A DNA stretch of 64,000 nucleotides from a virus: IMG/VR virus record IMGVR_UViG_3300021170_000008, positions 1-64,000 of that record, one strand, 5' to 3'. How positions within the stretch are numbered: the first letter of the stretch is position 1; the number at the start of each line of letters is the position of its first letter. The notes below the pieces were generated by a model, which was given only the letters and a program-made list of their open reading frames with translations, did no database searches and had not been told where the DNA came from. The translations under genes were made by a program, and so were the position numbers. Of this stretch, positions 1 through 64,000 are shown piece by piece.

Positions 1-92
1 GCCCGAAGATTCCCTGGATTTGTGTGATCCGCAGGCATCCCTTCTTGCCGAAAAATGGCTGCGATCAGGCGTTGGATTAGATCCCCCATGGT

Positions 93-3000
93 TTAGTGAA
101 CCACCTTTCCAGGGAATACCGTCCCGCTTGAGGTCACAGCCCGGCTGGTTACGGGTGCGACGGGGGCGACATCTCCAGCCGAAGGCGCAAGTAGGCGTGT
201 AGATATAGTTGAATTACCGCCATCCCTGAATACAGCCAAAAAGTAACCTACGTATCCAGAGATGATTGGTATTTGAATCGCACAAGTTGAAGCACACGAT
301 ACCCCAGTGATCCCGGACTCTACTCCACCTACTCCATCGGCTGGCCACTGAAATGGATTCGATTGATTAACCGTGCCGCTATTAGCAACACATGGATCTC
401 TTCGCTGCGTACAGTAATACTGCGTAGGTGTTCCGTACTCGGCATAACCGAACCTGACGATGACATTATTGGTGCCGCCAGGGACTCCTGAGATCGTAAC
501 GGAGTGAGACGAAAACTGGGTCCTATTAAGGCCGTCATACGGAGGCTGCGTCTGAGGGACTTTTACTAGATATACGCCACCACGCCCGCCTGCGTAAAGC
601 GGCCCGCTTGAATTTGCCGTGAAGACAACCTGCCATCCGCCCCATAGTAGCTTACCGTTAAGTGTATCTGGGTCGCCCTTGGCATTGATCGCAAACTGCT
701 CAAGTAGCGGGTAGAACTGGTTCTGCTGTTGAGTAAACGAAGTTGAGACCGGTCCAGGGTAAACAAACGTACCTAACCCCTGCGCCGCCAAATCTGAGAA
801 GCACAAGTCATATGCGTCTGCTGCCGATAAATCGCATGGTCCAGGAGGACCGGCATTGAAGTAGTTCGGGTTAAGATAGGGTGCATTTACGTAGATATCC
901 CCGACCGAAGACCCGGTTCGGCATTCGTTGACTTTATACGCGATGCAGTAGTTGTAATTATCCATGGTTGTGCCGCCGATCTGATTGCCGGTCGCGCTGC
1001 TGCTCATGTCGTTGAGCGAACGGAAGTTGGACTCAACCAGATGTGGCTGGCACTTATAGGAGATCCCGTCAGACGGGAGTAGCCCTCCAGGGTTTTCGTT
1101 ATACGTGAGCTTGAACAAAGTTCCAACGACCCAGGTAGCTGAGTTTTGATTAAATGCAGCCCCGATATTAGGGTGTGTGTCTGTGATAATCGACCACGGT
1201 GTCGGCTTGTATGATGGATGCCCTTCGTATAGATCTGGGTACTGCGGAGAGTAGCAAGACCCAGAAAATAAAGGTGAATCAAACGCCTGAGCAAATGTTG
1301 TCCCCATCGGGAACTGGGACTTGTCGTTTGAGATCCCAGTGGGAGTATACGCTCCCGAAATAGACGGAGATCCAAAATTAACTTTGTCGTAGGATACCGA
1401 GTGACCGCCACCTGGATCGAACCTGCAATAATTATTCGCATTCGATGTTGGTCCGTTAGGCTGGGCCAGAAAATCCCAAAAGCAAATAGATGGGATTGGG
1501 TCAACTGTAGTCACGCCCCAGTACGGAGTTAACAAAGCAGTAGATCCGTTGGCCCATGACTGTAAGGGGTAGTTCGGATCAAGTCCTCTAGTCAAGGTGA
1601 TGTCGGCGTTTGTTGACTGGATCGATAAGACCTGATCGTTTTCGCACGGCACCCCTGGGCAGTTCCCCCACTCGATAACATCGCCGACGGCTAAATTCTG
1701 TAGTGTCGTCGGCGCTATCATCGCAGTCGGGATACCGGTGATCTGTATCCTGCAAGTCGGCGAGCATGTCGGAGGCATCGCGCCAGCCATAAATGTCGGA
1801 CTACCTCCACCGCATCCAGCGACGCAGTAGTTGCCCGCATAAGTGATTCGATAGGCTGGGCCGTTGACCGTGTCGTCGCGGCCACGCTTGCCTTGATAAG
1901 CCAAGAGAGGGACGGCATTAGCCCCCTGAAGTGGCGCTACCCATTCGACCCCATGAATTACGGACCATCTCGATCCGCTAGGATTGCAGAACGAGCACCA
2001 GTCCGCGACGACCGTGTTAGACATCATGTCGTAAACCCAGAAGTAAGCAAGGGTATCCTGCCCTCCACGATAAGCCGCGCCATGCACGTAGCGCCCCGAC
2101 GAGTAACCCATAACCGTGTAGTTGTCGTAATCGGTCGAATCAAATGTTGGGTCAAAAGCGAGTATCTTAGTCGCGATAGGTCCGCTTATATCAGTCCAGG
2201 TGATACTACTCGGGTAGACAGACTGGTCCGTAGCCAGAGGAGTTAGCGGAACATCATTGGCCGCATTACCGGTAAGCTGCGCCGTAAAGATAACAAACTG
2301 ACTGTCGGATGCACGGATGCATCCCGTGACAAACGTATTTGCGTCCGACCAGAATGTGCTACCGTTTCCAATAGCCTCGCACTCTTGCCCGCTTGAAGGC
2401 TGATCCCCGCTGCTCGCCATACCAGGAGTCGTACCAAGATATCCACTCACCCCCGTGGTCGGATTGTAGAACATGATCTTCTCAATCCAGCGGCACTTGT
2501 AGTTCCCCATACCGTCAAGCCACTGCGAGCAGCGCTCGTGAAATCCACCGCTCGTGTTGGTCAGGCTGCCGCCACGCGAGTCAGCCCAATTCGGAGATCC
2601 GATAGAGAATGTATTTGAAGCTGTCGTAGAGTTCTTGTCGATCAAAATTCCGAAGCGCGGATTCCACCAGATCCCCGCATAGTACTGGAACGGATAACCA
2701 GTGGGTCCCGTGAAAGAGGATATGTCGAGGTTGATCGGAGATGTCGCGACAAAGTGTGGCGTCCCAGAACAAACAGGAGCCGCTGCCGATACAACAACAG
2801 TGCCGCCGTTGACCTGTAAGGTCTCATTTGGCTGGGTACGGTTGCAGTCTGTAGTGCTAGTGAAGTTGACCGTGGTCGATGTGCCTGATGTGTACAGATA
2901 GCCTACGCCGAACAGGGAATATCCCGTATCAGTGTAGGGCATACCCCACAGATCGTTAATTGTACAAGATGACGATCCCCCGTCGCCACATAGGTTTACT

Positions 3001-3932
3001 GGTCCAGGAGTTACCGGGAAGACTAATGACTGGACGTTCGAGGCGCAGGTACCAGGAGTTGTCGGAGTGCTATCCAGAGTTAGGCAAACATGAGCAGTGC
3101 AGTCTGCCGTCATCGTGTTTGCCCCAGTGCAACTGGCCGTGTTGATGATGAAATTAAACCAGTTCGGATGCACTGGCGTCGATACCCACTGCTCGAAGAA
3201 TTGGCTAGATGAGATATTCAGATATTGAGCAGGTAAAGATATGAATAGCTTATCCTGAGTTGTTCCTGAGTAAGTGGTGGCTGTTCCGGTTGCATTCGCG
3301 CAACTCGTCCCGACGGTCCAGTTAGTCCCGGAGCAGGCCCCAAATGTACTTGCTAGTAACCGCTTCTCGTCGTTTGGCAGGGAAAAGTTACAGATTTTAG
3401 CTCCCGTAAATGGCTCTATTTCGCACGCCGTTCTGTCGGTCTCAGAGATGTTAGGGAACAACATGTGATGATCTGAAGCTGTGATCACCGGGTCCCGATA
3501 CGTCCTACCCCAGGACGGGTACCCAGTTGAAACTGAACCGGTTGCGATGTCCATGAGTGTAGCCCCGCAGCTTACGCGCCAATAGTGCGTCGTCACCATC
3601 TGAAGGCCACGAGAATAATACTTACCGTCAGATGCCTGTTGAACTGCCCTAGTGCCAGCTACAAAGACTCGATGCAAATTATTCAGCGGATCGGTAAAGG
3701 CACCAGTCCTGGTATCTAAGTTAGATCCAGAGAACAGCGATGAGTTTACGTCGTTAACCAAAGGTGAGTACGTATTAGATTCGCTAACTTCGTACTGGCA
3801 TGGGTCTGACGTTGTCGCGATGACATCAAATAGGATCTGTGCTGGCTGATCAGGATTGACCTTCGTAGTTACCGTAGGGGTAGCGGCTTTCGCAACAGCG
3901 CAAATAATAAATACAGTAGCTAGCGGTCTCAT
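93..3932 (-). CDS. Large Cys/Ser/Thr/Gly-rich putative secreted or virion-surface protein (1279 aa)
   Basis: Long ORF, N-terminal hydrophobic signal-like peptide MRPLATVFIICAVAKA, many Cys pairs; C-terminal FGYAEYG...YYCTQRRDPCV resembles large acidobacterial exported proteins (recall). Confidence 0.7.
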   Translation of the reverse strand: MRPLATVFIICAVAKAATPTVTTKVNPDQPAQILFDVIATTSDPCQYEVSESNTYSPLVNDVNSSLFSGSNLDTRTGAFTDPLNNLHRVFVAGTRAVQQASDGKYYSRGLQMVTTHYWRVSCGATLMDIATGSVSTGYPSWGRTYRDPVITASDHHMLFPNISETDRTACEIEPFTGAKICNFSLPNDEKRLLASTFGACSGTNWTVGTSCANATGTATTYSGTTQDKLFISLPAQYLNISSSQFFEQWVSTPVHPNWFNFIINTASCTGANTMTADCTAHVCLTLDSTPTTPGTCASNVQSLVFPVTPGPVNLCGDGGSSSCTINDLWGMPYTDTGYSLFGVGYLYTSGTSTTVNFTSTTDCNRTQPNETLQVNGGTVVVSAAAPVCSGTPHFVATSPINLDISSFTGPTGYPFQYYAGIWWNPRFGILIDKNSTTASNTFSIGSPNWADSRGGSLTNTSGGFHERCSQWLDGMGNYKCRWIEKIMFYNPTTGVSGYLGTTPGMASSGDQPSSGQECEAIGNGSTFWSDANTFVTGCIRASDSQFVIFTAQLTGNAANDVPLTPLATDQSVYPSSITWTDISGPIATKILAFDPTFDSTDYDNYTVMGYSSGRYVHGAAYRGGQDTLAYFWVYDMMSNTVVADWCSFCNPSGSRWSVIHGVEWVAPLQGANAVPLLAYQGKRGRDDTVNGPAYRITYAGNYCVAGCGGGSPTFMAGAMPPTCSPTCRIQITGIPTAMIAPTTLQNLAVGDVIEWGNCPGVPCENDQVLSIQSTNADITLTRGLDPNYPLQSWANGSTALLTPYWGVTTVDPIPSICFWDFLAQPNGPTSNANNYCRFDPGGGHSVSYDKVNFGSPSISGAYTPTGISNDKSQFPMGTTFAQAFDSPLFSGSCYSPQYPDLYEGHPSYKPTPWSIITDTHPNIGAAFNQNSATWVVGTLFKLTYNENPGGLLPSDGISYKCQPHLVESNFRSLNDMSSSATGNQIGGTTMDNYNYCIAYKVNECRTGSSVGDIYVNAPYLNPNYFNAGPPGPCDLSAADAYDLCFSDLAAQGLGTFVYPGPVSTSFTQQQNQFYPLLEQFAINAKGDPDTLNGKLLWGGWQVVFTANSSGPLYAGGRGGVYLVKVPQTQPPYDGLNRTQFSSHSVTISGVPGGTNNVIVRFGYAEYGTPTQYYCTQRRDPCVANSGTVNQSNPFQWPADGVGGVESGITGVSCASTCAIQIPIISGYVGYFLAVFRDGGNSTISTRLLAPSAGDVAPVAPVTSRAVTSSGTVFPGKVVH

Positions 3933-6062
3933 TTAGATGATCCGGAACCTTGTCCCGTCATACCCCAGAGGAACAATCATCCCAGCCGCACACTGCGCCG
4001 ATGTTGGGTCCGTAGATCCATCAGCTTGCTTAACGGATTTAGCCCCAAGACCGTCGATGTTCATTGTCGTGGCTGTTCCACCACTACAACTCATACCGAC
4101 TAACCAGTACACAACCAAACGTGTCGCGTAAGCTTGTAGTGGCCCATTCGCTAGAGTCGTAGTATAGACCGTCGCGCTCGAAGATGTCTCCGTAAGGCCC
4201 AAAGAGAAGTCATTAGCTGAGATCACATCTCCCGCTACAACTCGTGGGATCGCGTGACGATTGCTACTAGCGTTGGCGTAATATACAGCGGTATGTGAGG
4301 AACTGTCATACGTCATGACTCCCACTCCGGATGTCGATGATGTAATTGCGGTTCTTTCTGGCCCTAATATATACGTCGGAGAACACGTTGGGCAAGTTGC
4401 AGGACCACCTTGGTATGTTGTACCGTCCCAGTCAAACTGTTGTATCGTGACCATGTTCGCTCCGAGATCAGGTTGCGCTGGCCCGCTTACGGTTCCAGGC
4501 CATCCAGACACCAGGAAGTTACCGGTACCGTTCTGCGCGAAGGCGACCTTAAAGGACTGGTGCGATACAGAGTTGGTGATAGAAATTGATGTCACATTAG
4601 CCGTCAATATGTTTGAGAAGTACGATCCCTTACTTAAATCAATCGTAATTGAAGCAGCAGAAGCTATGACCGTAGGAGTATCCGAGAACCTTCCAGTAAT
4701 AGCGACATTCCCGGAAGATGATGGATTGGATTGAATATCGCTTCCGGAAAGAATAAATGGACATATAAAGAAACCGGGATCAGAGCTTACCCCCGATCCC
4801 TCAAAACAGAAATTGACAGCCGCTGGGGCGATAAGCGTTGGGGCGCTCGTTCCATTACCAACCATAATTGCGTGCGCCGTAATAGATCCCAAGCTCGTCC
4901 CGCCCTGGCTCACCGTTACCACCGCATTGTCGGTTAATATATTCGCGCTAGCGTTCGGCAAGGTGAATGTCTTAAGAGATGTTCCGGGTCCAGCGAACTG
5001 CATGAAGCCGTTGTTGGTTCCGCCGTTGGCCCCAGGTAGAATCGCCGTGACTTTAGATGTCAGATCGATAGTCGCGTTCGCGATGTCAGCATTGACAACC
5101 GATGTAAAGCTAGGCGGTCCAGCGCCGTTGCCGTGTAGTACCTGCGTCGTCGTACCAAGAGATCCAAGCACACTCGGGGCCGCGCCAGCACCACCGCCCA
5201 ACACGATTGCGTTTACCGAAAGAGCAGCACTCGTTGCCAGCGTTGTCCCGTTTGAGAAATAAGGGATTCCGCCAGACGTGCCGGTAACTCCAAGCGCAAG
5301 TGTTCCAGATCCAGTGATAGGGCCACCGGTGAACGCGAAGATCCCCGTAGCGGAAGCGTTCACGCTTGTTACTGATCCGCCACCAGCCGGTGTTTGACAC
5401 GACCCATCCCCACGTAAGAAACTTGATGAATTACAGGTCCCTGTCCATAGAGCTATGATTGTTGCCGATGTCGCTATACTAGGCACACCGGATGACATCT
5501 TAATAAGTCCGGTTAACGCGGCTATACTAGCCCCCATAAGTTGGTTGGCGTTAACTATTCCGGAACCGCTAAATGTCATACTGGCCCCAGTACCTAGCGT
5601 CATTACCGCTGAACCATTTGTACCACTAGTTATAGAGTTAAATGCAGGACTGCCGCCACCACCCGTACCTCCGTTAGTTGGTATGTAGATATTTTTTGTG
5701 CCAGTGTAGTTTATAGATACCGTACCAGTGATATTGAACCTCAGGTACGCATGATACCCTGATGCGGCTCCGATACAACTAGGTGCTGTATTCGCTACGG
5801 TTGCGTCTCCGTCCGCAAAGCTATTCCATGGTCCAGTTGTAGCAACGTCAGAGTATTGAATAGTTACTGACCAAGACCCAGTACCAGTTACACAGAAAGT
5901 ATGCACGTTGCTCGTTCTCTGCGTACTTCTATTATCAATAACAGTTGCTTGGCTTGTTATGTTGTTTATTGCAACGACTTGTACGGTGCCTGGAGGTTGC
6001 GCTACCGCCTGAGCTGCGAGTAGCCCGCAGAAACCAAAAATAAGTATTGATAAATACTTCAC
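3933..6062 (-). CDS. Tail-fibre/adhesin-like Gly/Thr/Ser-rich protein (709 aa)
   Basis: Fibre-type motifs FLRGDG, GGGSVTSV, ANGGT; signal-like N-terminus. Confidence 0.65.
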   Translation of the reverse strand: MKYLSILIFGFCGLLAAQAVAQPPGTVQVVAINNITSQATVIDNRSTQRTSNVHTFCVTGTGSWSVTIQYSDVATTGPWNSFADGDATVANTAPSCIGAASGYHAYLRFNITGTVSINYTGTKNIYIPTNGGTGGGGSPAFNSITSGTNGSAVMTLGTGASMTFSGSGIVNANQLMGASIAALTGLIKMSSGVPSIATSATIIALWTGTCNSSSFLRGDGSCQTPAGGGSVTSVNASATGIFAFTGGPITGSGTLALGVTGTSGGIPYFSNGTTLATSAALSVNAIVLGGGAGAAPSVLGSLGTTTQVLHGNGAGPPSFTSVVNADIANATIDLTSKVTAILPGANGGTNNGFMQFAGPGTSLKTFTLPNASANILTDNAVVTVSQGGTSLGSITAHAIMVGNGTSAPTLIAPAAVNFCFEGSGVSSDPGFFICPFILSGSDIQSNPSSSGNVAITGRFSDTPTVIASAASITIDLSKGSYFSNILTANVTSISITNSVSHQSFKVAFAQNGTGNFLVSGWPGTVSGPAQPDLGANMVTIQQFDWDGTTYQGGPATCPTCSPTYILGPERTAITSSTSGVGVMTYDSSSHTAVYYANASSNRHAIPRVVAGDVISANDFSLGLTETSSSATVYTTTLANGPLQAYATRLVVYWLVGMSCSGGTATTMNIDGLGAKSVKQADGSTDPTSAQCAAGMIVPLGYDGTRFRII

Positions 6063-6103
6063 GCCGCCTCCAGTTAGTCGTTATTATTATCGGAGAGAAT
6101 AAC

Positions 6104-6598
6104 TTAGAGGGATACGCTGGCGGCTTTATAGGTGCTGTCGAGGGCTGGGGATTTGTCAAGACACATCTGAAGTTCTACGGTGTGGATATGGTTCGCATAC
6201 TTGCTATCCACAAACCTGGAGTGCTCTTGCCAGGGAATTTCTTTATGTGTACCGTCGGACCAACTAGCCGTGGATTTATAGGTAGTATCCAGGGAGAAGA
6301 ACGCAACCTGACTATCCACGCGGTCTCCACGAACCATCAGCTTCTCTCGGCGCAGGTAGTCGATAATTGATCCTTGCACCCGAGTATAGGCGAATGTCCA
6401 GAATGTATTGTTGGATGTTTCTTGATGGCGAAGGCAGGTTTTCCAAAGAGCCATCATAACTTCTGACATGATGTCGTCTTTGAGATGCCGGACGGCTGGG
6501 TTAATATCTCGGCAGTATCTATTGACAAGAGCGGTGGCTCGCTTCTCGTGGTCCGCGAAAAGCTGCTCGCAAACACCTAGATCTACAGTTTCTTCCAA
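6104..6598 (-). CDS. Sigma-70 family protein, region 2 only (FliA/SigD-like)
   Basis: DIMSEVMMALWK...FWTFAYTRVQGSIIDYLRRE matches region 2; no recognisable region-4 HTH. Confidence 0.7.
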   Translation of the reverse strand: MEETVDLGVCEQLFADHEKRATALVNRYCRDINPAVRHLKDDIMSEVMMALWKTCLRHQETSNNTFWTFAYTRVQGSIIDYLRREKLMVRGDRVDSQVAFFSLDTTYKSTASWSDGTHKEIPWQEHSRFVDSKYANHIHTVELQMCLDKSPALDSTYKAASVSL

Positions 6599-6664
6599 AG
6601 TGGAAGTGTAGACCTATTTGTATTACGCTGTCAAGAAAGGACTTGTATTTCTAATCAATACGCA

Positions 6665-6871
6665 CTATCTTCTATGAGTCCATCCTGCGTAAGCAAGTTG
6701 CTCCCGCAGGTATGTTATAACCTCCGGAAGCCTCCGTACGGGGACTACTTTTATAAGATCCCCGACGCAGTCTCGCCGGTCCGTATGGACCCGGCCAAGG
6801 CCACAAAGCGGGCAGGCAACCTTAGCATCGTCGTAACTTAAAGCCTTCGTTACGGCCTGAATATCGGTCAT
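6665..6871 (-). CDS. Hypothetical protein (CxxC)
   Basis: ORF in tightly packed leftward operon; probable start MTDIQ at 6871. Confidence 0.5.
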   Translation of the reverse strand: MTDIQAVTKALSYDDAKVACPLCGLGRVHTDRRDCVGDLIKVVPVRRLPEVITYLREQLAYAGWTHRR

Positions 6872-7128
6872 ACCGTAATTTCCTCCGTTTCGTGGCAATC
6901 ACAAGAGCACGATCCTGCGTCACGGAATGGGGAGCAGCCGCAGTGATCGCAGGTCAGGGACGCTTCTAGGTTATTCCACTGGCAGCTATGACATAGCGCC
7001 GATAATGACAGGCCTTTCCGGGATCTACATCTTCTGCAACCTCGGTGGGTGAGGCCATAAGCGTACATCCTTATAAGTCTTCGCGCCATCAACCAGCGCC
7101 TCTTTTGGATTGCTCTAACTAGTCGCAT
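6868..7128 (-). CDS. Cys-rich hypothetical protein
   Basis: ORF with several CxxC; overlaps next gene start. Confidence 0.5.
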   Translation of the reverse strand: MRLVRAIQKRRWLMARRLIRMYAYGLTHRGCRRCRSRKGLSLSALCHSCQWNNLEASLTCDHCGCSPFRDAGSCSCDCHETEEITV

Positions 7129-7269
7129 CTAGGCGTCTATCCTGAACTTTATTTTGTGAATGAGATACGGCTGGGGCTTAATACGGCGACGCTCGAAGAC
7201 TTTAGCCACAAAGACACCCCATCCGGCACCAGCTAGGAAGAAGGCTAAATCTATGAATCCTGTTCGCAT
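7129..7269 (-). CDS. Small membrane protein (46 aa, MRTGFIDLAFFLAGAGWGVFVAK...)
   Basis: Hand-translated; ATG 7 nt after a TTGACG-17-TACAAT promoter. Confidence 0.55.
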   Translation of the reverse strand: MRTGFIDLAFFLAGAGWGVFVAKVFERRRIKPQPYLIHKIKFRIDA

Positions 7270-7276
7270 TTGTTTG

Positions 7277-7305
7277 ATTGTATCTAGCTTGGGTGTTTAC
7301 GTCAA
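7277..7305 (-). promoter_or_regulatory. Sigma70-type promoter TTGACG-N17-TACAAT (leaderless)
   Basis: Near-consensus hexamers with 17-nt spacer. Confidence 0.65.
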
Positions 7306-7312
7306 GCGTAAT

Positions 7313-7768
7313 TCACTTCCCCTCATTGGGCTGCGCGGCGATTGCCGCCAGCACCTCCGCTGTTTCTTTTCGCCAGTCGTCATGAACGTGGTAGCAAGAG
7401 TGGCTATCGATGTGCGAATGGACAATTCGATAAATCCACGAGAGTTTCCCATGAGCGGTTTTCTCGGTTTCCGTCATCTTCTCCGCGTGGAAGGCCACGC
7501 GGCATTCCAAGTCCTCGCAGAAGTCGTCTCCCACGCTGCGCTCGATTAGCACGAGCAATTTCCGCAGCCGGTCAATCTCGTCCGCAAGTGCTGGAAGAGA
7601 GTCCAGTTCGTTGCTGCGTCGCTGGAGCCACGCGATCCGTTCAGAACATGCGAAATTGTGACCAGAGCCTCCAGGCGCGCCGCATCGGTCGCACTGTTCT
7701 GCCGGCACCTCGGGAGAACGCTCCAGTTCTTTCCACAGTTCTCGCAGTTTGGCGGTATCCACGCTCAT
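7313..7768 (-). CDS. Hypothetical phage protein
   Basis: SD GAGGA before MSVDTAK start at 7768. Confidence 0.6.
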   Translation of the reverse strand: MSVDTAKLRELWKELERSPEVPAEQCDRCGAPGGSGHNFACSERIAWLQRRSNELDSLPALADEIDRLRKLLVLIERSVGDDFCEDLECRVAFHAEKMTETEKTAHGKLSWIYRIVHSHIDSHSCYHVHDDWRKETAEVLAAIAAQPNEGK

Positions 7769-7800
7769 GGCTTCCTCTGGCCGTGTGCTGCGTTGAATCG

Positions 7801-7956
7801 TTAAACACGCTTGCGGTATGCGACCTTGCATCGCTTGCAGGTTACCCGTTCCGGTTTCCACGTCCAATTTCTACCCTGGTCAGGTGGGCCGCTGTATGCC
7901 GTAGCACCGCATTCAAGACCACCCTTACCGCCATTACCGAGATGTATCTTACTCAT
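7801..7956 (-). CDS. Small hypothetical protein (VTCKRC)
   Basis: ATGA-coupled to upstream gene. Confidence 0.5.
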   Translation of the reverse strand: MSKIHLGNGGKGGLECGATAYSGPPDQGRNWTWKPERVTCKRCKVAYRKRV

Positions 7957-8237
7957 TTTCCCTCCAGGAACTGCTGGATTTCGGCATCCAGCGCAATAAC
8001 ATCTGGCCACCCGCCCCGTACTTCCATCAGACGTTTAGCGGCCAGCTTCAATAGTTCCCTGCTGCGCTTGTCGCGCTCGCGGAGGGAATCACGCTCTCTG
8101 CTTGCATCACGAAGGGCTAATGTAGTGAGTTTCACGGCTTCCTTGCATTCCCGATCAAGCTGATCGATGCCCTGGCGTGCCACTACAAGAAGGCGATCTG
8201 GACCCGGTTCTACATCATCATATGCGTATGCGCTCAC
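7953..8237 (-). CDS. Hypothetical coiled-coil protein (N-terminal AYDDVEPGP)
   Basis: Coupled ORF; N-terminus shared with 10206..10565. Confidence 0.6.
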   Translation of the reverse strand: MSAYAYDDVEPGPDRLLVVARQGIDQLDRECKEAVKLTTLALRDASRERDSLRERDKRSRELLKLAAKRLMEVRGGWPDVIALDAEIQQFLEGK

Positions 8238-8755
8238 TTCTGTGCCTCCCGAGCTTCGAGCCAGTCTATCAACGTCAGTATTGCTAACGCTGAAGTGAAC
8301 AGCCCACGATCCTCTAAGTGTTTAGCTATGACCCTAAGACTTTCCGCGCTCACCGGGCAGGGCGCGGCATCGCGTGATTCGTCCAATCCAGCAAGATATT
8401 CACTGACGTTCTTAATATGTGCAGCATCGCGTGGGGCAGACTGCTCGTCGGGCATAGCCGGATACTTCCACTGGTGTGGTGCTGCGTTGCCCTGCGCAAG
8501 CGCACTCAGATTATCCAGAACGGACATAGGGGCATTAATAGCCCCGGCCCATTGATACAGCCACGCGAACGCCTCGCGACATAGATCGGGCGGAGGTTGC
8601 TCGTCGGGGGATGGTATGCGCAGGCCGATCTCGTCCCAGGATACTTTTAGAGTCCACTCGCCCATAACATACAGCGCAGCCTGCCATGGACCAGGCTTGC
8701 CTTTCCATATATTCCTCACCCAATACCACCCATCAGGGCGCTCACTCGCACTCAT
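8234..8755 (-). CDS. Hypothetical phage protein
   Basis: SD GGAGG; RPDGWYWV N-terminal motif. Confidence 0.6.
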   Translation of the reverse strand: MSASERPDGWYWVRNIWKGKPGPWQAALYVMGEWTLKVSWDEIGLRIPSPDEQPPPDLCREAFAWLYQWAGAINAPMSVLDNLSALAQGNAAPHQWKYPAMPDEQSAPRDAAHIKNVSEYLAGLDESRDAAPCPVSAESLRVIAKHLEDRGLFTSALAILTLIDWLEAREAQK

Positions 8756-8911
8756 ACTCCCTCCGACTTTACCTGCTTGGCGGCATTCAAAGCTGCCGTG
8801 GTAATAAACTCAGCAACATGCTCTGATCCACCGGCGGCTTTCTCGATCAGTTTGTACTGAGCAATTGTGAGATGGACCGTCAAGATTCTGTATTTATTGC
8901 CTGGGTTGGTT

Positions 8912-9226
8912 TTAGCTGCCATCTTTATCTTCTCCAGACATTTCTTTCATGAGCTTGGCCGCACAATCCATGCAGATTTTCCTAGGAGCCTTAGGCAGGT
9001 GTGGCCGGTGCTGGACTTCACGACCGCAGTCCGAGCACACTCCTATTAAGTTATCCGTGAAAGGCGTCTTAACCGTCGCTAGTACGCAGACGGCGATATC
9101 GGCTTGTTCGGCTTCCTCCCCGGAGACTATATCTATGGGGATTTCGGTATTGGCACTACCGCCTTGATCGACCGGGCCTTGCATGGTGTGGACGACTTCG
9201 TTGTTTTTTCTGAACACGATCTTCAT
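8912..9226 (-). CDS. Hypothetical Zn-ribbon protein
   Basis: CxxC...CxxC; SD AGGAG. Confidence 0.6.
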   Translation of the reverse strand: MKIVFRKNNEVVHTMQGPVDQGGSANTEIPIDIVSGEEAEQADIAVCVLATVKTPFTDNLIGVCSDCGREVQHRPHLPKAPRKICMDCAAKLMKEMSGEDKDGS

Positions 9227-9228
9227 GA

Positions 9229-9561
9229 TTACGCTCTCCTGAGCATCGGGGCCGGGGTCGTATTAGAGTAAAGCGGCGCACCCCTGAGCATCTCACTTGC
9301 GCGAGTATAACGTATTGAATTCATCATCTTGCGTATCTTCCTACGCTGCCATCGAGTACCTATCCGTGGTCCATCTGACCCTATCGTTAGATCCGCGTAA
9401 GGTCTATTAGCTATCCAGAGATCTAACTTACCGCAGATAGCATAATGGCTGTCGAATTTCCAGGAGGCCGGTCGGAATCTCAAGGACTCCATGATCTCTT
9501 CGGCCAACGACTTAGATGTCACCGGCTTTGGCTTCGGCTTGTCGGGGCCGTCGATGATCAT
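9229..9561 (-). CDS. Hypothetical protein
   Basis: ATGA-coupled to upstream RAIEL gene. Confidence 0.6.
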   Translation of the reverse strand: MIIDGPDKPKPKPVTSKSLAEEIMESLRFRPASWKFDSHYAICGKLDLWIANRPYADLTIGSDGPRIGTRWQRRKIRKMMNSIRYTRASEMLRGAPLYSNTTPAPMLRRA

Positions 9562-9839
9562 AGCTCGATAGCTCTCAGCTTAGGTGGTTTCTCTGACTCA
9601 GGATCGGCTGGGCGTAGGTCACTGACCTTAATAAGGTCAACAGGGATCATAGATTCCACTCGGTAGCCGCACCGAGAGCAAATAAGTGGACCGCCTCCGT
9701 ATATGCGATACATCCGACCATCTGCACACACCGGACACAAAATAGAAGACACCATCAGGCAGCAGGTAACCGACTTTAAGTCTTCCTCGGCCCAGCGGCG
9801 AGTAGCCTTCATGGATAGTGTTACGAGATCTACCGGCAT
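9558..9839 (-). CDS. Zn-ribbon hypothetical protein with C-terminal KPPKLRAIEL
   Basis: CPVC...CSRC; shared C-terminal peptide. Confidence 0.65.
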   Translation of the reverse strand: MPVDLVTLSMKATRRWAEEDLKSVTCCLMVSSILCPVCADGRMYRIYGGGPLICSRCGYRVESMIPVDLIKVSDLRPADPESEKPPKLRAIEL

Positions 9840-9845
9840 ACTCCG

Positions 9846-9874
9846 ATTGTCCCACTTTGCAGAGTTTATGTCAA
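9846..9874 (-). promoter_or_regulatory. Sigma70-type promoter TTGACA-N17-GACAAT (leaderless)
   Basis: ATG 6 nt downstream of -10. Confidence 0.65.
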
Positions 9875-10045
9875 GCGTAATTATGACGGTTCAGGTATTG
9901 GCCGATACTTTTTACATCCGCATACGGAGCAATTTACAATGGTACCGTCGCCCTTAAACCAGTGCTGGTCTTTTCTGTGAGTGCAAACGCAAGGATGGTC
10001 GAGGTCGTCCTGTTGTTTGAGTGGCACGGCTATGCTCATGCGGTA

Positions 10046-10213
10046 TTAGTTTGCTTTGCTCTGGCCCTGATCGACACGGCTTGCGAACCACTCCAGGCAC
10101 TTCGTACATAAAGGTACGTAAGCCCCTTCTTCGTCGCCGACAAAGTACATCTTGACTACCTGGATGCGGGACATCTGGATAGACATACCGGGTCTAAATT
10201 TTACTTCAGGCAT
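10046..10213 (-). CDS. Small hypothetical protein
   Basis: Probable start MPEVKF overlapping upstream gene end. Confidence 0.45.
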   Translation of the reverse strand: MPEVKFRPGMSIQMSRIQVVKMYFVGDEEGAYVPLCTKCLEWFASRVDQGQSKAN

Positions 10214-10565
10214 TTTTAAGCCTTTCCCGTAGGGCGTGGCATTCGTTGTGAGTGATAGCGACCCGTTCGAAGGCGTCAAGGGTCTGCTTCCGGCTGATCT
10301 CAAGGGATCGCTGAAGTCCAGAGATAGTGGCCTTAAGCTCGTCAATCTCAGCCTGCCGCTTGGCTGCGACTTCAGAAACCGCCGGATCGTCGTGGATCTG
10401 GATGTTCCAGGTCACAAGATCATGCAGGGCTTTGCGGTAGTCGCCGTCTTTAACCGTGATCCAGTTGACAACCAGAACATCATCCACCTGATCGAGTTGC
10501 TCTCTTAGCTTCGCCAACTGGCGCTCTGGGCCGGGCTCGACATCATCGTAAGCTGATTGGCTCAT
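10206..10565 (-). CDS. Hypothetical coiled-coil protein (N-terminal AYDDVEPGP)
   Basis: ORF; N-terminus shared with 7953..8237. Confidence 0.6.
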   Translation of the reverse strand: MSQSAYDDVEPGPERQLAKLREQLDQVDDVLVVNWITVKDGDYRKALHDLVTWNIQIHDDPAVSEVAAKRQAEIDELKATISGLQRSLEISRKQTLDAFERVAITHNECHALRERLKNA

Positions 10566-10570
10566 AGAGG

Positions 10571-10852
10571 CTAATCCGTAGTCACCCGATAGTAGAAGGG
10601 CCAGCCTGGAAAAAATGCCCCAGACATAGCCGCCTGAATCCGGTATTCATCAATACTCGACTCACCTACAACTGTAAAGGGATGACGGAATGTCGTTTCG
10701 GAAGTGTAGTCTAAACTAAGACCTGGATACACGTAGCCGATATCTCGTGGTACTAAATCGGTAACGCACAAGTATCCGAAGTTACAAATCACACGAGCTA
10801 GGGCGTCGCGGGTGATGTCGCTCACTAAGCTACCCCCACTACATCGCAACAA
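10571..10852 (-). CDS. Hypothetical protein
   Basis: ORF in operon; true start probably GTG ~10825. Confidence 0.5.
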   Translation of the reverse strand: MLRCSGGSLVSDITRDALARVICNFGYLCVTDLVPRDIGYVYPGLSLDYTSETTFRHPFTVVGESSIDEYRIQAAMSGAFFPGWPFYYRVTTD

Positions 10853-11169
10853 GATAGGCCGCGTTCACGCTTCCCGAATTCAGCTTGGATTACACGGTCT
10901 ATTTTCTTGTTCAGTTTCACGTGAGTGCCGGTCGGACGGTAGCCCATCTGGACAAGATCATTCCCGTTATAAGACGTATAGCAGCGATGAGTCCAGGAGC
11001 ATTTACGTATTGAAAATGTAAAAGTCTCCCGCGTATGACTGCGACCGTATCCGTCATCAACTCTACAAGAATGAACCGCCCGGACAACACGTAATACGCC
11101 AGATCCAGATCGTAGAACATCTCCGACCTTTATATATTTAGTCCAGTGCGTGGGATGAGTCGGACTCAT
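10825..11169 (-). CDS. Hypothetical protein
   Basis: ORF downstream of TTGACA promoter-like site at 11198-11203. Confidence 0.55.
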   Translation of the reverse strand: MSPTHPTHWTKYIKVGDVLRSGSGVLRVVRAVHSCRVDDGYGRSHTRETFTFSIRKCSWTHRCYTSYNGNDLVQMGYRPTGTHVKLNKKIDRVIQAEFGKRERGLSCCDVVGVA

Positions 11170-11199
11170 AACTACATTTTTTCATCTACCTTAATGATG

Positions 11200-11391
11200 T
11201 CAAGCGAAAACGACATACGCGGATTTAGGGACCGCTATTCCGTAATTCCGGCAGTCACAAAACCGGCATGGACCCATCTCGAAAGTCTCTGAAATATGAA
11301 CATCGCCGTGGTCTTCTGCCGGAGCCAATATTGTCGTATGCAGTTCTGCTGAGCAGTTACAATTATAACACGCAGGCATGAAAGCCGTCAT
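11200..11391 (-). CDS. Small Cys-rich hypothetical protein
   Basis: ATGA-coupled; SD GGAGG. Confidence 0.5.
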   Translation of the reverse strand: MTAFMPACYNCNCSAELHTTILAPAEDHGDVHISETFEMGPCRFCDCRNYGIAVPKSAYVVFA

Positions 11392-12002
11392 TTTCCCTCC
11401 AGTGGATGATGCTCGTCAAGCCACGCGGCCCTAGCAACTAGCTCTTTCTGATTGCTAACCGGGGTATAGCCACGGTGCTTCGGAGGCATCTTCATATTAC
11501 GTACCAAATAGGCGTAATCCTCCAGGGCCGATCCCTTGTCTTCGTCGTAGGTTTTTTGGATCTTCAACAACTCCGGCAACCACGGGCGTGACGCCGGACC
11601 AAGCTGGCGTTCAGCCGCATCGTCAAGGGCGATAGTAAGTTCGTTTTCAATGCGTCCAGCCGGTACAGAGATCTTTGGCTTGGCGGACAACAAAAACTCC
11701 GTGACACTACGACCGATCCCAGACTCCGCTTTTGCCGCCTGCTCCAAAACCACAGGCGAATAAATAGTTGTCACGGATTCTACTGCTGACTTATCTGTGG
11801 TAGTTTTCTTATCCTGATAAGTCTGTGGTACGGCGGAATTCTCTCCATCTAATCGTAAGCGCATCGACTCTACGATCCAAGTGTTTAAACTGCAATCACT
11901 TTCCTCGCAAGCAGCATCTACGCGGAGCCCTAAGATCTCAGGGAAGCGCAGTGTGAACCTCCGGATGTCATCAGGTGTCTTTTCTATAGTGTCATCAGCC
12001 AT
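11388..12002 (-). CDS. Arc/ribbon-helix-helix DNA-binding protein
   Basis: RRFTLRFPEIL...SLNTWIVESMR is a typical RHH pattern. Confidence 0.65.
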   Translation of the reverse strand: MADDTIEKTPDDIRRFTLRFPEILGLRVDAACEESDCSLNTWIVESMRLRLDGENSAVPQTYQDKKTTTDKSAVESVTTIYSPVVLEQAAKAESGIGRSVTEFLLSAKPKISVPAGRIENELTIALDDAAERQLGPASRPWLPELLKIQKTYDEDKGSALEDYAYLVRNMKMPPKHRGYTPVSNQKELVARAAWLDEHHPLEGK

Positions 12003-12053
12003 GGTGTCACTTTAGCGAAATCGTGGTGTCATGTCAAGGATTTAGTGGTGTCA
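12002..12053 (-). promoter_or_regulatory. Promoter TTGACA-N17-TAAAGT overlapped by three TGACACCA direct repeats (22-bp period)
   Basis: TGGTGTCA (+ strand) at 12002, 12024, 12046; -35 at 12032-37, -10 at 12009-14. Confidence 0.7.
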
Positions 12054-12374
12054 CTTTTTGAATTCTACGCCTGAGTAATTTTAGAAAAGATTTTGGAATA
12101 GCCGGGGGAAGCCAGCCCCGCGCCTACGGCGCGGCCAAGTACGGCATGCCACCCCTTAGGCGCTTCACACATGCCTCATAAACGCGCTACAAGCGATCCA
12201 CGGGCAATCGGTGATACCCACGCATAGGGGCGTAATTCGATTGCTCTGGCGTCGTTCTAGCGATTACCCTTGTCCCACGTGTGCGAAATCTCCCTAGGAT
12301 TAGTCCTAGATAAGGCCACCTAAGCCCGTGATAAGCCTATCTTTCGCCCTATGTTTCACCCGCAAATGGGGGTA

Positions 12375-12402
12375 TTGACATACCGTCAAGCGCATATAAG
12401 CT
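12375..12402 (+). promoter_or_regulatory. Rightward sigma70-type promoter TTGACA-N16-TAAGCT
   Basis: Upstream of first rightward gene with SD AGGAG. Confidence 0.55.
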
Positions 12403-12452
12403 AGTGATACCGCGTAGCTTAGCCAAAAGGACGCGGGCAGGAGATAACACAT

Positions 12453-12752
12453 ATGACTGATAACAAGAGTGTTGATAAGAGAGAGACAGCGGGCGGAGGG
12501 TTACCTAGTCACTTCACCGCTGGATTCTGGCTGATGACTCACACAACTATCTGGCAGGGGATACTTAAGGCTTTCCCTGAACCCATCGAAGTGTTGTATC
12601 TCTCTGAGTCGGACGAGCATAACGCTAGATTAGCTCTGGCTCAAGGATCATCAGGCAAATGGTTTCTCCATGATGAGACTGATTCGGGCCTTACTTATCG
12701 GGCCTGGGATACGCTCACCGCTGCTAAGTCTTACCTGCGGAGGTTACGCTAA
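12453..12752 (+). CDS. Hypothetical early protein
   Basis: SD AGGAG; ORF. Confidence 0.55.
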   Translation: MTDNKSVDKRETAGGGLPSHFTAGFWLMTHTTIWQGILKAFPEPIEVLYLSESDEHNARLALAQGSSGKWFLHDETDSGLTYRAWDTLTAAKSYLRRLR

Positions 12753-13025
12753 ATGTACACTCTTCATCCGTTCGCTACTTCATCGGGTGCGGCATCTTTC
12801 GCAGAGCAATTTGCTTCAGGCCCGGTATGCGTCCTGTTACAGAGCTTGGCTAAGCCCGTAGGTTCCAAGCGATATACGCTCTGGCTTAACGTCGCTACCC
12901 TTGACGCCGATAGTGATGGGGTTCATTTCGATGTCAAGCCCGTCAAGCAGATTGCTCCGGCTGTATCGTCCCATAAGTCTCATGCTGAGTTACGGTCCAT
13001 CTTGAAAGGGGTTTCTCATGCGTAG
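12753..13025 (+). CDS. Hypothetical early protein
   Basis: SD GGAGG; abuts upstream stop. Confidence 0.55.
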   Translation: MYTLHPFATSSGAASFAEQFASGPVCVLLQSLAKPVGSKRYTLWLNVATLDADSDGVHFDVKPVKQIAPAVSSHKSHAELRSILKGVSHA

Positions 13026-13199
13026 ACTAGTCGCCACTGCGTTCATTCTCGCCGTTTGGATCGGCGTTATCTGTCGCGCATTGGGGGTGAATCTCATCCC
13101 CATCCAACCGTAGGTGTTCCATGATGAAACGGGGCCTTTGAAGCCCCGTATACCGGACATGGTCACCCGGTACTGACGATTCAGACCAGATAGGAACAT

Positions 13200-13523
13200 A
13201 TGACAAACGTATCTGATAACTTCGCCGTCCCAAGTGCCGTAACGGTACTCCGTCCAACAGTCTTAACTGCCGATTCACTTGCTAACCTGCTAGCCGGAGC
13301 GGCAGAAGCCCATCACATCTACGAAGCTAAGATCGGCATGGCCGATTCTTCGTGGGAATCGTGGTACGCAGCATGGATCATGGATCGCCTTCCAGTTCCC
13401 GTTGAAAGCTCCACACGTACTAGTCTCCGTTCACAGGAACCTGAAACCGGGTTTGACGACGAGCAAGGGACATACGGTCTGTCGGCTTATCCCAACATTC
13501 CCTCGGAAGATTCGGCGTACTAA
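13200..13523 (+). CDS. Hypothetical protein (AH..YE...D..W..WYA motif)
   Basis: SD TAGGA; ORF. Confidence 0.6.
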   Translation: MTNVSDNFAVPSAVTVLRPTVLTADSLANLLAGAAEAHHIYEAKIGMADSSWESWYAAWIMDRLPVPVESSTRTSLRSQEPETGFDDEQGTYGLSAYPNIPSEDSAY

Positions 13524-13534
13524 GGGGCTTTATC

Positions 13535-13897
13535 ATGAGCTTTCAACAACACGCCAAAGGGTCATTTGCAGTTGACGTTCAAGGCCAGTTCCATTGCGGA
13601 CCTAATCACGATTCGCCTAAGCGCTTTGACTTCGAAGTGACTATCCACTACCCTGCTAACGCGCTAGACTCCCAAGGGTTCCTACTCGACAATACGGCTT
13701 TCAAGGGTTACTTTGAGTCGCTTGGCCGAACGGAGCTTAGCTGTGAGCTTTTAGCTAAGACGGCTTGCGAGTACTTCGATTCCCTAGCAGGCGACCGGGC
13801 GCAATCCATCGATGTGGCGATATGGGGTATTCCCGATCATGCGCGGATATCTTACCGCATAGAGAAACCACCTAAAGCTATTCCCGCAAGCGCTTAG
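13535..13897 (+). CDS. Divergent QueD/6-pyruvoyl-tetrahydropterin synthase-like (T-fold) protein
   Basis: HC...H...FEVTI...LDSQGFLLD...SCELLA pattern. Confidence 0.5.
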   Translation: MSFQQHAKGSFAVDVQGQFHCGPNHDSPKRFDFEVTIHYPANALDSQGFLLDNTAFKGYFESLGRTELSCELLAKTACEYFDSLAGDRAQSIDVAIWGIPDHARISYRIEKPPKAIPASA

Positions 13898-13919
13898 ACG
13901 CTCTACAGCCGTTCCACTT

Positions 13920-13959
13920 AACCCCTGGGTATCGCAAGGTACCCAGGGGTTTTTCTTTT
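13920..13959 (+). terminator. Rho-independent terminator
   Basis: ACCCCTGGGTATC-GCAA-GGTACCCAGGGGT hairpin followed by TTTTCTTTT. Confidence 0.85.
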
Positions 13960-14015
13960 GCCTTGACGGGCCTTGAATCCTCATACCATCCAAGTAACTG
14001 AAAGGGGAAAACAGA

Positions 14016-14222
14016 ATGGACAATCAACACCGGCTGCTAGTGTGGGACGGCTCCCGCATAGAGGAAGTGGCGCAAGTGGCGGAACGCGCGGTTATAGACT
14101 TCCTTGAGCAATTCAACGGGCCTGATACCGATACCACCTGGAACCTAGCAGCCGAAGTACATTCGCTGGTAGAAGAACGGCTGCATACCTGGGATGAATC
14201 CCCGGTCAATCTAAGTAACTGA
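14016..14222 (+). CDS. Hypothetical early protein
   Basis: SD after motif copy 2. Confidence 0.55.
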   Translation: MDNQHRLLVWDGSRIEEVAQVAERAVIDFLEQFNGPDTDTTWNLAAEVHSLVEERLHTWDESPVNLSN

Positions 14223-14260
14223 AGACGCCGATTCGGCGAGATAGGAAAACCGATATCTGA

Positions 14261-14575
14261 TTGAGCAAATATACCTTCACAATAGGGCAAGGTTACGACT
14301 CGAACGGTCACAAGCTACAGAACGTCTCCCGCAAGCGTAGGAACGCTCTGCAATCGATTGCTAAGACGTTCGGCGGGTATACCGCGACTCCCGCTAGTGG
14401 TGGATGGATAGACCGCGGAAAGCTCATAACGGAGCCTAGCCTAGCTATCACGGTGTTAACCGATAAACCGGCCAAGACGATCAAGGCCACGGCGCAAGCA
14501 CTTCGGGAAACCTTCGGACAGACGAGCGTACTCGTCACGCGGGAACCGGCTAAGGCTCAGTTCGTCACAGCTTGA
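14261..14575 (+). CDS. Hypothetical protein (FGGYT...GGW motif)
   Basis: TTG start with SD TAGGA. Confidence 0.6.
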   Translation: MSKYTFTIGQGYDSNGHKLQNVSRKRRNALQSIAKTFGGYTATPASGGWIDRGKLITEPSLAITVLTDKPAKTIKATAQALRETFGQTSVLVTREPAKAQFVTA

Positions 14576-14631
14576 CCCTGAATCCTCACAACATCTAAGA
14601 AATAGAAAGGCAAGGACATACGAATACGAAT

Positions 14632-15138
14632 ATGGACAAACGAACGAACGAATCAGAACAGCAAACAATGGAGCGCATCTGGCGCGAAGTCCAGACCAAA
14701 ACCGGAACGCAGACTCACCTGGGAGTCGGCCCGCTACAGGGTTTCGATCTGTTCTTCATGGGCCTAATCAACGCAGACGGGAGTATTAATCCCAATGCGG
14801 CGATTAACCCACGCGAAGGAATCCGCTACACTCCTGGGTTTTCTAAGCTCTTTACAGACAGTCAGATTGCCGGGACACTGGCGCACGAATTGGGGCATTT
14901 TGCCGGAGGATTCAAACACGGCCATGCATCCGAAGTCGCCGCCGATGTGTGGGCAGCAAAACACGGATACGGTCCTCAGTTGCTCGATACGCTGCATTGG
15001 TTTGCAGCCAAAGACCCTGAGGGCGCAAAGGCGGAAGATTCCGACCATCCAGTTGTAGGCAAACGATTTGCCGCAATCAACAAAGTGATTGAATCCCAGC
15101 AACATCAAACGAATAGGAGCAAAGCCAAAGCAGCATGA
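14632..15138 (+). CDS. M48-like zinc metallopeptidase
   Basis: LAHELGH, E..AD, HP...R motifs. Confidence 0.75.
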   Translation: MDKRTNESEQQTMERIWREVQTKTGTQTHLGVGPLQGFDLFFMGLINADGSINPNAAINPREGIRYTPGFSKLFTDSQIAGTLAHELGHFAGGFKHGHASEVAADVWAAKHGYGPQLLDTLHWFAAKDPEGAKAEDSDHPVVGKRFAAINKVIESQQHQTNRSKAKAA

Positions 15139-15287
15139 AACAGAAACCCGCCGTACTCGCAAAGAACCTGCCGTACCTGAAAGCCTTCAAGCTCTATCGT
15201 GAGCTTTCATCTAACCGGCCTGATTTGACGTTTTCCTTCAAACCGCAAGGCAATGCGGGGCTGTACCAAGTGGAGCTAGAACGATGA
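15135..15287 (+). CDS. Small hypothetical protein (50 aa, MKQKPAVLAK...)
   Basis: Hand-translated; ATGA-coupled both ends. Confidence 0.5.
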   Translation: MKQKPAVLAKNLPYLKAFKLYRELSSNRPDLTFSFKPQGNAGLYQVELER

Positions 15288-15466
15288 CCAAAACGGCCTT
15301 GACGGAACAGGAGATCCGGCTTTGGATCTTGAACGACGAACGGCTTTACAACTGGTATCGCGCCGAACGTGGGGATGCTGACGTTTACACGTTCATCCGT
15401 GCGAATCGCCTAGCGCTTGAACGCGCTATCGAACGCACACGCGATAGAGTGACGCCTAAACCTTGA
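15284..15466 (+). CDS. Hypothetical protein (WILNDERLY)
   Basis: Coupled ORF; common phage small-protein pattern. Confidence 0.6.
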   Translation: MTKTALTEQEIRLWILNDERLYNWYRAERGDADVYTFIRANRLALERAIERTRDRVTPKP

Positions 15467-15510
15467 ATCCCTGATACATCTAACAGATAGGAGCGAACGA
15501 ATTAACGAAT

Positions 15511-15738
15511 ATGAGCAAAACCATACGCCACGAAAAATACGACGAGCTAAGCGGCATTATCGCTTGGGAATCCGGAGAGCTTGACGACGAGGGAACCCGC
15601 GAGCTTTTTCAACACCTTGTCGATAACGGCCACGCATGGACCTTACAAGGCACCTACGGGCGAACCGCTTCAGCACTGCTTAAAGCAGGCGAGATCGAAG
15701 CTACCACCGAAACCGCGCGGCGCGTCAAGAATCGCTGA
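15511..15738 (+). CDS. Conserved phage hypothetical protein (ESGEL...FQHLVDNG.AW.LQG.YGR)
   Basis: Recognisable phage small-protein motif; SD AGGAG. Confidence 0.7.
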   Translation: MSKTIRHEKYDELSGIIAWESGELDDEGTRELFQHLVDNGHAWTLQGTYGRTASALLKAGEIEATTETARRVKNR

Positions 15739-15805
15739 ATCCCGGTAGCATCCAAGTAAGTGTAAGAGATAGAAAAAAGACGCCTTCGGGCGAGATAGGA
15801 GATAG

Positions 15806-16015
15806 ATGCGGAAGCTCAAAACCCACGCGAAACATGCGCTCTATCAGGCGCATAAACACTCGGACAAAACTCGGACGGTCTTAGAGGCCGTAGCGAACAT
15901 CATTATCGCACTCGAAACCCGACTGCTGTTTCTGTCGGCGCTGCTCATCGTTTGGTCTATCGTCGATGTGCTCAATATCCTCGAAATCAAAAACAGGGAG
16001 GTCAAAAGCCGATGA
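15806..16015 (+). CDS. Small membrane protein
   Basis: SD AGGAG; hydrophobic segment. Confidence 0.55.
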   Translation: MRKLKTHAKHALYQAHKHSDKTRTVLEAVANIIIALETRLLFLSALLIVWSIVDVLNILEIKNREVKSR

Positions 16016-16163
16016 ATCTACAGTTTAGGAACTTAGTCAACATGGTCCCGCAACACGCGGGACCTGCGGCGGAGCGTAAGCCAGAACACGCTACAAGCGA
16101 CCTGGGATACGACTTCGGGGCCATCTTCCACGATGAAGAGGACAGAGAGGAAAACGGCGAATT

Positions 16164-16376
16164 ATGAACAGCAACTACAGTATAGTAAAGCGCTACACCA
16201 GAAACGGGCGCGTGGTTTGGGATCTATTCGATCCAGACGGTCATCAAGTCCTCGAAATTGTCGCGCATGGCAAAGAACGAGCCGTTGGGGTTTACGACGC
16301 TGACGGGAACCAGCGTGTTTACATAGGGCCATCCTTGGAACAACTGGAACAACAGAAAAAAGAGGGACAAAAATGA
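16164..16376 (+). CDS. Hypothetical protein
   Basis: Coupled ORF. Confidence 0.5.
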   Translation: MNSNYSIVKRYTRNGRVVWDLFDPDGHQVLEIVAHGKERAVGVYDADGNQRVYIGPSLEQLEQQKKEGQK

Positions 16377-16691
16377 AACAGTGGCTCACACTGGCAGCTA
16401 TCGCGGGACTCACCGGCGCATCCTGGCCGTGGGTCCTGGGCTTCATCGGCATCGGCTTAGCACTACGGAGGTCGAATGCGAGCTAAACGCAGACTGGCCG
16501 ATAGACTCCTGATTGCATTGATTCAAAAGAGGAAAGCGAGGAAACGAACATGAACTTAAACTACACATACGACGAGAAAACCGGCCTGTACGAGAATGAT
16601 CTACAGACAAAGCCGGAAGAGAAACCTGAAGATTGGCGCGAGCGCGAGAAAAACGCTGGCGATCCGTTTAGAAACTGGAGGCCATAAAACT

Positions 16692-16907
16692 ATGCCTGAT
16701 AACGAATTACGATGTGAGTGCGATGTGGATTCCACGAAGAATCCCAACCCGCCTTCATGGTACCTGCCTGAAGAACGCAAGGCCATGAAGCACAAGCCCG
16801 GCAAATGCCCTGGAACCTACGAGCTAAAGCAGTATAGACGCAAGGGGAAAGTTGTAAACCTATGCTCTGCCTGCAACTTAACGTCGGATAAGGAAATAGC
16901 GCGGTGA
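16692..16907 (+). CDS. Cys-rich hypothetical protein
   Basis: SD GGAGG before MPDNEL start. Confidence 0.5.
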   Translation: MPDNELRCECDVDSTKNPNPPSWYLPEERKAMKHKPGKCPGTYELKQYRRKGKVVNLCSACNLTSDKEIAR

Positions 16908-17041
16908 GTCCCGCGCACTACGGAAGCAACAACACCCGCGCTGGATCGTATTAGACGATCAACTCAACGGCGTTCTAATGCCATTGCCCTGTCATGGCGG
17001 GAAAAGCACAGGGTCCGTAGTGCGGGCGATTTGCCCGGAAA

Positions 17042-17338
17042 GTGAAGATATGCTTAGTGAAAACATACATTGTACGAATACAAGTTAACGGCAAAACAGT
17101 CGGCGGCGCAGTCGCTATCGGCTCAGGATCACCCGATCAGGCAGCCGAAAGCGTCAAGGCCAAGTTCGACAAAGATAACGAATCAGAACACTTTGCCAAA
17201 CACGGCGATATCATCGACATCGAAGTGTTTGAAGCGCCACCTGAGTTAGTTCAGAAAGCCCTGCAAGGCCAGCTTACCGGCAAGGTGGGGGTAGATTCGA
17301 TTCAGATGCCGCAGCAAGGAAAGGTAGGAGTAGCCTAG
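17042..17338 (+). CDS. Hypothetical protein
   Basis: ORF; start uncertain. Confidence 0.5.
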   Translation: MKICLVKTYIVRIQVNGKTVGGAVAIGSGSPDQAAESVKAKFDKDNESEHFAKHGDIIDIEVFEAPPELVQKALQGQLTGKVGVDSIQMPQQGKVGVA

Positions 17339-17378
17339 AAACGAATAGGACGCTCCAGGAACGATTGAAAGGACAGTT

Positions 17379-17567
17379 ATGTCACTATGGACCCATTCGC
17401 TCTGCGAAGCGTGCTACGCGGCGCTAGAGCCAGGACGAGAACCAGCACGAATTGTCGATCCAGAAACCGAGAGGTGTTGCCGGTGTGGCGTCGAGCATTC
17501 AAGCGGGATCTACTATCGCGCGGACCCGAAAACGCTATTGTGCACTGGAAAGCATTTGACGGAGTGA
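17379..17567 (+). CDS. Small Zn-binding hypothetical protein
   Basis: CxxC, CCxC; SD AAGGA. Confidence 0.55.
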   Translation: MSLWTHSLCEACYAALEPGREPARIVDPETERCCRCGVEHSSGIYYRADPKTLLCTGKHLTE

Positions 17568-17819
17568 AGCTACACTACTTCGCAGTTGGGCCACTTCGTA
17601 ACGGAGGGCCTGCGTTTCTGCTCGCCACGTCGATACTTCTGCGGCCAGCAATGAATACTTCGATAGTGGTCTGGCTAGCTTCGCCCTGTACTGATATACA
17701 AATCGCTTACTACACCCGGCTATCTCGGAGATTTCCCTAACATTACTTCGGCCTTCCGAGATCAAGTATCGAACCGTGCGAGCTTTATAAGTATTTGTCA
17801 ATACTAGCAGTGTTCCCAA
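17535..17819 (-). CDS. Possible small HTH protein
   Basis: NVREISEIAGCSKRFVYQYR HTH-like; start uncertain. Confidence 0.45.
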   Translation of the reverse strand: MGTLLVLTNTYKARTVRYLISEGRSNVREISEIAGCSKRFVYQYRAKLARPLSKYSLLAAEVSTWRAETQALRYEVAQLRSSVASLRQMLSSAQ

Positions 17820-17930
17820 GTAAGCGACGCATCATTAGCTTAGACCTTTTCGGTATGGCATGTCAAGTTAAAAACCTTGACTATCTGTTTCCGTCAAGCG
17901 TAAAATAGAAGAGGAACGAATAAACGAATT

Positions 17931-18197
17931 ATGACTATTTGGAAGTATGCGTTGGCCGTCAAAGATCGCCAGGATATCGACATGCCGAAAGGGGCTAAGA
18001 TTTTAGCTGTTCAGAATCAGAACGGCGGCGGGCAGCTATGGGCGCTAGTCAACCCGAAAGCCAAGAATGTCACGCGCACGTTTGCCACATTCGGCACAGG
18101 CCACGAATTGCCGAACAACCTACACGACGAATTTAAGTACGTCGGTACTTATTTAGCTAACCCGTTCGTCTGGCATGTTTTCGAGGTATTGCCATGA
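17931..18197 (+). CDS. Conserved phage hypothetical protein (TIWKY...MPKGA.IL...GTGH...VWHVFE)
   Basis: Recognisable motif; promoter TTGACT-N18-TAAAAT at 17877-17906. Confidence 0.7.
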   Translation: MTIWKYALAVKDRQDIDMPKGAKILAVQNQNGGGQLWALVNPKAKNVTRTFATFGTGHELPNNLHDEFKYVGTYLANPFVWHVFEVLP

Positions 18198-18436
18198 AAC
18201 TAACCTGCCAGTGCTGCGGATTCACGCAGTACTTTGACGACGGCGAAGTGGCGTTTCATGCCGGGTGGGATTGCCCGCCACACTTCACCGGCTACGTGTG
18301 CTGTAATCTATGCCCTGGATCGTTTGTAGTCCTGGGCATGACGGACAAACATAAAGCCGATCACGAACGCTGGAAACGCGACGGACGACCGGCTGAGTTT
18401 CAGATACCAATGGACGAAGAAGGGAAACGGATATGA
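18194..18436 (+). CDS. Zn-binding hypothetical protein
   Basis: Coupled ORF. Confidence 0.55.
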   Translation: MKLTCQCCGFTQYFDDGEVAFHAGWDCPPHFTGYVCCNLCPGSFVVLGMTDKHKADHERWKRDGRPAEFQIPMDEEGKRI

Positions 18437-18705
18437 GTTTATACCGAGAAGATTTAGATGCAAGCGGCTGTGCTACCCCCAACTGCGGGCATGATCACAG
18501 CGAGCTATTCTTTCATGGCAAATGCCACATGGACGCGCCAAGTATTGCTCGATACGTCAAAACCACTGGTACCGTCGAGATCGAATGCGCCGAATGCAAC
18601 CGGCCAATCGCCAGCGTGAAGGTCGCAAGCCATCGGCACTGCAACTGCGGAGCGGGCGAGAATGCACCGGCCAAGGCGCACGCCAGGGGATGTTTGGTGA
18701 ACTGA
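18433..18705 (+). CDS. Cys/His-rich hypothetical protein
   Basis: Coupled ORF. Confidence 0.55.
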   Translation: MSLYREDLDASGCATPNCGHDHSELFFHGKCHMDAPSIARYVKTTGTVEIECAECNRPIASVKVASHRHCNCGAGENAPAKAHARGCLVN

Positions 18706-18789
18706 ATCGATTTAACGATTGACACAATCTAAGTATTGAGCGATACTTTCTGAGTACCGCAAAAGATAAACGAATAGGAGATAGGACGA

Positions 18790-19380
18790 ATGGGACAATA
18801 CCGGAAACCCGTAAACCTTGACAAACACGAGTTCATTTATCCTCACAAGCTAGGCACCGGCCTAAAGCTGTGGGAGCAACTCGCCAACGCACCCGGCACC
18901 GGCGCGGCGCTGATCGTTTTAACAGCGGCGCTACCCGAAACGCGCGGTGGTGGAGATTTTGATCTTGAGGAAAACTGGCATGGTCCAGAGCGCACATTCC
19001 CCGAGCACGACGTAACGCCGGGACCAATGCCAGAAGACTACGCGCCCATCGCCCAGCGCACCATTGGGCGCTGGGCGGGCGACCGCATCGCGCTAATCGG
19101 GGACTATGCCGAAGACGGAGACCTGGGCGACAGTCCGGTATTTCAAACGCCAAAGGGCAACGATCCGCTTAAACTGATTCCGGCCAGCAAGGTGTATGGA
19201 CTATGCACCGACGAACCAACGAATGAAGATCCAGAGCGACAAGCCGAGATCGAAGCATTGGGCGGGGCCTGGAAAGACATTACCGACGATGTCGCGCTGG
19301 TGATCGAGCACGAATTGAACGGCAAATTCGAAGGCGAAGGTTGGCGCAACTGGAAGCCGACAGAACGGAAACGCGCATGA
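18790..19380 (+). CDS. Conserved phage hypothetical protein (MGQY...NLDK.E...GLKL.E...GRWAGDRI...GDY)
   Basis: Recognisable motif; promoter TTGACA-N17-GATACT at 18719-47. Confidence 0.7.
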   Translation: MGQYRKPVNLDKHEFIYPHKLGTGLKLWEQLANAPGTGAALIVLTAALPETRGGGDFDLEENWHGPERTFPEHDVTPGPMPEDYAPIAQRTIGRWAGDRIALIGDYAEDGDLGDSPVFQTPKGNDPLKLIPASKVYGLCTDEPTNEDPERQAEIEALGGAWKDITDDVALVIEHELNGKFEGEGWRNWKPTERKRA

Positions 19381-19697
19381 GCCTAAAGTGCGATATCTGC
19401 TATGCGGAAACCCCCACATGGGATTATCCCGTCAAGTCCTTTCAGATGCCAGCGCTTAACTGGGTCAGTATTGAGAACTGGGCTGCTTGCGATACCTGCC
19501 ACGACTTGATCGAAGCAGACGACCGAATTGCCCTTAACCAGCGGTCCCTTGGGACGTTCATATTGCCGGATGGCTCGACGCCACCGGAGTGGGAGAGGCC
19601 GTTTTTGCTTGAAATCATCGAGCAGCTTAACGAAAAGTTCTACGCCAACCGCCTGGGGCCAGCAACACTGATTAGTCAGGAGGAACTTGCGAAGTGA
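19377..19697 (+). CDS. Hypothetical Zn-binding protein
   Basis: CDIC...WAACDTC; coupled start at 19377. Confidence 0.55.
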   Translation: MSLKCDICYAETPTWDYPVKSFQMPALNWVSIENWAACDTCHDLIEADDRIALNQRSLGTFILPDGSTPPEWERPFLLEIIEQLNEKFYANRLGPATLISQEELAK

Positions 19698-19969
19698 CAA
19701 TCGACGACATCAGGCTAGAACAGACATGCGATACCTGCCCTGAGCAGTACGATGCCTACGTGGGCGAACAACGAGTTGCCTACTTGCGGCTCAGGTGGGG
19801 CCACTTTCGAGTTGAAGTTCCATTTGACGGGAAGACCGTACTCAGCGAGCAGATCGGAGACGGCCCACGGGGCGCATTTGCCGACGAAGAGCGCGACGAA
19901 TGGCTTACAAAAGCCAAGCAGGCAATTCTGGACGAATTATGTACACCGAAAAGCAAATCGAACGGCTGA
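19694..19969 (+). CDS. Conserved hypothetical protein (TC..CPEQYD...YLRLRWG)
   Basis: Coupled ORF, SD AGGAGG. Confidence 0.65.
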   Translation: MTIDDIRLEQTCDTCPEQYDAYVGEQRVAYLRLRWGHFRVEVPFDGKTVLSEQIGDGPRGAFADEERDEWLTKAKQAILDELCTPKSKSNG

Positions 19970-20127
19970 CGCATTATCACAAGGCCGCGACGGTCTTTAA
20001 AGCCAAACGAATAATGGGGCCGGGCTATCTCTACATCCTGAAGTTTGACGACGGTAGAGAAGAGATCGTCCATTCGCAAAAACGAGCGCATGAGATCTAC
20101 AACATGCTCAAGACAAAGGGAGTGTAG

Positions 20128-20619
20128 GTGACAACCGAGACACAAATTAACGAAGCCCGCCAGTATCTCGAAATGATCGAGAGCCTGCGGCAGAAACACG
20201 TAGCAGGCGAATTCCTGAGCCCCTACGCCTACATCTTGAAGAATGGCCGGGAGTGGGGGCCGCGTATATTCCCGGCAGGCGTTAAGAAAATGAAAGACAA
20301 AGCCTGCTTTCAAAACGCCTACAACCTTTCACAAAAGAAGGGCTACCGCTACGTCGAGGGGATGGCGACCAGTATCATCCCGTGTGACCATGCGTGGTGT
20401 GTAAACGACCAAGGCGAAGTGATCGATCCGACCTGGGGTAAGACGTTTTTGAGCGGCAAAGAGCGCGGGCCTGCCGATTACTTCGGTGTCGAGATCCCGG
20501 TTGAGAAGCTCCACAAGATCATGCTGCTTACACGAGTCTACGGCGTGTTCGGCAACTGGCAGCAGTGGGACGAAGTACTGAAGATTTTAAATGAAGAAAC
20601 GAAAACCAGGACGGCCTAA
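20128..20619 (+). CDS. Transglutaminase/papain-like fold hypothetical protein
   Basis: CFQNA...YVEG...HAW...VIDPTW (putative Cys-His-Asp). Confidence 0.55.
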   Translation: MTTETQINEARQYLEMIESLRQKHVAGEFLSPYAYILKNGREWGPRIFPAGVKKMKDKACFQNAYNLSQKKGYRYVEGMATSIIPCDHAWCVNDQGEVIDPTWGKTFLSGKERGPADYFGVEIPVEKLHKIMLLTRVYGVFGNWQQWDEVLKILNEETKTRTA

Positions 20620-20794
20620 GCACCCGCGCGTATCTCGGGCTGAGATCTTGGAGTACGTCAATACGAATATCGGCAGGTTGTACGTAGTCCGAGAACAGGT
20701 AGGCCAATTCGGAGGTTACGTGGAACCAACCTACAAGTCCATGCTTCAGCTTCGAGATCTTCTGACGACCGGCAAGCGATACCCAACAATTTGA
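20591..20794 (+). CDS. Small basic hypothetical protein
   Basis: ORF with AT-hook-like GRPK. Confidence 0.45.
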   Translation: MKKRKPGRPKHPRVSRAEILEYVNTNIGRLYVVREQVGQFGGYVEPTYKSMLQLRDLLTTGKRYPTI

Positions 20795-20806
20795 AAGGAT
20801 AACCAG

Positions 20807-21347
20807 ATGGACGAATTGAGATTAGAGCAGCAGCAACCCGAAAAGTCGAAACACGAGTTCGGCAAGCGCAAGCTGAAAAAGATCGGCCAGCATATCGCGC
20901 AGATCCTCACAGGTAAACTCAGGGGAAAATGGATCGTCGAGAACGGAAAAGTTAAAACTGATCGACGGGCGCTGGCTAACTCCACGTCAACTCCTTGAAG
21001 AGATCAAGGCACAGCTACGGCTACGACCGGAGCTTTACGACCAAGAGATGATCGTAGACACAGCAAATAACGACTGTGGGACTGTGTGTTGCTTGGGTGG
21101 CTGGGCTGCTGTAATGACTACCGGCGGGCGAGTAATGCTGTCTAAGATAGCCGATTTCCTCACAAGCGGAGCGGACCCCGGTACTTGGCTGTTCTACGCA
21201 GAGTGGGGTAATCCATTTTCAACTCAATTGCTCACACAGAGAAAGGCGATAGAAAGAGAGTACCTTGCGGCTAGAACCGGCGCAGGCCGGGTCGAAGCGG
21301 CCTGCAAAGCCATCGACTTGTTCATCAAGGAACATGACCTGAAATGA
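20807..21347 (+). pseudogene. Frameshifted hypothetical gene (CGTVCC family)
   Basis: Removing one A at ~20955 joins 20807 ORF to 21048 ORF via KLIDGRWLTPRQLLEEIK. Confidence 0.55.
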
Positions 21348-21588
21348 GCGACAAAACACTGACCTATATGAAAGATGGCGCTCTGGTAGTGCCATGGGAA
21401 ATAGAAAGAACGGGGGCAGATTATCAATCTGCTTACGCCAGATGAGTACTCCAAGCTACCGCTAGGTACGGAAGTTACAAATATCTTCGGCGAAGTTAAA
21501 ACCAAGACAGAGCGTTCCAGCATACCGGGCGATCCAAATTACATTGACGAAGATACAAGGTACGGCAGGCTACGGGATACCAGCTTGA
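21344..21588 (+). pseudogene. Frameshifted conserved phage hypothetical gene (LLTP.E...LP.GT...IDEDTR.G)
   Basis: Frame change at G-run ~21412-16 and probably again near 21570. Confidence 0.45.
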
Positions 21589-21916
21589 AGCTCTGGCTGG
21601 ACGATGTGCGCGAGCCCTGGAAACACGGGGCGCTGGGCTGGGAGTGGGCCAAGGCCGCCGACGAAGCTATAGCTCTGCTCAAGACCGGCAATGTCGAGAT
21701 CGCAAGCCTGGACCACGATCTAGCGCCAGAGCATTATCCCTGGAGCGGGGTCCCGATTGAGGAAGTCACCGGCACCGGCTACGATGTAGTCTGTTTCCTA
21801 GAGGCCAACCCGCACAATACTGGCCGCAGGACGGCGTCCGGTGTCATTCGATGAACCCGGTAGGCCGCAAGCGAATGGAGATCGTTGTAGAGAGACATTA
21901 CGGGAGATTGTTCTGA
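21585..21916 (+). pseudogene. Cyclic-phosphate-processing receiver-like domain protein, frameshifted
   Basis: LWLDDVR...SLDHDL...TGYDV; expected HSMNPVG tail lies in another frame after ~21814. Confidence 0.65.
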
Positions 21917-21918
21917 AC

Positions 21919-22413
21919 GTGCTGGCACATATCGACGGGTTCATCCTGAACTGCTTTGAGCGCTTCAGCCACTTCATGCAGCGGACTTTCGGTACCAAGG
22001 CTGTGGACTGGGAGCGGTTCTGCTTGATGGCCTCTGCGGCCATAACGATGACTCGCGAATCCAAAATAGCCGGGCTAGCGCTCGCTATTTTTACGACGAT
22101 AATCACCATCCTTATGTTCACGTTGACGTACTTTAGGATACCGACGCCACCAGGAACGATGAACCCACGCAAGATCCGAAATCAATTCTCCAGGCCATTT
22201 TGTATACTTTTTTGCCTGACGTTCCTGTGGAACGATCTTAGAACCGGCAATCTATGGTACGAGTTATGGCGCTTTGCTGACTATTTTAGCGCCTGCGACG
22301 ACCTGCCGCCTGGGGAATCACAAGTACGAAAGTTCGTCAACAGCCTCAAGGCAGGCTTTAGACAGCCGGTGCCAGTAGGTGCATCTTTTCGCTTGACGAA
22401 AACATCGAAGTAG
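21919..22413 (+). CDS. Membrane protein
   Basis: GTG start after SD GGGAG; hydrophobic segments. Confidence 0.55.
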   Translation: MLAHIDGFILNCFERFSHFMQRTFGTKAVDWERFCLMASAAITMTRESKIAGLALAIFTTIITILMFTLTYFRIPTPPGTMNPRKIRNQFSRPFCILFCLTFLWNDLRTGNLWYELWRFADYFSACDDLPPGESQVRKFVNSLKAGFRQPVPVGASFRLTKTSK

Positions 22414-22421
22414 TGTAGGCT
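22393..22421 (+). promoter_or_regulatory. Sigma70-type promoter TTGACG-N17-TAGGCT
   Basis: Upstream of AAA ATPase. Confidence 0.55.
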
Positions 22422-22485
22422 GAGTATTCGCCAATACTTGATAGGATGCGTGGCAATTGGCCGCGCCAGATAGGGAGATAACAAC

Positions 22486-24015
22486 TTGATAGATCAGTTT
22501 ATAAGCGCAAGAAAAGTATCGACTCCAATCGTACTTATTCGCTCTACGGATTATAGTTTGACAACCAGGGCGATAAAGTCTGCATTGGATGTCAAGGATA
22601 AGACCGCCAAGAAGCAGAAGGGCGATCCGATTATTACGTGGGACTGCATCAATGGATGGATGCCCATGAATGACGCTGGCAAAGAAGCGTGCGCTAAGTT
22701 CGGGTCAAACGATGACCTGAAATCGAAAACCACCAACGCGGTAGAGTCTATCGAGTTAGCGCAACAGCTACCTGCCGGTTCAATCCTGTTCCTGTATAAC
22801 GCCCATCAAGGATTCGATAATCCTAATTGGATTCAGGGATGCTGGAACACCAGGGACACCTATAAAACCAATAGACGCACGCTGGTGCTTCTAACGATCA
22901 GCAACGTCGCTCTGCCGCCGGAACTGGCGCAAGATGTCATGGTGATCGACGAGCCACTGCCAGACGCCGAACAGCTTGAGACGCTCGTCAAAGCCGTCTT
23001 TGATTCCGTTGACGAAAAAGTTCCGGATGGAGTTTTACCGAAAGCTGTTGAAGCGCTCGCCGGGCTATCAAATTTTCCGAGCGAGCAAGTTACAGCCATG
23101 AGCTTGTATCGTGATGAAGGCAAGAAAGTCACCCTGAACCTTGATGGACTCTGGAGTCGGAAACGGTCGATGATTTCTAATACCCCCGGCCTGTCTGTTT
23201 GGCGTGGCGGGGAGACGTTCGATCAAATCGGTGGATGCGAGAACGTCAAGGGCTTTATGAAGCGCATCATCGCCGGGAAACGAGCACCGCGAGGTATCGT
23301 GTTCATCGACGAGATCGAGAAGGCGTTCGCTGGAGCCACGGCTGGGTCGAGCGATAGCTCTGGAGTCAGTCAAGGATTCTTAGCTCAGATTTTGAGCTAC
23401 ATGGAAGACAATCAGACCGCAGGCGTGATCTTCATCGGTCCACCTGGGGCGGCAAAGAGCGCAGTAGCTAAGGCCACCGGAAATACCGCAGGCGTCCCGA
23501 CGATTAGTTTCGACCTGGGCGGCATGAAAGATTCACTTGTCGGGGCCAGCGAAGCAAGGCTCCGCAACGCACTGAAAGTCGTAACTGCGGTCACTCAAGG
23601 GCAGGCGTTGTTCATTGGAACTTGCAATCGTATTTCGATACTTCCGCCAGAGCTTCGTCGTAGATTTACTTTGGGCTGCTACTTTTTTGATCTCCCGCGA
23701 CCTGAAGAGCGCGAGGTTATATGGGATATCTACCTGAAAAAATACAACCTACCGGAACAGGAACTGCCGAACGATGAAGACTGGACCGGCGCTGAAATCA
23801 AGCAATGCTGTGATATTGCTGATCGGATTAGCAATACGGTAATCGAGGCGTCTCAGTTTATCGTACCTGTAGCTAAGAGCGCAGCCAAACAGATTGCCGA
23901 GCTTCGCGAAGAAGCCAGCGGCAGATTCATTTCGGCGTCTGAGCCTGGGTTTTACAAACACCGGGCCTCAGATACCGCTGCCGGGGCGAGCAGAGCAATC
24001 AGCCTGGAGGATTAA
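22486..24015 (+). CDS. Ycf46-like AAA+ ATPase
   Basis: GPPGAAKS Walker A, FIDEIEKAF, LPPEL, LVGASE, TGAEI motifs. Confidence 0.85.
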   Translation: MIDQFISARKVSTPIVLIRSTDYSLTTRAIKSALDVKDKTAKKQKGDPIITWDCINGWMPMNDAGKEACAKFGSNDDLKSKTTNAVESIELAQQLPAGSILFLYNAHQGFDNPNWIQGCWNTRDTYKTNRRTLVLLTISNVALPPELAQDVMVIDEPLPDAEQLETLVKAVFDSVDEKVPDGVLPKAVEALAGLSNFPSEQVTAMSLYRDEGKKVTLNLDGLWSRKRSMISNTPGLSVWRGGETFDQIGGCENVKGFMKRIIAGKRAPRGIVFIDEIEKAFAGATAGSSDSSGVSQGFLAQILSYMEDNQTAGVIFIGPPGAAKSAVAKATGNTAGVPTISFDLGGMKDSLVGASEARLRNALKVVTAVTQGQALFIGTCNRISILPPELRRRFTLGCYFFDLPRPEEREVIWDIYLKKYNLPEQELPNDEDWTGAEIKQCCDIADRISNTVIEASQFIVPVAKSAAKQIAELREEASGRFISASEPGFYKHRASDTAAGASRAISLED

Positions 24016-24020
24016 GACGA

Positions 24021-24284
24021 ATGAAATGGTATGCGTTTAAGTTTCAAATCCGAAAGTGGCAAGCGAAGGACGGGCGTTACACGAATCTGGAATCCGTAAC
24101 GGTCGTCCACGGCATTGGCCGTGACTGGCAAGAGGCGATAGAACGAATGAAGGTATTCTTTCAGCCGGTTAGGATCGAGATCGGAGATCTAGAGTGGCGC
24201 GTAGAGCTTTCTGGTATGTACAACTGCGAGCACTTTAACCTGCCGGAGCCTGAGGCGGAGGCCACGCGAAAGATAGAAATATGA
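24021..24284 (+). CDS. Hypothetical protein, C-terminal TRKIEI
   Basis: SD GGAGG. Confidence 0.6.
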   Translation: MKWYAFKFQIRKWQAKDGRYTNLESVTVVHGIGRDWQEAIERMKVFFQPVRIEIGDLEWRVELSGMYNCEHFNLPEPEAEATRKIEI

Positions 24285-24553
24285 CGGTACACCTATACCA
24301 CGTAACCTATGTCCGCTGGAATAGGGAGAATACACTTCTAGGCCAGAAGATGGAGGTCTATACGCCTGGGACCAGCGGATGGGACGCGGCGGCGCGAGTT
24401 CGTGAGTGGGTTTCTGATAGGATCGAGATATTCCGTTGCCATAAACAAGACCTAAAGGTCGTCGGCTTGGATTTCGCCAAGCTGGGCTTCGTTGATCCAG
24501 AAACCGGAAAGCGCCGGGCCAAAAAGTCCGAGCGGGCCATCCAGATAGACTGA
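24281..24553 (+). CDS. Hypothetical protein, C-terminal ERAIQID
   Basis: ATGA-coupled. Confidence 0.6.
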   Translation: MTVHLYHVTYVRWNRENTLLGQKMEVYTPGTSGWDAAARVREWVSDRIEIFRCHKQDLKVVGLDFAKLGFVDPETGKRRAKKSERAIQID

Positions 24554-24717
24554 TATGGAGCCAACCTACGAAATCGTTTCAGAACGCGCAGTACTAGGCA
24601 TACGCTGCCTGCTCTGCGGTCTAACTTCCTGGAACCAAATGGATGTCGTGGAGCGGTACTGCGGACGCTGCCATCGTTTCCATTATTCCGAGCATCTAAT
24701 TAACGAGGAGCAAAAAA

Positions 24718-25026
24718 GTGCCGTGTGACATGGTCCAAGTGAATACTCTTGACTTTTCAACAGCGAAAGGTCACGAGGACATCCTAGCAGAAGCTCTGCG
24801 AGCGCTGGGCTATACCGTCCAGCAATCCGGCAAGAGTCTGTCGTTCTATAAGACCGGCGTCAGCGGAACGTACTCTAATGGCACGTTCCGAACGCAGAAC
24901 AGCACGATAGACCTGGACGCCGTCAAACAGCAGTTCAGCCGTACTGTTGTTAAAACAGCCGCACGAAAATTCGGCTGGCAGTTCACGGAGAAGGCCGGGA
25001 AAATCCAACTGAGGAAGCGCATATGA
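24718..25026 (+). CDS. DUF1257/Ycf35-like protein
   Basis: L..AL..LGY...VKQQFS...VK..A...GW.F.E..GKIQL pattern; adjacent to Ycf46-like ATPase. Confidence 0.55.
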   Translation: MPCDMVQVNTLDFSTAKGHEDILAEALRALGYTVQQSGKSLSFYKTGVSGTYSNGTFRTQNSTIDLDAVKQQFSRTVVKTAARKFGWQFTEKAGKIQLRKRI

Positions 25027-25244
25027 GCAAAGAAGACATCATCAACATCGAGATTCTGGCAGACGGCCAAATAAAGAGTACTTTTGATCCGATATCGCCA
25101 GCCAATCATAGTGTCGCTGAGGCATTCACCCGCCTGCTCGACGAGCTTACCGGGACCAAGGGTAAGCGTACCAGGCGCAAGGATGCAAAAGTCCACGTTC
25201 ACACGCACACCCACGAAAACGAAGGTGGAGGTCACAAACACTAA
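25023..25244 (+). CDS. DUF2997-like small protein
   Basis: I.IEI..DG.I...; follows DUF1257-like gene. Confidence 0.5.
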   Translation: MSKEDIINIEILADGQIKSTFDPISPANHSVAEAFTRLLDELTGTKGKRTRRKDAKVHVHTHTHENEGGGHKH

Positions 25245-25516
25245 TGCCTTGCCTTGGACCAGATGAGGGCGAGTATAGCGCCGAGCTAAGCCGTGATGTG
25301 GATAAATTGACCAGAATGCTCTGCGAAATGTGCCGTCGGGCTGACGCAGGCAAAAAGGGGATGCCGGACGGGGAAACGGCAAAGTGGTGGAAGGAACACC
25401 AAAAGCTCGACGCTCGCCGGGAGCGCGAAGAACGGGAAGAGCGTGAACGCAAAGAAACGGCCAAGAAAGCATTTGGGAAACTCAGTAAAAAAGAGCGGGA
25501 AGCACTTGGGCTCTGA
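25244..25516 (+). CDS. Conserved phage hypothetical protein (MPC...LTRMLC..C...WW.EHQ..D...L...E..ALGL)
   Basis: SD GGAGG; recognisable motif. Confidence 0.65.
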   Translation: MPCLGPDEGEYSAELSRDVDKLTRMLCEMCRRADAGKKGMPDGETAKWWKEHQKLDARREREEREERERKETAKKAFGKLSKKEREALGL

Positions 25517-25641
25517 GCGTTTATATTTTGGGAGAAACCAAAAGATCTGCCTGCGGAGGTACGACTGAGAGTGCTCATGGATGGAAGATCCACTAGTCAG
25601 TATTTTCAAGCCGACAAATGGAAACCGATAGGAGATAAATT

Positions 25642-26134
25642 GATGGCAAAACCGATAAAGTGTGATATCTGCGGGGCGGGGCCTTTCAAGCACCCGGCAC
25701 CGCTTGGCCGACATAAGCGTGACGCTCACGGCATACCTGGGACGAGTCACACCACTCTCGATTATCACAAGGCAAAACAGGCGGCGCAGACGCCCGAGGA
25801 AGCTCTCAAGGCCAGGAAACTGACGTGTGATATCTGCGGCGCTGGGCCTTTCAAGGGACCGCATCTAGTAGGTATCCATAAGAAAAAGGAGCATGGTATA
25901 GAAGGCTCCAGCGCTTCTGTGATCTACAAACGCCAGCGCCGGGCTATCAACGGAGCTACCGGCATAGGATTCGACCGCATCAGCACCAACCTTGACGCGC
26001 TAGCACGAGTCCGTAAACCCAACGGCGGTATCAGCCTGGACGAGGCAATCTCCGCACTTGAGACCAAACGCGACTCAGACTATCGGGCCGCAAACGAAGC
26101 AATCGCGTATCTCAAAGAAATGAGGAACCAATAG
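25642..26134 (+). CDS. Tandem C2H2 zinc-finger protein
   Basis: Two CDICGAGPFK......H....HGI.G repeats; SD AGGAG before MAKP start. Confidence 0.7.
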
Positions 26135-26135
26135 A

Positions 26136-26453
26136 ATGACGCCGTTTCTTTCGCTTCAGGCACCGATCTCCTACCGGATGATCGCTATGCTCCGATACAT
26201 CAAGTCGCACCCGCTTCCACTGGGGAAGCTACGCATCGTCAATCAGTTGACATTGTGGGCACTGTTGCACCGTAGCCCCCAACTGGTCAAGCGTGAGGGT
26301 GATTTCGTGGTCATCACCAACGCAGGTATTGAGGTTCTGGCCGGGTACACCAACCCTGCGCTTGCCGTACGAAAGGTCGAAGCAGACCTGTCTCAACGAG
26401 TTGAGAGTTTGATCGCCTTAGTTCGTAGCCGCGCCCGGCGCAAATCTCAGTAG
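26136..26453 (+). CDS. Hypothetical (winged-helix-like) protein
   Basis: ORF with ...ITNAG wing-like motif. Confidence 0.5.
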   Translation: MTPFLSLQAPISYRMIAMLRYIKSHPLPLGKLRIVNQLTLWALLHRSPQLVKREGDFVVITNAGIEVLAGYTNPALAVRKVEADLSQRVESLIALVRSRARRKSQ

Positions 26454-26504
26454 CTTAGCGCGAATTTAGTATTGACAAATACTTTCTGTAGTGCGAGAAT
26501 AAAT

Positions 26505-26792
26505 ATGAGAGACATCAAACCAGAAAAGCCTGTGCTCCGGCCTTCAGACCGGTTCGTGAAGTTCAGCTACGACGATCTGACCGTACTGATAGATCTCATG
26601 GAATGCGTCGATTTGGAGCCAGAAGAGATCATCGTGAAGGAAAAGGCAGTCCAGATCAGATCTTTGATGGTACAAAAGAGGGCAGCCGAAGACGCCCAAG
26701 ATAGAGCGATACGTAAAGAAAGATCAAGAAGATACAAGGATACCCATGGAAACGCAAACCCTTCCAAAAACGGTGAGCCAGCAGGTAGCTGA
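26505..26792 (+). CDS. Hypothetical protein
   Basis: ATG just after TTGACA-N17-GAGAAT (26472-26500). Confidence 0.5.
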   Translation: MRDIKPEKPVLRPSDRFVKFSYDDLTVLIDLMECVDLEPEEIIVKEKAVQIRSLMVQKRAAEDAQDRAIRKERSRRYKDTHGNANPSKNGEPAGS

Positions 26793-27717
26793 ACTTACCG
26801 GCAAGACGCCACAGAAAGTACGGATATTCGACAAAGCCTGCTGCGTGCGCGTGAAGTTCAACAAAGTTGGGACTTCCCGCAAGATTCCGTCCGGGGCCGT
26901 CGAAACAGACAGTGACCGTGATCTCATCAGGGTCAGCAAGACTCTGTACGATTCCTCTGAGATGAAGGCTGTCAAGAAATTCGACGGCGAGATCCGGGCC
27001 TGGATCTACTCACGCTGTCTCAGTTCCTACATCGACGACGGCTTGTATTTCATCAGCTTACAGTCTCTTAAAGACTTCGACGAGCAGATGAAAAAGTTCG
27101 AAGTCCAGCGAGCGGCCTTAGTCGAATCTCTGGTCGCAGCTTCCGAGCGCATCATCGATCAAGACAAGAACCGTCTGCGGTCAAACTTCAGAGAGTCCGA
27201 CTACAAGAGCCCTGACGCTTTGAGGAAAGCCTTTAGCCTCTACTGGCGCTACGTGTCGTTCGTGGCTCCAAAGTCGCTTGAGGCCGTCTCTGAAGACCTG
27301 TACAAGAAAGCTCAGGATCAGATCAACGCCGATATCGCCGATGCGACCGCCATGGTCCGCTACGCCCTACGGGAGGAAATGAAAAGTCTGGTAGATTGGA
27401 CCGTGAATCGCCTCACACCAGATGAAGGCGGCAAAAAGAAGATTTTTCGTTCGAAAACCAAAGAGGGCGAAGAGATCGGCTTCACAGCCAAAATGAAAGA
27501 CTTCCTGTCCTGCTTCCAGGGCCGCAATATCACCGAAGACGCCGAGCTACAGCAACTTGTACAGAAAGCTCAGGCTTTGATGGCCGGTGTCGATCCCGAA
27601 AAGCTCAGGACTTCCGACATGGACCGGGATTACGTCCGCGCAGGCTTTGAAGAACTAAAGGCCGAACTGGACACGATGGTCAAAGACGCGCCCTTGCGGG
27701 CAATCGAGGTAGACTAA
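26746..27717 (+). CDS. DUF3150-like protein, C-terminal PLRAIEVD
   Basis: G.YFI...L...F..SDY...L...F pattern (recall). Confidence 0.6.
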   Translation: METQTLPKTVSQQVAELTGKTPQKVRIFDKACCVRVKFNKVGTSRKIPSGAVETDSDRDLIRVSKTLYDSSEMKAVKKFDGEIRAWIYSRCLSSYIDDGLYFISLQSLKDFDEQMKKFEVQRAALVESLVAASERIIDQDKNRLRSNFRESDYKSPDALRKAFSLYWRYVSFVAPKSLEAVSEDLYKKAQDQINADIADATAMVRYALREEMKSLVDWTVNRLTPDEGGKKKIFRSKTKEGEEIGFTAKMKDFLSCFQGRNITEDAELQQLVQKAQALMAGVDPEKLRTSDMDRDYVRAGFEELKAELDTMVKDAPLRAIEVD

Positions 27718-27849
27718 CGATGTTAAACAACAATAATCCAATCAACCTGCCGGGCACGCAACCGGCCTGCCACGGCGAAGTGGCAAAAGCTCAGGCGATC
27801 ATGAAGAACATCGTCAAGAACCGTGGCGTGTTCGATCCAGGAGTCAATA

Positions 27850-28743
27850 ATGGCTAAAGTATCGACAATCTCAAAAGTCAAAACAAACGCCGGGCCGGAT
27901 ATCCGAACGATCCCGATTGCCAATATCGAAAATAAATTCGATGTCAGGCAGGTTTTAGACGACGACCGGGTAATCTATCTGGCTGAGCTTTACGAAGGCG
28001 GCGTCAATGTCGAGCCCATTAAGGTCATCCTGGTCACACCCAAGGCCGCTAACCCAAGCGATCAGAAGTATGCCTTCGTTGACGGGCGGCACCGAGCCGC
28101 AGGTAGAGCATTACTGGGCTTGCCGACAATCGAAGCTGAGGTAGTATCAGCGGAAGAACTTGACATGGCTGGACTCTATGCCGAGTCACTCAAGGCCAAC
28201 TGGGGCGGAGCGAAACCGCCGACACGCCAAGATATCCGGCATACCATTCAGAGAATGCTTGAATCAGGCGCGACGTTTAATCGTGTGCGAGCGGCACTGG
28301 CATTTCTGCCTCCGAGCGTTTTCAGGCGCTATGCCGCCGATGCGATGTCGTCTATTGGCAAACACAAGATGCTCATGGCTCTTGAAGCTATCGCAGGAGG
28401 GATGAAGCTGCCTGCGGCTGCTGAAAAGTACGGTATCGATCCAGAGAAATTGAGGGACGCCATCACCGGCCAAAAGAAGAAGGGCAAGACCACGCAGATC
28501 ATGTTGAGTGAGAACAAGATGTTCGTAACCAACGCCCTGCGTAGCGCCAATCAGAAAGTGGCCGGGAAGATGAAAGCACTGTTGGTCAAAGTCGAAGACA
28601 GCGAAATGCCGGTACACGTCATGATGGACATTATCGAAGCCTGGGAAAGCTCTGTTTCAGCTTCGCAGCATCGCATCAAAGACTGGAAAGAGCGGCTCCA
28701 GAGTATCGCCGGGGGCCTTGGGAAAGGCGTCGAAGAAGACTAG
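27850..28743 (+). CDS. ParB/Srx-like N-terminal domain protein
   Basis: EPIKV...VDGRHR motif; SD AGGAG before MAKV. Confidence 0.75.
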   Translation: MAKVSTISKVKTNAGPDIRTIPIANIENKFDVRQVLDDDRVIYLAELYEGGVNVEPIKVILVTPKAANPSDQKYAFVDGRHRAAGRALLGLPTIEAEVVSAEELDMAGLYAESLKANWGGAKPPTRQDIRHTIQRMLESGATFNRVRAALAFLPPSVFRRYAADAMSSIGKHKMLMALEAIAGGMKLPAAAEKYGIDPEKLRDAITGQKKKGKTTQIMLSENKMFVTNALRSANQKVAGKMKALLVKVEDSEMPVHVMMDIIEAWESSVSASQHRIKDWKERLQSIAGGLGKGVEED

Positions 28744-28755
28744 AAAGAGTCTAAC

Positions 28756-29112
28756 ATGACCAACATGGCACACTTTACCAAGGCCGACATCGACGGAATC
28801 TTCCAGGCATTTAGCCACGATGACTACGTCGATGAGCTTAAAAAAGAAGCGAAAGAAATCATGAAGGTCGCCGAAGACAGCGAGCACTTCCGTACCGTGG
28901 TCAATATGTTTTTACAGAAGGCCATGGAGTCGATCACCGCCGGTGGCTTGAAGCCGAAAGTCCTGGGCAATATGGTCCTGGTATCGTTCCTGGTTGGCAT
29001 GAAGTACCAGCAGTCTGTCGGCGGCGTGAGTTCCGATCCAGATATCGATCCAGAACTGCTTAGAAAGATGCTCGAAGGGTACGAAGATCCAGACAACGAT
29101 GCCGAGAAATGA
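28756..29112 (+). CDS. Hypothetical protein
   Basis: ORF. Confidence 0.55.
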   Translation: MTNMAHFTKADIDGIFQAFSHDDYVDELKKEAKEIMKVAEDSEHFRTVVNMFLQKAMESITAGGLKPKVLGNMVLVSFLVGMKYQQSVGGVSSDPDIDPELLRKMLEGYEDPDNDAEK

Positions 29113-29479
29113 TCGAAGCAACGGGCGCTACATCCTGAAGGGAAAGACGCCGGTACCTGAGCCGGACCTGCTCAAATGGGCTCAGTGGTTCGAAGAAGCC
29201 AATAACCGGGTAGTCAAGCAAGACACGATCAACGGATACTTTGTATCTACGGTTTTCCTTGGCCTGGATCACGACTTTGGGTTCGGCGGGGCACCGATAC
29301 TATTCGAAAGCATGGTCTTCGGCGGTCGAACTGAAATCATGGATCGGTATTGCACCTGGGAACAGGCAGAGCGCGGACATAAGCAGATCGTGCGACGTGT
29401 GTCTCGATGGAAAATCAAGGGATCACGCTGCGAGCCAGAGAAAGAGAAACCACCAAAACTGAGGGCAATTGAGTTATGA
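29099..29479 (+). CDS. Conserved phage protein (VSTVFLGLDH...FE.MVFGG...RY.T) with C-terminal KPPKLRAIEL
   Basis: Recognisable motif. Confidence 0.7.
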   Translation: MPRNDRSNGRYILKGKTPVPEPDLLKWAQWFEEANNRVVKQDTINGYFVSTVFLGLDHDFGFGGAPILFESMVFGGRTEIMDRYCTWEQAERGHKQIVRRVSRWKIKGSRCEPEKEKPPKLRAIEL

Positions 29480-30009
29480 GCACACCGATCCTAACGCGAG
29501 CCAAGGGAAAGACAGGACGTGTATGGATAGCCAAGGAAGCCCTGCAAACCCTCTACTATGAACGCAACTTATCCACCGTAGAGATCGCGTCTCTTCTTGG
29601 TGTTTCCAAGAAAACCGTCCGCTTGCGCATGGAAGAATACGAGATGAAGGCTCGCTCTCTACGCGAAGCGTTCTCCGTGTCTACCAAGCATTACGGGAAA
29701 AATCCACGCATTGGCCAAGACTCCACGGCGTGGAAGGGCGGAAGAAAATATCACGCCTGCGGATATATTCAGGTTTTATCTAAAGGACATCCAGAAGCCA
29801 ACGCCGATGGCTATGTTTTTGAGCATCGATTAGTCGCCGAGGGGATGATCGGACGCAGGCTTCTACCTGACGAAGAAGTACACCATATCAACATGGAGCG
29901 AGACGACAACAGGCCGGAGAATATCCTCGTTATGAAAATTTCGGAGCACCGTTCTATGCACATCAAAGCACGCTGGGACGCTGGGCTCATGCCTGGAGCA
30001 AAATTATGA
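29476..30009 (+). CDS. HTH + HNH homing endonuclease
   Basis: WKGG, YV.EHRLV, VHHIN..RDDNRPENI. Confidence 0.85.
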   Translation: MSTPILTRAKGKTGRVWIAKEALQTLYYERNLSTVEIASLLGVSKKTVRLRMEEYEMKARSLREAFSVSTKHYGKNPRIGQDSTAWKGGRKYHACGYIQVLSKGHPEANADGYVFEHRLVAEGMIGRRLLPDEEVHHINMERDDNRPENILVMKISEHRSMHIKARWDAGLMPGAKL

Positions 30010-31454
30010 CAACTGAAGTAACTACCGGGGTTCATGCATTCACGCCAGAACAGGTGGCGTTAATTAAAAGCCAGATCACCCCTGAAGGCACTACCGACGA
30101 TGAACTGGCTATGTTTTTACTGTACTGCACACGTACCGGATTAGATCCATGGGCGCGTCAGATTTACCTGAGTGAGCGCCGGACTAAAAAGGGAGATCGC
30201 TGGATCACGACGCGCAAGCCGGAAACTACTATTGACGGCTTTAGGTTAATCGCTGATCGTACCACTAAATACGCCGGTCAGCTTGGACCCCAGTGGTGTG
30301 GCGAGGATGGTGCCTGGAAAGACGTTTGGACGCCACGGGAGCCGCCGATAGCTGCAAGGGTAGGCGTCCTGCGGCATGACTTCAAGGAGCCATTGTACGC
30401 CGTGGCTCTCTATGACGAGTACGTTCAGAAGAACAGCGAAGGCAGGCCAAATTCGATGTGGCTCAAGATGCCCGCTAATCAGTTGGCCAAATGCAGTGAA
30501 TCGCTCGCTCTGCGTCGTGCATTCCCCCGCGAATTAAGTGGTCTCTATACTCGCGAAGAAATGGCGCAAGATACACCGGACTCGCCTGCGCCAAGTACTG
30601 AGCAATACTTCGTGGAGGAAATCCCGGCTGATTCAGAACCGGTAGTCCAGGTCGTCGATCACATTAACGGGAATCCGACCGACAACACGCTATCCAATTT
30701 GAAGATCGTGCCTCAGTCAGCGAAACCGGAGCCGACCCTCAACGAGCAAGTAGACGCGCACCGGGCTCTGGCTGAGATCGAGGTTAAGCAGATTCGCGAG
30801 GATATCATCAAAACCACCGGCGGCGTGACCAAGCAGATGACCGACGAGTTCTTCTTGGGATGGTTTGGGGCTAAAGACAAGCGCAGTCTGCCTAGGATCG
30901 TTTCGTCTTATCTTGCTCCGCTACAGGCGCTCCAGAAGACTCTTGTAACCGTAGCTGGATCGCATCAGCAACTTTTAGAGAGCCCCCAAGCACTTGGGGC
31001 TAGCGTCAAAAAAGAGTACGACCAAGTTACCGCAGGCGGGACACGAAACCACGCAGCACAAACAACCGAGGCCGTATTTGAACGGACTGAAGTGCTCGAC
31101 GACAAAGACATCTTAGAAGATCCGCTGCTGACGAAGTTTAACTGGAAGAACATCAATACCGCGATCTTCGCCAAGGCCCTGATGGTTAAATGGGGCCACG
31201 ACATGGAGACGTTTGAAAAGCACCTGCGGCTGCTCAAGATTCTGGATCTGCCGGAGCCGGAGATCGTGGCGCTGTGCAAGATGTTATGGCACTCGACAGA
31301 CGCCTACACGATATGGAAGCGCGGCCTGGACAAGAAGATACCGCTGACGGTTTCGCTCATAGCGATAGAAAACGAACTTGGCGAGACTCTCGGAAACGGC
31401 TCCGACTCAGCCAAGGTCGCCAAAGCGATATCCGTAGTAGCTGGAGCGATGTAG
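30006..31454 (+). CDS. bet: Phage recombination protein Bet (single-strand annealing)
   Basis: GLDP..RQIY...TIDGFR.IA...W.KMP..QLAKC.E..ALRRAFP.ELSGLY..EEM. Confidence 0.9.
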   Translation: MTTEVTTGVHAFTPEQVALIKSQITPEGTTDDELAMFLLYCTRTGLDPWARQIYLSERRTKKGDRWITTRKPETTIDGFRLIADRTTKYAGQLGPQWCGEDGAWKDVWTPREPPIAARVGVLRHDFKEPLYAVALYDEYVQKNSEGRPNSMWLKMPANQLAKCSESLALRRAFPRELSGLYTREEMAQDTPDSPAPSTEQYFVEEIPADSEPVVQVVDHINGNPTDNTLSNLKIVPQSAKPEPTLNEQVDAHRALAEIEVKQIREDIIKTTGGVTKQMTDEFFLGWFGAKDKRSLPRIVSSYLAPLQALQKTLVTVAGSHQQLLESPQALGASVKKEYDQVTAGGTRNHAAQTTEAVFERTEVLDDKDILEDPLLTKFNWKNINTAIFAKALMVKWGHDMETFEKHLRLLKILDLPEPEIVALCKMLWHSTDAYTIWKRGLDKKIPLTVSLIAIENELGETLGNGSDSAKVAKAISVVAGAM

Positions 31455-31479
31455 ATAGAAAGAAAGGGATAACTGATAA

Positions 31480-31941
31480 ATGAGGAATAGTGAAGTTATG
31501 ACTGGATTAGACATACTCGAAGAGCTTGAAATGGAACTGGCGCAGGTCAGCGATGATCAAGTAGCGTTTCGCGCTACCAAGTTCGACAAGGTCGAAAAGG
31601 GCGAAACCGTCGTCGGTACGGTCCAAAACGATACGCTCAAAAAGCTGTGGTGCTTGATGGCGATTCTGGGCGCTCGCGGGGTCAAGGGCAAGGCCGACAT
31701 CGAGACGGCTACTTCGGAATCCGAAGAGAAAGACAAGCTGTCTGCGGCTGCTCGTGATATGTGCTTGGCGAAGATCGCAAAGTTCCTGTTCTGGGCGCAG
31801 CTTCGGCGCGAGTTCGATATTTTCGCCGCAGACAATATCGGCGTTCGCTCCAACTGGCAGGTCATTACCTCCAAAGAAAAAGATCAGCACCCGCTGGTCG
31901 GTCTGCTCGGCGGGATCTTGGGCCAGGGAGGGGACGATTGA
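31480..31941 (+). CDS. Hypothetical protein
   Basis: ORF. Confidence 0.6.
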   Translation: MRNSEVMTGLDILEELEMELAQVSDDQVAFRATKFDKVEKGETVVGTVQNDTLKKLWCLMAILGARGVKGKADIETATSESEEKDKLSAAARDMCLAKIAKFLFWAQLRREFDIFAADNIGVRSNWQVITSKEKDQHPLVGLLGGILGQGGDD

Positions 31942-32068
31942 ATCCACTAACCCCGGAGCAGTGTGATTACCTCTACGAAGTGCTACTCGGCTTTCTCTTG
32001 CCGCCAGAAACAGCAAGATCGATTGTTCAGGCGATGGCGAATAAGTTCGGTATGCACGAAGTCGAGAT

Positions 32069-32638
32069 ATGAACCTTACGTTTGATCCAGTGTCGCACAC
32101 GTACCGGCTGGACGGGGTAGAGATACCATCGGTTACGACCGTGCTGGACTGGGCGGGGTTTTCTCCGCCCTATCCTGCGACTGGAGACTATAAGGCCAGA
32201 GGCACAGCAGTCCATACTGCTTGCTTGTACTACGACCAAGGTAAAAGGTTTAGAGTTGATCCGCGTATTGATGGATACTTGGCTAGTTACGAGATCTTCA
32301 GAAAAGACTTCCCGATGAAGTGGGACCTAATGGAGATCCAGGCATTTCATCCGGTTCTGGTATACGCAGGTACGTTGGATCGTGGCTATCTAGGCAGGCA
32401 CAGGGGAAATATGTTGATCGTGGACATCAAAACCGGAGAACCACCAAAGAAACGATTGGGGCTCCAAACAGCGGCTTACGCGATGCTCCACGCCAATCCT
32501 CCGCGATCAGCCGAACGTATGGGCGTTCAGTTGGACAAAGACGGCGGGAGATATAAGCTGCATGAATGTTCGGACCCGGCTGATTTCGATGTCTGGGTCG
32601 GACTGGTACACAGATGGCATTGGGAAAGGAAAAGATGA
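32069..32638 (+). CDS. PD-(D/E)XK (Cas4-like) exonuclease
   Basis: PSVTTVL, RGTAVH, YAGTLD, IVDIKTG, LQTAAY. Confidence 0.85.
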   Translation: MNLTFDPVSHTYRLDGVEIPSVTTVLDWAGFSPPYPATGDYKARGTAVHTACLYYDQGKRFRVDPRIDGYLASYEIFRKDFPMKWDLMEIQAFHPVLVYAGTLDRGYLGRHRGNMLIVDIKTGEPPKKRLGLQTAAYAMLHANPPRSAERMGVQLDKDGGRYKLHECSDPADFDVWVGLVHRWHWERKR

Positions 32639-32994
32639 ACACTGTAAAAGTAAACCGCGAAGAGCTTCTGACGACCGTCAAGGCTAACTTCGACAAGCAC
32701 AAAGAGATCGTTACCGAGGCTTTCGCTAAGTATCGAGAGCTTGCGGTAGCTGAACTGGATGCGATGATCGCAGAAGCCAAAGCAGGCAAGCGCATCCGCA
32801 GACAGGTGTCTCTTGTCGAGCCGATTGACCAGAGCGCTGAATATCTGACTGCGATCAGAAAGCTCGAAATGTCGGTAGATCCCGTTATCGAGATCGACGA
32901 CGAAGACTTCCGGCACCTAGTCATGGACGAGTGGCGCTGGAAAGGGCAGTTCATGGCGTCCAACAGAACTTACACAACAAAGGCGGATCAGTAA
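32635..32994 (+). CDS. Conserved phage hypothetical protein
   Basis: Coupled start MNTVKV; Y..AI..LEMSVD...V.DEW.W. Confidence 0.65.
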   Translation: MNTVKVNREELLTTVKANFDKHKEIVTEAFAKYRELAVAELDAMIAEAKAGKRIRRQVSLVEPIDQSAEYLTAIRKLEMSVDPVIEIDDEDFRHLVMDEWRWKGQFMASNRTYTTKADQ

Positions 32995-32995
32995 A

Positions 32996-33451
32996 ATGAA
33001 GAAAATCAAAAAGCAGCAGAGCACGGCGCTCGGGATCGTCAGGAGATACTTCCCGAACGTCAGGAAAGTAGTTGACGCCAAAACAGCGATGAATGTCACG
33101 GTCAGCAAAAGAGACGCTGATAGCGCTAGCGCGAAGATGCCGGATGAGTGTGCCGTCGCCAAAGCTATGCAGCGACATCACACTGGCGCAATTATCTCCA
33201 AATCGACTTCGTATGTCATTGACGGGGATGTAGCGACTCGCTTCAAAACTCCCGAGAGCGTCACCAGGGAGATAGTCTCGTTCGACAGAAACAAAGTATT
33301 CGAGCCTGGAGAGTATACACTACGGGCACCGTCGAGCCACGAGCGCCTGGGGCCGAGAGACCGGCCACAATACAGTAAGAGTAGGACAACTGACACACCT
33401 CATCGGGCCTATCACGCAACAAAAGGCGTTAGATCCCTCAAGAGAAAGTGA
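32996..33451 (+). CDS. Hypothetical basic protein
   Basis: ORF. Confidence 0.6.
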   Translation: MKKIKKQQSTALGIVRRYFPNVRKVVDAKTAMNVTVSKRDADSASAKMPDECAVAKAMQRHHTGAIISKSTSYVIDGDVATRFKTPESVTREIVSFDRNKVFEPGEYTLRAPSSHERLGPRDRPQYSKSRTTDTPHRAYHATKGVRSLKRK

Positions 33452-33454
33452 TCA

Positions 33455-33697
33455 GTGACACAATCGCAACTACAATTCGTCTACGAGCTTTCGCTCTGGT
33501 TCAAGGAACATGCCATGTCAGGAAAGTCGATTACGCCTGACGCTATCTCATGGCGAGACGCATCCAATACTTTGAAGCAGATTTTGGAAGAGACGCCGAT
33601 GTCTACGCCTGTGCGCCGTAAAAAGATTAACGCGCAGGCGGCGGCTGAAGCAGCCAGGGACGACAAACCCCCGAAGTTGAGGGCGATAGAGCTATGA
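33455..33697 (+). CDS. Hypothetical protein with C-terminal KPPKLRAIEL
   Basis: ORF; shared peptide. Confidence 0.6.
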   Translation: MTQSQLQFVYELSLWFKEHAMSGKSITPDAISWRDASNTLKQILEETPMSTPVRRKKINAQAAAEAARDDKPPKLRAIEL

Positions 33698-34065
33698 AGA
33701 AAGGCAGATACATGATACAGTGCGCGTGCGGCAAGATACACGAAGTCCAAGCTGAATGTTTTCAGCCTAAGAAAGTTCTAGCAACGGTTCAGTACAAAGA
33801 CTGGGGCTTTGAAGTTTCGGAGGATCAGTCCTGGTTCCAGGTTCGCATTAACGACGAGCACAAGGGCCGTAAGTGGAAGCTCTCTCCGCACATGACCAAG
33901 TCCGAGATCGTCCAGACGGCGTTTCTGGCCGTTCTGACTGCCGAAGAGCATGAGACTCGCGAGCAGTTTAAGTATCGCGGCTATGCTATCTTCGGGCCAC
34001 ACTTCAACGTGGATCGCTTGGCGGATCTCATTCACCAGGGCGGAGCGCACCAGATCAGGGACTAA
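33694..34065 (+). CDS. Conserved phage protein (GRKW.LSPHMTKSEIVQTAF.A...EEHE.RE)
   Basis: Recognisable motif; coupled. Confidence 0.7.
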   Translation: MKKGRYMIQCACGKIHEVQAECFQPKKVLATVQYKDWGFEVSEDQSWFQVRINDEHKGRKWKLSPHMTKSEIVQTAFLAVLTAEEHETREQFKYRGYAIFGPHFNVDRLADLIHQGGAHQIRD

Positions 34066-34070
34066 CCTAT

Positions 34071-34271
34071 ATGGACTTCATCGCCGTAACATCGTCAAAC
34101 ATCCAGGCATACGCAGTGGACGGCAGTACTTTGTATTTGCAATTCAAAGGGGGCGAAACTTACGCCTACCACCTACTGCCAGACACAGTGACCCAGGGAT
34201 TCGCGGATGCAAGTAGCAAGGGCGAGTTCTTCCATGGCCAGATCCGGCCATTCTACAAGGGGATAAAGTGA
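34071..34271 (+). CDS. KTSC domain protein
   Basis: V.SSNI......L.LQFK.G..Y.Y......ASSKG.FF...IR. Confidence 0.85.
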   Translation: MDFIAVTSSNIQAYAVDGSTLYLQFKGGETYAYHLLPDTVTQGFADASSKGEFFHGQIRPFYKGIK

Positions 34272-34589
34272 ATGGACTCCAATTTCAAGTACATGATCGT
34301 ATGCCTTGCGGGGCCTGCAATCGATAAAATGGATTCCTTTTGGAGCAACAAACTTCAGTATCGTGACTTTAACGGAGCGTGGACGCTACGCAAGCGCGAC
34401 GCCGCGACGTTTACAGCCACGGAAGCTGAGGAAGAGATGAATAAAGTATCAACGCAGACAAACTCTGATTACTTCGTCTATCTCGTCAGGCTCCCGAAGG
34501 GAGTCCCCTATCTGAGAATGTTAGGGGAGGGCGACGAGCATAGACCAGAGAAGCAGGCTGCCGAGAAGCTGCGAGCAATTGAATTATGA
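34272..34589 (+). CDS. Hypothetical protein with C-terminal EKLRAIEL
   Basis: ORF; shared peptide. Confidence 0.6.
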   Translation: MDSNFKYMIVCLAGPAIDKMDSFWSNKLQYRDFNGAWTLRKRDAATFTATEAEEEMNKVSTQTNSDYFVYLVRLPKGVPYLRMLGEGDEHRPEKQAAEKLRAIEL

Positions 34590-34951
34590 AGAAGCTAACC
34601 AAGAAACAGGCCAAAGAGGCTATTATCCAGGCTGTTGATGCCGGGCGTGTAAAGTTCTCCCACCCTGACGCGACCAAGATGCTCAGCGGGCCCGCGGTCG
34701 ATCCCAAAACAACCGAGTTCGACTACTTGGAATCTGAAATGATCGCGCCATTCAATCCGACCGAAGAAGACCGTAAGGCGTGGCAACATGACGGCGGGAT
34801 TCATTTTCGGTGGGGCCTGAAGGGTTTTGGGTTCGGCGAGGCCAGTATCGTGTCCCGTAATGGGAAGTGGGTCGCAGATACCGAGCACCTAGGTCGGGAC
34901 TTTTTGATCAAAATCCTGACTCGCTGGGCCAAGCAGATGAAAATCCGATGA
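34586..34951 (+). CDS. Hypothetical protein
   Basis: ATGA-coupled. Confidence 0.6.
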   Translation: MKKLTKKQAKEAIIQAVDAGRVKFSHPDATKMLSGPAVDPKTTEFDYLESEMIAPFNPTEEDRKAWQHDGGIHFRWGLKGFGFGEASIVSRNGKWVADTEHLGRDFLIKILTRWAKQMKIR

Positions 34952-35652
34952 GCGACACGACAATCTCTACTCCTGACACGTCAGAGCTACAGCCGCGCAT
35001 CTTAGCGCTTGAAGAGCTTCGTAACCTGAAGATCACCGACGCCGCTACGCTCCAGGCAGCCAAAGATGGCATAGACGCCTGCGCCGAGCTTCAGAAGCAT
35101 GAGACGCTCACTAAAATCTCCACAGCCTGCGCGGAAGCCAACTCACTCCATAAAACGCTCACAGCACTTAGAGATAGTTTTCTGGACCCAATCGAAAGTA
35201 TTTCTCGATACTTACGCGGGACTGTGGCGAGGTATTTAGAAGATCAAGAGCGCCTAGCCCTAGAGCGGCATCTTCAGGAACAGGCCGAGTTGGCTGATAA
35301 ACAAGCTGAGGAAGAGCGTGACCCGTGGGAACAGGCTCCAGAGCCTTCGTCGGTCAAAGTGTCTCTGGCTCCGTCTAAACCACTAGTAACCGGGTTGTCT
35401 CTTCGAAAGCTCCCCAAGAAAGCCGAGATTGTCGGCTATGCCGAGAAGGGTGTATTCTCGGAGGGCTTCAAGTTACTCGTATTGGCGGCGGCGGAGAAGC
35501 TCAAGCAGGGCGACGATTCTATGCTCGTGTTCCTAGAACCAAACGGAGTAGCTTTAACCGCTAGAGCCCGCGAGTGGGGCAAGAAGATATTCGAGGAACG
35601 TATCCCCGGCGTGGTCGTGATCGACGACAAGAAAACGGTGTCCAGGCGATGA
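34948..35652 (+). CDS. Coiled-coil phage protein (IPGV C-terminal motif)
   Basis: Coupled start MSDTT at 34948. Confidence 0.65.
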   Translation: MSDTTISTPDTSELQPRILALEELRNLKITDAATLQAAKDGIDACAELQKHETLTKISTACAEANSLHKTLTALRDSFLDPIESISRYLRGTVARYLEDQERLALERHLQEQAELADKQAEEERDPWEQAPEPSSVKVSLAPSKPLVTGLSLRKLPKKAEIVGYAEKGVFSEGFKLLVLAAAEKLKQGDDSMLVFLEPNGVALTARAREWGKKIFEERIPGVVVIDDKKTVSRR

Positions 35653-35936
35653 GATGCGAAGTCCAATGGGCGCTAGAAAAAGGGGCCAACTGGGACGGGG
35701 GACAGTGTATGAATCCGGCGACCAGAAGAGCTATCGCCACAGACTCGCATTGTATTTTCCGTGTATGTGAAGCTCACGCCAGAGATGTGGCCACGCTAAC
35801 ATGGGGCGGGCGTCTCGGTGAAGTCACCAAAATGCTCCCGACCGATCCCCTTTGGGTTATATGGCCACCACTTGGATGGCATAACGACGAGGAAGAAGTT
35901 CAGGAACGGAAGCGCTTGCGGGCAATCGAGCTATGA
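35649..35936 (+). CDS. Hypothetical protein with C-terminal KRLRAIEL
   Basis: Coupled start MRCEVQ. Confidence 0.6.
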   Translation: MRCEVQWALEKGANWDGGQCMNPATRRAIATDSHCIFRVCEAHARDVATLTWGGRLGEVTKMLPTDPLWVIWPPLGWHNDEEEVQERKRLRAIEL

Positions 35937-36148
35937 AGCTAACCTGGGATGACTTCGAGATGATCATCTGCCCGAAGTGCTCCATCCACTTCGCGGTGAC
36001 TACAACTCTTAGCAAACTTCGCCGGAAAGACCAGCAGCCATTCTACTGTCCAATTGGACACGGAATGCACTGGCCGGAGGAAAAAGATCCCCCACCAACT
36101 GAAGACAAGGAGCTTAAAGAACTTCGCAGGATGATTGATCTACCATGA
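35933..36148 (+). CDS. Small Zn-binding protein (CPKC...FYCPIGH)
   Basis: Coupled ORF. Confidence 0.6.
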   Translation: MKLTWDDFEMIICPKCSIHFAVTTTLSKLRRKDQQPFYCPIGHGMHWPEEKDPPPTEDKELKELRRMIDLP

Positions 36149-36438
36149 CAGAGCAAGAGCAGAAAGAAAACGGCTTCGTGTACTACCGCGAAGTGAGCCA
36201 CGGGAAGTATCTAGCGGTGGTCCCACGTCCGTTTAATTCGATCTTGGTCATCGGAGACGCGGATAATTCGCGCTATTACGATACCCACTACTGTTACACC
36301 ACTCCAGGCGAAGCCATAATAGCGGCTGAAGACTGGGACCCAGCACAACATAAAGAGCCTGACGGGTGGTTCCGACACGCCGACACAGGGAGACGCAGGC
36401 CAGACGGAGACCGAACGAAAGAGTATATTGCGCCATGA
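36145..36438 (+). CDS. Conserved phage protein (EP.GW.RH..TGRRRP.G)
   Basis: Coupled ORF. Confidence 0.65.
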   Translation: MTEQEQKENGFVYYREVSHGKYLAVVPRPFNSILVIGDADNSRYYDTHYCYTTPGEAIIAAEDWDPAQHKEPDGWFRHADTGRRRPDGDRTKEYIAP

Positions 36439-36679
36439 ACGATATCACCCCAGTTAAACTGCCCCAAATGCAACAAGCTGCTCGAAGCGGCTTCGCATAT
36501 GACCGACGATGTCAGGCCCAGCGAGGGAGACTTTACGCTTTGTATTGGATGCGGTACGGTTTTAGTGTTTGGGGAGAATCTAATCGCGAGATTACCCAAA
36601 GATCACGAGTTAAAAGACTTGCCGAATCACCCTGAGCTATGCCGCGAGATCGCACGGATAAGATCCGCGATCTTGTGGG

Positions 36680-36994
36680 TTAGTCCCCGTCCCAGAAGTA
36701 GCTCGGCTGGTAGATCCCGGCTTGTCTTGTCGTCAACTGATACCACCCCAGATCGTGCCGGTAATGGCGCTTCGCTAGATTTCGAGCAGCGAAATGCGTG
36801 AAGCGGATCGCCCACGGCAAAATATCCCTGTCGGAATCGTATGATGCCGACTTCAGATGCATATTGAGCATAGCTGCGCCGACGGCGTCTTCTGCGTCTT
36901 CGTAATTTCTCAATACTCGATACGCTACTTCATGGAGCTTGTTGTATTGCGAGTACGCACGCTCAAGTACTTCACACCCAGATATGTTGGACAT
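36680..36994 (-). CDS. ECF-type sigma factor fragment, region 2 only
   Basis: AYRVLRNYEDAEDAV...YDSDR...PWAIR...AARN; own promoter TTGACA-N17-CAGAAT. Confidence 0.6.
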   Translation of the reverse strand: MSNISGCEVLERAYSQYNKLHEVAYRVLRNYEDAEDAVGAAMLNMHLKSASYDSDRDILPWAIRFTHFAARNLAKRHYRHDLGWYQLTTRQAGIYQPSYFWDGD

Positions 36995-37034
36995 AGTGGC
37001 GGGAAACTCATTCTGCCACTACGCATGAAGTGTG

Positions 37035-37826
37035 TCAATTAGATTTTGCGGCTATTTCGCGGAGCTTCCGTAGCTCTTTTTTGTTGGCCTGTTTGATCTT
37101 AGTGAAAACCTGCGTGCCGCTTCTGCGACCACCGGAAACATTCGGCCACTCCGGATCAGGATAAGTATATCGGCGCCAGCGCTCGCCGGTCTGCTCTACG
37201 CCGTAAAAAGGAACTTCCCTATAGGTCCCGATGTACCAGACTCCCCTGATGCTTACAAACCACCTATCTCCGTCCGGAAATCTGTCCCCTTGCCTGCGTA
37301 CTACCGGAGGCTCTACCTTCACGTTACGATAGAGCAAATACCGTGGAAATTTGACTAGCTTAGTGCAGGCGCGAAGTGCTCGCGTCTCTGGCTCAACGTA
37401 GAATTCAGGGTAATTTGGGCTGCCGGATACCGGCCCAGGCCCGTATTTGTCAAAGTACCAAACATTCCCATCGATGCCGCGATAGGTGTTAATTTTTACA
37501 TCAACGTGCTGAGTGAGGATGTGCCGTACCGGCCACGTTCCCTGCCCGAGATTGCGGCTCAACTCGCTGAAGACATCATCCCATGGACGACCGCAGGAAT
37601 TTAGTAGGTATCCCTGGATCGGGCCAAGAACGTCAGTGAAGTCCTTGTCTCCGATCTTTTTGTGATAACCTTCCTGCTTTCTCGATACCGGCAGACGAGT
37701 GAGACCATCATAATCCAGGCCGTCTTCCGTATCTACAATTTTCCCGTACCACCGAGCCTTTGCGCTTGGGTTGGACGACCCACGGCGCGGGCGCTCTGTA
37801 ACGCACTTTGCCATATCCGAACGCAT
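37035..37826 (-). CDS. Conserved hypothetical protein (MR.DM.K...ERPR...L.P...YL....GRPWD.V.SE)
   Basis: Strong SD AGGAGG; recognisable family motif. Confidence 0.7.
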   Translation of the reverse strand: MRSDMAKCVTERPRRGSSNPSAKARWYGKIVDTEDGLDYDGLTRLPVSRKQEGYHKKIGDKDFTDVLGPIQGYLLNSCGRPWDDVFSELSRNLGQGTWPVRHILTQHVDVKINTYRGIDGNVWYFDKYGPGPVSGSPNYPEFYVEPETRALRACTKLVKFPRYLLYRNVKVEPPVVRRQGDRFPDGDRWFVSIRGVWYIGTYREVPFYGVEQTGERWRRYTYPDPEWPNVSGGRRSGTQVFTKIKQANKKELRKLREIAAKSN

Positions 37827-37848
37827 GTTTCGCCCCTCCTAAGGGCTG

Positions 37849-37866
37849 CTACGTGTTATCTGGCAT
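37849..37866 (-). promoter_or_regulatory. Putative leader peptide MPDNT*
   Basis: SD AGGAG + ATG CCA GAT AAC ACG TAG upstream of 37826 gene. Confidence 0.45.
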
Positions 37867-38214
37867 GGCTTTTCTCCTGTTATTAAAAGTTTGGGGCCGG
37901 ATTGTGTCCAAGCAACCGGCCCCGACGTGCAGAGTGTAATGAGTCTACGATACTACTTGCGCTTATTATTGCGCGACGGGAAGTATTTGTCAATACAAAA
38001 ATAGTGAAAAAATTTGCCTGCGCCGCGTATTGCTTTCGACCGGCAGGCGGGTGTACACTGCTTGAGTCCTGCAATAAAAAGCGCCGAACCACTCATCATG
38101 GCCCGGCGCGGATTTCGCTGGAGTCTGTACCTCCAGGAATGTGTCCCGATCAAAAGGGTACCATAGCCTGCCCGGCGTAGTCAAGACTTTCCTGCTGGAC
38201 GGAAAGGTTGACCG

Positions 38215-38976
38215 GTGGATAAACCCCGTATTTACAAATACCTAACTTCTGGCCGTCCACGGCTCGGATGGCTCAAAAAATCCACTAATCAGGCTAAATT
38301 GGCCCTAGCGGATGCCTTTCGGTCTGATCTAAACACGCCAGAACGCTTGACCGGCGCGTGGTTAGATTCATTTGAGAGGCGGGGTGACGGATATCATTTC
38401 GACCGTCAGTATGTAGTCCTTGGCTGGATTGTGGATTTCTGGTGCGAAGAACTCTACTTAGCTATAGAGATCGACGGATCAGTCCACAACACCACCAAGA
38501 CTGCGGCTAGGGATCAAATCAAGAACACCAGCCTTACGCGATCCGGTATCGCGGTCGCCAGAATAAATCCGGACGCAGATCCATGGGTTTTCAGGCTGTC
38601 TCTAGCGTCCGCCATTATCACTAGACAACAAGAACTGTACTTAGCTGGATTTCCTATCGCGGATTCGAAAGTCACTGGGTGCCGAGCCGAACTACTTAAG
38701 TACAAAAGCGAAATTATCGACAGAATCAAAGCCGAGAAACAAAATGCTATATGGGCTTTCCGCACCAGGATCTTTGACGATAACGTAAACAAAATTTCGT
38801 ACGACGAGTGCGGCTATAGTAATTTTTTCTGGGAGTGGTATTTTGGCGAAAAAGAAGCTGACGACGAGCGGTTTGTTGGTATCACGGTTCGCGATATCCG
38901 CAGTGGGGTAGTGCTAGGCGATGGACCAAGGACCATGGCTGAGATTATGGATTCCATGGGGTTCAAGCGTGTCTAG
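38215..38976 (+). CDS. DUF559/Vsr-like endonuclease domain protein
   Basis: TPE..L...F.RQY....WIVDF.C....LAIEIDGSVH...RD. Confidence 0.75.
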   Translation: MDKPRIYKYLTSGRPRLGWLKKSTNQAKLALADAFRSDLNTPERLTGAWLDSFERRGDGYHFDRQYVVLGWIVDFWCEELYLAIEIDGSVHNTTKTAARDQIKNTSLTRSGIAVARINPDADPWVFRLSLASAIITRQQELYLAGFPIADSKVTGCRAELLKYKSEIIDRIKAEKQNAIWAFRTRIFDDNVNKISYDECGYSNFFWEWYFGEKEADDERFVGITVRDIRSGVVLGDGPRTMAEIMDSMGFKRV

Positions 38977-40081
38977 TATTCTTCCATACTATCCGCTATA
39001 CGTGTACGACTTCGACGACGATCCAAACGTCCTGTCGATGAGCCTGCCTGAAGTTGGGTTGTACCAATTAGCACTAAACGAGGCGTGGAAGCGGGGGTCC
39101 ATCCCGGACGACCCTACGGCCCTCGCCGTCCTGATCCGCCGGAAGCCATCCGACGTGAAAAAGGCTTGGTTGAAAGTGCGCTCGTGCTGGATCGAAAGCG
39201 GCACGCCCGGAAAATTGGTAAATCCACGCCAGGAGAAAGAGAGGGAGCTTGCGTTGCAGAAGTCCGCTGCGGCATCTGCATCTATAAGAAAGCGTTGGAT
39301 TGATGCTAAATCAGATCCATACGGACGTATTACTACGCGATCTGAATCTGATTCTGTATCTGGTTCTTCGGGATCAGTGCGTTCAAACACAGATAGAGCT
39401 ACTACGCGCGCGAGGATTGAGCCGGAACGGTTCATGCGAATGTGGTCGGATCATCGCGGTTTCAAGAAGCCGTCACGCGGTCAGCGTCCCAGAATTCTCG
39501 AAAAGATGCAGACTATCGACATCACAGAAGACGAATTGGGACCGTCCATGGATGGTTTTTATAATTCGGACTGGGCTAAAGAACAGAGCTACCCAATTTT
39601 CGCTTTCCTGAAAGATCCGCTTTCCTGGAACGAGCCCGCCACGTACGACCCGCCTGCGCCATTAACTGGAAGTGTCCCGTCTTCCACCGGGGGCGCGGTA
39701 CAAGCTAATTACGCTGTACAGAATATCGATTTCGTGGCAATATGGAACACTGACGCTCCCAGCGCCCCAAAAGCTGGCATGTTTTCAGCGCAGGAGCAGC
39801 GCAGGATCAATTCTATCCAACGTGATGAACCAGACTTGGCGGATAATTACCGTGACGTTGTAGGGCGCGTGCAAGCCATCTGCGCGAATCTGCATTCGGA
39901 CTGGAAAGATGAGTCGGATTGGTTTAATTTCGAATGGGTGGTACTGAAAGGGAACTGGGGCCGGGTGCAACGTGGTGTCTGTAACTTTCTGACTCGTCCG
40001 AAGCGAGCAGGTGGTCCAGGTGGCGGGAAAGGTCGGGCAGTAGATCTCGCTGATCGTATTCTGAAAAGAAAGGGCGCATAA
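38969..40081 (+). CDS. DUF1376 (YdaU-like) phage replication initiator
   Basis: PYYPLYVYDF...MS..EVG.Y..L...W..GSIPDD...LA; upstream of DnaB. Confidence 0.75.
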   Translation: MSSILPYYPLYVYDFDDDPNVLSMSLPEVGLYQLALNEAWKRGSIPDDPTALAVLIRRKPSDVKKAWLKVRSCWIESGTPGKLVNPRQEKERELALQKSAAASASIRKRWIDAKSDPYGRITTRSESDSVSGSSGSVRSNTDRATTRARIEPERFMRMWSDHRGFKKPSRGQRPRILEKMQTIDITEDELGPSMDGFYNSDWAKEQSYPIFAFLKDPLSWNEPATYDPPAPLTGSVPSSTGGAVQANYAVQNIDFVAIWNTDAPSAPKAGMFSAQEQRRINSIQRDEPDLADNYRDVVGRVQAICANLHSDWKDESDWFNFEWVVLKGNWGRVQRGVCNFLTRPKRAGGPGGGKGRAVDLADRILKRKGA

Positions 40082-40440
40082 TGCAGGAAACGCCGGAAGC
40101 CGTAGCGGCCATTTTGAAGATGGCGTCAAAAATGGAAAGTATGCCTGGATTTCCACGGACAGACGACGGCCTGGAGGGCTACGCCGAAGGGATCTGCCGG
40201 ATTATTCAAGATCAGCCCCAAAAGGAACTGCTAGCGATGGAGACGGCTCAAATTCTAATCAAGCGAGCCATGGATGATTTCGAGCGTTTCCCGACAGTTA
40301 GAGAGATGAGCGACTTTTACCGGGATGAACTTCGATTCCAACCAGCCTACAAAGGCCCCGTAGATATGGTCGAAGTCGAGTGGGCGCGAGCCAACCAGGA
40401 ACCAAAATGGGAGCGGTCGAAACAGGAGCCAGGAAAATGA
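40081..40440 (+). CDS. Hypothetical protein (possible helicase loader/inhibitor-like, FPT...)
   Basis: Position between initiator and DnaB. Confidence 0.5.
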   Translation: MQETPEAVAAILKMASKMESMPGFPRTDDGLEGYAEGICRIIQDQPQKELLAMETAQILIKRAMDDFERFPTVREMSDFYRDELRFQPAYKGPVDMVEVEWARANQEPKWERSKQEPGK

Positions 40441-40827
40441 TTGAAATCGAAGACGACGATCCACGCCAGAACAAAGCCGAGATCCCGTGTCCGGCCTGCG
40501 GCTCTGAGCGGGTATATTTCGAGTCCCTGCTTTTGTCTGACCGATATTACTGCCGCAATTGTGGACGGATCTGGGAGGAAGACGCTCTATGAAACGCGGA
40601 AACGGAACCCACGACAGCCGAGACGCACAGCCGATACTTGGCTACGAGTTTTTCGAGAATAATTTCCGGTGTACGCGATGCTTTGAGGTCGTCCCAGACG
40701 ATTCCCTGACCTGCCCATTTTGTCTCGCTAAGAATGCCCCTAAAAACCCGGCTCCGCCCCGGTCAAGAAAACGCAAGATCAATTCCGCTACTCAGGAACG
40801 CCTACCGCTTTACGGGAGTACACGCCT

Positions 40828-41300
40828 TGACTAAAAAATTCACGTTGTACATGGAAACGACTCGTATAGCCCCTGAACGGACGGTTGGGGAGGTAACGTC
40901 AGAACTAGTACGGGCTGGGGCATCGCAGATTTCGACTGACTACAAAGACGGGAAGCTCGTCGGTCTTCGGTGGATTATGCGGATCAACGGCGTAGACGCC
41001 CTATTTGACATGCCAGCACGAGTCGAGCCCGTCATGAAGCTATTTCTGGATCGCCGTAGCGACAAAGGTAGGTGGATCAACGCTAACGAAAAAGCCGAGC
41101 TACGCCTGAAAGCTGAGCGCGTGGCGTGGCGGCAACTTCTCCGTTGGTGCCAAGCACAAAACGCGATGATAGAGAGCCAGATGGTGCAGCCGAGCGAAGT
41201 CTTTCTGGCATACTTAGTCAACCCATCGACCAACCAGACCCTGTTCCAGCACATGATGGAGACGCGCTTCAAGGCGCTCCCTCCGGCTTCAGAGCAGTAG
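40828..41300 (+). CDS. Conserved phage protein (AERVAWRQL..W..AQ...VFL.Y)
   Basis: Recognisable motif; start uncertain. Confidence 0.6.
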
Positions 41301-41303
41301 CCC

Positions 41304-42644
41304 ATGGAGCCACTCCCGCCCGTTCCGCCGGAAGAGCTATCCCTTCCATCAAGCTCCGAGACTGAGCGTATAGTTTTAGGGTCCTGCTGTCTGGGGACGG
41401 CTTACGCAACGGAAGCCGTAGCGCGTTTAACGACTGACGATTTCTACGGCCAGACCAACCGGCGAACTTTCCAGTGCATAAAAGAACTCGTCACCGCCGG
41501 GATAACCGCAGACTACGTTACCGTTTTTGAAAAAGCAGTGCTCGCTGGATGGCACCTGGAGATCAGCCAGACGTTCCTGATGGGCCTGACGGAGGGCATC
41601 CCGGACCTGATCAGCCTGACGGCTTATATCGACATCCTGATCGAGAAATCCACGTTACGGCGGTTGATCCGGATCGGCATGGAGACCCAGGCGCTGGCCT
41701 TGCGTGGGGATTTTTCGTCCGGCGAGATCGTAGGTAAGTTGACCGAGCGCCTGGGCGGCGTAGTACGTGACAAGCAGGAAGGTCCGCGGTCGCTAAAAGT
41801 ATTCGTCGATACTTTTGAGGGTGGAATTGGGAAGCTGCTAGATCCGAGCTTGGCTGATCCAGGCATCCCGACCCGCTTTACGAGAATCGACGAGCTTACT
41901 GGAGGGTTTCATGAGTCAGAAATCTGGTTACTTGGCGGTTATACGGCATCCGGGAAAACCAGTATGCTACAGAACATCATCACCAACATCGCCCTATCCG
42001 GAAAGCGTGTTGTGTTTTTCAGCCTGGAGATGCCCACGCGCCGGATCTTCGAGCGCATGATCTGCGAACGCGCTGGGATCAGCATGACCCGTTTCCGTGC
42101 TGGTGGATTGCCAGCAGACGACAGAAAACTCATCCAAGAAGCCTCTAACGTCGTCTACGATCTTCCAGTTTTGATCGACCACCGCAGCGGTCGCAAGGCA
42201 TCCGACATCGCCATGGCGGTAAAAGCGATCCACCAAAAAACTCCTGTGTCGCTCGTGTGCATAGACTACATCCAGCTTGTGCGACCGGCGCATCGTAGCT
42301 CGTCTGGGAACGAACGTCTGACGGAAATAACGACCGACATCCAGCAGTTGGCGAAAGATACCGGCATCCCGTTCCTGATCGCGTCGCAGTTGAACCGCGA
42401 GTCGCAAAAACGCGGCTACCAATCGAAAAAAGAGATCGTCCCACAGCTTTCAGATTTTCGCGATTCTGGATCTATCGAACAGTGCGCTAACGTCGCGATG
42501 ATCATCAACCGTCCACAGGTTGATCAGGTTCGCGGTGACTCTAGCTCACGCGCCGACATTCACGTATTGAAGAATCGTGACGGCGCAATCGGCGTCGTGC
42601 CGCTGCGCTTTACGGGATGGAAGTTCAGCTTCGCAAATTCGTAA
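41304..42644 (+). CDS. dnaB: Replicative DNA helicase
   Basis: GYTASGKT, FFSLEM, IDYIQL, SQLNR, SDFRDSGSIEQ, KNRDG. Confidence 0.95.
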   Translation: MEPLPPVPPEELSLPSSSETERIVLGSCCLGTAYATEAVARLTTDDFYGQTNRRTFQCIKELVTAGITADYVTVFEKAVLAGWHLEISQTFLMGLTEGIPDLISLTAYIDILIEKSTLRRLIRIGMETQALALRGDFSSGEIVGKLTERLGGVVRDKQEGPRSLKVFVDTFEGGIGKLLDPSLADPGIPTRFTRIDELTGGFHESEIWLLGGYTASGKTSMLQNIITNIALSGKRVVFFSLEMPTRRIFERMICERAGISMTRFRAGGLPADDRKLIQEASNVVYDLPVLIDHRSGRKASDIAMAVKAIHQKTPVSLVCIDYIQLVRPAHRSSSGNERLTEITTDIQQLAKDTGIPFLIASQLNRESQKRGYQSKKEIVPQLSDFRDSGSIEQCANVAMIINRPQVDQVRGDSSSRADIHVLKNRDGAIGVVPLRFTGWKFSFANS

Positions 42645-42725
42645 CGAAGTGCTTGACACGATGTACGGAAACGCCGCATACTTAATCGTTCAGAAATCCA
42701 AACGCAGTACTTTTCGAGGTATCTA

Positions 42726-43496
42726 ATGGCCGACATCGCGATCCGCGACAACTCAGACGCCGTATTTCTATCTACAATACTCAGCCCGGAAGAGAAAGAG
42801 ATCATCCGCGAACTGCTCACAACTACGCGCCCGGCAAACGAGGTCATCCCGGATGATATTTCATCTTCCGACCTGTGGATGATGCTGGCGGCAACGTGTA
42901 AGGGCGTCAAGGGCGTAGAAGACGCTAAGAGCCGCCTGAAAATCTTCCTTGGAAGAATGTTGGTCCAGCTTCAAAAACACCCCGAACTGTATCAGGCCCA
43001 CGGCTATCCCAACTACAATTCCTTTATGACCGAGGGCGTCCAGGCGCTGTTCGGCGTCAGTCGCAACGAAGCGTTCGTCTGCAAGAAAATCATCGAAGAG
43101 CTTGGCGACCGTCTGACCATCGAAGAGATGTCCGACATGGGGATCAGCAACTTGAATCTGGTGGCCAATGCGATCCGGCAGAAGGTCCCAGACGGCGTCG
43201 CTTCGGACGTTCGGGAACGCGAGATAACGTACTGGGTCGATCACGGCAAGACCGATAATTACGCGACCCTCAAAGAGCGTCTAGTGATCCGTGGCATTAT
43301 CGATGAGGGCGAAATCGATATGCAGATGCTCAGTATAAATCTCCAGAAAAGTGTCCGGGATCGCTGGATGCGGTTCCGGAAACAAGACTGGGTCAAGGCT
43401 CACGCAGGCGAGACGGATTCGATGATCTTAGACGCGCTCATGTCTGAAGCAATGTGCTGGGAAGCGACTGTCGAACGGGAGCGGGAGCAGGCGTGA
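42726..43496 (+). CDS. Hypothetical protein
   Basis: SD GAGGT; promoter TTGACA-N18-CATACT upstream. Confidence 0.65.
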   Translation: MADIAIRDNSDAVFLSTILSPEEKEIIRELLTTTRPANEVIPDDISSSDLWMMLAATCKGVKGVEDAKSRLKIFLGRMLVQLQKHPELYQAHGYPNYNSFMTEGVQALFGVSRNEAFVCKKIIEELGDRLTIEEMSDMGISNLNLVANAIRQKVPDGVASDVREREITYWVDHGKTDNYATLKERLVIRGIIDEGEIDMQMLSINLQKSVRDRWMRFRKQDWVKAHAGETDSMILDALMSEAMCWEATVEREREQA

Positions 43497-44065
43497 AGAA
43501 GATCCCGACAATGTTCGAGCGTGACTGGGCTGGCGATAAAAGCCGGGTCATAAACAAGATCCATCCAGGCTGTGAATGGGTCGCTAGCGGTGAAGGCGTT
43601 GCCACGCGCAAGATCGACGGCACTAGCTGTATGGTGCGTGACGGCAGGCTTTATAAGCGCAAAGAGCTACGGGCCGGTGAGCCGCAGCCTGCGGACTTTG
43701 AACTTTCCGACAAAGACGAAGAGATCGGAAAAACGATAGGCTGGCTGCCGGTAGGCAACGGCCCGGAGGATAAGTGGCACCGTGAAGCATTCGCGGCAGT
43801 AGCATTGCCGGACGGTACGTACGAACTTGTCGGCCCTAAGATCCAGGGGAACCCGGAGGGGTTTACGTATCACTGCTTAGTGCCGCATGACGAGACCGGA
43901 GAGCTACCGGATGTCCCGCTAACCTTTGATGAACTTAAGGAATTTCTGGACGGTCAGGATATCGAAGGTATCGTTTTCCATCACCCAGACGGCAGGATGG
44001 CTAAGATCAAGTTGAAGGATTTTGGCTTGAAACGCATGAGGCCGATGGATGCGCTCAGCGCGTAG
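43493..44065 (+). CDS. ATP-dependent RNA ligase-like nucleotidyltransferase
   Basis: RKIDGTS (KxDG), YELVG, EGIVF, MAKIK; GTGA-coupled start. Confidence 0.8.
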   Translation: MKKIPTMFERDWAGDKSRVINKIHPGCEWVASGEGVATRKIDGTSCMVRDGRLYKRKELRAGEPQPADFELSDKDEEIGKTIGWLPVGNGPEDKWHREAFAAVALPDGTYELVGPKIQGNPEGFTYHCLVPHDETGELPDVPLTFDELKEFLDGQDIEGIVFHHPDGRMAKIKLKDFGLKRMRPMDALSA

Positions 44066-44363
44066 CAAGGGCCTCAAAGATCCGGCTTATTTAGCTTTTG
44101 TCCATGAATTTACCTGTGTTGCCTGCGCCGGAGTGGTCGTAAAAAGAGTATCAGGTAGGCCAGTCCAGGCTCATCATGCGGGAGCGCGGGGATTGGGGCA
44201 GAAATGCTCAGACAGGGAAACAATCCCGCTCTGTTCACTGCACCATTTGGTAGGAAAGGACGCTATCCATGTCCTTGGTAGGAGATTCTGGGATTACCAC
44301 GGACTAGACAAAGATCGAATAATCGAGACGCTAAACAAGCTGTATGATTCGCGGGAGAAGTAG
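44049..44363 (+). CDS. DUF968/Ref-like HNH-fold nuclease
   Basis: C..C...AHH...G.GQK.SD..TIPLC..HH. Confidence 0.7.
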   Translation: MRSARSKGLKDPAYLAFVHEFTCVACAGVVVKRVSGRPVQAHHAGARGLGQKCSDRETIPLCSLHHLVGKDAIHVLGRRFWDYHGLDKDRIIETLNKLYDSREK

Positions 44364-44845
44364 TGATCACATTTACCGTCTACGGAACGCCTGCACCAAA
44401 GGGCAGCAAGAGATTTGTCGGGCTAAGTAAGCTCGGACGCGGAATCCTCGTAGAGTCAAGCAAGAAAGAAAAGCCATGGGCTGAGGCAGTTAAGTACGCC
44501 GCGCTACAAGCCAAGGAGGATGCCGGTGGCGGTCTTGATGGGCCGATCTCAGTCGTCATGTTTTTCACTCTCAAAAAACCGGCTTCCGCACCGAAACGTA
44601 AGATTACTTACCCAGACAAAAAGCCGGACTTGGACAAGATTATCCGGAGCACGGCAGACGCCATGGTTGCATCTGGGATAATTCATGACGACTCAAGGAT
44701 AGTTCAGATAGTAGCGGCTAAATTCTATCCTGGAGAAGCCTCACAGGCATTAACATCACCTGGGGTCAGGATTACCATCAGCGATTACCGCTTGACAAAT
44801 ACTCAGGCCGTGAGTGATTCTGGTACTGAAGGAGAACTTCAGTAA
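44363..44845 (+). CDS. rusA: RusA-family Holliday junction resolvase
   Basis: GTPAPKGS, KPDLDKIIRSTADAM, DDSRIV. Confidence 0.9.
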   Translation: MITFTVYGTPAPKGSKRFVGLSKLGRGILVESSKKEKPWAEAVKYAALQAKEDAGGGLDGPISVVMFFTLKKPASAPKRKITYPDKKPDLDKIIRSTADAMVASGIIHDDSRIVQIVAAKFYPGEASQALTSPGVRITISDYRLTNTQAVSDSGTEGELQ

Positions 44846-45117
44846 TGAATATCGAGCAGATGGTTTTACAGTTGACCGCACAAAAGAATCGCCTGGATGT
44901 GGCGATCTCCGCGCTCCAGGCTTGCAATGGCACCCGGCGTGGACGACCACGAAAGATTTCTCTTCCTGAATTCGACTATCACCGTGGCCAGGAATTCGAA
45001 AGGCCGCGTAAGAAGAAGCGTCACATGAGCCCCGAAGGCCGTCTGGCGATCCAGAAAGCTATCCAGAAGATGTGGAAGCGCCGGAGAGCGGAAGCCAAGG
45101 CCAAGAAAACTAAGTAG
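44845..45117 (+). CDS. Small basic putative nucleoid-associated protein (acidobacterial-type)
   Basis: RLD.AI.AL...RRGRP...KR.MS.EGR..I......W. Confidence 0.6.
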   Translation: MNIEQMVLQLTAQKNRLDVAISALQACNGTRRGRPRKISLPEFDYHRGQEFERPRKKKRHMSPEGRLAIQKAIQKMWKRRRAEAKAKKTK

Positions 45118-45133
45118 GTAACAAGGAGAAAAT

Positions 45134-45541
45134 ATGCCTGGATGGTTTGGTGTTGGGTTGGATGGAACACTAGCTAAAAACGAGGGGGCCGATCTTGCGA
45201 AGACTATTGGCGAGCCAGTTCCTCTCATGGTTAAGCGAGTCCAAAAATGGATCTCTGGCGGTATCGAAGTCCGGATCTTCACGGATCGGGTGGCGGAAAC
45301 AGGCCACGAGGGATTCTACTCATATCATTCAAAACTAACCCCACAGGGGCAACGTAAGATCATCGAAGATTGGTGCCTTGATCACATCGGCACCGTGCTA
45401 CCGGTAACCTGCGTGAAGGATTGGGGTATGGTAGTACCTTACGATCATCGCGCCGTAAGTGTTGAAAGGAATACCGGAAGACTGGCTTCAGTCCATGGGG
45501 ACAGTGATGATGTCGATGTCGATACTGTTGAAGCCGCTTAA
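45134..45541 (+). CDS. HAD-fold phosphatase-like protein, degenerate motif I
   Basis: GVGLDGTL (expected DxDGT), IGEPV, VRIFT, YDHRA. Confidence 0.7.
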   Translation: MPGWFGVGLDGTLAKNEGADLAKTIGEPVPLMVKRVQKWISGGIEVRIFTDRVAETGHEGFYSYHSKLTPQGQRKIIEDWCLDHIGTVLPVTCVKDWGMVVPYDHRAVSVERNTGRLASVHGDSDDVDVDTVEAA

Positions 45542-46917
45542 TGACGCCGGTAATGATCCCAGACTTTCCACTTTCCGACCAAGACCTGCTTGAAGCCGGG
45601 ATGTTTGCGGCAAAGGAAGCAAAGTTCGATCTGGCCGAGCGCTTATTCCTGGGCTCGGTCAGTCTGAACGGGAGAAACTATCACTCTCTCGGGAATCTGG
45701 GATCGCTGCTGAGCCGTTCAGGCCGTCTGGATGAAGCCCAGGAGTACCTGACCAGAGCTATCGCGACACGTCCTAGCCACGCTGTCGCCTGGGCTATGCT
45801 AGCGACGGTCTACAATCATAAAAATCAGTTCCTTGACGCCCGGCTGTGCGATCAACGAGCTATCGAGCTTGATCCGTCTCACGCTGAGTTTCACAAGCAT
45901 CTAGCCGGGCAGTGGGAGATCGCCGGTAACTGGGACAAAGCCGAAGAGTGCTACAAAAAAGCCGTCGAACTGGCCCCTGCTGACGCCTATATCCGTACCG
46001 GCTGGGGCATGGTCAAGATGCTCCGGGGGGATTTCGCTTACGGGTTACCACTCTATGAGTGCCGCAGGCAGCTTTCTGAAGCGTATAACGTCGGAATCAA
46101 GGGAGTGACGCAGCATCCCATTGAGATCTTCGCCCGGTGGGCCACACACAACGAAGAGTGTGAGCAGATTGTAATTGAATGCGAACAGGGCGTGGGGGAT
46201 CTGTTCCAGATGTCCCGCTACGCGCCGATGCTTCAGAAGCTGTTCCCTAACGCCAATATCGTACTGCATTGTTTCCCGGCGCTCGTAGATCTCATGAAGC
46301 GTTTCTACGGGTTCCACGACATCGTATCGCAGGACGAAGAGATTGAACATGCTAGCAACTCGTTCTCGGTAGCCGTGATGTCGCTGCCCTATCTGGCGAC
46401 ACTGTTTGGTCAGGATATATATCAGCCACCGACGCAGGTGAATCTGGAGGGATTGCCGCCGGTGTTGCGGAATGTGCCTGGGAGAGATTTCAAGATTGGC
46501 GTCTGCTGGAAGGGCAATCCAGGGCATGGACTAGATCGCTTTCGGTCTGTCCCATTCGAAGCATTCAGGCAGGCGCTTCCGTATGTGCAGAGCTATACGA
46601 TAGTGAACTTACAGTACAAGGACACCGAAGCTCCGGATAACTGGGTGAGTGGCACTTTTACGTGGGAGCAGACTCTGGCCACAGTCTCTAAGATTGATCT
46701 TGTTTTGACTGTTGATACAGCCGTGGCACATCTTGCCGGAACCATCGGGAAACCTGTCTGGCTGCTCACCGCTGCGTTAAATGATTTTCGGTGGCAATTA
46801 GAAAAGGAGACCACCCCATGGTACAACTCTATGATACTTATAAGGCAGGAGAAATTATTGTCATGGGAGCCGGTAATGGCCAGGGTAAGGCAAATGCTGC
46901 AAAAATCCGTCCAATGA
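45541..46917 (+). CDS. TPR-repeat glycosyltransferase (GT9-like C-terminus)
   Basis: TPRs; EQGVGDLFQMSRY, IGVCWKG, DLVLTVDTAVAHLAG..GKP.W. Confidence 0.85.
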   Translation: MTPVMIPDFPLSDQDLLEAGMFAAKEAKFDLAERLFLGSVSLNGRNYHSLGNLGSLLSRSGRLDEAQEYLTRAIATRPSHAVAWAMLATVYNHKNQFLDARLCDQRAIELDPSHAEFHKHLAGQWEIAGNWDKAEECYKKAVELAPADAYIRTGWGMVKMLRGDFAYGLPLYECRRQLSEAYNVGIKGVTQHPIEIFARWATHNEECEQIVIECEQGVGDLFQMSRYAPMLQKLFPNANIVLHCFPALVDLMKRFYGFHDIVSQDEEIEHASNSFSVAVMSLPYLATLFGQDIYQPPTQVNLEGLPPVLRNVPGRDFKIGVCWKGNPGHGLDRFRSVPFEAFRQALPYVQSYTIVNLQYKDTEAPDNWVSGTFTWEQTLATVSKIDLVLTVDTAVAHLAGTIGKPVWLLTAALNDFRWQLEKETTPWYNSMILIRQEKLLSWEPVMARVRQMLQKSVQ

Positions 46918-47390
46918 AGTTAAACGCCAAGTCCACGGCTCTTTTTTGGACTCACGTAAACGTAAGAGAAGAAGATAAATGCTGGGAGTGGATGGCGTAC
47001 CGGAATCCAGACGGATACGGGATTATGGGCGTTGGTCGTGGAACCGCATCAGCGCATAGATACAGCTACTTGCTAGCGTTCGGGGACTTCGATCTGTCTC
47101 TTCGTGTTCGACACACCTGCGACAATCCTCCGTGCGTTAATCCTAAACACCTATTACTTGGTACGCAGGGTGACAATGTGATTGATTGTATTACTAGGGG
47201 GCGTAGGGGTGATATGTCACGTCCAGGTTCGCGGAATGCTATGGCGAAGCTCACCGAAGAATTAGTACTGAGGTTACGGTCTGAATGGATTCCAAGGATT
47301 GTTACTGCGAGAGACCTTAGCGCAAAATTTAATGTGCCGCATAGCACGGTATCGAAGGTATTATTGCGAAAAACCTGGAAGCATGTCTGA
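46914..47390 (+). CDS. HNH homing endonuclease
   Basis: CWEW, GYG, AHR.SY, HTCDNPPCVNP.HL..GT..DN. Confidence 0.85.
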   Translation: MKLNAKSTALFWTHVNVREEDKCWEWMAYRNPDGYGIMGVGRGTASAHRYSYLLAFGDFDLSLRVRHTCDNPPCVNPKHLLLGTQGDNVIDCITRGRRGDMSRPGSRNAMAKLTEELVLRLRSEWIPRIVTARDLSAKFNVPHSTVSKVLLRKTWKHV

Positions 47391-47623
47391 TTGCTCCAGC
47401 TTCGTGATCTCCGTCGTCACGGGTTCTGGTAGATATTTATTACCTACCGGGGGAGGCCGGTGGCGGCGGGGATCAGGAGGCTGTATAGCGTGATACGCGA
47501 TATCCCAGACTTCCCGAAGTATGGAGTTGATGATCTTGGAAAGTATCCGGAGCTTGGTAGAAAGTATGGCGTTAGTAGTAAAATGGCTGGCTATATTATT
47601 CGCCGTCAGTCTTGGACACATAT

Positions 47624-48658
47624 ATGATCCGAGCTTGCTTGCCGGTAGGGGATACATGGGGTTGGGGGGTTTGTGGGCGCAATCTACTCCAAGAACTTAC
47701 CAAGCTAACCGATATAGGGCAAATCACAGATCCAGGATTGCCCCTATTGATGGCAGTGCAGGGAGCTAATTTCCAACCACTAAAGTACGTCCCATCCGGA
47801 CCTAGGAATGTTGGATTTGCCTTCATTGAACAACCATCGGAGGCTGTAAAATACATTGAGACATATAAGACCTACTACACCGATCTTATCTGCGGGTCAC
47901 AGTGGATGGCCGAGATGATGCGGGAGATTGGTGTAGAGCGTACCCGCGTAGTACTACAAGGGTTAGACTCGGAAATCTTTAAGCCATCACCAGAACCAAG
48001 AGATCTAAATTCCCCATTTACAGTCTTTGTTGGATCAAAAGCCGAACTCCGTAAAGGGACAGATATCGCTATCGCGGCCCTGGCGATCTTCCTGAGCAAG
48101 CACGCAGACGCGCAGGCGATCCTGGCTGTGGGTAACCAGTGGCCCATAACGATGCACACGCTAGCGAATAGTAAGTGGATCAACTACCAACCAATCAGCG
48201 ATGACTGGCGCATCCAGATCCGTGCTGTGCTTACTGGCAACAATATATCCTTGTCTCAGGTTGAGCTTCCTGAGCTTAGCACCAATCTGATGATGCCAGA
48301 TCTCTACCGGCGCTGCGACGTGGGATTATTTTTAAGTCGGGCCGAAGCCGGTACAAATATGGTCCTTAACGAAGCCGTGGCCTGCGGCGTCATGCCCATT
48401 GCGTCATTCGCCACGGGACACACAGATGTCCTACGTGGTTTGGCTGGGGCTCAGAGTCTTTGTAACGGCAAGACTGATGGACCTGACGGCTGGTGGGAGC
48501 CGAACGACCTGGATGATATTTTGAAATACCTAGAAATGGCTTATCAGGACCGACAGCTTACCCGCAACAACGGGTTAGCGGCAGCTAAGTCTATTAAGAA
48601 CGTCGTCAGGGACTGGCCCACTATGGCGAAGCGGATACTGGAGGTTTTGACTAAGTGA
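47624..48658 (+). CDS. GT4-family glycosyltransferase
   Basis: RKG.D, SRAEAGTNM...EA.ACG...TGH; probable start MIRAC. Confidence 0.8.
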   Translation: MIRACLPVGDTWGWGVCGRNLLQELTKLTDIGQITDPGLPLLMAVQGANFQPLKYVPSGPRNVGFAFIEQPSEAVKYIETYKTYYTDLICGSQWMAEMMREIGVERTRVVLQGLDSEIFKPSPEPRDLNSPFTVFVGSKAELRKGTDIAIAALAIFLSKHADAQAILAVGNQWPITMHTLANSKWINYQPISDDWRIQIRAVLTGNNISLSQVELPELSTNLMMPDLYRRCDVGLFLSRAEAGTNMVLNEAVACGVMPIASFATGHTDVLRGLAGAQSLCNGKTDGPDGWWEPNDLDDILKYLEMAYQDRQLTRNNGLAAAKSIKNVVRDWPTMAKRILEVLTK

Positions 48659-49032
48659 GAGAAAATATCGCCGCTAAGCTCATTGCGGCTGTTGTGATAT
48701 GCGTAGTTAGTGTTGGAACGACGGTAGTGGTTCTTCGTAGTCAGCCTAAGCCACCCGTGGCCCCACCCGACAAAGTCTCCCGGCTCAAGCTCGACATCGA
48801 GCGTGACCGCAGGTTGTGGTGGGCGACGCAGGCACAGTACGAGACCACGATTACAGATCAGCAGCGGCAGTTGCTCGGGACAATTCAGCAGCAGACTCAG
48901 AAAGTCCAGATGAAGATCAAGGAGCTTGACGGCTACCTGGGGTGCGAGTCACGCAAGCAGATCCTAGATGAAGATCTTCTGGAGTGTAAGGTGCCGGTTG
49001 GCCCAGGCTTACTATCAGGAAAAGACAAGTGA
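48655..49032 (+). CDS. Membrane-anchored coiled-coil protein
   Basis: N-terminal TM, Gln-rich helix, two Cys. Confidence 0.55.
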   Translation: MRENIAAKLIAAVVICVVSVGTTVVVLRSQPKPPVAPPDKVSRLKLDIERDRRLWWATQAQYETTITDQQRQLLGTIQQQTQKVQMKIKELDGYLGCESRKQILDEDLLECKVPVGPGLLSGKDK

Positions 49033-49658
49033 AGCTAACGCCGACCATCTCTTTATTGATCAAACAGACGATAGACACCTGCGCGAAGTCAATCTACCAG
49101 GAACAAGAAGGCGGAATCCATAGTGAGTTAGTACCGGCTGTCTGGAATTGGATTAAAGAGCGCGTTTCGATCCAGGTTGGTCAGCGAGTGCTAGATATAG
49201 GACCCGGCAACGGACTTGCTATAAATCTATTCCTTAAGGACGGCCTTGAGCCAATAGCTCTCTGCGGGAGCGAAGCTGAATGCGCCGCGATCAACACTTC
49301 AGGTACCGGCGCTGTCGCTCTCTGGGCCGACATGCACGAGATCTCGATGTTCAGTAACTTCTTTTCGGGCATCTTTGCTCGACACGCCCTGGAACATAGT
49401 TTCGCACCGTTAACTATGCTACTCGGGATGAAGTTCGCACTTAAGCCCGCTGGCTGGATTTACGTAGAGGTCCCTGCGCCGGGCACGGCCTGTAAGCATG
49501 ACTCTGACAATCCGAACCATTTCAGCGTCCTAAGCAGGCCGATGTGGCGCAAGCTGATCGCCGACGCAGGCTTCAAGATCATCGACGAAGCGTCTATCAC
49601 CTTCACCGTCCAGGCTGGCGACGACGAGTATTATAGTTTTCTCGCAGTTCACGCTTGA
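49029..49658 (+). CDS. Class I SAM-dependent methyltransferase
   Basis: VLDIGPGNG, ADMH, RHALEH, LKP.GW.YVEVP. Confidence 0.85.
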   Translation: MKLTPTISLLIKQTIDTCAKSIYQEQEGGIHSELVPAVWNWIKERVSIQVGQRVLDIGPGNGLAINLFLKDGLEPIALCGSEAECAAINTSGTGAVALWADMHEISMFSNFFSGIFARHALEHSFAPLTMLLGMKFALKPAGWIYVEVPAPGTACKHDSDNPNHFSVLSRPMWRKLIADAGFKIIDEASITFTVQAGDDEYYSFLAVHA

Positions 49659-49707
49659 CAGCCCTTTCAAGCTCCGCCCCGAAGGCGACTATTTACTAAA
49701 ATAGCGC

Positions 49708-49736
49708 TTGACACGAAGTACGGCAAGATGTATGCT
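49708..49736 (+). promoter_or_regulatory. Sigma70-type promoter TTGACA-N17-TATGCT driving the Y RNA/Ro locus
   Basis: Predicted TSS coincides with 5' end of first Y-like RNA (~49743). Confidence 0.8.
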
Positions 49737-49742
49737 GGTTAA

Positions 49743-49865
49743 GTTCGGGTCGGCAGGTTAGCCTTATCTGGTTACCTTGGTTCGACTCCAAGACCCACGC
49801 AAGTGGGTTCTAGTAGCTCTGTTAAGGGGTTGCTAGTCGATGGCTGGCCACCCACTTATCCGGAC
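49743..49865 (+). ncRNA. Y RNA, YrlA-like (tRNA-like payload) #1
   Basis: Terminal stem GTTCGGGT/ATCCGGAC, upper stem GGTTAGCC/GGCTGGCC, T-arm CTTGG-TTCGACT-CCAAG, closed acceptor ACCCAC-GCAA-GTGGGT, D-like arm. Confidence 0.8.
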
Positions 49866-49881
49866 ACCTTTTAAGTTCTCA

Positions 49882-50015
49882 GATTCGGGTCGATAGATTA
49901 GGGTTATCTTTTATCAAAAGAGAGGTCGCTGGTTCGAGTCCAGCCGTGTCTCGCGAGGGGCGCGTAGCTCAGTTGGTAGGGCGCTAAAACGCCCTGGTTA
50001 ACACTTATCCGAGTC
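49882..50015 (+). ncRNA. yrlA: Y RNA, YrlA-like (tRNA-like payload) #2
   Basis: GATTCGGGT/ATCCGAGTC terminal stem; T-arm GCTGG-TTCGAGT-CCAGC, acceptor CGTGTCTC-GCGA-GGGGCGCG, D-arm TAGCTCAGTTGGTAGGGC in permuted order. Confidence 0.9.
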
Positions 50016-50059
50016 GATACTGCGTAGTTTGACGGTGGTTGATGTGACTTGCCCGGAAA

Positions 50060-50122
50060 CGGGCCGTGGAGCCACGGTTACCTTACTTGGGGCCACGGGT
50101 CTGTCGATCCATCTGCGTCCCG
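50060..50122 (+). ncRNA. Degenerate Y-like element in Ro 5' leader (#3)
   Basis: CGGGCCG...GGTTACCT...CGTCCCG; imperfect upper stem. Confidence 0.45.
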
Positions 50123-50141
50123 AAATAGGAGAAAAAATCAC

Positions 50142-51767
50142 ATGGCAAAGAACTATCTGGCTGGCGTTTTGAACCCGTTGTCAGTTCCACAGTCCGAGCC
50201 GCTTCCCGGCAAAGAGATGGTCGCCAATAACGCAGGCGGCTACGTGTTCTCTATCTCCACAATGAAGCAGGTAGAGCGCTTCCTGATCTTGGGATCTGAG
50301 GGCGGTTCGTATTACGTCACCGAGCGCAAAATGACGTTAGGCAACGTCAACGCCTTGAAGGCTGCGCTTGCCGCAGATGGACCTGCCGTTGTCCGGCTGA
50401 TCGTCGATATCAGCACTAAGGGACGTGCCCCCAAGAATGACTCCGCGCTGTTTGCTCTGGCATTGGCTGCGAGCCCGAAGTTTGCCGACGCTCGCACCAA
50501 CTCAATGGCGCTTGCCGCTCTGCCGCAGGTTGCACGTACTGGCACGCACTTGTTCCAGTTCGTAAACTTCGTCGAAGGCAACAAGCTCCGTGGTTGGGGC
50601 CGTGGTCTGCGTGCGGCTGTGGCTGACTGGTACCTGTCGAAGACGCCGGACAAGTTGGCGTATCAGGCTGTGAAGTACCAGAACCGCGAGCAGTGGTCGC
50701 ACCGCGATCTGCTTCGGCTGGTCCACGCGAATAATCCGGCGCTCCAGAATGTTTTCCACTGGATCGTGAAGGGTGAGATCGAAGGTCCGGTACCGGCGTT
50801 TATTGAGGCATTCGAAAAGGCCAAGGTCTCAACTGATCCGAAAGAGATCATCAGCCTGATCGAGAGCGCCAACCTGACTCGGGAAATGATCCCGACGCAA
50901 TTCCTGAACGATGTCGCTGTTTGGGACGCATTACTCCAGAAGATGCCGCTGACGGCTATGGTCCGTAACCTGGGTAAGATGACGCAGGTCGGTTTGATCA
51001 AGCCGTTGTCGGACGCATCTGCGCTTGTTAGCGGACGGCTCCGGAACCAGGAATGGCTGAACCGGGCGCGGGTCCACCCGATTGCTCTGCTGATGGCGGC
51101 TTCGACGTACGAGTCTGGCCGTGGTCTGCGTGGCAGTTTGACTTGGGAGGCCGTGAAGCCGGTTGTCGATGCGCTGGATGAAGCCTTCTATCTGGCCTTT
51201 GATAACATCGTTCCAACTGGCAAGCGGTTCTACCTTGGAATCGATGTCAGCGGATCGATGGGCATGGGAAGAGTGGCCGGTACGGCGCTTACCCCACGCG
51301 CAGGCGCGGCAGCGATGGCAATGGTGACGGCTCGCCGAGAGTCCAACTATTACATGGCAGGGTTCCAGGACAAGATGGTCCCGCTCGATATCGGGGCTCG
51401 TGACCGTCTGCCGGATGTTATCCGCAAGACCGATAATCTGCCGTTTGGAGCCACGGATTGCGCTCAGCCGATGATCGATGCGTTGAAGAAGAAGCTCGAA
51501 GCCGATGTCTTCATCGTGTACACCGACAACGAGACCTGGGCCGGTCCAAAGCACCCGACAGCAGCACTTCAGGAGTACCGGGAGAAGATGGGGATCAATT
51601 CGAAGTTGATCGTCTGTGGTTTGACGGCTACCGGCTTCTCTATCGCAGATCCGTCTGATCCTGGGATGCTTGATGTGGTTGGATTCGATACTTCTGTTCC
51701 TCAGGTAATCTCGTCGTTTGTCGGTGGAGGCGAGATGCCGGAGGAACAGGAAGTCGAAGCAGAGTAA
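50142..51767 (+). CDS. rsr: Ro60/TROVE-vWA RNA-binding protein
   Basis: NNAGG, RFLILGSEGGSYY, KY.NR..WSHRDLLRL.H, MP.TAM.RNLG.MT, DVSGSM, TDNETW; SD AGGAG before MAKN. Confidence 0.95.
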   Translation: MAKNYLAGVLNPLSVPQSEPLPGKEMVANNAGGYVFSISTMKQVERFLILGSEGGSYYVTERKMTLGNVNALKAALAADGPAVVRLIVDISTKGRAPKNDSALFALALAASPKFADARTNSMALAALPQVARTGTHLFQFVNFVEGNKLRGWGRGLRAAVADWYLSKTPDKLAYQAVKYQNREQWSHRDLLRLVHANNPALQNVFHWIVKGEIEGPVPAFIEAFEKAKVSTDPKEIISLIESANLTREMIPTQFLNDVAVWDALLQKMPLTAMVRNLGKMTQVGLIKPLSDASALVSGRLRNQEWLNRARVHPIALLMAASTYESGRGLRGSLTWEAVKPVVDALDEAFYLAFDNIVPTGKRFYLGIDVSGSMGMGRVAGTALTPRAGAAAMAMVTARRESNYYMAGFQDKMVPLDIGARDRLPDVIRKTDNLPFGATDCAQPMIDALKKKLEADVFIVYTDNETWAGPKHPTAALQEYREKMGINSKLIVCGLTATGFSIADPSDPGMLDVVGFDTSVPQVISSFVGGGEMPEEQEVEAE

Positions 51768-51771
51768 TTCA

Positions 51772-51840
51772 AATCGGCGAGCCGATAGGGGATCGTTACC
51801 TATTGCAAAAAAGCGGTCCTCGGCAACTTGTTCGCCGGTT
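51772..51840 (+). ncRNA. Minimal Y-like RNA #4
   Basis: AATCGGCGAG/TTCGCCGGTT, GGGGATCG/CGGTCCTC, TTACCT, A-rich loop, ACTTGTTC. Confidence 0.75.
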
Positions 51841-51845
51841 AATTT

Positions 51846-51991
51846 TTCTACGAGCCGGAGTGGATTCGTTATCTTACTCCAAGCCGAAAGGCAAACAATC
51901 GCTGTCGTTAAACAGCCATGCCGGGTAACTCTGGTATGCTTCACGTCAGAAATGATGTGTTGAAATGGATTCACGACACTTGTTCGTAGAG
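51846..51991 (+). ncRNA. Y-like RNA #5 with four-hairpin payload
   Basis: TTCTACGAGC/GTTCGTAGAG, GTGGATTCG/TGGATTCAC, TTATCT, four internal hairpins, CACTTGTTC. Confidence 0.75.
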
Positions 51992-51998
51992 TAATCTG

Positions 51999-52068
51999 GC
52001 TTCGGGCCGAAGTGGGATGGTTATCTTTCTGAAAAAAAATATGCCATCCCGCACATACTTGTCCGAGC
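51999..52068 (+). ncRNA. Minimal Y-like RNA #6
   Basis: GCTTCGGGC/GTCCGAGC, GTGGGATGGT/GCCATCCCGC, TTATCT, A8 loop, ACTTGTCC. Confidence 0.78.
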
Positions 52069-52093
52069 AAATCACTCCTGCTTCAGTTTCCGC

Positions 52094-52123
52094 TTGACAA
52101 TAAGTATCCATCAATGCTAAACT
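52094..52123 (+). promoter_or_regulatory. Promoter TTGACA-N18-TAAACT with extended -10 TG
   Basis: Upstream of AAA ATPase. Confidence 0.55.
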
Positions 52124-52170
52124 TGAAGCTGTCCACAATTTCCAAGATAGAAGGTTGGTACCTATACCAC

Positions 52171-53703
52171 ATGGCAATAACCAGAAAAACGAAAGAGACG
52201 CTCGTGGACGATCTCGGCCAAGACTTTGAACTCCAGTTCAAGGAAGTGGGCCTGGACCGTCACGCGAAAGGAAAGATCGCCCTGCCAGAGAATATGACTC
52301 TGTCGGAGGGGATTTACTGGCTCAAACAGAAGCAGGCAGACGAAGAAACCATGGTCGTCGTCAACGAAAAAATTGACGGCTATCCGGTCGATGTCGCCTA
52401 TTGCCTTCAGTTGGCCGTCCAGGATATGTTCGGCTTCCGGGAACTGAAGACCATCCCGCCGGAGCACTTCTTCGACAAAGAGAAGCCGCCGACATTCATG
52501 ACCGTCCCGACCGACCACAAAGGCGGAACGGTTGAAGTATTCCTGGGTAGGTTCTCGGTGCCGGGCGCAGATGGATATCTTCAGACTGGCCGCATTAACA
52601 ACGACGCTCTGATCATCCAAGGAAAGCTACGTCAGAAGAACATCCCGATCCTCCGGGCGCTGATCGCCAAGACCAAGGAAACGCTGGCCAAGCAATCGCT
52701 CTACAAGGGCAAGTCGTTCCGCGTGAAGTTCAATGAAACGCTGGACGGCAAAATTATCGACAATCCGGAATTCATCGACGTAAGCAAGGCACCAGCCCGG
52801 CTGACGTTGAATGCCGAGACGGCGGAACTGGTCCGGGCGGCTCTGTGGACCCCGATTGAGCGCAGCAAGCAAACCAAGCATTTTGGGATGCCGCTCAAGC
52901 GTGGTGTTCTACTTTACGGCCACTACGGCACCGGCAAATCCCTGACGGCGCATGAGACGGCTCATCTGTGCTCGCAGCACGGCTGGACGTTCATCTATGT
53001 TAAGGATGTCACCGACCTGCGCGAGATGTATTCGTTCGCGGCGCGGTATTCGCCTGCGGTGCTCTTCGCTGAAGACATCGATCTGGTGATCAAGCATGAA
53101 GGCGACGACGGATCTGACTCCGTTAATGAACTGAACAACGTGCTCGACGGCGTGGACAGCAAAGACAAAGACATCATTGTGGTCTTGACCACAAATCATG
53201 TGGAAAAGATCCCGGTGTCTCTGCTCCGTCCTGGCCGGTTCGACGCCATCGTCGAGTACTTCCCGCCTGACCGGGCGACGGCTGCGGCGTTGGTTGAGCA
53301 GTACGCAGGCGATGAAATCGACCGGGACGACTGGGATTGCGAAGAAGTCGGAAATGTCCTGGCCGGTAACATCCCGGCGACGATCCATGAAGTCGTCAAG
53401 CGAGCCAAGCTGTTTTCGATTGGCCGCTACCCGGCAGACTACCGGGGCAAGCTCCTGCTATCGACATCGGACATCATCAATTCGATGAAGAGTATGAGCA
53501 AGCACCTGGATCTTCTGAACACGAAGCCGTCCGAGAACCCGTCGTTCACCGAAGTCCTGGGTGGAGCAGTCGGCGAGAGTATCGCAAAGAATCTCGCCGT
53601 AGCTCTAGACGTTACAAAGCGTGGCGATAACTGGGGTGAAAAGCGCTCCAAAATAGCGGAGGAACGTATCCTGGCTCCGCTCGAAAACGGCAGCAGCAAG
53701 TAG
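52171..53703 (+). CDS. Classical-clade AAA ATPase with N-terminal extension
   Basis: RGVLLYGHYGTGKS, LFAEDID, LTTN, LLRPGRFD. Confidence 0.9.
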   Translation: MAITRKTKETLVDDLGQDFELQFKEVGLDRHAKGKIALPENMTLSEGIYWLKQKQADEETMVVVNEKIDGYPVDVAYCLQLAVQDMFGFRELKTIPPEHFFDKEKPPTFMTVPTDHKGGTVEVFLGRFSVPGADGYLQTGRINNDALIIQGKLRQKNIPILRALIAKTKETLAKQSLYKGKSFRVKFNETLDGKIIDNPEFIDVSKAPARLTLNAETAELVRAALWTPIERSKQTKHFGMPLKRGVLLYGHYGTGKSLTAHETAHLCSQHGWTFIYVKDVTDLREMYSFAARYSPAVLFAEDIDLVIKHEGDDGSDSVNELNNVLDGVDSKDKDIIVVLTTNHVEKIPVSLLRPGRFDAIVEYFPPDRATAAALVEQYAGDEIDRDDWDCEEVGNVLAGNIPATIHEVVKRAKLFSIGRYPADYRGKLLLSTSDIINSMKSMSKHLDLLNTKPSENPSFTEVLGGAVGESIAKNLAVALDVTKRGDNWGEKRSKIAEERILAPLENGSSK

Positions 53704-53728
53704 GGTAGTTTCTCCTAGTGGCCGCAGG

Positions 53729-53926
53729 TTAGCTTCGTGCTGACTTGCGGCCTTTTTTCTTTTTACCGGCCTGTCTCTTCAAGACTCCGGATGCCATAGC
53801 AATAGCTCGGCCTTCTGAATAACCACGGTCAAGAGCGCTATTGGCTATGTGCGACCATTGGCGCTGCCTGCGTCCAGAAGTAGCTTTCTTGGTGTGTTTA
53901 CGCGCACTGCTCTTTGTCCACGGCAT
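53729..53926 (-). CDS. Small basic protein (ChaB/YdaT-like MPW...IAN.AL..GY.EGRAI..A)
   Basis: Recalled motif. Confidence 0.55.
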   Translation of the reverse strand: MPWTKSSARKHTKKATSGRRQRQWSHIANSALDRGYSEGRAIAMASGVLKRQAGKKKKGRKSARS

Positions 53927-53927
53927 A

Positions 53928-55433
53928 TTATTTTGGCGGAGTACCGGTCCATCCCAAGCCCTTCAGAAATGCATTGAGTGTTTCGTCCGAGGGCGGGGTC
54001 TTGAGCCCAAGTTCACCTTTCCAGTTCTTCCTATCTGCCCACCAGGACCTGGGCTTAGCAGCTAGTTTCGCTGCGTCTGGCCTTGCGAGAAGTTTGTTGA
54101 CAACCGCTTCACGTCCTGCCGTTACGCGAGCTAGAACCTCATCTTCGTATTGCTTCGGCGGAAGATCTTTATATGTTTTACCTGGCTTTTCGGTCGGCGC
54201 TGCGGTAGTTTCCGCTGCTTCGGATTCTTCTGCTCCGCCCGGCGGAGTGCCGGTTGAACGAGTTTTGACTCTGGAACTTGGCGGAGTAAATTGCTCTCCA
54301 GGATTAGTCCCGGATGAACGCTGTCCGGATGGCTTACCACGTACAAGTTTGTAATCAGCTTTTTCTACTTTCGGTTCCTCTATAGGCTTAGGGCCTTTTG
54401 GCTTAACGGTAGATGGACTGTAGTCTTCTTTGCCTGGGGTGAATTTATACGCGCTCTCTTTCCCGCGCACCGGAGTGTGCTCCGGCGGAGCCTCAGGTGT
54501 TACTTTTACTTTTGCGCGTGGGTACGATGGACCGCTGGGCGGCTCTGCCCCACCAGGAGTATACTTTCGGGCTTGCTTGGCGACTCCGCCTTTGTTGGCT
54601 TCCCAGGCTTCTATCGATGTCGCGGCAGCAGTTGGTGGCGGAGGGGTTGGCGTAGGGCTATACGCTTCCCTAGCTCCCTTAAAGGCCCCCCGTATGGCCG
54701 GTACAGCGGCACCACCAATACCGCCCTTAACTGCCCCACCTACTCCACCCACTTCCCAGCCAGCGGCACCGCCGGTAAGTCCACCAGCTACCCAGGCCGG
54801 AGCCTTTACGTTCTTGCCTGTTATCTTAACCGGAATCTCAACAGGAGCCGTAGCGCCTTCCCTGGCTCCCTTAGCCGCGCCAGCAGCAACATCCCCTAAC
54901 GGGAAATCCTTGACGGCCTTCGCGCCACGCGCTACCGTGCGAGCCGCCCCAGGTAGCTTCCATGGTATCTCAAACGATGCCCGTAAACCGGCGGCATGAC
55001 CGATAGCTTCGGCATACTTGCCTTGCTGAATCTCGCGAAGGATCTGCTCCCCGGCTGGCCCTAATAGCGGTACAGCGCCCGTCAGCGAAGTTGCGGCCTC
55101 CTTGTAGTCCTTAGCCTTAAGCGCCTTCTCGGTGCGATCCAGCGCGTCCACGGTAGCGTGAAATGAATTTGTAGCTGTCGTGGGGAGATGTATAAGTGCG
55201 TTGAACGCAGCGACCGGATTCAAATTTTCCGCTGCCGCGCCAAGTCCGCGCTTGGCTTGATCCGCCATTACGGAAGCTGTACCAGAAACAGACCATGGCT
55301 GATCGCCAAGCGGTGGCTCTTTCTTTTCCGGAGTCGCATTTTGTCGCTTCTCCATGAAGGCATCAGGGTCGAACGCAGCCTGCTGCCTGCCAGCCATGAA
55401 GCTGTCGGGATCAAATTGAGCGGCCTGAGGCAC
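53928..55433 (-). CDS. Putative internal virion/ejection protein (Ala/Gly/Pro-rich)
   Basis: Low complexity, FDPD repeats, gene order. Confidence 0.55.
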   Translation of the reverse strand: MPQAAQFDPDSFMAGRQQAAFDPDAFMEKRQNATPEKKEPPLGDQPWSVSGTASVMADQAKRGLGAAAENLNPVAAFNALIHLPTTATNSFHATVDALDRTEKALKAKDYKEAATSLTGAVPLLGPAGEQILREIQQGKYAEAIGHAAGLRASFEIPWKLPGAARTVARGAKAVKDFPLGDVAAGAAKGAREGATAPVEIPVKITGKNVKAPAWVAGGLTGGAAGWEVGGVGGAVKGGIGGAAVPAIRGAFKGAREAYSPTPTPPPPTAAATSIEAWEANKGGVAKQARKYTPGGAEPPSGPSYPRAKVKVTPEAPPEHTPVRGKESAYKFTPGKEDYSPSTVKPKGPKPIEEPKVEKADYKLVRGKPSGQRSSGTNPGEQFTPPSSRVKTRSTGTPPGGAEESEAAETTAAPTEKPGKTYKDLPPKQYEDEVLARVTAGREAVVNKLLARPDAAKLAAKPRSWWADRKNWKGELGLKTPPSDETLNAFLKGLGWTGTPPK

Positions 55434-57958
55434 TATTTCTTCTCCCAGCCTTTAGCTTTAAACGCAGCCTCAGCGTCCTTGGCACTTAAACCAGGGTGAT
55501 CTTTTACCGCTGCGTCCACGTCTGCCTGAGTATAGATTTTAGGTTTTGGCGGAGGTGGCGTCTGACCGGCTGAGGCTCTGCCGAGGGCGCTATCTTTAAC
55601 TTCGCCTTTCAGTTTATCAAGGCTATCCTTCATCCCAGCTTGTTCTAGCACGGCCTGAGTTTTGATCTGATTAACCAAGCCAACAACTTCGCCCAACGTA
55701 GCGTTCGGATCGACAATCTTGTCTACATTCTCCGCAGTACTTACAGGAAGTTGGGCTCTAGACAGACCACCGCCTGACGTAACAGTCGCGTACTGGCGCT
55801 GGAAGTCATTTAGTGCAACTAAGTATTGACGAATATCTGGATCTCCGACAGCTTCCAGCTTTATACCTCTCCATTTTTGGTTGAGCCAAGGCGACCCAGA
55901 CTGCGGAATCTTTTTTGCGAGATCCAAAATGTTCGGAGAAAAACGATCCATAATACTATTAAGTCTTTGGAGAGCCCCATAGCGTTCAACGGTGTCGCTA
56001 AGTGCCTTGATCTTATCTTTGTCAACAGCGGCAGCCGCCTGAAATTCAGACGGACTAAGGCCGGTGCGTCGAGCAAGTGCATCCTGTCCGGCTAATTTTC
56101 TGACGTTGGCCTTACCGCTTACCTTGGTTGTCCCCATCAGATCGCCAAGATAGATATCGATGTTCTTGTTTTCTTCTGCCGTCTGGGCGATTTGCTGTGG
56201 CGTTATAGCCGTAGCACCTACTGGCTTAGCGGCAGGCCTTGGCGCAGCCCCAGGTGGAGTCGCCGTCGTCGGCTTAGTGGTTGTGGGCGCTGGGGCCTGC
56301 CCACCAGGAGGTGCAGCTTGCGCGATAGGCTTGGCTACTGCTGGCGGAGTAGACGGTACCGGTGGCGTTGCTGCTGGCTTGCCGACCTGTCCCTTGAACG
56401 GGTCACCCGCGCCGACGCCAGTCAGCATCGCATCGATAGCTTCTTCTTGCTGTGTGCGACCAAGACGAATGCCTAGCGCCTTATATGTCTTTTTACCGGC
56501 GTCTTCCATCGCTTCGGCATTGGTCATCCCGAGCCCTCTTGCGGCACGGTAGAATTCACCGAACGTGCCGTAGGACTTAGATCGGATATCGGCGGTGATC
56601 TCTCCGGCAGTTTCAGTCCGGATCACATTTTCAACCGGTTTCCCGGTAGCAACAGACCTTGGTGGCTCATCCGGGTTTTGCGGGTCTACCCATACTTCAA
56701 CCGGATCGTCACTACCTTCCACAATGGCCCACGAAGTCTTGAGGTTATGCGGCTTAGTCGCAGCCTTGGCGTCTATTGGATAGAGCTTATCGTCCTTTCC
56801 TTGAACGTAATTACCGGTCTTTTTAACTGGCCCACCGAAGGCAGTCTTAGCGTTCGGATTACCCTCTAAGATATCCGCTCCGGGAATTCCCTTAATGTCT
56901 TCGGCTAGGGACTTATTAGCACGCACCTTGTCATTTTCGGCGATCCTATTAACGATCATCTTCGCGGTTGGATTGTTCGGATCTAATGTCAGCACCCGGT
57001 TGAGCCGCTTCATGAACTCCGGATCTTTCATTACATCCTGGGAGCCAGCCTGCGCTGGTGGGACTTGTGGCTGCTGTTGTGCCCCCGGAGGCGGAGCCGT
57101 CTGCGCTTGCTGTTGCGGTGCCGGTTGCTGACGCATAGCGGTCGGCATTTGCTGCTGAGCGCCAGTAGTAGCTACCGTCTGCGGAGGCTGGGCTTGCTGC
57201 GGCGCTGCCGCCTGGGGTGCCGGTTGCCCGCCCGGCGGTGGAGGGGTCTGTTGCGCTTGTTGCTGTTGCGCCCCAGACCCGTACGGAAGGATGTTCGGCT
57301 TCTGTTGCTGTGGCTGCGCTGGCTGCTGTGCCGGTGCTGATTGTTGTGGCTGTTGACCGCTCTGCGGCTGTCCGTAGTTCTGGCTGTAGTACTGTGTTAG
57401 ATCGTTAGCGGCTTTCTCTGCCGCCTGCGGTGCGGTCTGAGCCTTGTCCATGTCGGACCATATACCGCTGAGCGTCTTGTGGATTTGCTCTGGACCAAAC
57501 TCGAATTTATTTGGCGGAGGCCCAACCATTCCATCAAATACATTCTTCAGGGCCTTCAGCGCCGGATTTTCTTTGTCTTTTGACTTGTGCACCTCTTGGT
57601 ATACATCTGCCCAACGTAGCGCATCTAACTTGCCATATAGCTTCTGCTTGGTTACGGCATTCGGGTCATCTGAAGCATCCGGTAGGTTTGATTTTTCTAC
57701 CCTACCCCTAGCGTCGTCGATATCTTGCTTTAGCTGATTGCGCTGTTGTTCTTGTTTGTCGAAGGCCATCTTACGGCCACGACTAAACCCTTCAAGGAAC
57801 TTGTCGGCGATCATCGCCGAACCTTCGAGTGCTCCGCCGCCACCAGATACGGTTTGCGGTGCGGTTGACTGGTATTGCTGTGGCTGCAAAGATTCCGAGA
57901 ATGGAAATGCTGAAATACTATAGGGATTGTTGACTTGCCCTTGTTTTTCGTCTGCCAT
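55433..57958 (-). CDS. Putative internal virion/ejection protein (Gln/Pro/Ala-rich)
   Basis: Long ORF; probable start MADEKQ. Confidence 0.6.
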   Translation of the reverse strand: MADEKQGQVNNPYSISAFPFSESLQPQQYQSTAPQTVSGGGGALEGSAMIADKFLEGFSRGRKMAFDKQEQQRNQLKQDIDDARGRVEKSNLPDASDDPNAVTKQKLYGKLDALRWADVYQEVHKSKDKENPALKALKNVFDGMVGPPPNKFEFGPEQIHKTLSGIWSDMDKAQTAPQAAEKAANDLTQYYSQNYGQPQSGQQPQQSAPAQQPAQPQQQKPNILPYGSGAQQQQAQQTPPPPGGQPAPQAAAPQQAQPPQTVATTGAQQQMPTAMRQQPAPQQQAQTAPPPGAQQQPQVPPAQAGSQDVMKDPEFMKRLNRVLTLDPNNPTAKMIVNRIAENDKVRANKSLAEDIKGIPGADILEGNPNAKTAFGGPVKKTGNYVQGKDDKLYPIDAKAATKPHNLKTSWAIVEGSDDPVEVWVDPQNPDEPPRSVATGKPVENVIRTETAGEITADIRSKSYGTFGEFYRAARGLGMTNAEAMEDAGKKTYKALGIRLGRTQQEEAIDAMLTGVGAGDPFKGQVGKPAATPPVPSTPPAVAKPIAQAAPPGGQAPAPTTTKPTTATPPGAAPRPAAKPVGATAITPQQIAQTAEENKNIDIYLGDLMGTTKVSGKANVRKLAGQDALARRTGLSPSEFQAAAAVDKDKIKALSDTVERYGALQRLNSIMDRFSPNILDLAKKIPQSGSPWLNQKWRGIKLEAVGDPDIRQYLVALNDFQRQYATVTSGGGLSRAQLPVSTAENVDKIVDPNATLGEVVGLVNQIKTQAVLEQAGMKDSLDKLKGEVKDSALGRASAGQTPPPPKPKIYTQADVDAAVKDHPGLSAKDAEAAFKAKGWEKK

Positions 57959-57959
57959 G

Positions 57960-58562
57960 TTAGAGCGTTCCGAATGCCCCGCCACCGGCGGCTGTGCCTG
58001 CTGCGCCCGCTAAACTTCCGAGGAACGACATAGTACTTGCCTTCCGTTGATTCTGCGCCGTCATGATATTCTGCAAAGCTCCCTGGCCTTGCTGAAATCC
58101 AGTTAACGCCTGACCCGTCCCAGTGAAGCCAGCGCCTTCCTGCTGGAGCCCGAGAGTAGCCTGACCTGCGGCAAGCTGGCCTAAATTCTGAAGCGCCCCA
58201 GTGTATGCCTGATTCATAGCTCCGGCGCTCGACTGGCTCTGCTGGATCTGGGCCTGCGCAAGAGCCACATCGCGCCCGGCTCCGGCTGGCACGGTATTGT
58301 AGATATTGTCTTCGGCCTGCTTTGCGCCTTGTGAAATTTGCCCGAGTAACGGAGCCGCAGCCGAGATGCGGTTAGCCTGACTCCCGGAGGCGATACCGGT
58401 ATAAAAATCTACCAGAGGCTGCTGGAGCGTGTTGCTTCGCTGGATCTCCTGCTGTCCCTGCTGGAGAAACTGCTGCCCCAGAGCGTTTTGCTGTTGTCCA
58501 AGGGCTACCTGCTGTTGTTCAAGCGCCTGCGACTGTTTTTCCGTACTCGAAGATCCGCCCAT
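57960..58562 (-). CDS. Putative DNA pilot/ejection protein
   Basis: MGGSSS start, Gln/Ala/Gly-rich, C-terminal GSLAGAAG; follows GNAT gene. Confidence 0.6.
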   Translation of the reverse strand: MGGSSSTEKQSQALEQQQVALGQQQNALGQQFLQQGQQEIQRSNTLQQPLVDFYTGIASGSQANRISAAAPLLGQISQGAKQAEDNIYNTVPAGAGRDVALAQAQIQQSQSSAGAMNQAYTGALQNLGQLAAGQATLGLQQEGAGFTGTGQALTGFQQGQGALQNIMTAQNQRKASTMSFLGSLAGAAGTAAGGGAFGTL

Positions 58563-58612
58563 GAATACCTCACGGCCCGTATGTTATTGAGCCGTCGGTA
58601 TAATTATCGGAT

Positions 58613-59236
58613 CTAAGGCTTTAGATGCCGCTCCCGAACTTCCTGCCAATGCTTGCGTGTAACTCCGCTAATATAGGCCGCACATGTCGGATAGTTGCCG
58701 TCTCCGTCAGGGTAGCAGGTATAACCGTCAAGTGGACCGTAAACCTGCCATCCTAAAGCCTTTACGAAACGTAATGCGGCGCGGTTTTTTTCTGGGGTAC
58801 ACCCGCAAAGCATCTCAAGCCCGGTAACTTTATCAAATATCCATTCCGTACATAGTGCTGCTGCTATCAGCGTCTGCCTGGGCGGGGTGTGTCTAAAGTA
58901 TCCGTGGCCTACTTCCATCTTCTTCCCGCCGGATTTTCCGACCGGGACCAAATTATTCATCCATGAAAACCCGATGTGCTCAGCCTTGTCGATGCCGTTA
59001 GCAACCGAGAAGCAGGCTAAGATGGCTGTCATTTTCGTACAGAATTCGTTCAAGATCCAAGCTAGGGTGGGCTCTGGGCCTTCGTGGAATATAAGCGGCA
59101 AGGTTTTCTCGTCCTGGAATCGAAGGAACCCGTTGATCAATAATTTTTCAACGGGATACGGAGCTACAAGTATTTGTCCGTACTGGTATATCCCACTATC
59201 TTCCTTCTTCAACTCAGGCATGTAGGATCGTAGCAC
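58613..59236 (-). CDS. GNAT-fold acetyltransferase-like protein
   Basis: TPEKNRAALRFVKALGW motif; podovirus-type position before internal proteins. Confidence 0.65.
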   Translation of the reverse strand: MLRSYMPELKKEDSGIYQYGQILVAPYPVEKLLINGFLRFQDEKTLPLIFHEGPEPTLAWILNEFCTKMTAILACFSVANGIDKAEHIGFSWMNNLVPVGKSGGKKMEVGHGYFRHTPPRQTLIAAALCTEWIFDKVTGLEMLCGCTPEKNRAALRFVKALGWQVYGPLDGYTCYPDGDGNYPTCAAYISGVTRKHWQEVRERHLKP

Positions 59237-59373
59237 GGTTTACGCTTGACAACAAGTATTTGGCGTGCTAGGGTTAGGTTCAGGCGGCAGACCAATCGCG
59301 TACGACAAAGGGGAGGTTTTCCTCCGATTGCTTCCCTCCCGCGCTGCCGCCTTAAGTTTCCTGGGGAGTAAAA

Positions 59374-59877
59374 ATGAACATTGAGTTGATGAACCGCGTC
59401 CGCGCCAAGGTGTTAGCCGAGCCAAACCGGGTGAACATGGAAAGATGGCAGCGGACGAAAAAGATACTCGGAATCTTCAAATGCGGAACGGTTTGCTGCA
59501 TAGCTGGTCACGCTATTGAATCCGAAGGGGACTGTATTCCATATCACCTGGGGCAACATGGGGTAGTCGAAACTGGAGCCGCACTGCTTCAGATCCCACT
59601 GGATGAGGCTTACCTGCTATTCTTTTTCCATAATGGGCAGGCGATGAAATTACCAGTATTTACTGGAGCTATAGACCCATATGTGGATCTGCGTATGCGC
59701 CTCGCCATTCGTCGTCCAGGCACCCCGCAGTATGCCGCCGTAGTAGCCGAAGCTATCGACCGGTGCATCGCACGGAACCACAAACCTGATCCGCAGCCGG
59801 AACCAGAGCCAGAGCCAGAGCCGATTGTCGTCGAGACAGACGAAGTTCGCGCTCACGCCTTAGGGGTGCGGCTGTAA
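59374..59877 (+). CDS. Hypothetical protein (CGTVCCIAG family)
   Basis: SD GGAG; own promoter at ~59246. Confidence 0.65.
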   Translation: MNIELMNRVRAKVLAEPNRVNMERWQRTKKILGIFKCGTVCCIAGHAIESEGDCIPYHLGQHGVVETGAALLQIPLDEAYLLFFFHNGQAMKLPVFTGAIDPYVDLRMRLAIRRPGTPQYAAVVAEAIDRCIARNHKPDPQPEPEPEPEPIVVETDEVRAHALGVRL

Positions 59878-60140
59878 TGGGTTGGTACGATCTGTCGATC
59901 TTGTTGAATATCGCCTGCGTGGCTGGGTTAATGGTGGTTCTGTGCTCAAGTGAAAACCGACGCAGGCTGGCTGCATGGTTACTAGCTTCGGCGCAGGCAA
60001 ACGACGAGATCCGAGCGGCTAAGCTAGCCATCATGGCCGAAGCCAAGATCAGGCGGGCCGATTTGGAGCAGCGCTTTAGATGCGGAAGTCAGTTAGAAGA
60101 ATCTGAGTCTACTGAACGTCAGTTAGCACGCCGCCAGTAA
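59877..60140 (+). CDS. Small membrane protein
   Basis: N-terminal TM; coupled. Confidence 0.5.
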   Translation: MGWYDLSILLNIACVAGLMVVLCSSENRRRLAAWLLASAQANDEIRAAKLAIMAEAKIRRADLEQRFRCGSQLEESESTERQLARRQ

Positions 60141-60537
60141 ATACCAGCATAGTTTTTGCGACGCCTCCAACGGTAAAAGTTCCAACTATAGTTCCAGAGA
60201 AACCTCCGCCGACGGCTCCAATCGGCTGAGAGGTCTGTACGTTAGTACTGCTAGTCTGGAAAGCTCCAGACACTAGAGCCTGCCGCTGACTAGTTGGCGA
60301 GAACAGCGTTAGTCCGGAACGTAACGTCAGAACCGAATCTTTGTTGATTGGCGGGCTAGTCTGAGATGGAAGCTGAATGTCTGGGGCCGTCAGTAAGGCT
60401 GATAAGCTAACCGGCCCTGCTCCGCCAGATAGGGATATGATCTGCCCCCAGGCCCGCTGAAAATTTCTATTCAATTTTCCAAGCGTAGGATCTTTTAGAT
60501 CATCTTCGCTAATCTCTGGTAACGCTGGAGTTGACAT
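60109..60537 (-). CDS. Putative virion structural protein
   Basis: SD GGAG before MSTPAL; C-terminal FTGGVLT fibre-type motif. Confidence 0.55.
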   Translation of the reverse strand: MSTPALPEISEDDLKDPTLGKLNRNFQRAWGQIISLSGGAGPVSLSALLTAPDIQLPSQTSPPINKDSVLTLRSGLTLFSPTSQRQALVSGAFQTSSTNVQTSQPIGAVGGGFSGTIVGTFTVGGVAKTMLVFTGGVLTDVQ

Positions 60538-60632
60538 AATTCTCCATTTCTTCTCCACCTGTAGTATAATAGGGGGCACTGGACGCTCTAACGTCCGATA
60601 CCCCCTCACCAGAGGGCCTTGATGGAGGCCAA

Positions 60633-61136
60633 ATGGCTAAGTACGATCCTAAGCCACTTCCTGCGCTAAGAGCAAAGGATATCTCAAAATTCTGGGCGAA
60701 CGTAGATCAATCCGCCGGGCCAAACGGATGCTGGCCGTGGACTGCCGGTTTATTCAAAACTGGAGGATACGGACAGATCAGGATAGGGAAAGCAAAGTAC
60801 CGCGCTCATCGCATTGGGTACATGCTTCGCTATCAGGAAGACGCCTTCCCGCTTGATGTACTTCACCGCTGCGACAACCCGCCGTGCTGCAACGGCAGAC
60901 ACCTCTACGCCGGAACCCCGTTGGATAACGCACGCGACACTATCGGTCGCGGAAGAAGGCCACGGGGGCTTCGTGGTGCAGATGTTTCTGGATCTAAACT
61001 GACCGAGTCCGACGTAATTCGCATACGGCAGCTAGCGCTTACCTTTCAGCACAAGCAAATAGCCCCGATGTTCTCCGTATCTGAATCCAATATAACGATG
61101 ATCGTAAATAGGCGAAGATGGAAACATATACCGTGA
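60633..61136 (+). CDS. HNH homing endonuclease
   Basis: CWPW, GYG, AHR, HRCDNPPCCN..HL..GT..DN. Confidence 0.85.
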   Translation: MAKYDPKPLPALRAKDISKFWANVDQSAGPNGCWPWTAGLFKTGGYGQIRIGKAKYRAHRIGYMLRYQEDAFPLDVLHRCDNPPCCNGRHLYAGTPLDNARDTIGRGRRPRGLRGADVSGSKLTESDVIRIRQLALTFQHKQIAPMFSVSESNITMIVNRRRWKHIP

Positions 61137-61140
61137 ATGC

Positions 61141-62763
61141 TTACAGCAAATCACCCTGCCCACCGGACCTCATTTTTGCTACGCTAGAAAGATTCCACTT
61201 TCCAAGCCTTGGTTTGGCCACTGGCAACAGCATCTGCTGATTGATCGGCATTAAGTTGAATGCTTTGATCTGATCTTCTCCAAAACCTATGAATTCGATA
61301 CGAGAATTCGCGTAGAGCTTGAATTTGGCGCAGGGATTGGGCGGGATGAACGTAGGAGTTACAAAAAACTCTGACCCGCAGAAGTCGTTCAACATTCCAC
61401 AGGTTCCCATCATTTGGCCATTACTCCTGAAGGACATAGCAATTGAGTTTAGTTCGGCAGGTGGCGGCACGGTGCCATTGATATGGTACGGCGGGATGAG
61501 AAGTTGGTTCAGTTCGTTATCGAAAAACACCGTCGGGCCAGTCCAGCTTGTATCGCTTGCTGCCCGAGTGTAGGTAATAATCTGCTCCCAACCTTCACCG
61601 AGTGGGCCTTCGTCATCAAAAGCGTTGCGCGTGTGGCAGATCGCAACGTAATACCTAGATTCGTCGGCATTTGTAAAGAAATACGGAGGCCCCTCCTCTG
61701 AATCCTCGAAGTCATAAACGGAGTCTATAAGCTCAAACGTAAAAGATGGACCAGATGCCGAGCTAGTGATCAAAAACCAGCAATTTGGTATGACCGGCGG
61801 AGCCGGAGACCAGACTCCGGGATCTATCTCACTACAAATCGTAGGGAAAATAATTTTATTTACAGACGCAAGATACCTGGGAACGCTACTGACTGCGAAC
61901 AGCGAAAACCCAGGACCGGCTGTTCCGAGCGTGGTCGATACAAGCGTATCATCCACCAATGCTCCTGTTGAATTTATCCTGGCACAGCGAAATTGCGTAA
62001 CATCGGTAACGTTACTCTGCGGAAAAGTGTAATACACGTCAGCGGTGAAGTAGAACACCCATGAAATACCGCTTCCGTCTACGCAGGCACCGACTACATC
62101 ACCAGATAGGTTATGAATATTGGATGTGTTTTGAGGGCCAAATTGACCCTGGAAGATAGTGAGAGGCGAACTCCAAGAGCTTCCATTCCATAGGGTAGCC
62201 TTAACGTTGCTATATGAATCCCCAGCAGAGAAGCCTCCGTTTGTAAAATACTCATCATAGACAACTAGGAACGTAGTGGCGTTGATCATCGTCGCTGTGA
62301 ACCACGGAAAGACTCTATCATTCCCTAACAGGAAATGTGGAACCACTCCGTTTGAGGTTATTGGCGATCCGTACGATCCTAGTCCATTGGCAGAAAGATT
62401 GAATGGGACTATCTCTATTTCTCCTGTGTCATTGCGCTGATACACCCCAAGAGCGCGCGTGTTAGCTATATCCAAGATCCAATACACAAGCGATGACTGC
62501 GGGGCATTGAGCCTTGGAGCGTTTGCCGAGTCCAGTACCGTCCATACAACGCCGTCGGGGCTAGATGATACACCCATCACGTCATTATCGAAGTTATCCA
62601 CGTATGGGTCGATTAAATTTGAATAAAATACATAGATATAGCCACCGTACTCTATTGGCGGTACAGTGAAGTTAGCCCCCCTATAGAAACCACCATCCCA
62701 CAAGGATGGTTGCCCAAGGGATACGTGCGGGTCGAGTTGATTGACTAGATACGGTACTGGCAT
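61141..62763 (-). CDS. Putative virion/receptor-binding beta-rich protein
   Basis: Long acidic beta-rich ORF; C-terminal module shared with 63035..63487. Confidence 0.6.
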   Translation of the reverse strand: MPVPYLVNQLDPHVSLGQPSLWDGGFYRGANFTVPPIEYGGYIYVFYSNLIDPYVDNFDNDVMGVSSSPDGVVWTVLDSANAPRLNAPQSSLVYWILDIANTRALGVYQRNDTGEIEIVPFNLSANGLGSYGSPITSNGVVPHFLLGNDRVFPWFTATMINATTFLVVYDEYFTNGGFSAGDSYSNVKATLWNGSSWSSPLTIFQGQFGPQNTSNIHNLSGDVVGACVDGSGISWVFYFTADVYYTFPQSNVTDVTQFRCARINSTGALVDDTLVSTTLGTAGPGFSLFAVSSVPRYLASVNKIIFPTICSEIDPGVWSPAPPVIPNCWFLITSSASGPSFTFELIDSVYDFEDSEEGPPYFFTNADESRYYVAICHTRNAFDDEGPLGEGWEQIITYTRAASDTSWTGPTVFFDNELNQLLIPPYHINGTVPPPAELNSIAMSFRSNGQMMGTCGMLNDFCGSEFFVTPTFIPPNPCAKFKLYANSRIEFIGFGEDQIKAFNLMPINQQMLLPVAKPRLGKWNLSSVAKMRSGGQGDLL

Positions 62764-63026
62764 TAGGTCTTAGGGATAGCCGCTTCACACGCCGCAATAT
62801 CCTCATCGCTTATCGTGATCTTGTGATCTGCTGCCCATTTCTGAGCCTGCTCTATTGAGTCCACGAAACGGGACATATGTATTTCAGGTATAGCTAAAAT
62901 GAACTTAAGTACCGCTCCCTTTCTACTTCCTTCCGTGCTCTTGATAATTATCCCGCCACAGTGCTGCACATCTGAGCAAGGATGCCGAAACGGCACTAAT
63001 CGCGCCACCTTAACGCCTAACATCAT
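62763..63026 (-). CDS. Hypothetical protein
   Basis: ORF between structural genes; start uncertain. Confidence 0.45.
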   Translation of the reverse strand: MMLGVKVARLVPFRHPCSDVQHCGGIIIKSTEGSRKGAVLKFILAIPEIHMSRFVDSIEQAQKWAADHKITISDEDIAACEAAIPKT

Positions 63027-63034
63027 ACCCACGT

Positions 63035-63487
63035 TTACCCCTCCGTCTCTCCAGCCGCAGTTAGGTTCCACATCCCAACTCGTGGCTCCGTCACCGGTAG
63101 CATCATCTCTTCGTCAACCTGGACTAAATTAAAGGATTGGATCTGATCTTCCCCGAAACCAATAAATTCGATAATTGAACTGGAGTAAAGTTTGAACTTG
63201 GCGCATTGCGATACCGAAGTATCGTATAATACTTCGAATATATTACCAGTAGTACCAAGGAGGAATATACTGGATAGATCGTACGAGCTACCGGCGATAG
63301 GGAAAAACTGAGATCCACCACCGACTATAATAGCCCCACGGCCAGACCCTATATTGGCGTCTCCGACCCTTGTGTCCGAGTTACCGATACTGGATTGAAT
63401 CTGAATCCAGGAAGCTAATACGGAGATCGAAGATAGCGGAACTTTTTGCCCCGTAGTAGCCGTAACGTCGGATATCGATACAATCAC
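63035..63487 (-). CDS. Putative small structural protein with shared C-terminal module
   Basis: RVGD...GRG motif; CAKFKLY...WNL tail. Confidence 0.6.
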   Translation of the reverse strand: MIVSISDVTATTGQKVPLSSISVLASWIQIQSSIGNSDTRVGDANIGSGRGAIIVGGGSQFFPIAGSSYDLSSIFLLGTTGNIFEVLYDTSVSQCAKFKLYSSSIIEFIGFGEDQIQSFNLVQVDEEMMLPVTEPRVGMWNLTAAGETEG

Positions 63488-63499
63488 AGTAGAGGTCTT

Positions 63500-63784
63500 T
63501 CATTGCTTCGTATCTGGCTTTGCGTCCTGCTTAGATTGAGTAGGCGCAGGCGGCAGAGCTAGCGTACATACCGGTTCCTGGAATTGGTCTATTTGCAAAA
63601 CCATTCCGCGAGTCTGGCAATCCGCAATCTTTACCTTCAGGTGATCCTCACGTTCCTGCTGAGCTTTGCGGAGATTGGCCGTTAGGCGATGATATTCGCG
63701 AAGCCATTGTGCGTCAGATTTTTGCTGTGATGTTTCCGCTAGAATTAGCGTAGCTAGGCAAGCCATAGCGAGTATTATTTTCAT
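63500..63784 (-). CDS. Signal-peptide coiled-coil protein
   Basis: MKIILAMACLATLILA; extended -10 TAAAAT 6 nt upstream. Confidence 0.55.
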   Translation of the reverse strand: MKIILAMACLATLILAETSQQKSDAQWLREYHRLTANLRKAQQEREDHLKVKIADCQTRGMVLQIDQFQEPVCTLALPPAPTQSKQDAKPDTKQ

Positions 63785-64000
63785 GGATTTATTTTACACC
63801 ATAGCCTCTTCCCTGAATATTATCCTACGCCGATGTTCTGGCGTTTTGCAAACCCGTCTAACCTGGATAGACTCATGGGGTGTTACTCGTCATCCCCTCG
63901 ATTGTGGTAACTAGCGTAGAGATAGGCATGGGGGCAATCGTCAGCTTAATGTGTGAGTGCCCCGTGACGGAAGTCCCGGCATTCGTACCTGTGTAGTATT

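Follow-up and report, generated by a model that had tools for sequence, protein, structure and literature searches.

The phage genome analysed here carries a short C-terminal ending, R-A-I-E-L or a close variant, on unrelated proteins, and this ending is a peptide-level short linear motif and not a DNA repeat. Most likely it serves as an address label that brings the tagged proteins to a machine made of an AAA ATPase and a DUF3150-family protein. We consider it probable that the ending is a docking tag read by this AAA-DUF3150 module, to which its carriers are recruited.

The genome comprises 106,134 bp and 177 called proteins, and the window, the 64,000-nucleotide stretch under analysis, corresponds to its positions 1–64000. 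All C-termini listed in the initial annotation were found at their stop codons, with the codons as quoted; five window ORFs end L-R-A-I-E-L-stop, three of them as K-P-P-K-L-R-A-I-E-L (Table 1). A genome-wide count, proposed there as a check, placed R-x-I-[EQDS]-[LIV] within the last eight residues of 13/177 proteins compared to 0.07–0.11 (about 0.1) expected, and 13 of the 16 occurrences in the proteome are C-terminal. The exact R-A-I-E-L-stop ending occurs in seven ORFs, against 0.003–0.006 expected at the very end. Separately, the genome contains an ending shared at the nucleotide level, Glu-Gly-Lys-stop from GGAGGGAAAATGA, which is unlike the R-A-I-E-L tag.

Table 1 Proteins carrying the tag and one possible decayed copy; columns give protein, genome coordinates, strand, and C-terminal ending with remarks.
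AAA ATPase, 509 aa	22486..24015	+	R-A-I-S-L-E-D; native motif carrier and candidate reader
87-aa protein immediately 3' of the AAA gene	24021..24284	+	R-K-I-E-I-stop; ATA TGA overlap
90-aa protein	24281..24553	+	R-A-I-Q-I-D-stop
DUF3150-family protein, 323 aa	26746..27717	+	P-L-R-A-I-E-V-D; conserved AAA partner
126-aa protein, large phage family	29099..29479	+	~25-aa appended linker, then K-P-P-K-L-R-A-I-E-L-stop
60–80-aa protein	33455..33697	+	K-P-P-K-L-R-A-I-E-L-stop; start 33455 GTG or 33515 ATG
105-aa protein	34272..34589	+	E-K-L-R-A-I-E-L-stop
Cys-rich protein, 95–120 aa	35574..35936	+	K-R-L-R-A-I-E-L-stop; start 35574 GTG, or 35649 overlapping the preceding stop
Zinc-ribbon-like protein, 71 aa	35933..36148	+	R-M-I-D-L-P-stop, fits R-x-I-x-L; phrog_33336, function unassigned
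Zinc-ribbon-like protein, 93 aa	9558..9839	-	K-P-P-K-L-R-A-I-E-L-stop; weak Zn_Ribbon_TF match
Exact R-A-I-E-L-stop ORF outside the window	100851..101288	-	
Exact R-A-I-E-L-stop ORF outside the window	100636..100854	-	
R-S-I-E-I-stop ORF outside the window	100071..100631	-	
120-aa protein	13535..13897	+	E-K-P-P-K-A-I-P-A-S-A-stop

When the five-codon blocks of the seven exact copies were compared, all 84 of 84 nucleotide differences proved synonymous; the synonymous sites are near saturation and the number of amino-acid changes is zero. Therefore selection acts on the peptide, as had been proposed from the window alone. The protein bodies are likewise unrelated, as BLAST among all 13 revealed no mutual similarity (all E > 0.5), and the expected flexible linker before the tag is rich in Pro, Glu and Lys. 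The 126-aa protein has 695 homologues, of which the ~100-aa members stop short of the tail extension. This extension is present only in the window protein and in one relative (P0279, 72% identity), in which L-R-A-I-E-L is kept and the linker has diverged. Thus, the tag is an add-on. Low-pLDDT tails, synonymous-only change, 13 unrelated bodies and attachment to an otherwise tag-free family together fit a C-terminal short linear docking motif.

The AAA ATPase matches PF00004 (E 1e-15) and is predicted to consist of a degenerate N-terminal AAA-like domain, from whose sequence the P-loop motif is absent, followed by an active-type C-terminal AAA domain. Its AF2 model has a pLDDT of 94, with the tail residues 491–509 at 57–77, and Foldseek matched it to D1-D2 of Rix7, p97 and NVL over ~590–620 columns (E ~1e-14, TM ~0.5); in both the model and the matches, a single chain stacks two AAA-like domains. 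Across 93 homologues the Walker A motif G-P-P-G-A-A-K-S and the D-E of the Walker B motif I-D-E-I-E-K are invariant (positions G318, K324, D275 and E276), as are T379 and N381 of the second region of homology, with its sensor-1 Asn and arginine fingers, where R391/R392/R393 are conserved and where the T379–R393 stretch aligns with the A-T-N-R...L-R-R region of a VCP-like ATPase. The order of elements departs from the canonical Walker A, pore loop, Walker B, sensor 1, in that Walker B lies N-terminal to Walker A. In weak local alignments, residues 265–319 align with residues 376–429 of the VAT chain (Walker B/alpha3, after Walker A) and residues 311–366 with residues 320–375 of that chain. Judged by its sequence, the AAA is an unusual, possibly permuted family member. 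At least 90% of the 93 homologues retain its tail residue R503. Some AAA homologues have up to ~18 residues between the motif and the C-terminus, and the family, when clustered at 90% identity, yields more than 1,800 clusters.

The window's DUF3150-like protein itself has no Pfam match at E ≤ 0.01, but the label is probably right, as 54/122 aligned homologues match PF11348 (best 5e-10) and its Atlas neighbours contain PF11348 in 11–18% of members. Its relatives form 2825 representative clusters, about 2,800 at 50% identity. At least 90% of homologues retain R318, and R-x-hydrophobic-x-hydrophobic is present within the last 25 residues of 128/157; two homologues have an SSB-like acidic I-P-F or I-L-F end in place of the tail. 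The AF2 model (pLDDT 93) comprises a bundle of long helices and a small sheet, and its last two 10-residue blocks (301–323) have mean pLDDT values of 70 and 60. No docking of tails in cis was seen in the AF2 monomer models of either the AAA or the DUF3150 protein.

The two genes occur together in 68 of 80 bacterial or MAG loci and 77 of 81 viral loci, and they are the only genes that this phage has in common with otherwise unrelated phage contigs and with the 80 bacterial/MAG loci. Phages from many phyla carry the module. In both proteins the tail is predicted to be disordered, with a near-invariant Arg followed by hydrophobic residues, in the form (Pro)-x-Arg-x-hydrophobic-x-hydrophobic and usually with acidic residues after. 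Thousands of proteins of the two families carry this motif, 0–18 residues from the stop and at genes with ordinary intergenic gaps. Residues at +2 are identical in 15 of 30 distinct AAA-DUF3150 pairs of the genome set compared to 6.5 after shuffling, and those at +3 in 17 of 30 compared to 6.0. The viral set replicates the +2 result (29/67 vs 17.7; shuffles reach 29 at a frequency of 1e-4). These pairs share ancestry, which the shuffles ignore, and the covariation may represent perhaps only 8–10 independent dialect switches. The dialects include R-x-F-R, R-x-I-T, R-x-Y-V, R-K-V-I-L and R-R-V-R, and at one locus (L183) all three tails have a basic instead of an acidic flank. What ties the tag to the AAA system is that its ancestral form is found on the tails of the AAA and DUF3150 proteins, which are kept matched across about 140 loci. 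This part of the docking or sorting interpretation in the initial annotation was borne out, but the DUF1257 and DUF2997 labels were not, since 24021–24284 and 24281–24553 have no Pfam, PHROG or NCBIfam match at E ≤ 0.01.

The 11 extra tags of our phage agree with its own dialect, R-A-I-E/S-hydrophobic. Elsewhere, at least five loci independently carry extra dialect-matched tails, on one or two proteins each (two at L129; also L175, L179, L183 and L201); such tails are weakly enriched in the genome set (4 vs 1.1 controls) and not in the viral set (6 vs 7.5 mismatched-dialect controls). In the closest full relatives examined (G001–G005) the motif is limited to the AAA-DUF3150 pair, and therefore the large tag expansion is known from this lineage alone.

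These observations suggest the following model. The motif would have its ancestral home in the disordered C-terminal tails of a self-contained phage two-gene module, in which a tandem-domain AAA ATPase of the Cdc48/Rix7 type is paired with a helical DUF3150 protein. Since the paired tails are alike within the module but the motif changes from lineage to lineage, a single co-evolving reader is implied, and we would place it inside the module. In this phage the local tail, R-A-I-E/S-L/V, would have been grafted via flexible Pro/Glu/Lys-rich linkers onto at least 11 small, mostly early-region proteins, delivering them to the module's binding site, where they would serve the ATPase as clients, adaptors or regulators. 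We favour the AAA ring over DUF3150 as the surface that binds the tag; a bound client might be unfolded or extracted, removed at a set time, or simply co-localised. Because the AAA itself carries the motif, a simple model in which it reads the tag needs autoinhibition or ring contacts. More tentatively, AAA-DUF3150 could be a so far undescribed but widespread phage machine for handling proteins, equipped with an 'address' peptide that co-evolves with it, in which the local tail makes the client and at least 11 early proteins are, for example, extracted, unfolded or cleared at a set time; this would constitute a virus-encoded, re-programmable degron or recruitment system.

It is less likely, if still worth weighing, that DUF3150 is the reader, forming an oligomer or scaffold by head-to-tail docking of its tails, with the AAA recruited via its own tail and the tagged proteins joining a hub or factory. 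This arrangement accounts for the AAA tail with no extra assumptions, the small sheet of the modelled helix bundle could accept a strand, and the SSB-like tail swap is expected of a partner-recruiting hub; however, fold searches with DUF3150 gave no informative match. A reader supplied by the host, such as a protease (HslV, ClpXP or Lon), a chaperone or a replication hub, is unlikely. The tails would then be degrons or hijacking peptides and the tagged early proteins would be cleared or targeted. Host machines are docked by comparable C-terminal tails in known systems (HslU with HslV, SspB with ClpX through its XB peptide, and SSB), and the occurrence of the module in phages of many phyla is consistent with such a reader. 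However, the tails drift between lineages yet stay matched, which a co-inherited reader fits better than a conserved host hub, and the AAA-DUF3150 module is the only constant gene set.

We regard it as quite improbable that the tails self-associate, as a like-with-like strand zipper or a condensate, and so co-localise their carriers without a dedicated pocket. The +2/+3 covariation is by identity, with complementarity not seen, and the alternating Arg/Ile/Leu could fit one strand face, but five to six residues are short for a stable homotypic contact and the tails have no repeat or low-complexity character. Lastly, the initial annotation had offered a nascent peptide promoting termination-reinitiation as an alternative and had noted an ATGA overlap with the next gene at the exact copies. 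All five copies in the window have this overlap. It is missing at the 100636 copy, which ends TTG TAA; genome-wide, 6/7 exact copies have a CTA/TTA-TGA overlapping the next ATG compared to 33/175 junctions. The 13535..13897 ORF shares 15 identical nucleotides with the linker of the 9558 copy and lacks the Leu-Arg codons, and may be a decayed tag, although by itself a match of 15 nt lacks genome-wide significance. A translational role of the peptide or mRNA context at such overlaps, or a neutral recombination remnant at gene junctions, could draw on these two observations but is hardly credible given the non-overlapping copy, the -4 overlaps at about half of all junctions in the 28–37 kb block (counted from gene calls), the variable motif-stop distance and ordinary gaps in the AAA and DUF3150 families, the saturated synonymous sites with no amino-acid change, and the quite different look of the ending genuinely shared at the nucleotide level.

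Our search found no literature on either the AAA partner family or the DUF3150 family, and the tails provide a first functional handle on these two large uncharacterised phage families: they link the AAA and DUF3150 by matched, drifting sequences, and other proteins may join by gaining one. This phage, in which 13 proteins carry one dialect, offers the best natural test bed. If the docking-tag model is correct, the tail would amount to a tag for recruiting proteins that is compact, orthogonal and tunable, and would account for how a phage co-ordinates unrelated small early proteins.

Two known docking or activating peptides of protease machines, the tail with which HslU contacts HslV and the XB peptide (L-R-V-V-K) with which SspB contacts the ClpX N-domain, resemble the phage tag in their Arg and aliphatic residues at the extreme C-terminus, but in the wider phage family acidic residues come after the motif and the motif drifts, a poor fit to these host sites. 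The p97/Cdc48 cofactor motifs (VIM, VBM and SHP box; PUB/PUL on the p97 tail) and the MIT-MIM recognition of ESCRT-III tails by Vps4 likewise pair a D1-D2 or classical-clade AAA with unrelated partners sharing short linear motifs, including a helical partner with a C-terminal motif; the phage AAA, however, lacks both an N-domain and a MIT domain, having just a degenerate D1-like domain, and bears the same motif as its partners. SSB-type acidic tails (E. coli SSB D-D-D-I-P-F; T7 gp2.5 and gp4 helicase on T7 DNA polymerase) also place look-alike disordered tails on an ATPase (hexameric in T7) and a second system protein, those of T7 being interchangeable and read at one site, and two DUF3150 homologues carry such a tail. 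The phage order is nevertheless reversed, with Arg and hydrophobics first and acidic residues after, many unrelated small proteins have acquired the tail, and DUF3150 is not known to bind DNA. A further comparison is to the HbYX/GQYL motifs of PAN, Rpt subunits, archaeal Cdc48, Mpa, Bpa/PafE, PA200 and Pba1/2 on the 20S proteasome. Although the phage motif is Arg-x-Ile-x-Leu/Phe with an acidic flank, can lie away from the free carboxylate, drifts between lineages and belongs to a module with no proteasome-like partner, both consist of a handful of C-terminal residues in a disordered tail, borne by a classical-clade AAA and by unrelated non-ATPases, and the HbYX/GQYL carriers dock one receptor.

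We surveyed C-termini in a simple gene call of the phage genome (177 ORFs); the virus record is a single sequence of 106,134 bp, and the window covers its first 64 kb. Every C-terminus listed in the initial annotation was found. L-R-A-I-E-L-stop closes five ORFs of the window; in three the common stretch extends to K-P-P-K-L-R-A-I-E-L. Looser versions occur on the AAA ATPase, two small ORFs that follow it, the 323-aa DUF3150 protein and one further ORF. In the full genome, the minus strand carries a further two exact copies and one variant at about 100-101 kb. The comparison with chance that the initial annotation called for gave, among the 177 ORFs, seven proteins with R-A-I-E-L at the very C-terminus against 0.003-0.006 expected, and 13 with R-x-I-[EQDS]-[LIV] in the last eight residues against about 0.1; three of the 16 occurrences of the latter motif in the proteome are not C-terminal. 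The bodies of the tagged proteins had been described as unrelated and their linkers as charged and proline-bearing. Consistent with this, BLAST revealed no kinship among the 13, and the 15 residues before the motif contain about twice the proteome content of Glu, Pro and Lys.

The tag is conserved as a peptide, as originally proposed: the seven five-codon blocks differ by a mean of 4 nt per pair, with 84/84 differences synonymous, and the three ten-codon copies by 6-7 sites, again all synonymous. Because the codons differ synonymously, a DNA repeat was ruled out as the cause. The same genome does harbor a shared ending with a nucleotide-level cause. In several genes of the minus strand, a Glu-Gly-Lys-stop ending results from GGAGGGAAAATGA, which provides a Shine-Dalgarno site plus start overlap: a Shine-Dalgarno-like run is followed by a start codon overlapping the stop. 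The RAIEL endings, in contrast, have no fixed DNA of this kind, and a Shine-Dalgarno-driven ending was rejected because no such site is conserved at the tags. Identity with a clamp-binding or PIP motif was dismissed on the basis of unfit spacing.

Positions of the features discussed (phage genome unless stated)
Feature	Positions	Strand	Remarks
AAA ATPase	22486-24015		509 aa
DUF3150 protein	26746-27717		323 aa
Further ORF with looser tag	35933-36148
Glu-Gly-Lys-stop gene	7313-7768	(-)	GAGGG(G/A)AA(G/A)TGA; start GTG
Glu-Gly-Lys-stop gene	7953-8237	(-)	same DNA; start ATG
Glu-Gly-Lys-stop gene	11388-12002	(-)	same DNA; start ATG
HNH/HTH gene	29476-30009		just upstream of the RecT-family gene
RecT-family gene	30006-31454		482 aa
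Basic-tail small ORF	53729-53926	(-)	in the window; shared C-terminus
Basic-tail small ORF	73884-74024	(-)	shared C-terminus
Basic-tail small ORF	81226-81366	(-)	shared C-terminus
Intein-domain ORF	102064-103941	(-)	625 aa; outside the window
Tunturi_3 gp96	L001 23690-24649		DUF3150 homologue
Nitrospira moscoviensis locus L114	NZ_CP011801.1, 1446433-1467911		AAA-DUF3150 pair

A very basic C-terminus, Lys/Arg-Lys-Lys-Gly-Arg-Lys..., is common to three small ORFs (46-65 aa) located among structural genes; these may be a further case of a shared tail or a small family of DNA-binding proteins. The RecT-family annealing protein (residues 12-190) carries an HNH_3 motif, as either a fusion or an interruption, has a long C-terminal extension and lies next to a separate HNH/HTH gene. 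Another ORF encodes an intein splicing domain (PF14890, E 5e-20) that bears an HNH-like insert.

Apart from the AAA ATPase and the DUF3150 protein, this phage has no gene in common with five IMG/VR contigs, mostly unrelated to it otherwise, or with Tunturiibacter phage Tunturi_3, which has the module's nearest cultured relative (AAA 37%, DUF3150 30%); a 10-kb megablast query found no match among cultured phages. In nearly all of these cases the two proteins have an Arg-x-(Ile/Phe)-x-hydrophobic ending with acidic residues after it. Profile-guided retrieval yielded 80 bacterial or MAG loci, mostly from Acidobacteriota but also from Nitrospirota, Armatimonadota and others, and the viral set comprised 81 loci (76 new and the five IMG/VR loci fetched earlier). 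DUF3150 is encoded downstream of AAA, in the same orientation, in 68/80 and 77/81 of these, respectively, and no third gene widely common to the 80 bacterial/MAG loci was found. A locus search with a 12-sequence DUF3150 alignment gave no matches in genome or viral contigs. One locus belongs to a cultured bacterium, Nitrospira moscoviensis, with R-x-Y-V/A on both tails, and could be an experimental system.

Membership of the 323-aa protein in DUF3150, a family of 2,825 representative clusters, is indicated by 54 of 122 homologues matching PF11348; its Atlas neighbours are mostly Uroviricota. The best-conserved short feature of the family is its C-terminus, ...Pro-x-Arg-x-Ile-x-Phe-acidic, with Arg318 conserved in at least 90%. 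Similarly, Arg503 is nearly invariant within the otherwise variable tail of the AAA family (at least 1,802 matches). AF2 predicts both bodies with confidence (pLDDT 94 for AAA, 93 for DUF3150) and both tails with low confidence. The AAA model matches the tandem D1-D2 ATPases Rix7, p97/Cdc48 and NVL across both domains. Within its residues 265-400, the Walker B segment I-V-F-I-D-E-I-E-K and the next helix precede the Walker A strand G-P-P-G-A-A-K-S in the chain, the stretch from the pore-loop helix to sensor 1 contains no acidic Walker B, and in local alignments to a VCP-like ATPase residues 265-319 map after the segment matched by 311-366. A circular-permutation-like rearrangement conserved across the family is thus possible. 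In Rhizobium and Pseudomonas phages, more distant AAA homologues have unclear tails and no DUF3150 gene beside them. The DUF3150 model is a bundle of long helices plus a small sheet, for which fold searches returned generic helical bundles and no informative structural neighbour; the longer homologues examined contain no informative extra domains. In two homologues an SSB-like tail (acidic residues, then I-P-F or I-L-F) replaces Arg-x-Ile-x-Phe, which suggests tail swapping between hub systems. Tunturi_3 gp96, labelled 'HNH endonuclease' in GenBank, matches the DUF3150 family (30% identity, E 2e-34), suggesting that the label is wrong.

The two tails of a locus vary together. We anchored both on the conserved Arg and compared same-locus with shuffled pairings. 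Treating pairs without kinship correction, position +2 was identical in 15/30 distinct pairs of the genome set (6.5 shuffled) and +3 in 17/30 (6.0 shuffled); the viral set, likewise uncorrected, gave 29/67 at +2 (17.7 shuffled; 1e-4 of shuffles reach it) and 13/67 at +3 (7.1 shuffled; 0.015 of shuffles). By count there were roughly 8-10 independent switches of dialect (the residues following the anchor Arg within one locus), and dialects common to both proteins include R-x-F-R, R-x-I-T, R-x-Y-V, R-K-V-I-L, R-R-V-R and R-x-V-T. At locus L183 the flank is basic instead of the usual acidic on all carriers. In our phage the AAA ends in R-A-I-S-L and DUF3150 in R-A-I-E-V, and the 11 extra tails, R-A-I-E-L (seven), R-A-I-Q-I, R-K-I-E-I, R-S-I-E-I and R-M-I-D-L, use the same dialect.

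One tagged protein of 126 aa belongs to a family of 695 proteins, in which the ~100-aa members end immediately behind the conserved domain. The ~25-residue extension is confined to the window protein and a metagenomic relative of 72% identity, whose linker has diverged but whose L-R-A-I-E-L is the same. DNA-pattern scans for K-L-R-A-I-E-L plus ATGA in IMG/VR viral contigs gave 0 matches, a GAG variant gave seven and JGI metagenome contigs 20, all chance and out-of-frame, so these scans found no other carrier of the exact tag. Because, in addition, five more distant relatives, read over their whole contigs, bear the motif on the AAA/DUF3150 pair only, the large expansion is, to judge from these comparisons, lineage-specific; Tunturi_3 also shows none. 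Smaller, independent cases of extra tails exist among the retrieved loci: at L129 two further neighbours end in the local R-R-V-R-hydrophobic tail, and L175, L179, L183 and L201 each have one third protein with a dialect-matched tail. In bulk, extra dialect-matched tails numbered 4 against 1.1 in the genome set and 6 against 7.5 in the viral set, a weak statistic.

The tag is real, conserved as a peptide and linked to the AAA-DUF3150 module. On balance, the tail probably acts as a docking peptide read inside this module, with the tagged proteins as its clients or regulators. We favour the AAA ring as candidate reader because a Cdc48-like machine with many motif-bearing partners would follow a known pattern and because the DUF3150 tails, swapped for SSB-like ones in two homologues, look like recruiting tails; a bound client's outcome is something we infer. 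The data would fit DUF3150 as reader equally, and we consider a DUF3150 scaffold in that role unlikely, though the likeliest of the alternatives. A host reader, or a tail acting as a degron, is improbable: two tails drifting in match argue for one reader changing with them, which speaks for a reader encoded in the module rather than a conserved host hub. Homotypic association of the tails is more doubtful still. Least credible is a translational or neutral junction effect, since the ATGA overlap with the next gene that had been ascribed to the exact copies holds for six of seven and fails at 100636, where the copy ends TTG TAA, and -4 overlaps make up about half of the junctions in the 28-37 kb block (counted by eye from gene calls) and 33/175 genome-wide.

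We found no description of the motif, the module or the matched drift in the literature searched: a DUF3150 query gave one irrelevant match, queries on phage Cdc48-like and Ycf46/DUF1257 proteins nothing relevant, and the literal tag string author names only. The logic of docking tails resembles that of the HbYX/GQYL tails on proteasome activators, the look-alike tails of T7 gp2.5 and gp4, p97 cofactor motifs and MIM-MIT recognition; what the present case adds is the tie of the tag to a defined, widespread gene pair.

What the first reader, a model, noticed from the sequence alone, without database searches (positions are those of the whole stretch)
49743..52068. Phage Ro60 gene embedded in an array of six Y-like RNAs with one shared scaffold and different payloads
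Seen: six elements (49743-49865, 49882-50015, 50060-50122, 51772-51840, 51846-51991, 51999-52068) share one architecture. Each has a terminal stem containing 5' GRGYCG, a second stem, then TTAYCT at the loop entry. All but #3 also carry 3' ACTTRTYC. Stem sequences differ between copies but pairing is kept, which implies structural selection. Established: Ro60 binds a bulged helix formed by Y RNA ends and uses the other end of the RNA as a tether for effectors (e.g. PNPase in Deinococcus); YrlA RNAs have a tRNA-like domain; a few phages encode Ro plus YrlA. From recall, the order GGxCCGA...GUUAUC...CACUUG also matches vertebrate Y1/Y4 and the nematode sbRNA UUAUC motif. Inference: one phage Ro protein is programmed by several interchangeable RNAs (tRNA mimics, a multi-hairpin, A-rich loops) into distinct RNPs, possibly decoys for or repair adaptors against host anti-phage ribonucleases.
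Basis: partly seen in the sequence, partly recalled or inferred. Interest (0 to 1): 0.92.

Follow-up and report, generated by a model that had tools for sequence, protein, structure and literature searches.

The report
Phage Ro60 operon with five Y RNAs
A soil phage carries the gene for the ring-shaped RNA-binding protein Ro60 in one unit with five small Y RNAs that share the protein's docking stem but carry different outer domains; this is a richer example of a known protein-RNA partnership, and similar arrays sit beside Ro60 genes in many uncultured phages.

Summary
The window is the first 64 kb of a 106-kb soil phage record. The ORF at 50142-51767 is a full-length Ro60.

Five of the six claimed RNAs are real Y RNAs. 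Each has a terminal stem with a bulged C, a fixed 11-nt spacing to UUAYCU, a second stem of 8-9 bp that differs in every copy, and a 3' ACUU strand.
- A strict descriptor finds only these five in 64 kb.
- A covariance model that never saw Y1, Y2 or Y5 recovers Y5 and Y2 clearly and Y1 weakly.
- The same model finds 116 matches beside Ro60 genes in 80 metagenome loci, all on the gene's strand, 94% paired with heavy compensatory change.
- Arrays of 2-6 are common there.

Payloads:
- Y1 and Y2 are YrlA-type tRNA mimics.
- Y5 carries four hairpins.
- Y4 and Y6 are short hairpins with A-rich loops.

Element #3 is not a Y RNA as drawn. It holds only the docking helix, closed by a GAAA loop, with its partner strand upstream, in the rsr leader.

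The kind is known (YrlA/YrlB, Thermus phage phiLo). The size, payload mix and flanking layout of the array are new detail. This scan has noted phage Ro60 RNA arrays before on other DNA. Function is inferred, not shown.

The parts
49708..49736 (+). Sigma-70-type promoter-like site (TTGACA, 17 nt, TATGCT). The predicted start lies about 7 nt downstream, at the first base of Y1.
   Evidence: 10 of 12 matches. The extended -35 word CGCTTGACA recurs exactly 7 times in the window. Consensus match only.
49743..49865 (+). Y1: a Y RNA with a docking scaffold and a tRNA-like payload (T arm, a 6-bp hairpin capped by GCAA, and a long D-arm-like hairpin).
   Evidence: Descriptor hit with stem 1 of 8 bp and stem 2 of 8 bp. 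Fold z -4.15. R2 13.3 bits with correct ends, but E 0.51 over the whole window. T-loop motif found.
49882..50015 (+). Y2: a YrlA-type Y RNA (T arm, closed acceptor-like hairpin with a GCGA cap, D arm).
   Evidence: Rfam YrlA matches model positions 24-84 at 33.5 bits, E 7e-5, below the gathering score of 69. R2 21.4 bits. Descriptor 9 + 8 bp.
50035..50083 (+). Capped (circularly permuted) Ro60-docking helix in the rsr leader. Order of parts: 3'-type strand with ACUU, a 5-bp stem, a GAAA loop, the 5'-type strand with the bulged C, 11 nt, UUACCU.
   Evidence: The second stem is only 6 bp, and 18% of shuffles do as well. Neither R2 (8.6 bits) nor R3 (8.5 bits) recognises it. Status uncertain.
50142..51767 (+). 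rsr, the Ro60 orthologue (541 aa).
   Evidence: Pfam TROVE 8.8e-49 and vWA_Ro60 1.3e-66. phrog_850. PDB 9nen 3.6e-129, 1yvp and 2nvo.
51772..51840 (+). Y4: a short hairpin Y RNA with an A-rich apical loop.
   Evidence: R1 (built from Y6 alone) 22 bits. R2 48.7 bits (Y4 is in the R2 seed). Fold z -3.8. Descriptor 11 + 8 bp.
51846..51991 (+). Y5: a Y RNA whose payload is four consecutive hairpins, with no T loop.
   Evidence: R2 33.8 bits, E 4e-6 over the whole window (not in the seed). Fold z -5.14. Descriptor 10 + 9 bp.
51998..52069 (+). Y6: a short hairpin Y RNA with an A-rich loop. It is the copy closest to the family consensus.
   Evidence: Rfam nematode sbRNA family 27.6 bits (E 0.0075) and Deinococcus Y RNA 22.9 bits, both below gathering. 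It is the seed of R1, which found homologues beside other rsr genes.
52094..52123 (+). The next promoter-like site, marking the downstream edge of the unit, ahead of an AAA ATPase gene (52114-53703).
   Evidence: No terminator-like site was predicted between Y6 and this site.

Best explanation
The stretch 49708-52069 is one phage transcription unit: promoter, Y1, Y2, a leader with a capped docking helix, the Ro60 gene, then Y4, Y5 and Y6.

The five Y RNAs are cut out of the precursor by host RNases. Phage Ro60 binds and stabilises them through the shared bulged helix (stem 1, bulged C, G-R opposite UU) and the adjoining second stem with UUAYC.

Each RNA then presents a different outer domain:
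- two tRNA mimics of the YrlA type;
- one four-hairpin domain;
- two A-rich loops of the YrlB/Yrn2 type.

One Ro60 ring can therefore be gated or tethered to different partners. The precedent is PNPase in Deinococcus, Salmonella and Thermus phage phiLo.

Shown here: the gene, the RNA scaffolds, their conservation and covariation, and their exclusive linkage to rsr. Inferred: co-transcription, processing, Ro60 binding and partner-specific function.
For: - Ro60 identity.
- Five scaffolds with identical geometry and different, fully paired stems.
- A model built from Y6 alone finds homologues next to rsr in other phages.
- A5 alignment: 93% of cells paired, 63 cells with double changes, against about 40% paired when the partners are slid.
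- R2 finds 116 matches at E <= 0.01 in 80 metagenome rsr loci, all on the rsr strand. These are 94.3% paired, with 485 double-change cells, against 37-44% paired when slid.
- In the viral loci there are 2-6 scaffolds per locus with filters off and none on the minus strand.
- Nothing else in the phage's 106 kb matches.
- Gene neighbours of rsr are not conserved across 97 loci, so the RNAs are its only constant companions.
- A promoter-like site ends 7 nt before Y1, and no terminator is predicted inside the unit.
- Contigs of a soil metatranscriptome from another study match 100% over Y1-Y2, the 3' two-thirds of rsr and Y4-Y6. This is a weak hint only.
- Literature: Y RNAs are encoded near rsr on the same strand, are processed from polycistronic precursors, and number at least two per species, one tRNA-like and one long hairpin (PMC4201824). 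Phage phiLo Ro60 binds two upstream Yrl RNAs and forms a complex with host PNPase (PMC12135203).
Against: - There is no direct evidence of discrete transcripts, of Ro60 binding or of any partner.
- Y1 scores weakly (13.3 bits; E 0.51 over the window).
- No Rfam Y family reaches its gathering score on any copy.
- The alignments used for the pair counts were fitted to the model's structure, which leans towards it.
- The closest relatives share only 41-56% Ro60 identity, so no copy-by-copy orthologues exist to show that each of the five is individually conserved.
- The RNA library may contain DNA.
Confidence: 0.8

Rival explanations
1. Redundant ligands. All five RNAs do the same single job: they stabilise or gate Ro60, or simply raise Y RNA dosage. 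The payload differences would be drift after tandem duplication, not a set of different adaptors.
For: Stem 1 sequences fall into look-alike pairs (Y1/Y2 and Y4/Y5), which suggests local duplication. Copy number varies from 1 to 6 between related loci, so no fixed set is required.
Against: The same payload classes (short hairpin, T arm only, T plus D arm, multi-hairpin) recur in unrelated loci. Payload helices in Y1, Y2 and Y5 are intact, with GNRA caps. Bacteria keep one tRNA-like and one hairpin Y RNA each (PMC4201824).
Confidence: 0.25
2. Counter-defence reading. The tRNA-like Y RNAs act as decoys for host tRNA-cleaving nucleases, or bring Ro60 to damaged tRNA or rRNA for repair or clearance during infection.
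For: The phage invests in tRNA supply, with 27 tRNA genes, and has an RNA-ligase-like ORF at 43454-44065 (phrog_14301 at 1.2e-61; Pfam RLIG1 at 33.9 bits). Ro60 genes sit in RNA-repair operons in Salmonella (PMC7790460), and phage TROVE proteins are discussed with RNA repair (PMC7824862).
Against: No RtcB and no Rnl2-type ligase is present in the genome. The ligase-like ORF is 6 kb away and is not linked to rsr in the other loci. None of the five window RNAs has an anticodon-loop mimic. There are no functional data.
Confidence: 0.15
3. The capped docking helix in the leader (50035-50083) is a working Ro60 site in cis. It would feed back on rsr translation or load Ro60 on the precursor, rather than being a decayed relic of a tRNA-shaped Y RNA.
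For: Both strands of the docking helix are present with the bulged C, a GAAA cap and the 11-nt spacing to UUACCU. The element ends 58 nt before the start codon. Capped modules are a real recurring form in relatives, where 7 of 15 four-nt caps are GNRA. Ro60 mainly reads the 5' strand (PMC4201824).
Against: R2 and R3 score it at noise level. Its second stem is 6 bp, and 18% of shuffles do as well. The leader fold is not better than shuffles (z -0.85). In relatives the capped module is the anticodon arm of a full cloverleaf and lies at varied places, including downstream of rsr, not specifically in the leader. The window copy has no recognisable D arm, T arm or acceptor stem.
Confidence: 0.3
4. 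The elements are not Y RNAs at all, but terminators, attenuators or a genome-wide repeat family.
For: They are GC-rich hairpins in intergenic DNA, and no Rfam family reaches its threshold.
Against: No U tracts follow them and no terminator is predicted there. They occur only around rsr in 106 kb. The conserved single-stranded motifs and the bulged C match the Ro60-binding helix, and homologues track rsr across about 90 loci on its strand.
Confidence: 0.02

Closest known systems
YrlA (Y RNA-like A; Rfam RF02553) of Salmonella, Mycobacterium smegmatis and mycobacteriophages (PMC4201824; bioRxiv 10.1101/312249)
   Same: It is encoded beside rsr on the same strand. The RNA ends form the Ro60-binding stem. 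The payload is a permuted tRNA: T arm, closed acceptor-like hairpin, then D arm. Y2 aligns to model positions 24-84. Y1 has the T arm and the capped hairpin.
   Different: Y2 scores 33.5 bits against a gathering score of 69, and Y1 gets no match. There are two such RNAs in tandem here. The exact published 5' motif G-N-C-G-A-A-(N)-G is met only by Y6; the others have G-N-C-G-R.
YrlB / Yrn2 class: long hairpin Y RNAs with a small loop (PMC4201824)
   Same: Y4 and Y6 are 67-72-nt hairpins made of the docking scaffold plus a small apical loop. They are co-encoded with a tRNA-like Y RNA.
   Different: The loops here are A-rich rather than pyrimidine-rich. No sequence homology was tested because no Rfam family exists for this class.
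Thermus phage phiLo Ro60 with Yrl1 and Yrl2 (PMC12135203)
   Same: A phage-encoded Ro60 with Y-like RNAs in the adjacent non-coding DNA. In that system Ro60 binding and a ternary complex with host PNPase were shown in vitro.
   Different: phiLo has two RNAs, both upstream. Here there are five with three payload classes on both sides of the gene, plus a capped helix in the leader. Nothing has been tested biochemically here.
Deinococcus radiodurans Yrn1 / RYPER (Rfam RF01053; PMC4201824)
   Same: The docking strand and the spacing to a UUAC-type motif are the same in the Rfam consensus aligned to Y6. It is processed from a polycistronic precursor. It is the functional model for tethering Ro60 to PNPase.
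   Different: 22.9 bits against a gathering score of 80, with a different payload.
Metazoan Y RNAs and nematode stem-bulge RNAs (Rfam RF00019, RF01656; PMC4726728)
   Same: A lower stem with a bulged C, an upper stem, and a UUAUC motif at the loop entry. Y6 matches the sbRNA family RF01656 end to end at 27.6 bits (E 0.0075). A relative reaches 37.1 bits against a gathering score of 38. UUAYC is nearly invariant in 103 distinct phage-side scaffolds.
   Different: There is no match to the vertebrate Y_RNA model. [quoted passage not shown] The near-invariance of UUAYC is partly an ascertainment effect of the model.

Membership tests
Ro60 / TROVE protein family | TROVE (HEAT-repeat ring) domain followed by a vWA domain, full length | tested here: met
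   Pfam PF05731 at 8.8e-49 and PF25045 at 1.3e-66. Residues 14-526 align to human RO60 (9nen) at 3.6e-129, and also to 1yvp and 2nvo.
Y RNA (functional class: Ro60-bound ncRNA) | Encoded close to the Ro60 gene on the same strand (the criterion used in PMC4201824) | tested here: met
   All five lie within 400 nt of rsr on the + strand. The same holds for 116 of 116 homologues.
Y RNA (functional class: Ro60-bound ncRNA) | 5' and 3' ends pair into a helix with a bulged C and a conserved G-N-C-G-A-type 5' strand | tested here: met
   The bulged position is C in 94 of 103 sequences and the following G is present in 102 of 103. The exact published motif with A-A is met only by Y6; the other four have G-N-C-G-R.
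Y RNA (functional class: Ro60-bound ncRNA) | Physical binding to Ro60, and dependence on Ro60 for stability | not testable with these tools
   Needs RIP, EMSA or deletion experiments.
YrlA, Rfam RF02553 | Score at or above the gathering threshold (69 bits) | tested here: not met
   Y2 scores 33.5 bits, a partial match to positions 24-84. Y1 has no match at E <= 10.
YrlA, Rfam RF02553 | tRNA-like module in the order T arm, closed acceptor-like stem-loop, D arm, set between the two strands of the docking stem | tested here: met
   Y2: the Rfam alignment shows all three parts. Y1: T arm and capped hairpin are clear, but the D arm is replaced by an 11-bp hairpin, so Y1 meets this only in part.
Vertebrate Y_RNA, Rfam RF00019 | Any match to the family model | tested here: not met
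   No match at E <= 10 in the region or in the whole 106-kb genome.
Nematode sbRNA (RF01656) and Deinococcus Y RNA (RF01053) | Score at or above the gathering threshold (38 and 80 bits) | tested here: not met
   Y6 scores 27.6 bits (E 0.0075) and 22.9 bits (E 0.49). This is a resemblance, not membership.
tRNA | Recognised as a tRNA gene | tested here: not met
   ARAGORN finds none in the window. The Rfam tRNA model gives 20.3 bits on 49881-49952, below its threshold of 29.

The most novel reading that the evidence does not exclude
Phage Ro60 loci encode a modular RNA toolkit in which one docking module is joined to payloads in three topologies:
- ends in the docking stem (classical Y and YrlA);
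- a tRNA-order cloverleaf with free acceptor ends, in which the capped docking module replaces the anticodon arm (seen in relatives);
- a bare capped docking hairpin embedded in the rsr mRNA leader (this window), which would let Ro60 sense its own level.

The near-invariant UUAYC at a fixed distance from the bulged C, shared with nematode sbRNAs and animal Y RNAs, would then be an ancient Ro60-linked feature rather than a eukaryotic replication motif.
Probability: 0.2. Interest if true: 0.8.

Novelty: new variant of a known kind. Interest (0 to 1): 0.55.

Why it matters
What Ro60 and Y RNAs do in bacteria and phages is still largely open. Published work describes at most two Y RNAs in any bacterium or phage.

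This compact operon puts five scaffold-sharing RNAs with three payload types next to one Ro60. That gives a natural experiment: the same protein, the same docking stem and different outer domains. Pull-downs per RNA could show whether payloads choose partners.

The family-level data (about 160 scaffolds beside about 90 Ro60 genes) give a covariation-backed model that Rfam lacks. They show that multi-RNA arrays are the rule in this phage group. They also tie the UUAUC motif of animal Y and sbRNAs to phage Y RNAs.

Tried and rejected
- Rfam at gathering thresholds finds no Y family in the window. The vertebrate Y_RNA model gives nothing even at E 10.
- ARAGORN finds no tRNA in the window.
- MAFFT alignments of the copies misplace the 3' strands or the stem registers. 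I therefore seeded a model from Y6 alone and iterated.
- No relative closer than 56% Ro60 identity turned up in viral or metagenome contigs, or above about 74% nucleotide identity in GenBank phages. Orthologue-by-orthologue covariation of each copy was therefore impossible.
- R3 is a model of the capped module built without the window copy. It did not recover #3. Many of its weaker hits are junctions between tandem Y RNAs, such as Y4/Y5 at 21.2 bits, and so are not evidence.
- The 6-bp pairing between the leader module's internal loop and the start-codon region appears in the minimum-energy fold. The fold is not better than shuffles (z -0.85), so I give it no weight.
- Y1's 5' half can also pair with the 3'-type strand at 50037-50057 (7 + 7 bp). 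I treat this as a by-product of similar stems.
- In the metatranscriptome run there is no cover on 49300-49760, on 50077-50827 or beyond 52170. Absence of cover proves nothing.
- RtcB and Rnl2-type ligase are absent from the genome.
- The neighbouring methyltransferase, glycosyltransferase and AAA ATPase genes are not linked to rsr elsewhere, except the ATPase in L006/L069.
- An anticodon-loop mimic closing on UUAUC occurs in only 8 of 106 relatives and in none of the window's RNAs.
- The 2020 Annual Review on bacterial Ro60 could not be read. A published mention of larger arrays cannot be excluded.
Full report
WHAT THE WINDOW IS. The window is bases 1-64000 of a 106,134-bp IMG/VR virus record that CheckV rates as complete. 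The record comes from a soil metagenome. It encodes RecT-like, DnaB-like and RusA proteins. No GenBank phage is close: only the Ro60 gene itself matches, at 69-74% nucleotide identity.

THE PROTEIN. The ORF at 50142-51767 (541 aa; the ATG lies 31 codons into the listed frame) carries Pfam TROVE and the Ro60 vWA domain. It aligns over its full length to human RO60, Xenopus Ro60 and Deinococcus Rsr structures, at E 1e-120 to 1e-129. It is a Ro60 orthologue.

THE OBSERVATION. Five elements share one precise geometry:
- a terminal stem of 7-11 bp;
- a bulged C, followed by G-R, which can pair with the UU of the 3' ACUU;
- exactly 11 nt from the CG that follows the bulged C to UUAYCU;
- a second stem of 8-9 bp that ends at UUAYC;
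- a 5-6-nt 3' internal loop ending in AC.

The five are Y1 49743-49865, Y2 49882-50015, Y4 51772-51840, Y5 51846-51991 and Y6 51998-52069. The second stem has a different sequence in every copy and is fully paired in each.

A strict descriptor of this geometry finds exactly these five on both strands of the 64 kb. Their folds are 2.3 to 5.1 standard deviations better than shuffles.

INDEPENDENT TEST WITH RELATIVES. The Ro60 protein retrieved 17 viral and 80 metagenome loci with 41-56% identical Ro60.
- Model R1, built from Y6 alone, found full-length matches next to rsr in ten of the viral loci, and also found Y4.
- The 12 best matches are 93% paired with 63 double-change cells, against about 40% paired when partners are slid by 1-3 columns.
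- Model R2, built from those 12 (Y4, Y6 and ten foreign sequences), finds 2-6 scaffolds per viral locus with filters off. None is on the minus strand in 93 kb.
- R2 finds 116 matches at E <= 0.01 in the 80 metagenome loci, every one on the rsr strand. These sequences were not in any seed. They are 94.3% paired with 485 double-change cells, against 37-44% when slid.
- The alignments are fitted to the model, so the numbers lean towards the structure. The margin is large all the same.
- R2 never saw Y1, Y2 or Y5. It recovers them with correct ends at 13.3, 21.4 and 33.8 bits.
- Over the whole window Y2 and Y5 remain significant, and Y1 does not on score alone.
- Nothing else in the 106-kb genome matches.
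That test is passed.

ARRAYS ARE THE RULE. With default filters, which miss long payloads, 60 of the 80 metagenome loci have hits: 23 have one, 23 have two, 11 have three, 1 has four and 2 have five. Many of these contigs are truncated. With filters off, the viral locus L004 has six in tandem upstream of rsr. Five copies is therefore at the top of the range but not unique. Gene neighbours of rsr are not conserved across the 97 loci. The gene and its RNAs travel as a cassette.

PAYLOADS.
- Y2 aligns to the tRNA-like core of Rfam YrlA, with T arm, closed acceptor-like hairpin and D arm, at 33.5 bits. This is below the gathering score of 69.
- Y1 has a T arm with a proper T loop, a 6-bp hairpin with a GCAA cap, and an 11-bp hairpin where the D arm would be.
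- Y5 carries four hairpins and no T loop.
- Y4 and Y6 are 67-72-nt hairpins with A-rich loops. They resemble the long-hairpin class (YrlB, Yrn2) that accompanies the tRNA-like Y RNA in all three bacteria studied (PMC4201824).
- The same payload classes recur in the relatives.

ELEMENT #3. As drawn (50060-50122), it is not supported. Its fold has z -1.4, R2 gives 8.6 bits, which is noise level, and there is no downstream ACUU strand that pairs with it.

- What is real is its 5' half, with the same 11-nt spacing to UUACCU.
- Immediately upstream lies the complementary 3'-type strand (ACUU plus 5 nt), joined to the 5' half by a GAAA loop.
- The docking helix is thus present in circularly permuted, capped form at 50035-50083. 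It ends 58 nt before the start codon.

In relatives the capped form is genuine.
- It recurs with second stems of 7-9 bp, and 7 of 15 four-nt caps are GNRA.
- Model R3 finds about 25 copies in at least 15 loci.
- There it occupies the anticodon-arm position of complete cloverleaf RNAs with a 7-bp acceptor stem, D arm and T arm.
- Three of these RNAs score 43-45 bits with the Rfam tRNA model, whose gathering score is 29.

The window copy has none of that tRNA body. Its second stem is 6 bp, and 18% of shuffles do as well. R3, built without it, does not recover it (8.5 bits). It is either a working cis site for Ro60 or a relic, and I cannot tell which.

TRANSCRIPTION.
- A promoter-like site (10 of 12 matches) ends at 49736, 7 nt before the first base of Y1.
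- The next such site is at 52094-52123, after Y6.
- No terminator is predicted in between.
- The spacers between the Y RNAs are 5-16 nt. This fits the polycistronic precursors described for M. smegmatis and D. radiodurans (PMC4201824).
- A soil metatranscriptome, from a different study than the probable source metagenome, holds 100%-identical contigs over 49761-50076, 50828-51784, 51789-52012 and 52020-52170.
- Contigs show neither ends nor strand, and DNA carry-over is possible. This is a hint of expression, no more.

CONTEXT. Outside the window the phage has 27 tRNA genes. An RNA-ligase-like ORF sits at 43454-44065. There is no RtcB and no Rnl2-type ligase.

MECHANISM.
- Best supported: phage Ro60 binds each RNA through the shared helix, and the payloads gate Ro60 or tether it to different partners. 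This follows the Rsr-Y RNA-PNPase machine and phiLo Ro60-Yrl-PNPase (PMC4201824, PMC12135203).
- The linkage and the structures are shown here. Binding and partners are inferred.
- Redundancy of the copies, and a decoy or repair role against host RNases, remain open rivals.

COMPARISON AND NOVELTY.
- Phage Ro60 with Y RNAs is known. YrlA-related sequences were reported in 22 phages (PMC4201824). Two Yrl RNAs were described in phiLo (PMC12135203). Possible Y RNAs were discussed for a Listeria phage (PMC12282133).
- I found no paper describing arrays of five or six, a four-hairpin payload, a capped docking module, or tRNA-order Y RNAs. The main 2020 review was not readable here.
- The UUAUC motif is known from sbRNAs and vertebrate Y RNAs (PMC4726728). 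Here UUAYC is nearly invariant in 103 distinct scaffolds, partly because the model selects for it. Y6 matches the sbRNA family RF01656 at 27.6 bits.
- Earlier notes of this scan report Ro60-linked RNA arrays in other phages. Within the scan this is a recurring theme.

VERDICT. This is a real and well-formed locus, a new variant of a known system, and of moderate interest.

Noticed in passing
L002:3546-3665 and 3737-3856; L021:2119-2240; L092:4485-4612 and 4640-4760; L045:1518-1640 and 1659-1784; L008:6341-6460 and 6547-6670: Beside rsr in related loci there are tRNA-order cloverleaf RNAs. They have a 7-bp acceptor stem, a D arm and a T arm, and one has an encoded ACCA end. Their anticodon arm is replaced by a tetraloop-capped Ro60-docking module followed by UUAYC. 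Three of them score 43-45 bits with the Rfam tRNA model despite an insert of about 50 nt. They look like the un-permuted counterpart of YrlA. I found no description of them in the papers I could search.
   Followed up: partly
window 13122-13190 (+): A type II hammerhead ribozyme match above Rfam's gathering score (40.5 bits against 37, full model length). It ends 10 nt before the ORF at 13200-13523.
   Followed up: no
genome 88656-96542 (-), outside the window: A block of 27 tRNA genes covering most amino acids (ARAGORN).
   Followed up: no
window 43454-44065 (+): An ORF matching phage RNA ligase family phrog_14301 over its full length (1.2e-61), and Pfam RLIG1 in part (33.9 bits). It lies 6 kb upstream of the Ro60 unit and is not linked to rsr in other loci.
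   Followed up: partly
window 49652, 49705, 52091, 44789, 59243 (+); 9869, 11198 (-): The 9-mer CGCTTGACA occurs exactly seven times. By my own estimate about 0.5 would be expected by chance. Two copies precede the Y1 promoter region and one precedes the AAA ATPase gene. It is probably an extended -35 element of this phage's promoters.
   Followed up: no
L077:2030-2098, L051:1941-2008, L052:286-355, L069:2309-2370, L073:2284-2345, L071:1442-1508, L002:3665-3733, L003:3883-3951: In 8 of 106 related scaffolds UUAUC pairs with a downstream GAUA to close a 7-nt loop. The loop has C32, U33 and A38-like positions and eight different middle triplets, so it looks like an anticodon loop. Other loop lengths give 0-2 such cases. 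None of the window's RNAs has this.
   Followed up: partly
window 49744-49769 with 50037-50057: The 5' half of Y1 can also pair with the 3'-type strand of the leader module (7 + 7 bp). That alternative fold would enclose Y1's payload and all of Y2. It probably follows from the similar stem sequences.
   Followed up: no
L006:1979-3280 and L069:479-1780: The AAA ATPase that follows the Y array here (52114-53703, phrog_10440) also has a 36%-identical homologue beside rsr in one other phage lineage. L006 and L069 are the same contig from two collections (same length), so this is one further instance rather than two. It is absent from the other loci.
   Followed up: partly

What the first reader, a model, noticed from the sequence alone, without database searches (positions are those of the whole stretch)
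51772..52068. Three non-tRNA-like Y RNAs downstream of Ro, including a four-hairpin payload
Seen: #5 carries four consecutive hairpins (GCC-GAAA-GGC; GCTGT-CGTTAA-ACAGC; CATGCCGGG-TAA-CTCTGGTATG; CACGTCA-GAAA-TGATGTG) and no T-loop consensus. #4 and #6 are ~70-nt minimal RNAs whose only payload is an unpaired A-rich loop (TTGCAAAAAAG; CTGAAAAAAAATAT). They are separated by only 5-7 nt, suggesting processing from a polycistronic transcript. Inference: these are Y RNA subclasses that YrlA models would miss. The minimal ones may gate the Ro cavity or titrate Ro.
Basis: partly seen in the sequence, partly recalled or inferred. Interest (0 to 1): 0.75.

Follow-up and report, generated by a model that had tools for sequence, protein, structure and literature searches.

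The report
Three hairpin Y RNAs after phage Ro60
Right after this soil phage's Ro60 gene lie three small structured RNA genes that all carry the stem Ro60 is known to grip: two are ordinary members of a widespread, mostly unannotated class of miniature Y RNAs, and the third has an unusual four-hairpin insert found nowhere else.

Summary
Window 51772-52068 holds three closed stem-loop modules on the Ro60 strand, 5 and 7 nt apart: Y4 (about 68 nt), Y5 (146 nt) and Y6 (about 71 nt). Each has the Y RNA scaffold: a terminal helix with a bulged C (5' GRGC-C-GR / 3' UUGYYC), a second helix, and UUAYC at the loop entry.

A covariance model trained only on other phages finds just four matches at E<=10 in the 106-kb genome. 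They are Y6 (56.8 bits), Y4 (40.8), Y5 (40.7) and the upstream tRNA-like Y2.

The same model family finds 161 modules beside Ro60 genes in 64 other loci. All lie on the Ro60 strand and none lies inside the gene. An unrelated 210-kb control gave no match. Pairing is 93% with heavy compensatory change.

About two thirds of the modules are minimal hairpins like Y4 and Y6. Rfam's YrlA model misses them, but its nematode stem-bulge RNA model scores them, three above threshold.

Non-tRNA-like Y RNAs are already known (YrlB, Yrn2, Thermus phage phiLo Yrl1/Yrl2, the last two shown to bind phage Ro60). Y4 and Y6 are therefore new members of a known kind. This scan has already found the class on other DNA.

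Y5's four-hairpin insert is thermodynamically solid but has no relative, so its role is open. Ro60 binding, processing and gating are inferred, not shown.

The parts
49706..49736 (+). Promoter-like site (GCTTGACAnnAAGTA ... TATGCT) in front of the whole Y1-Y2-Ro60-Y4-Y5-Y6 block
   Evidence: Sigma-70-type scan, 10 of 12 matches. The extended motif recurs exactly at 52092 and 59244, with 7 hits at <=2 mismatches against 1.06 expected.
49741..49867 (+). Y1, tRNA-like Y RNA module (context, not part of the finding)
   Evidence: Same scaffold with a compensatory U-A in the Ro-site helix, plus the T-loop GGTTCGA. R2 gives 16.5 bits with filters off.
49881..50016 (+). Y2, tRNA-like (YrlA-type) Y RNA module (context)
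   Evidence: Rfam YrlA 33.5 bits, below the threshold of 69. R3 gives 36.6 bits.
50142..51767 (+). Ro60 orthologue gene (TROVE + Ro60 vWA domain; MIDAS DVSGSM present)
   Evidence: Pfam PF05731 E 9e-49 and PF25045 E 1e-66. PDB chains 9nen, 1yvp and 2nvo match at E 1e-120 to 1e-129.
51772..51840 (+). Y4, minimal Y RNA module. It starts 4 nt after the Ro60 stop codon. Ro-site helix GAGC 51779-51782, bulged C 51783, UUACC 51796-51800, 3' ACUUGUUC 51826-51833, loop UUGCAAAAAAG.
   Evidence: Fold -28.7 kcal/mol, z -2.9. R3 gives 40.8 bits, E 1e-7 in the 106-kb genome.
51841..51845 (+). 5-nt A/U-rich spacer (AAUUU) between Y4 and Y5; candidate processing site
   Evidence: Read from the sequence. Similar spacers of 12 nt or less make up 39 of 93 inter-module gaps in related arrays. 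Processing is inferred.
51846..51991 (+). Y5, a Y RNA scaffold carrying a four-hairpin, non-tRNA-like insert. Ro-site helix GAGC 51852-51855, bulged C 51856, UUAUC 51869-51873.
   Evidence: Fold -55 kcal/mol, z -5.5. R2 gives 34.7 bits and was never trained on Y5. R3 gives 40.7 bits.
51883..51892 (+). Y5 hairpin H1, GCC-GAAA-GGC
   Evidence: Pair probability 0.9 or higher.
51901..51916 (+). Y5 hairpin H2, GCUGU-CGUUAA-ACAGC
   Evidence: Pair probability 0.8-0.9.
51917..51938 (+). Y5 hairpin H3, 9 bp with loop UAAC
   Evidence: Pair probability 0.9 or higher, except the loop-closing pair at about 0.5.
51942..51959 (+). Y5 hairpin H4, CACGUCA-GAAA-UGAUGUG
   Evidence: Pair probability 0.9 or higher.
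51992..51998 (+). 7-nt spacer (UAAUCUG) between Y5 and Y6
   Evidence: Read from the sequence and the fold boundaries.
51999..52068 (+). Y6, minimal Y RNA module. GGGC 52004-52007, bulged C 52008, exact GNCGAAG motif (GCCGAAG 52006-52012), UUAUC 52021-52025, A-rich loop.
   Evidence: R3 gives 56.8 bits, E 1e-11. Rfam nematode sbRNA RF01656 gives 27.6 bits, E 0.0075, and Deinococcus_Y_RNA 22.9 bits, both below threshold.
52092..52123 (+). Next promoter-like site (GCTTGACAATAAGTA ... TAAACT) before the AAA ATPase gene (52171-53703); marks the end of the Ro60/Y RNA block

Best explanation
Y4, Y5 and Y6 are Y RNA genes, the partner RNAs of the phage's own Ro60 protein. They are most likely transcribed from the promoter-like site at 49706 as one precursor: Y1-Y2-leader-Ro60 mRNA-Y4-Y5-Y6.

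Each module folds on its own into a terminal helix with a bulged C (5' GRGC-C-GR paired to 3' UUGYYC), a second helix, and a UUAYC motif at the loop entry. This is the architecture through which Ro60 binds Y RNAs in animals and bacteria.

Inferred steps:
- Ro60 binds each module through this helix.
- Host endonucleases cut in the 5-7 nt A/U-rich spacers, and exonucleases trim back to the protein-protected stems. This releases RNAs of about 68, 146 and 71 nt.
- The two minimal RNAs (Y4, Y6) have nothing beyond the Ro60-binding stem and a short U/C-then-A-rich loop. They would occupy Ro60's outer RNA-binding surface and so regulate or stabilise the protein without bringing a partner.
- Y5, like the tRNA-like Y1 and Y2, would use its insert to tether Ro60 to another factor, whose identity is unknown.

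Shown here: the anatomy, its family-wide conservation and covariation, and its exclusive linkage to Ro60 genes in strand and position.

Not shown: Ro60 binding, processing, stability and function.
For: 1. Scaffold match that does not rest on the window's own sequence. R3, trained on an alignment with no window sequence, finds only Y6 (56.8 bits), Y4 (40.8), Y5 (40.7) and Y2 (36.6) in the whole 106-kb genome at E<=10.
2. Independent public models hit Y6 over the stem, both below their thresholds: Rfam nematode sbRNA (27.6 bits, E 0.0075) and Deinococcus Y RNA (22.9 bits).
3. Linkage to Ro60. There are 161 matches at E<=0.1 in the window plus 64 phage or metagenome Ro60 loci. All are on the Ro60 strand and, of the 152 placed, none lies inside the ORF. 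With filters off, 71 of 71 are on that strand. 210 kb of unrelated viral DNA gave 0 matches at E<=1.
4. Covariation. 93.2% of 1681 cells are paired and 486 cells changed on both sides, against 36-49% paired when partners are slid. An unfitted MAFFT/RNAalifold alignment of six minimal modules gives 12 of 15 pairs with compensatory change. Within the window the Ro-site pair is C-G in Y4-Y6 and U-A in Y1-Y2.
5. The most invariant columns are the Ro-site G-G-C-C-G (88-99%) and U-U-A-Y-C (93-99% for U, U, A and C). Y6 carries the exact GNCGAAN0-1G motif that defines bacterial Y RNAs (PMC4201824).
6. Precedent for binding. Thermus phage phiLo Ro60 binds two hairpin Y RNA-like molecules with a CGAA motif (EMSA, cryo-EM) (PMC12135203). 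M. smegmatis YrlA and YrlB come from one precursor (PMC4201824).
7. No promoter-like or terminator-like site lies between 49736 and 52094 on this strand.
8. A soil metatranscriptome from another study holds 100%-identical contigs over 51789-52012 (Y4 to Y6) and 52020-52170.
Against: - There is no experiment on these RNAs.
- The RNA-library evidence is contigs only. It gives no strand, no ends, and DNA carry-over is not excluded.
- Y4 (GCCGAUAG) and Y5 (GCCGGAG) each depart by one base from the published GNCGAAN0-1G motif, and Y4 has UUACC instead of UUAUC.
- Y6 is below the gathering score of every Rfam Y-type family.
- Y5's insert has no homologue, so its structure rests on thermodynamics alone.
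- Most related arrays lie upstream of Ro60 (114 modules against 38 downstream). Only 4 loci have modules on both sides, so the downstream position could mean a cis role in the mRNA.
- The covariation alignments were fitted to the model, which inflates pairing somewhat.
Confidence: 0.72

Rival explanations
1. The three modules are cis-acting Ro60-binding sites in the 3' untranslated tail of the Ro60 mRNA and are not released as RNAs. Ro60 would bind its own message, either to protect its 3' end from 3'-to-5' exonucleases or to feed back on its own synthesis.
For: - Y4 begins 4 nt after the Ro60 stop codon.
- There is no terminator-like site after Y6.
- In at least six other loci the first downstream module starts about 12-22 nt after the end of the Ro60 match: L012, L080, L089, L068, L008 and L046.
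- An RNA-library contig bridges Y4-Y5-Y6.
Against: - The same scaffold occurs mostly upstream of Ro60 (114 of 152 modules) and in arrays of up to 7 or more units with alternating tRNA-like members. That fits released RNAs better than a UTR device.
- In M. smegmatis the co-transcribed modules are processed to discrete Ro-bound RNAs (PMC4201824).
- A contig cannot show a single transcript.
Confidence: 0.15
2. Y5 is a decayed tRNA-like (YrlA-type) Y RNA. It would be a duplicate of a Y1/Y2-like gene whose T and D arms have drifted, leaving four hairpins of no specific function.
For: - YrlA-type RNAs also carry up to four stem-loops (V, T, AS, D) inside the same scaffold (PMC4201824).
- Y5's H2 stem (GCUG...CAGC) matches most of the T-stem of Y2 (GCUGG...CCAGC), and a 12-nt stretch (GUAACUCUGGUA) resembles the D-arm region of Y1 (alignment).
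Against: - Local alignment of the Y5 insert to the Y1 and Y2 inserts is no better than shuffles: 14 and 12 against a mean of 12.5, sd 2.
- There is no tRNA or YrlA match at E<=10.
- All four hairpins are unusually stable (insert z -3.8, pair probabilities mostly 0.8 or higher), which argues for maintained structure rather than decay.
- The Y5 scaffold scores as well as that of Y4.
Confidence: 0.08
3. The hairpins have nothing to do with Ro60. They would be transcription terminators, RNase III sites or generic intergenic palindromes.
For: They are GC-containing stem-loops in an intergenic gap between two genes. One hairpin of Y5, read on the minus strand, matches a loose terminator pattern.
Against: - No U-tract follows any module on the + strand.
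- The scaffold occurs nowhere else in the 106-kb genome or in 210 kb of control viral DNA.
- It occurs 161 times next to Ro60 genes, always on their strand, with conserved unpaired motifs that a terminator would not need.
Confidence: 0.03

Closest known systems
Thermus phage phiLo Yrl1 / Yrl2 with phage Ro60 (NAR 2025, PMC12135203)
   Same: Phage-encoded hairpin RNAs next to a phage Ro60 gene, with a stem-bulge-stem shape and a CGAA motif in the bulge. Yrl2 is a single hairpin, like Y4 and Y6. Binding to phage Ro60 and to host PNPase was shown by EMSA and cryo-EM.
   Different: - phiLo's RNAs lie upstream of Ro60, whereas Y4-Y6 lie downstream.
- Only Y6 has the exact CGAA. Y4 has CGAU and Y5 has CGGA.
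- phiLo Ro60 is too divergent to appear among 355 phage tblastn hits or among the PDB sequence hits. No sequence comparison of the RNAs could be made.
YrlB (S. Typhimurium, M. smegmatis) and Yrn2 (D. radiodurans), the second, simpler bacterial Y RNAs (Chen et al. 2014, PMC4201824)
   Same: [quoted passage not shown] The GNCGAAN0-1G motif sits near the 5' end. In M. smegmatis they are co-transcribed with YrlA and processed.
   Different: - The published loops are described as pyrimidine-rich. Here only the 5' half of the loop is, and the 3' half is A-rich.
- M. smegmatis YrlB keeps a possible T-arm, which Y4-Y6 do not.
- No curated model of YrlB exists to test membership.
Nematode stem-bulge RNAs (Rfam RF01656 ceN72-3_ceN74-2) and vertebrate Y RNAs
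   Same: About 70-nt hairpins with the same three motifs in the same order: GGNCCGA in a bulged-C helix, UUAUC at the loop entry, and ACUUGNCC on the 3' strand (consensus printed; UUAUC in sbRNAs and vertebrate Y RNAs per PMC4726728). Sister modules in other phages pass the family's gathering score: 43.4, 39.1 and 38.1 against 38.
   Different: - Y6 itself scores 27.6, below threshold. Y4 and Y5 get no hit.
- In worms most sbRNAs were not found bound to the Ro60 orthologue, and UUAUC is tied to DNA replication (PMC4726728). Here the motif is conserved in RNAs whose only known link is Ro60.
- Common descent versus convergence is not resolved.
YrlA (Rfam RF02553), the tRNA-like bacterial and phage Y RNA
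   Same: Same Ro60-binding scaffold and same loci. Y1 and Y2 of this window are of this type.
   Different: Y4-Y6 have no T-loop or D-loop and no match to RF02553 at E<=10. Y5 has four hairpins, like YrlA's V/T/AS/D, but without significant similarity.

Membership tests
Y RNA (Ro60 partner RNA, broad sense) | Encoded beside a Ro60/Rsr gene on the same strand | tested here: met
   Ro60 is at 50142-51767 (+). Y4 starts 4 nt after its stop codon, and Y5 and Y6 follow at 5 and 7 nt.
Y RNA (Ro60 partner RNA, broad sense) | 5' and 3' ends pair into a helix with a bulged C and a conserved 5' strand (animal GGUCCGA; bacterial GNCGAAN0-1G) | tested here: met
   The helix GRGC-C-GR / UUGYYC is present in all three. 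Y6 has the exact GCCGAAG; Y4 (GCCGAUAG) and Y5 (GCCGGAG) are each one base off. Scaffold model scores are 56.8, 40.8 and 40.7 bits. Covariation is shown.
Y RNA (Ro60 partner RNA, broad sense) | Bound by Ro60 and dependent on it for accumulation | not testable with these tools
   Needs EMSA or RIP and a Ro60 deletion. The precedent in phage phiLo is literature only (PMC12135203).
Y RNA (Ro60 partner RNA, broad sense) | Accumulates as a discrete small RNA (about 60-150 nt) | tested here: inconclusive
   Identical contigs in one metatranscriptome cover 51789-52012 and 52020-52170. Contigs give no ends or strand, and DNA carry-over is possible.
YrlA (RF02553) | tRNA-like domain with T-loop and D-loop; score at or above the gathering score of 69 | tested here: not met
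   There is no RF02553 or tRNA match in 51772-52068 at E<=10. There is no GGTTCRA in Y4-Y6, and ARAGORN finds nothing.
Nematode sbRNA (RF01656) | Covariance-model score at or above the gathering score of 38 | tested here: not met
   Y6 scores 27.6 bits (E 0.0075), and Y4 and Y5 get no hit. Sister phage modules reach 43.4, 39.1 and 38.1.
Nematode sbRNA / vertebrate Y RNA | UUAUC motif at the entry to the loop | tested here: met
   UUAUC is at 51869-51873 (Y5) and 52021-52025 (Y6), and UUACC at 51796-51800 (Y4). Across 150 modules these columns are U 99%, U 99%, A 93%, U 80% (C 17%) and C 97%.
YrlB / Yrn2 type (simple hairpin Y RNA) | [quoted passage not shown] | tested here: inconclusive
   The hairpin shape is met for Y4 and Y6. 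The loop is pyrimidine-rich only in its 5' half and A-rich in its 3' half. No curated model or sequence was at hand for a direct comparison.
phiLo Yrl1/Yrl2 type | Stem-bulge-stem hairpin with CGAA in the bulge, next to a phage Ro60 gene | tested here: met
   Fully met for Y6 (CGAA 52008-52011). Y4 has CGAU and Y5 has CGGA in the same place. The position is downstream rather than upstream.
Intrinsic terminator | GC-rich hairpin followed by a U-tract on the transcribed strand | tested here: not met
   There is no + strand terminator-like site in 51772-52170, and the modules are followed by UAAUUU, UAAUCU and AAAUCAC.

The most novel reading that the evidence does not exclude
Y5's four-hairpin insert would be a new kind of effector module: a docking platform that tethers phage Ro60 to a partner other than those recruited by tRNA-like Y RNAs. 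This one phage would then field three functionally distinct Ro60 particles from a single transcript: bare/gated (Y4, Y6), tRNA-mimic (Y1, Y2) and Y5-specific. Among about 170 modules examined, no other non-tRNA insert has more than two hairpins. The hairpins are far more stable than chance.
Probability: 0.2. Interest if true: 0.6.

Novelty: new member of a known kind. Interest (0 to 1): 0.42.

Why it matters
Ro60 with its Y RNAs is a conserved RNA-surveillance particle and a human autoantigen. What the RNA modules do is still largely open, especially in phages.

This locus is a compact natural set: five Y RNAs with one shared Ro60-binding scaffold and three kinds of insert (none, tRNA-like, four hairpins), all around one Ro60 gene. 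That makes it a convenient system for asking what the insert contributes.

More broadly, minimal hairpin Y RNAs are the commonest module beside phage Ro60 genes. They are missed by the only curated bacterial model (YrlA). They also keep the UUAUC motif known from worm and human Y RNAs as strictly as the Ro60 site itself. Together this suggests the motif belongs to the Ro60 particle rather than only to animal DNA replication.

The same modules sit unannotated in cultured phages (Mycobacterium phage Cali, Gordonia phage BearBQ), so these ideas are testable at the bench.

Tried and rejected
- **Closer relatives of this phage.** I looked for them to test Y5's insert by covariation. The best Ro60 identities were 55% in IMG/VR, 56% in metagenome contigs and 47% in GenBank phages, so there are none.
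- **Exact-word searches with two Y5 hairpins in IMG/VR.** The 18-mer found nothing. The 16-mer found 24 loci, but none carries the scaffold, so these are chance matches.
- **Similarity of Y5's insert to the tRNA-like inserts of Y1 and Y2.** It is no better than shuffles.
- **A copy or antisense target of Y5's insert elsewhere in the 106-kb genome.** The best matches are 10 nt, worse than shuffled controls.
- **A hand-made descriptor scan for long-insert modules.** It was too noisy (192 hits on the + strand against 83 on the - strand), so I dropped it in favour of covariance models.
- **Coding explanations.** The overlapping ORFs (81 aa +, 379 aa - and 68 aa -) have no Pfam match.
- **Terminator reading.** There is no U-tract.
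- **General linkage of the downstream AAA ATPase to Ro60.** A homologue sits next to Ro60 in only one other locus (L007).
- **Metatranscriptome cover.** The parts of the laid stretch without RNA-library cover (49500-49760, 50077-50827, 52171-52400) cannot be read as absence of transcription.
- **phiLo comparison.** The phiLo genome did not appear in the phage collection searches, so Yrl1/Yrl2 could not be scored with my model.
- **Two reviews.** PMC10870794 and PMC6542706 are not held, so I cannot exclude that minimal phage Y RNAs or arrays are mentioned there.

Full report
**Setting.** The window is the first 64 kb of a 106,134-base IMG/VR virus record rated complete. At 50142-51767 (+) it encodes a 541-aa Ro60 orthologue.
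- Pfam matches are TROVE (E 9e-49) and the Ro60 vWA domain (E 1e-66).
- PDB matches are animal Ro60 chains 9nen and 1yvp (434.9 and 426.3 bits) and D. radiodurans Rsr 2nvo (404.6 bits).
- A promoter-like site at 49706-49736 precedes two tRNA-like Y modules: Y1 (49741-49867) and Y2 (49881-50016).
- The next promoter-like site is at 52092-52123, before an AAA ATPase gene.
- Both sites share an extended motif, GCTTGACAnnAAGTA. It occurs exactly three times in the window and seven times at two mismatches or fewer, against 1.06 expected.

**Observation.** The stretch 51772-52068 folds into three separate closed modules.
- Y4 is 51772-51840 (-28.7 kcal/mol, z -2.9).
- Y5 is 51846-51991 (-55.0 kcal/mol, z -5.5; none of 200 shuffles as stable).
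- Y6 is 51999-52068 (-25.9 kcal/mol, z -3.1).
- The spacers are 5 and 7 nt.
They lie at 51883-51892, 51901-51916, 51917-51938 and 51942-51959.
- Their pair probabilities are 0.8-0.9 or higher, apart from the pair closing the third loop (about 0.5). The insert alone folds with z -3.8.
- The only correction is that the third loop is UAAC.
- No tRNA or YrlA match falls here at E<=10, and ARAGORN finds no tRNA in the window.

**Shared scaffold.** All five modules around Ro60 share one scaffold:
- a lower helix whose inner four pairs are followed on the 5' strand by an unpaired C and then G-R;
- a second helix;
- UUAYC at the loop entry;
- on the 3' strand, ACUU followed by the complement of the four pairs.

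The fourth pair is C-G in Y4-Y6 and U-A in Y1-Y2, a compensatory change inside one genome. Y6 carries the exact GNCGAAN0-1G motif that Chen et al. (PMC4201824) use to define bacterial Y RNAs. Y4 and Y5 each differ from it by one base.

**Is it more than chance, and is it tied to Ro60?**
- I built a covariance model from Y4, Y6 and four similar hairpins found beside Ro60 genes of other uncultured phages. I then iterated it.
- The second model found 161 matches at E<=0.1 in the window plus 64 Ro60 loci from IMG/VR and metagenomes. Every one is on the Ro60 strand. Of the 152 placed, none lies inside the ORF; 114 are upstream and 38 downstream.
- As a negative control, 210 kb of unrelated viral DNA gave no match at E<=1.
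- A third model was trained on an alignment without any window sequence (113 modules); its rows were selected with R2, which had seen Y4 and Y6.
- In the whole 106-kb genome it finds only Y6 (56.8 bits, E 1e-11), Y4 (40.8), Y5 (40.7) and Y2 (36.6) at E<=10.
- Y5 was never in any training set.
- Pairing is 93.2% over 1681 cells, with 486 double changes, against 36-49% for slid partners. These alignments are fitted to the model.
- An unfitted MAFFT/RNAalifold run on six minimal modules already gave 12 of 15 pairs with compensatory change.

**What kind of Y RNA?**
- Of 150 aligned modules, 96 are minimal: 85 nt or less with no T-loop, like Y4 and Y6. About 35-37 are long with a T-loop, and only a handful are long without one.
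- A filters-off census of 17 loci gave 41 minimal, 25 tRNA-like and 5 other. One of the 5 has a variant T-loop and the rest have two-hairpin inserts.
- Y4 and Y6 are therefore typical of the commonest class. Y5 is the only four-hairpin non-tRNA insert seen.
- Rfam's YrlA model hits only tRNA-like modules, all below its threshold. The minimal ones are recognised instead by the nematode stem-bulge RNA family RF01656.
- There, three are above threshold (43.4, 39.1 and 38.1 against 38) and ten more score 31-37 bits. Y6 scores 27.6.
- The most invariant columns of the family are the Ro-site G-G-C-C-G and the U-U-A-Y-C. The latter is the motif described in sbRNAs and vertebrate Y RNAs (PMC4726728).
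- The loop consensus is U/C-rich and then A-rich, so the "unpaired A-rich loop" is a family trait and may partly pair.

**Arrays.** Tight arrays are usual: 39 of 93 inter-module gaps are 12 nt or less. Several loci have six to eight modules, such as L012, L025 and L053. Modules on both sides of Ro60 are rare (4 loci). In at least six other loci a module follows Ro60 within about 12-22 nt of the end of the match.

**Cultured phages.** They carry the same unannotated modules just upstream of Ro60. Gordonia phage BearBQ has one tRNA-like and one minimal module. Mycobacterium phage Cali has three.

**Expression.** A soil metatranscriptome from a different study holds 100%-identical contigs over 49761-50076, 50828-51784, 51789-52012 and 52020-52170. 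One contig bridges Y4-Y5-Y6. Contigs show neither strand nor ends and do not exclude DNA, so this is only a hint.

**Y5's insert.**
- It has no significant similarity to the Y1 or Y2 inserts.
- It has no relative in IMG/VR by exact words.
- It has no copy or antisense target in the phage genome.
- No closer relative of the phage was found: the best Ro60 identities are 55-56% in the contig collections and 47% in GenBank phages.
- Its structure therefore rests on thermodynamics alone.

**Mechanism.**
- Best reading (0.72): co-transcribed, Ro60-bound, processed Y RNAs. The minimal ones act as bare occupants or regulators of Ro60, and Y5 is a tether to an unknown partner.
- The anatomy, conservation and linkage are shown here. 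Binding, processing and function are inferred from phiLo (PMC12135203), M. smegmatis and D. radiodurans (PMC4201824).
- Rivals: cis-acting Ro60 sites in the mRNA 3' tail (0.15), Y5 as a decayed tRNA mimic (0.08), and Ro60-unrelated hairpins (0.03).

**Novelty.** Non-tRNA-like Y RNAs, phage Y RNA hairpins that bind phage Ro60, and processing from a common precursor are all published. Y4 and Y6 are new members of a known kind. Earlier follow-ups in this scan reached the same view of the minimal class on other genomes. I arrived at it independently first. Y5 is a singleton variant whose significance is open.

Noticed in passing
window 13122-13190 (+): Type II hammerhead ribozyme, Rfam RF02276 at 40.5 bits against a gathering score of 37.
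   Followed up: no
window 49706, 52092, 59244 (+): A recurrent extended promoter-like motif, GCTTGACAnnAAGTA. It occurs exactly three times and seven times at <=2 mismatches against 1.06 expected. It is probably this phage's own promoter type.
   Followed up: partly
L128:1597-1673, 1695-1842, 1873-1946 (Mycobacterium phage Cali) and L127:1700-1835, 1850-1921 (Gordonia phage BearBQ): Cultured phages carry unannotated Y RNA modules of the same scaffold directly upstream of their annotated Ro-like genes, including minimal ones. These are good bench systems.
   Followed up: partly
L129:902-1047 (Streptomyces phage Blueeyedbeauty): A scaffold match (26.9 bits) encloses the annotated tRNA-His (908-980). 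Either a Y-type stem is wrapped around a tRNA-shaped core, or a tRNA-like Y RNA has been annotated as a tRNA.
   Followed up: no
L003:2737-2856 and L029:1098-1218: Rfam tRNA matches about 120 nt long (44.9 and 45.5 bits) lie immediately next to minimal Y modules. They look like tRNA-shaped RNAs with a large insertion.
   Followed up: no
L012:6290-7294, L040:3240-4069, L032:3269-3745: Several phage Ro60/Y RNA loci are followed within 1-2 kb by arrays of ordinary tRNA genes on the same strand. This window has no tRNA gene at all.
   Followed up: no
window 52171-53703 (+) and L007:979-2280: The AAA ATPase after the Y RNA block has a 36%-identical homologue next to the Ro60/Y array of one other phage only. 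No general linkage was seen within the flanks held.
   Followed up: partly
window 50142-51767 (+): The phage Ro60 scores slightly higher against animal Ro60 chains (9nen 434.9 bits, 1yvp 426.3) than against D. radiodurans Rsr (2nvo 404.6).
   Followed up: no
The scaffold models give it at most 5.6 bits, so it is not a regular module. Another report of this scan covers it.
   Followed up: no
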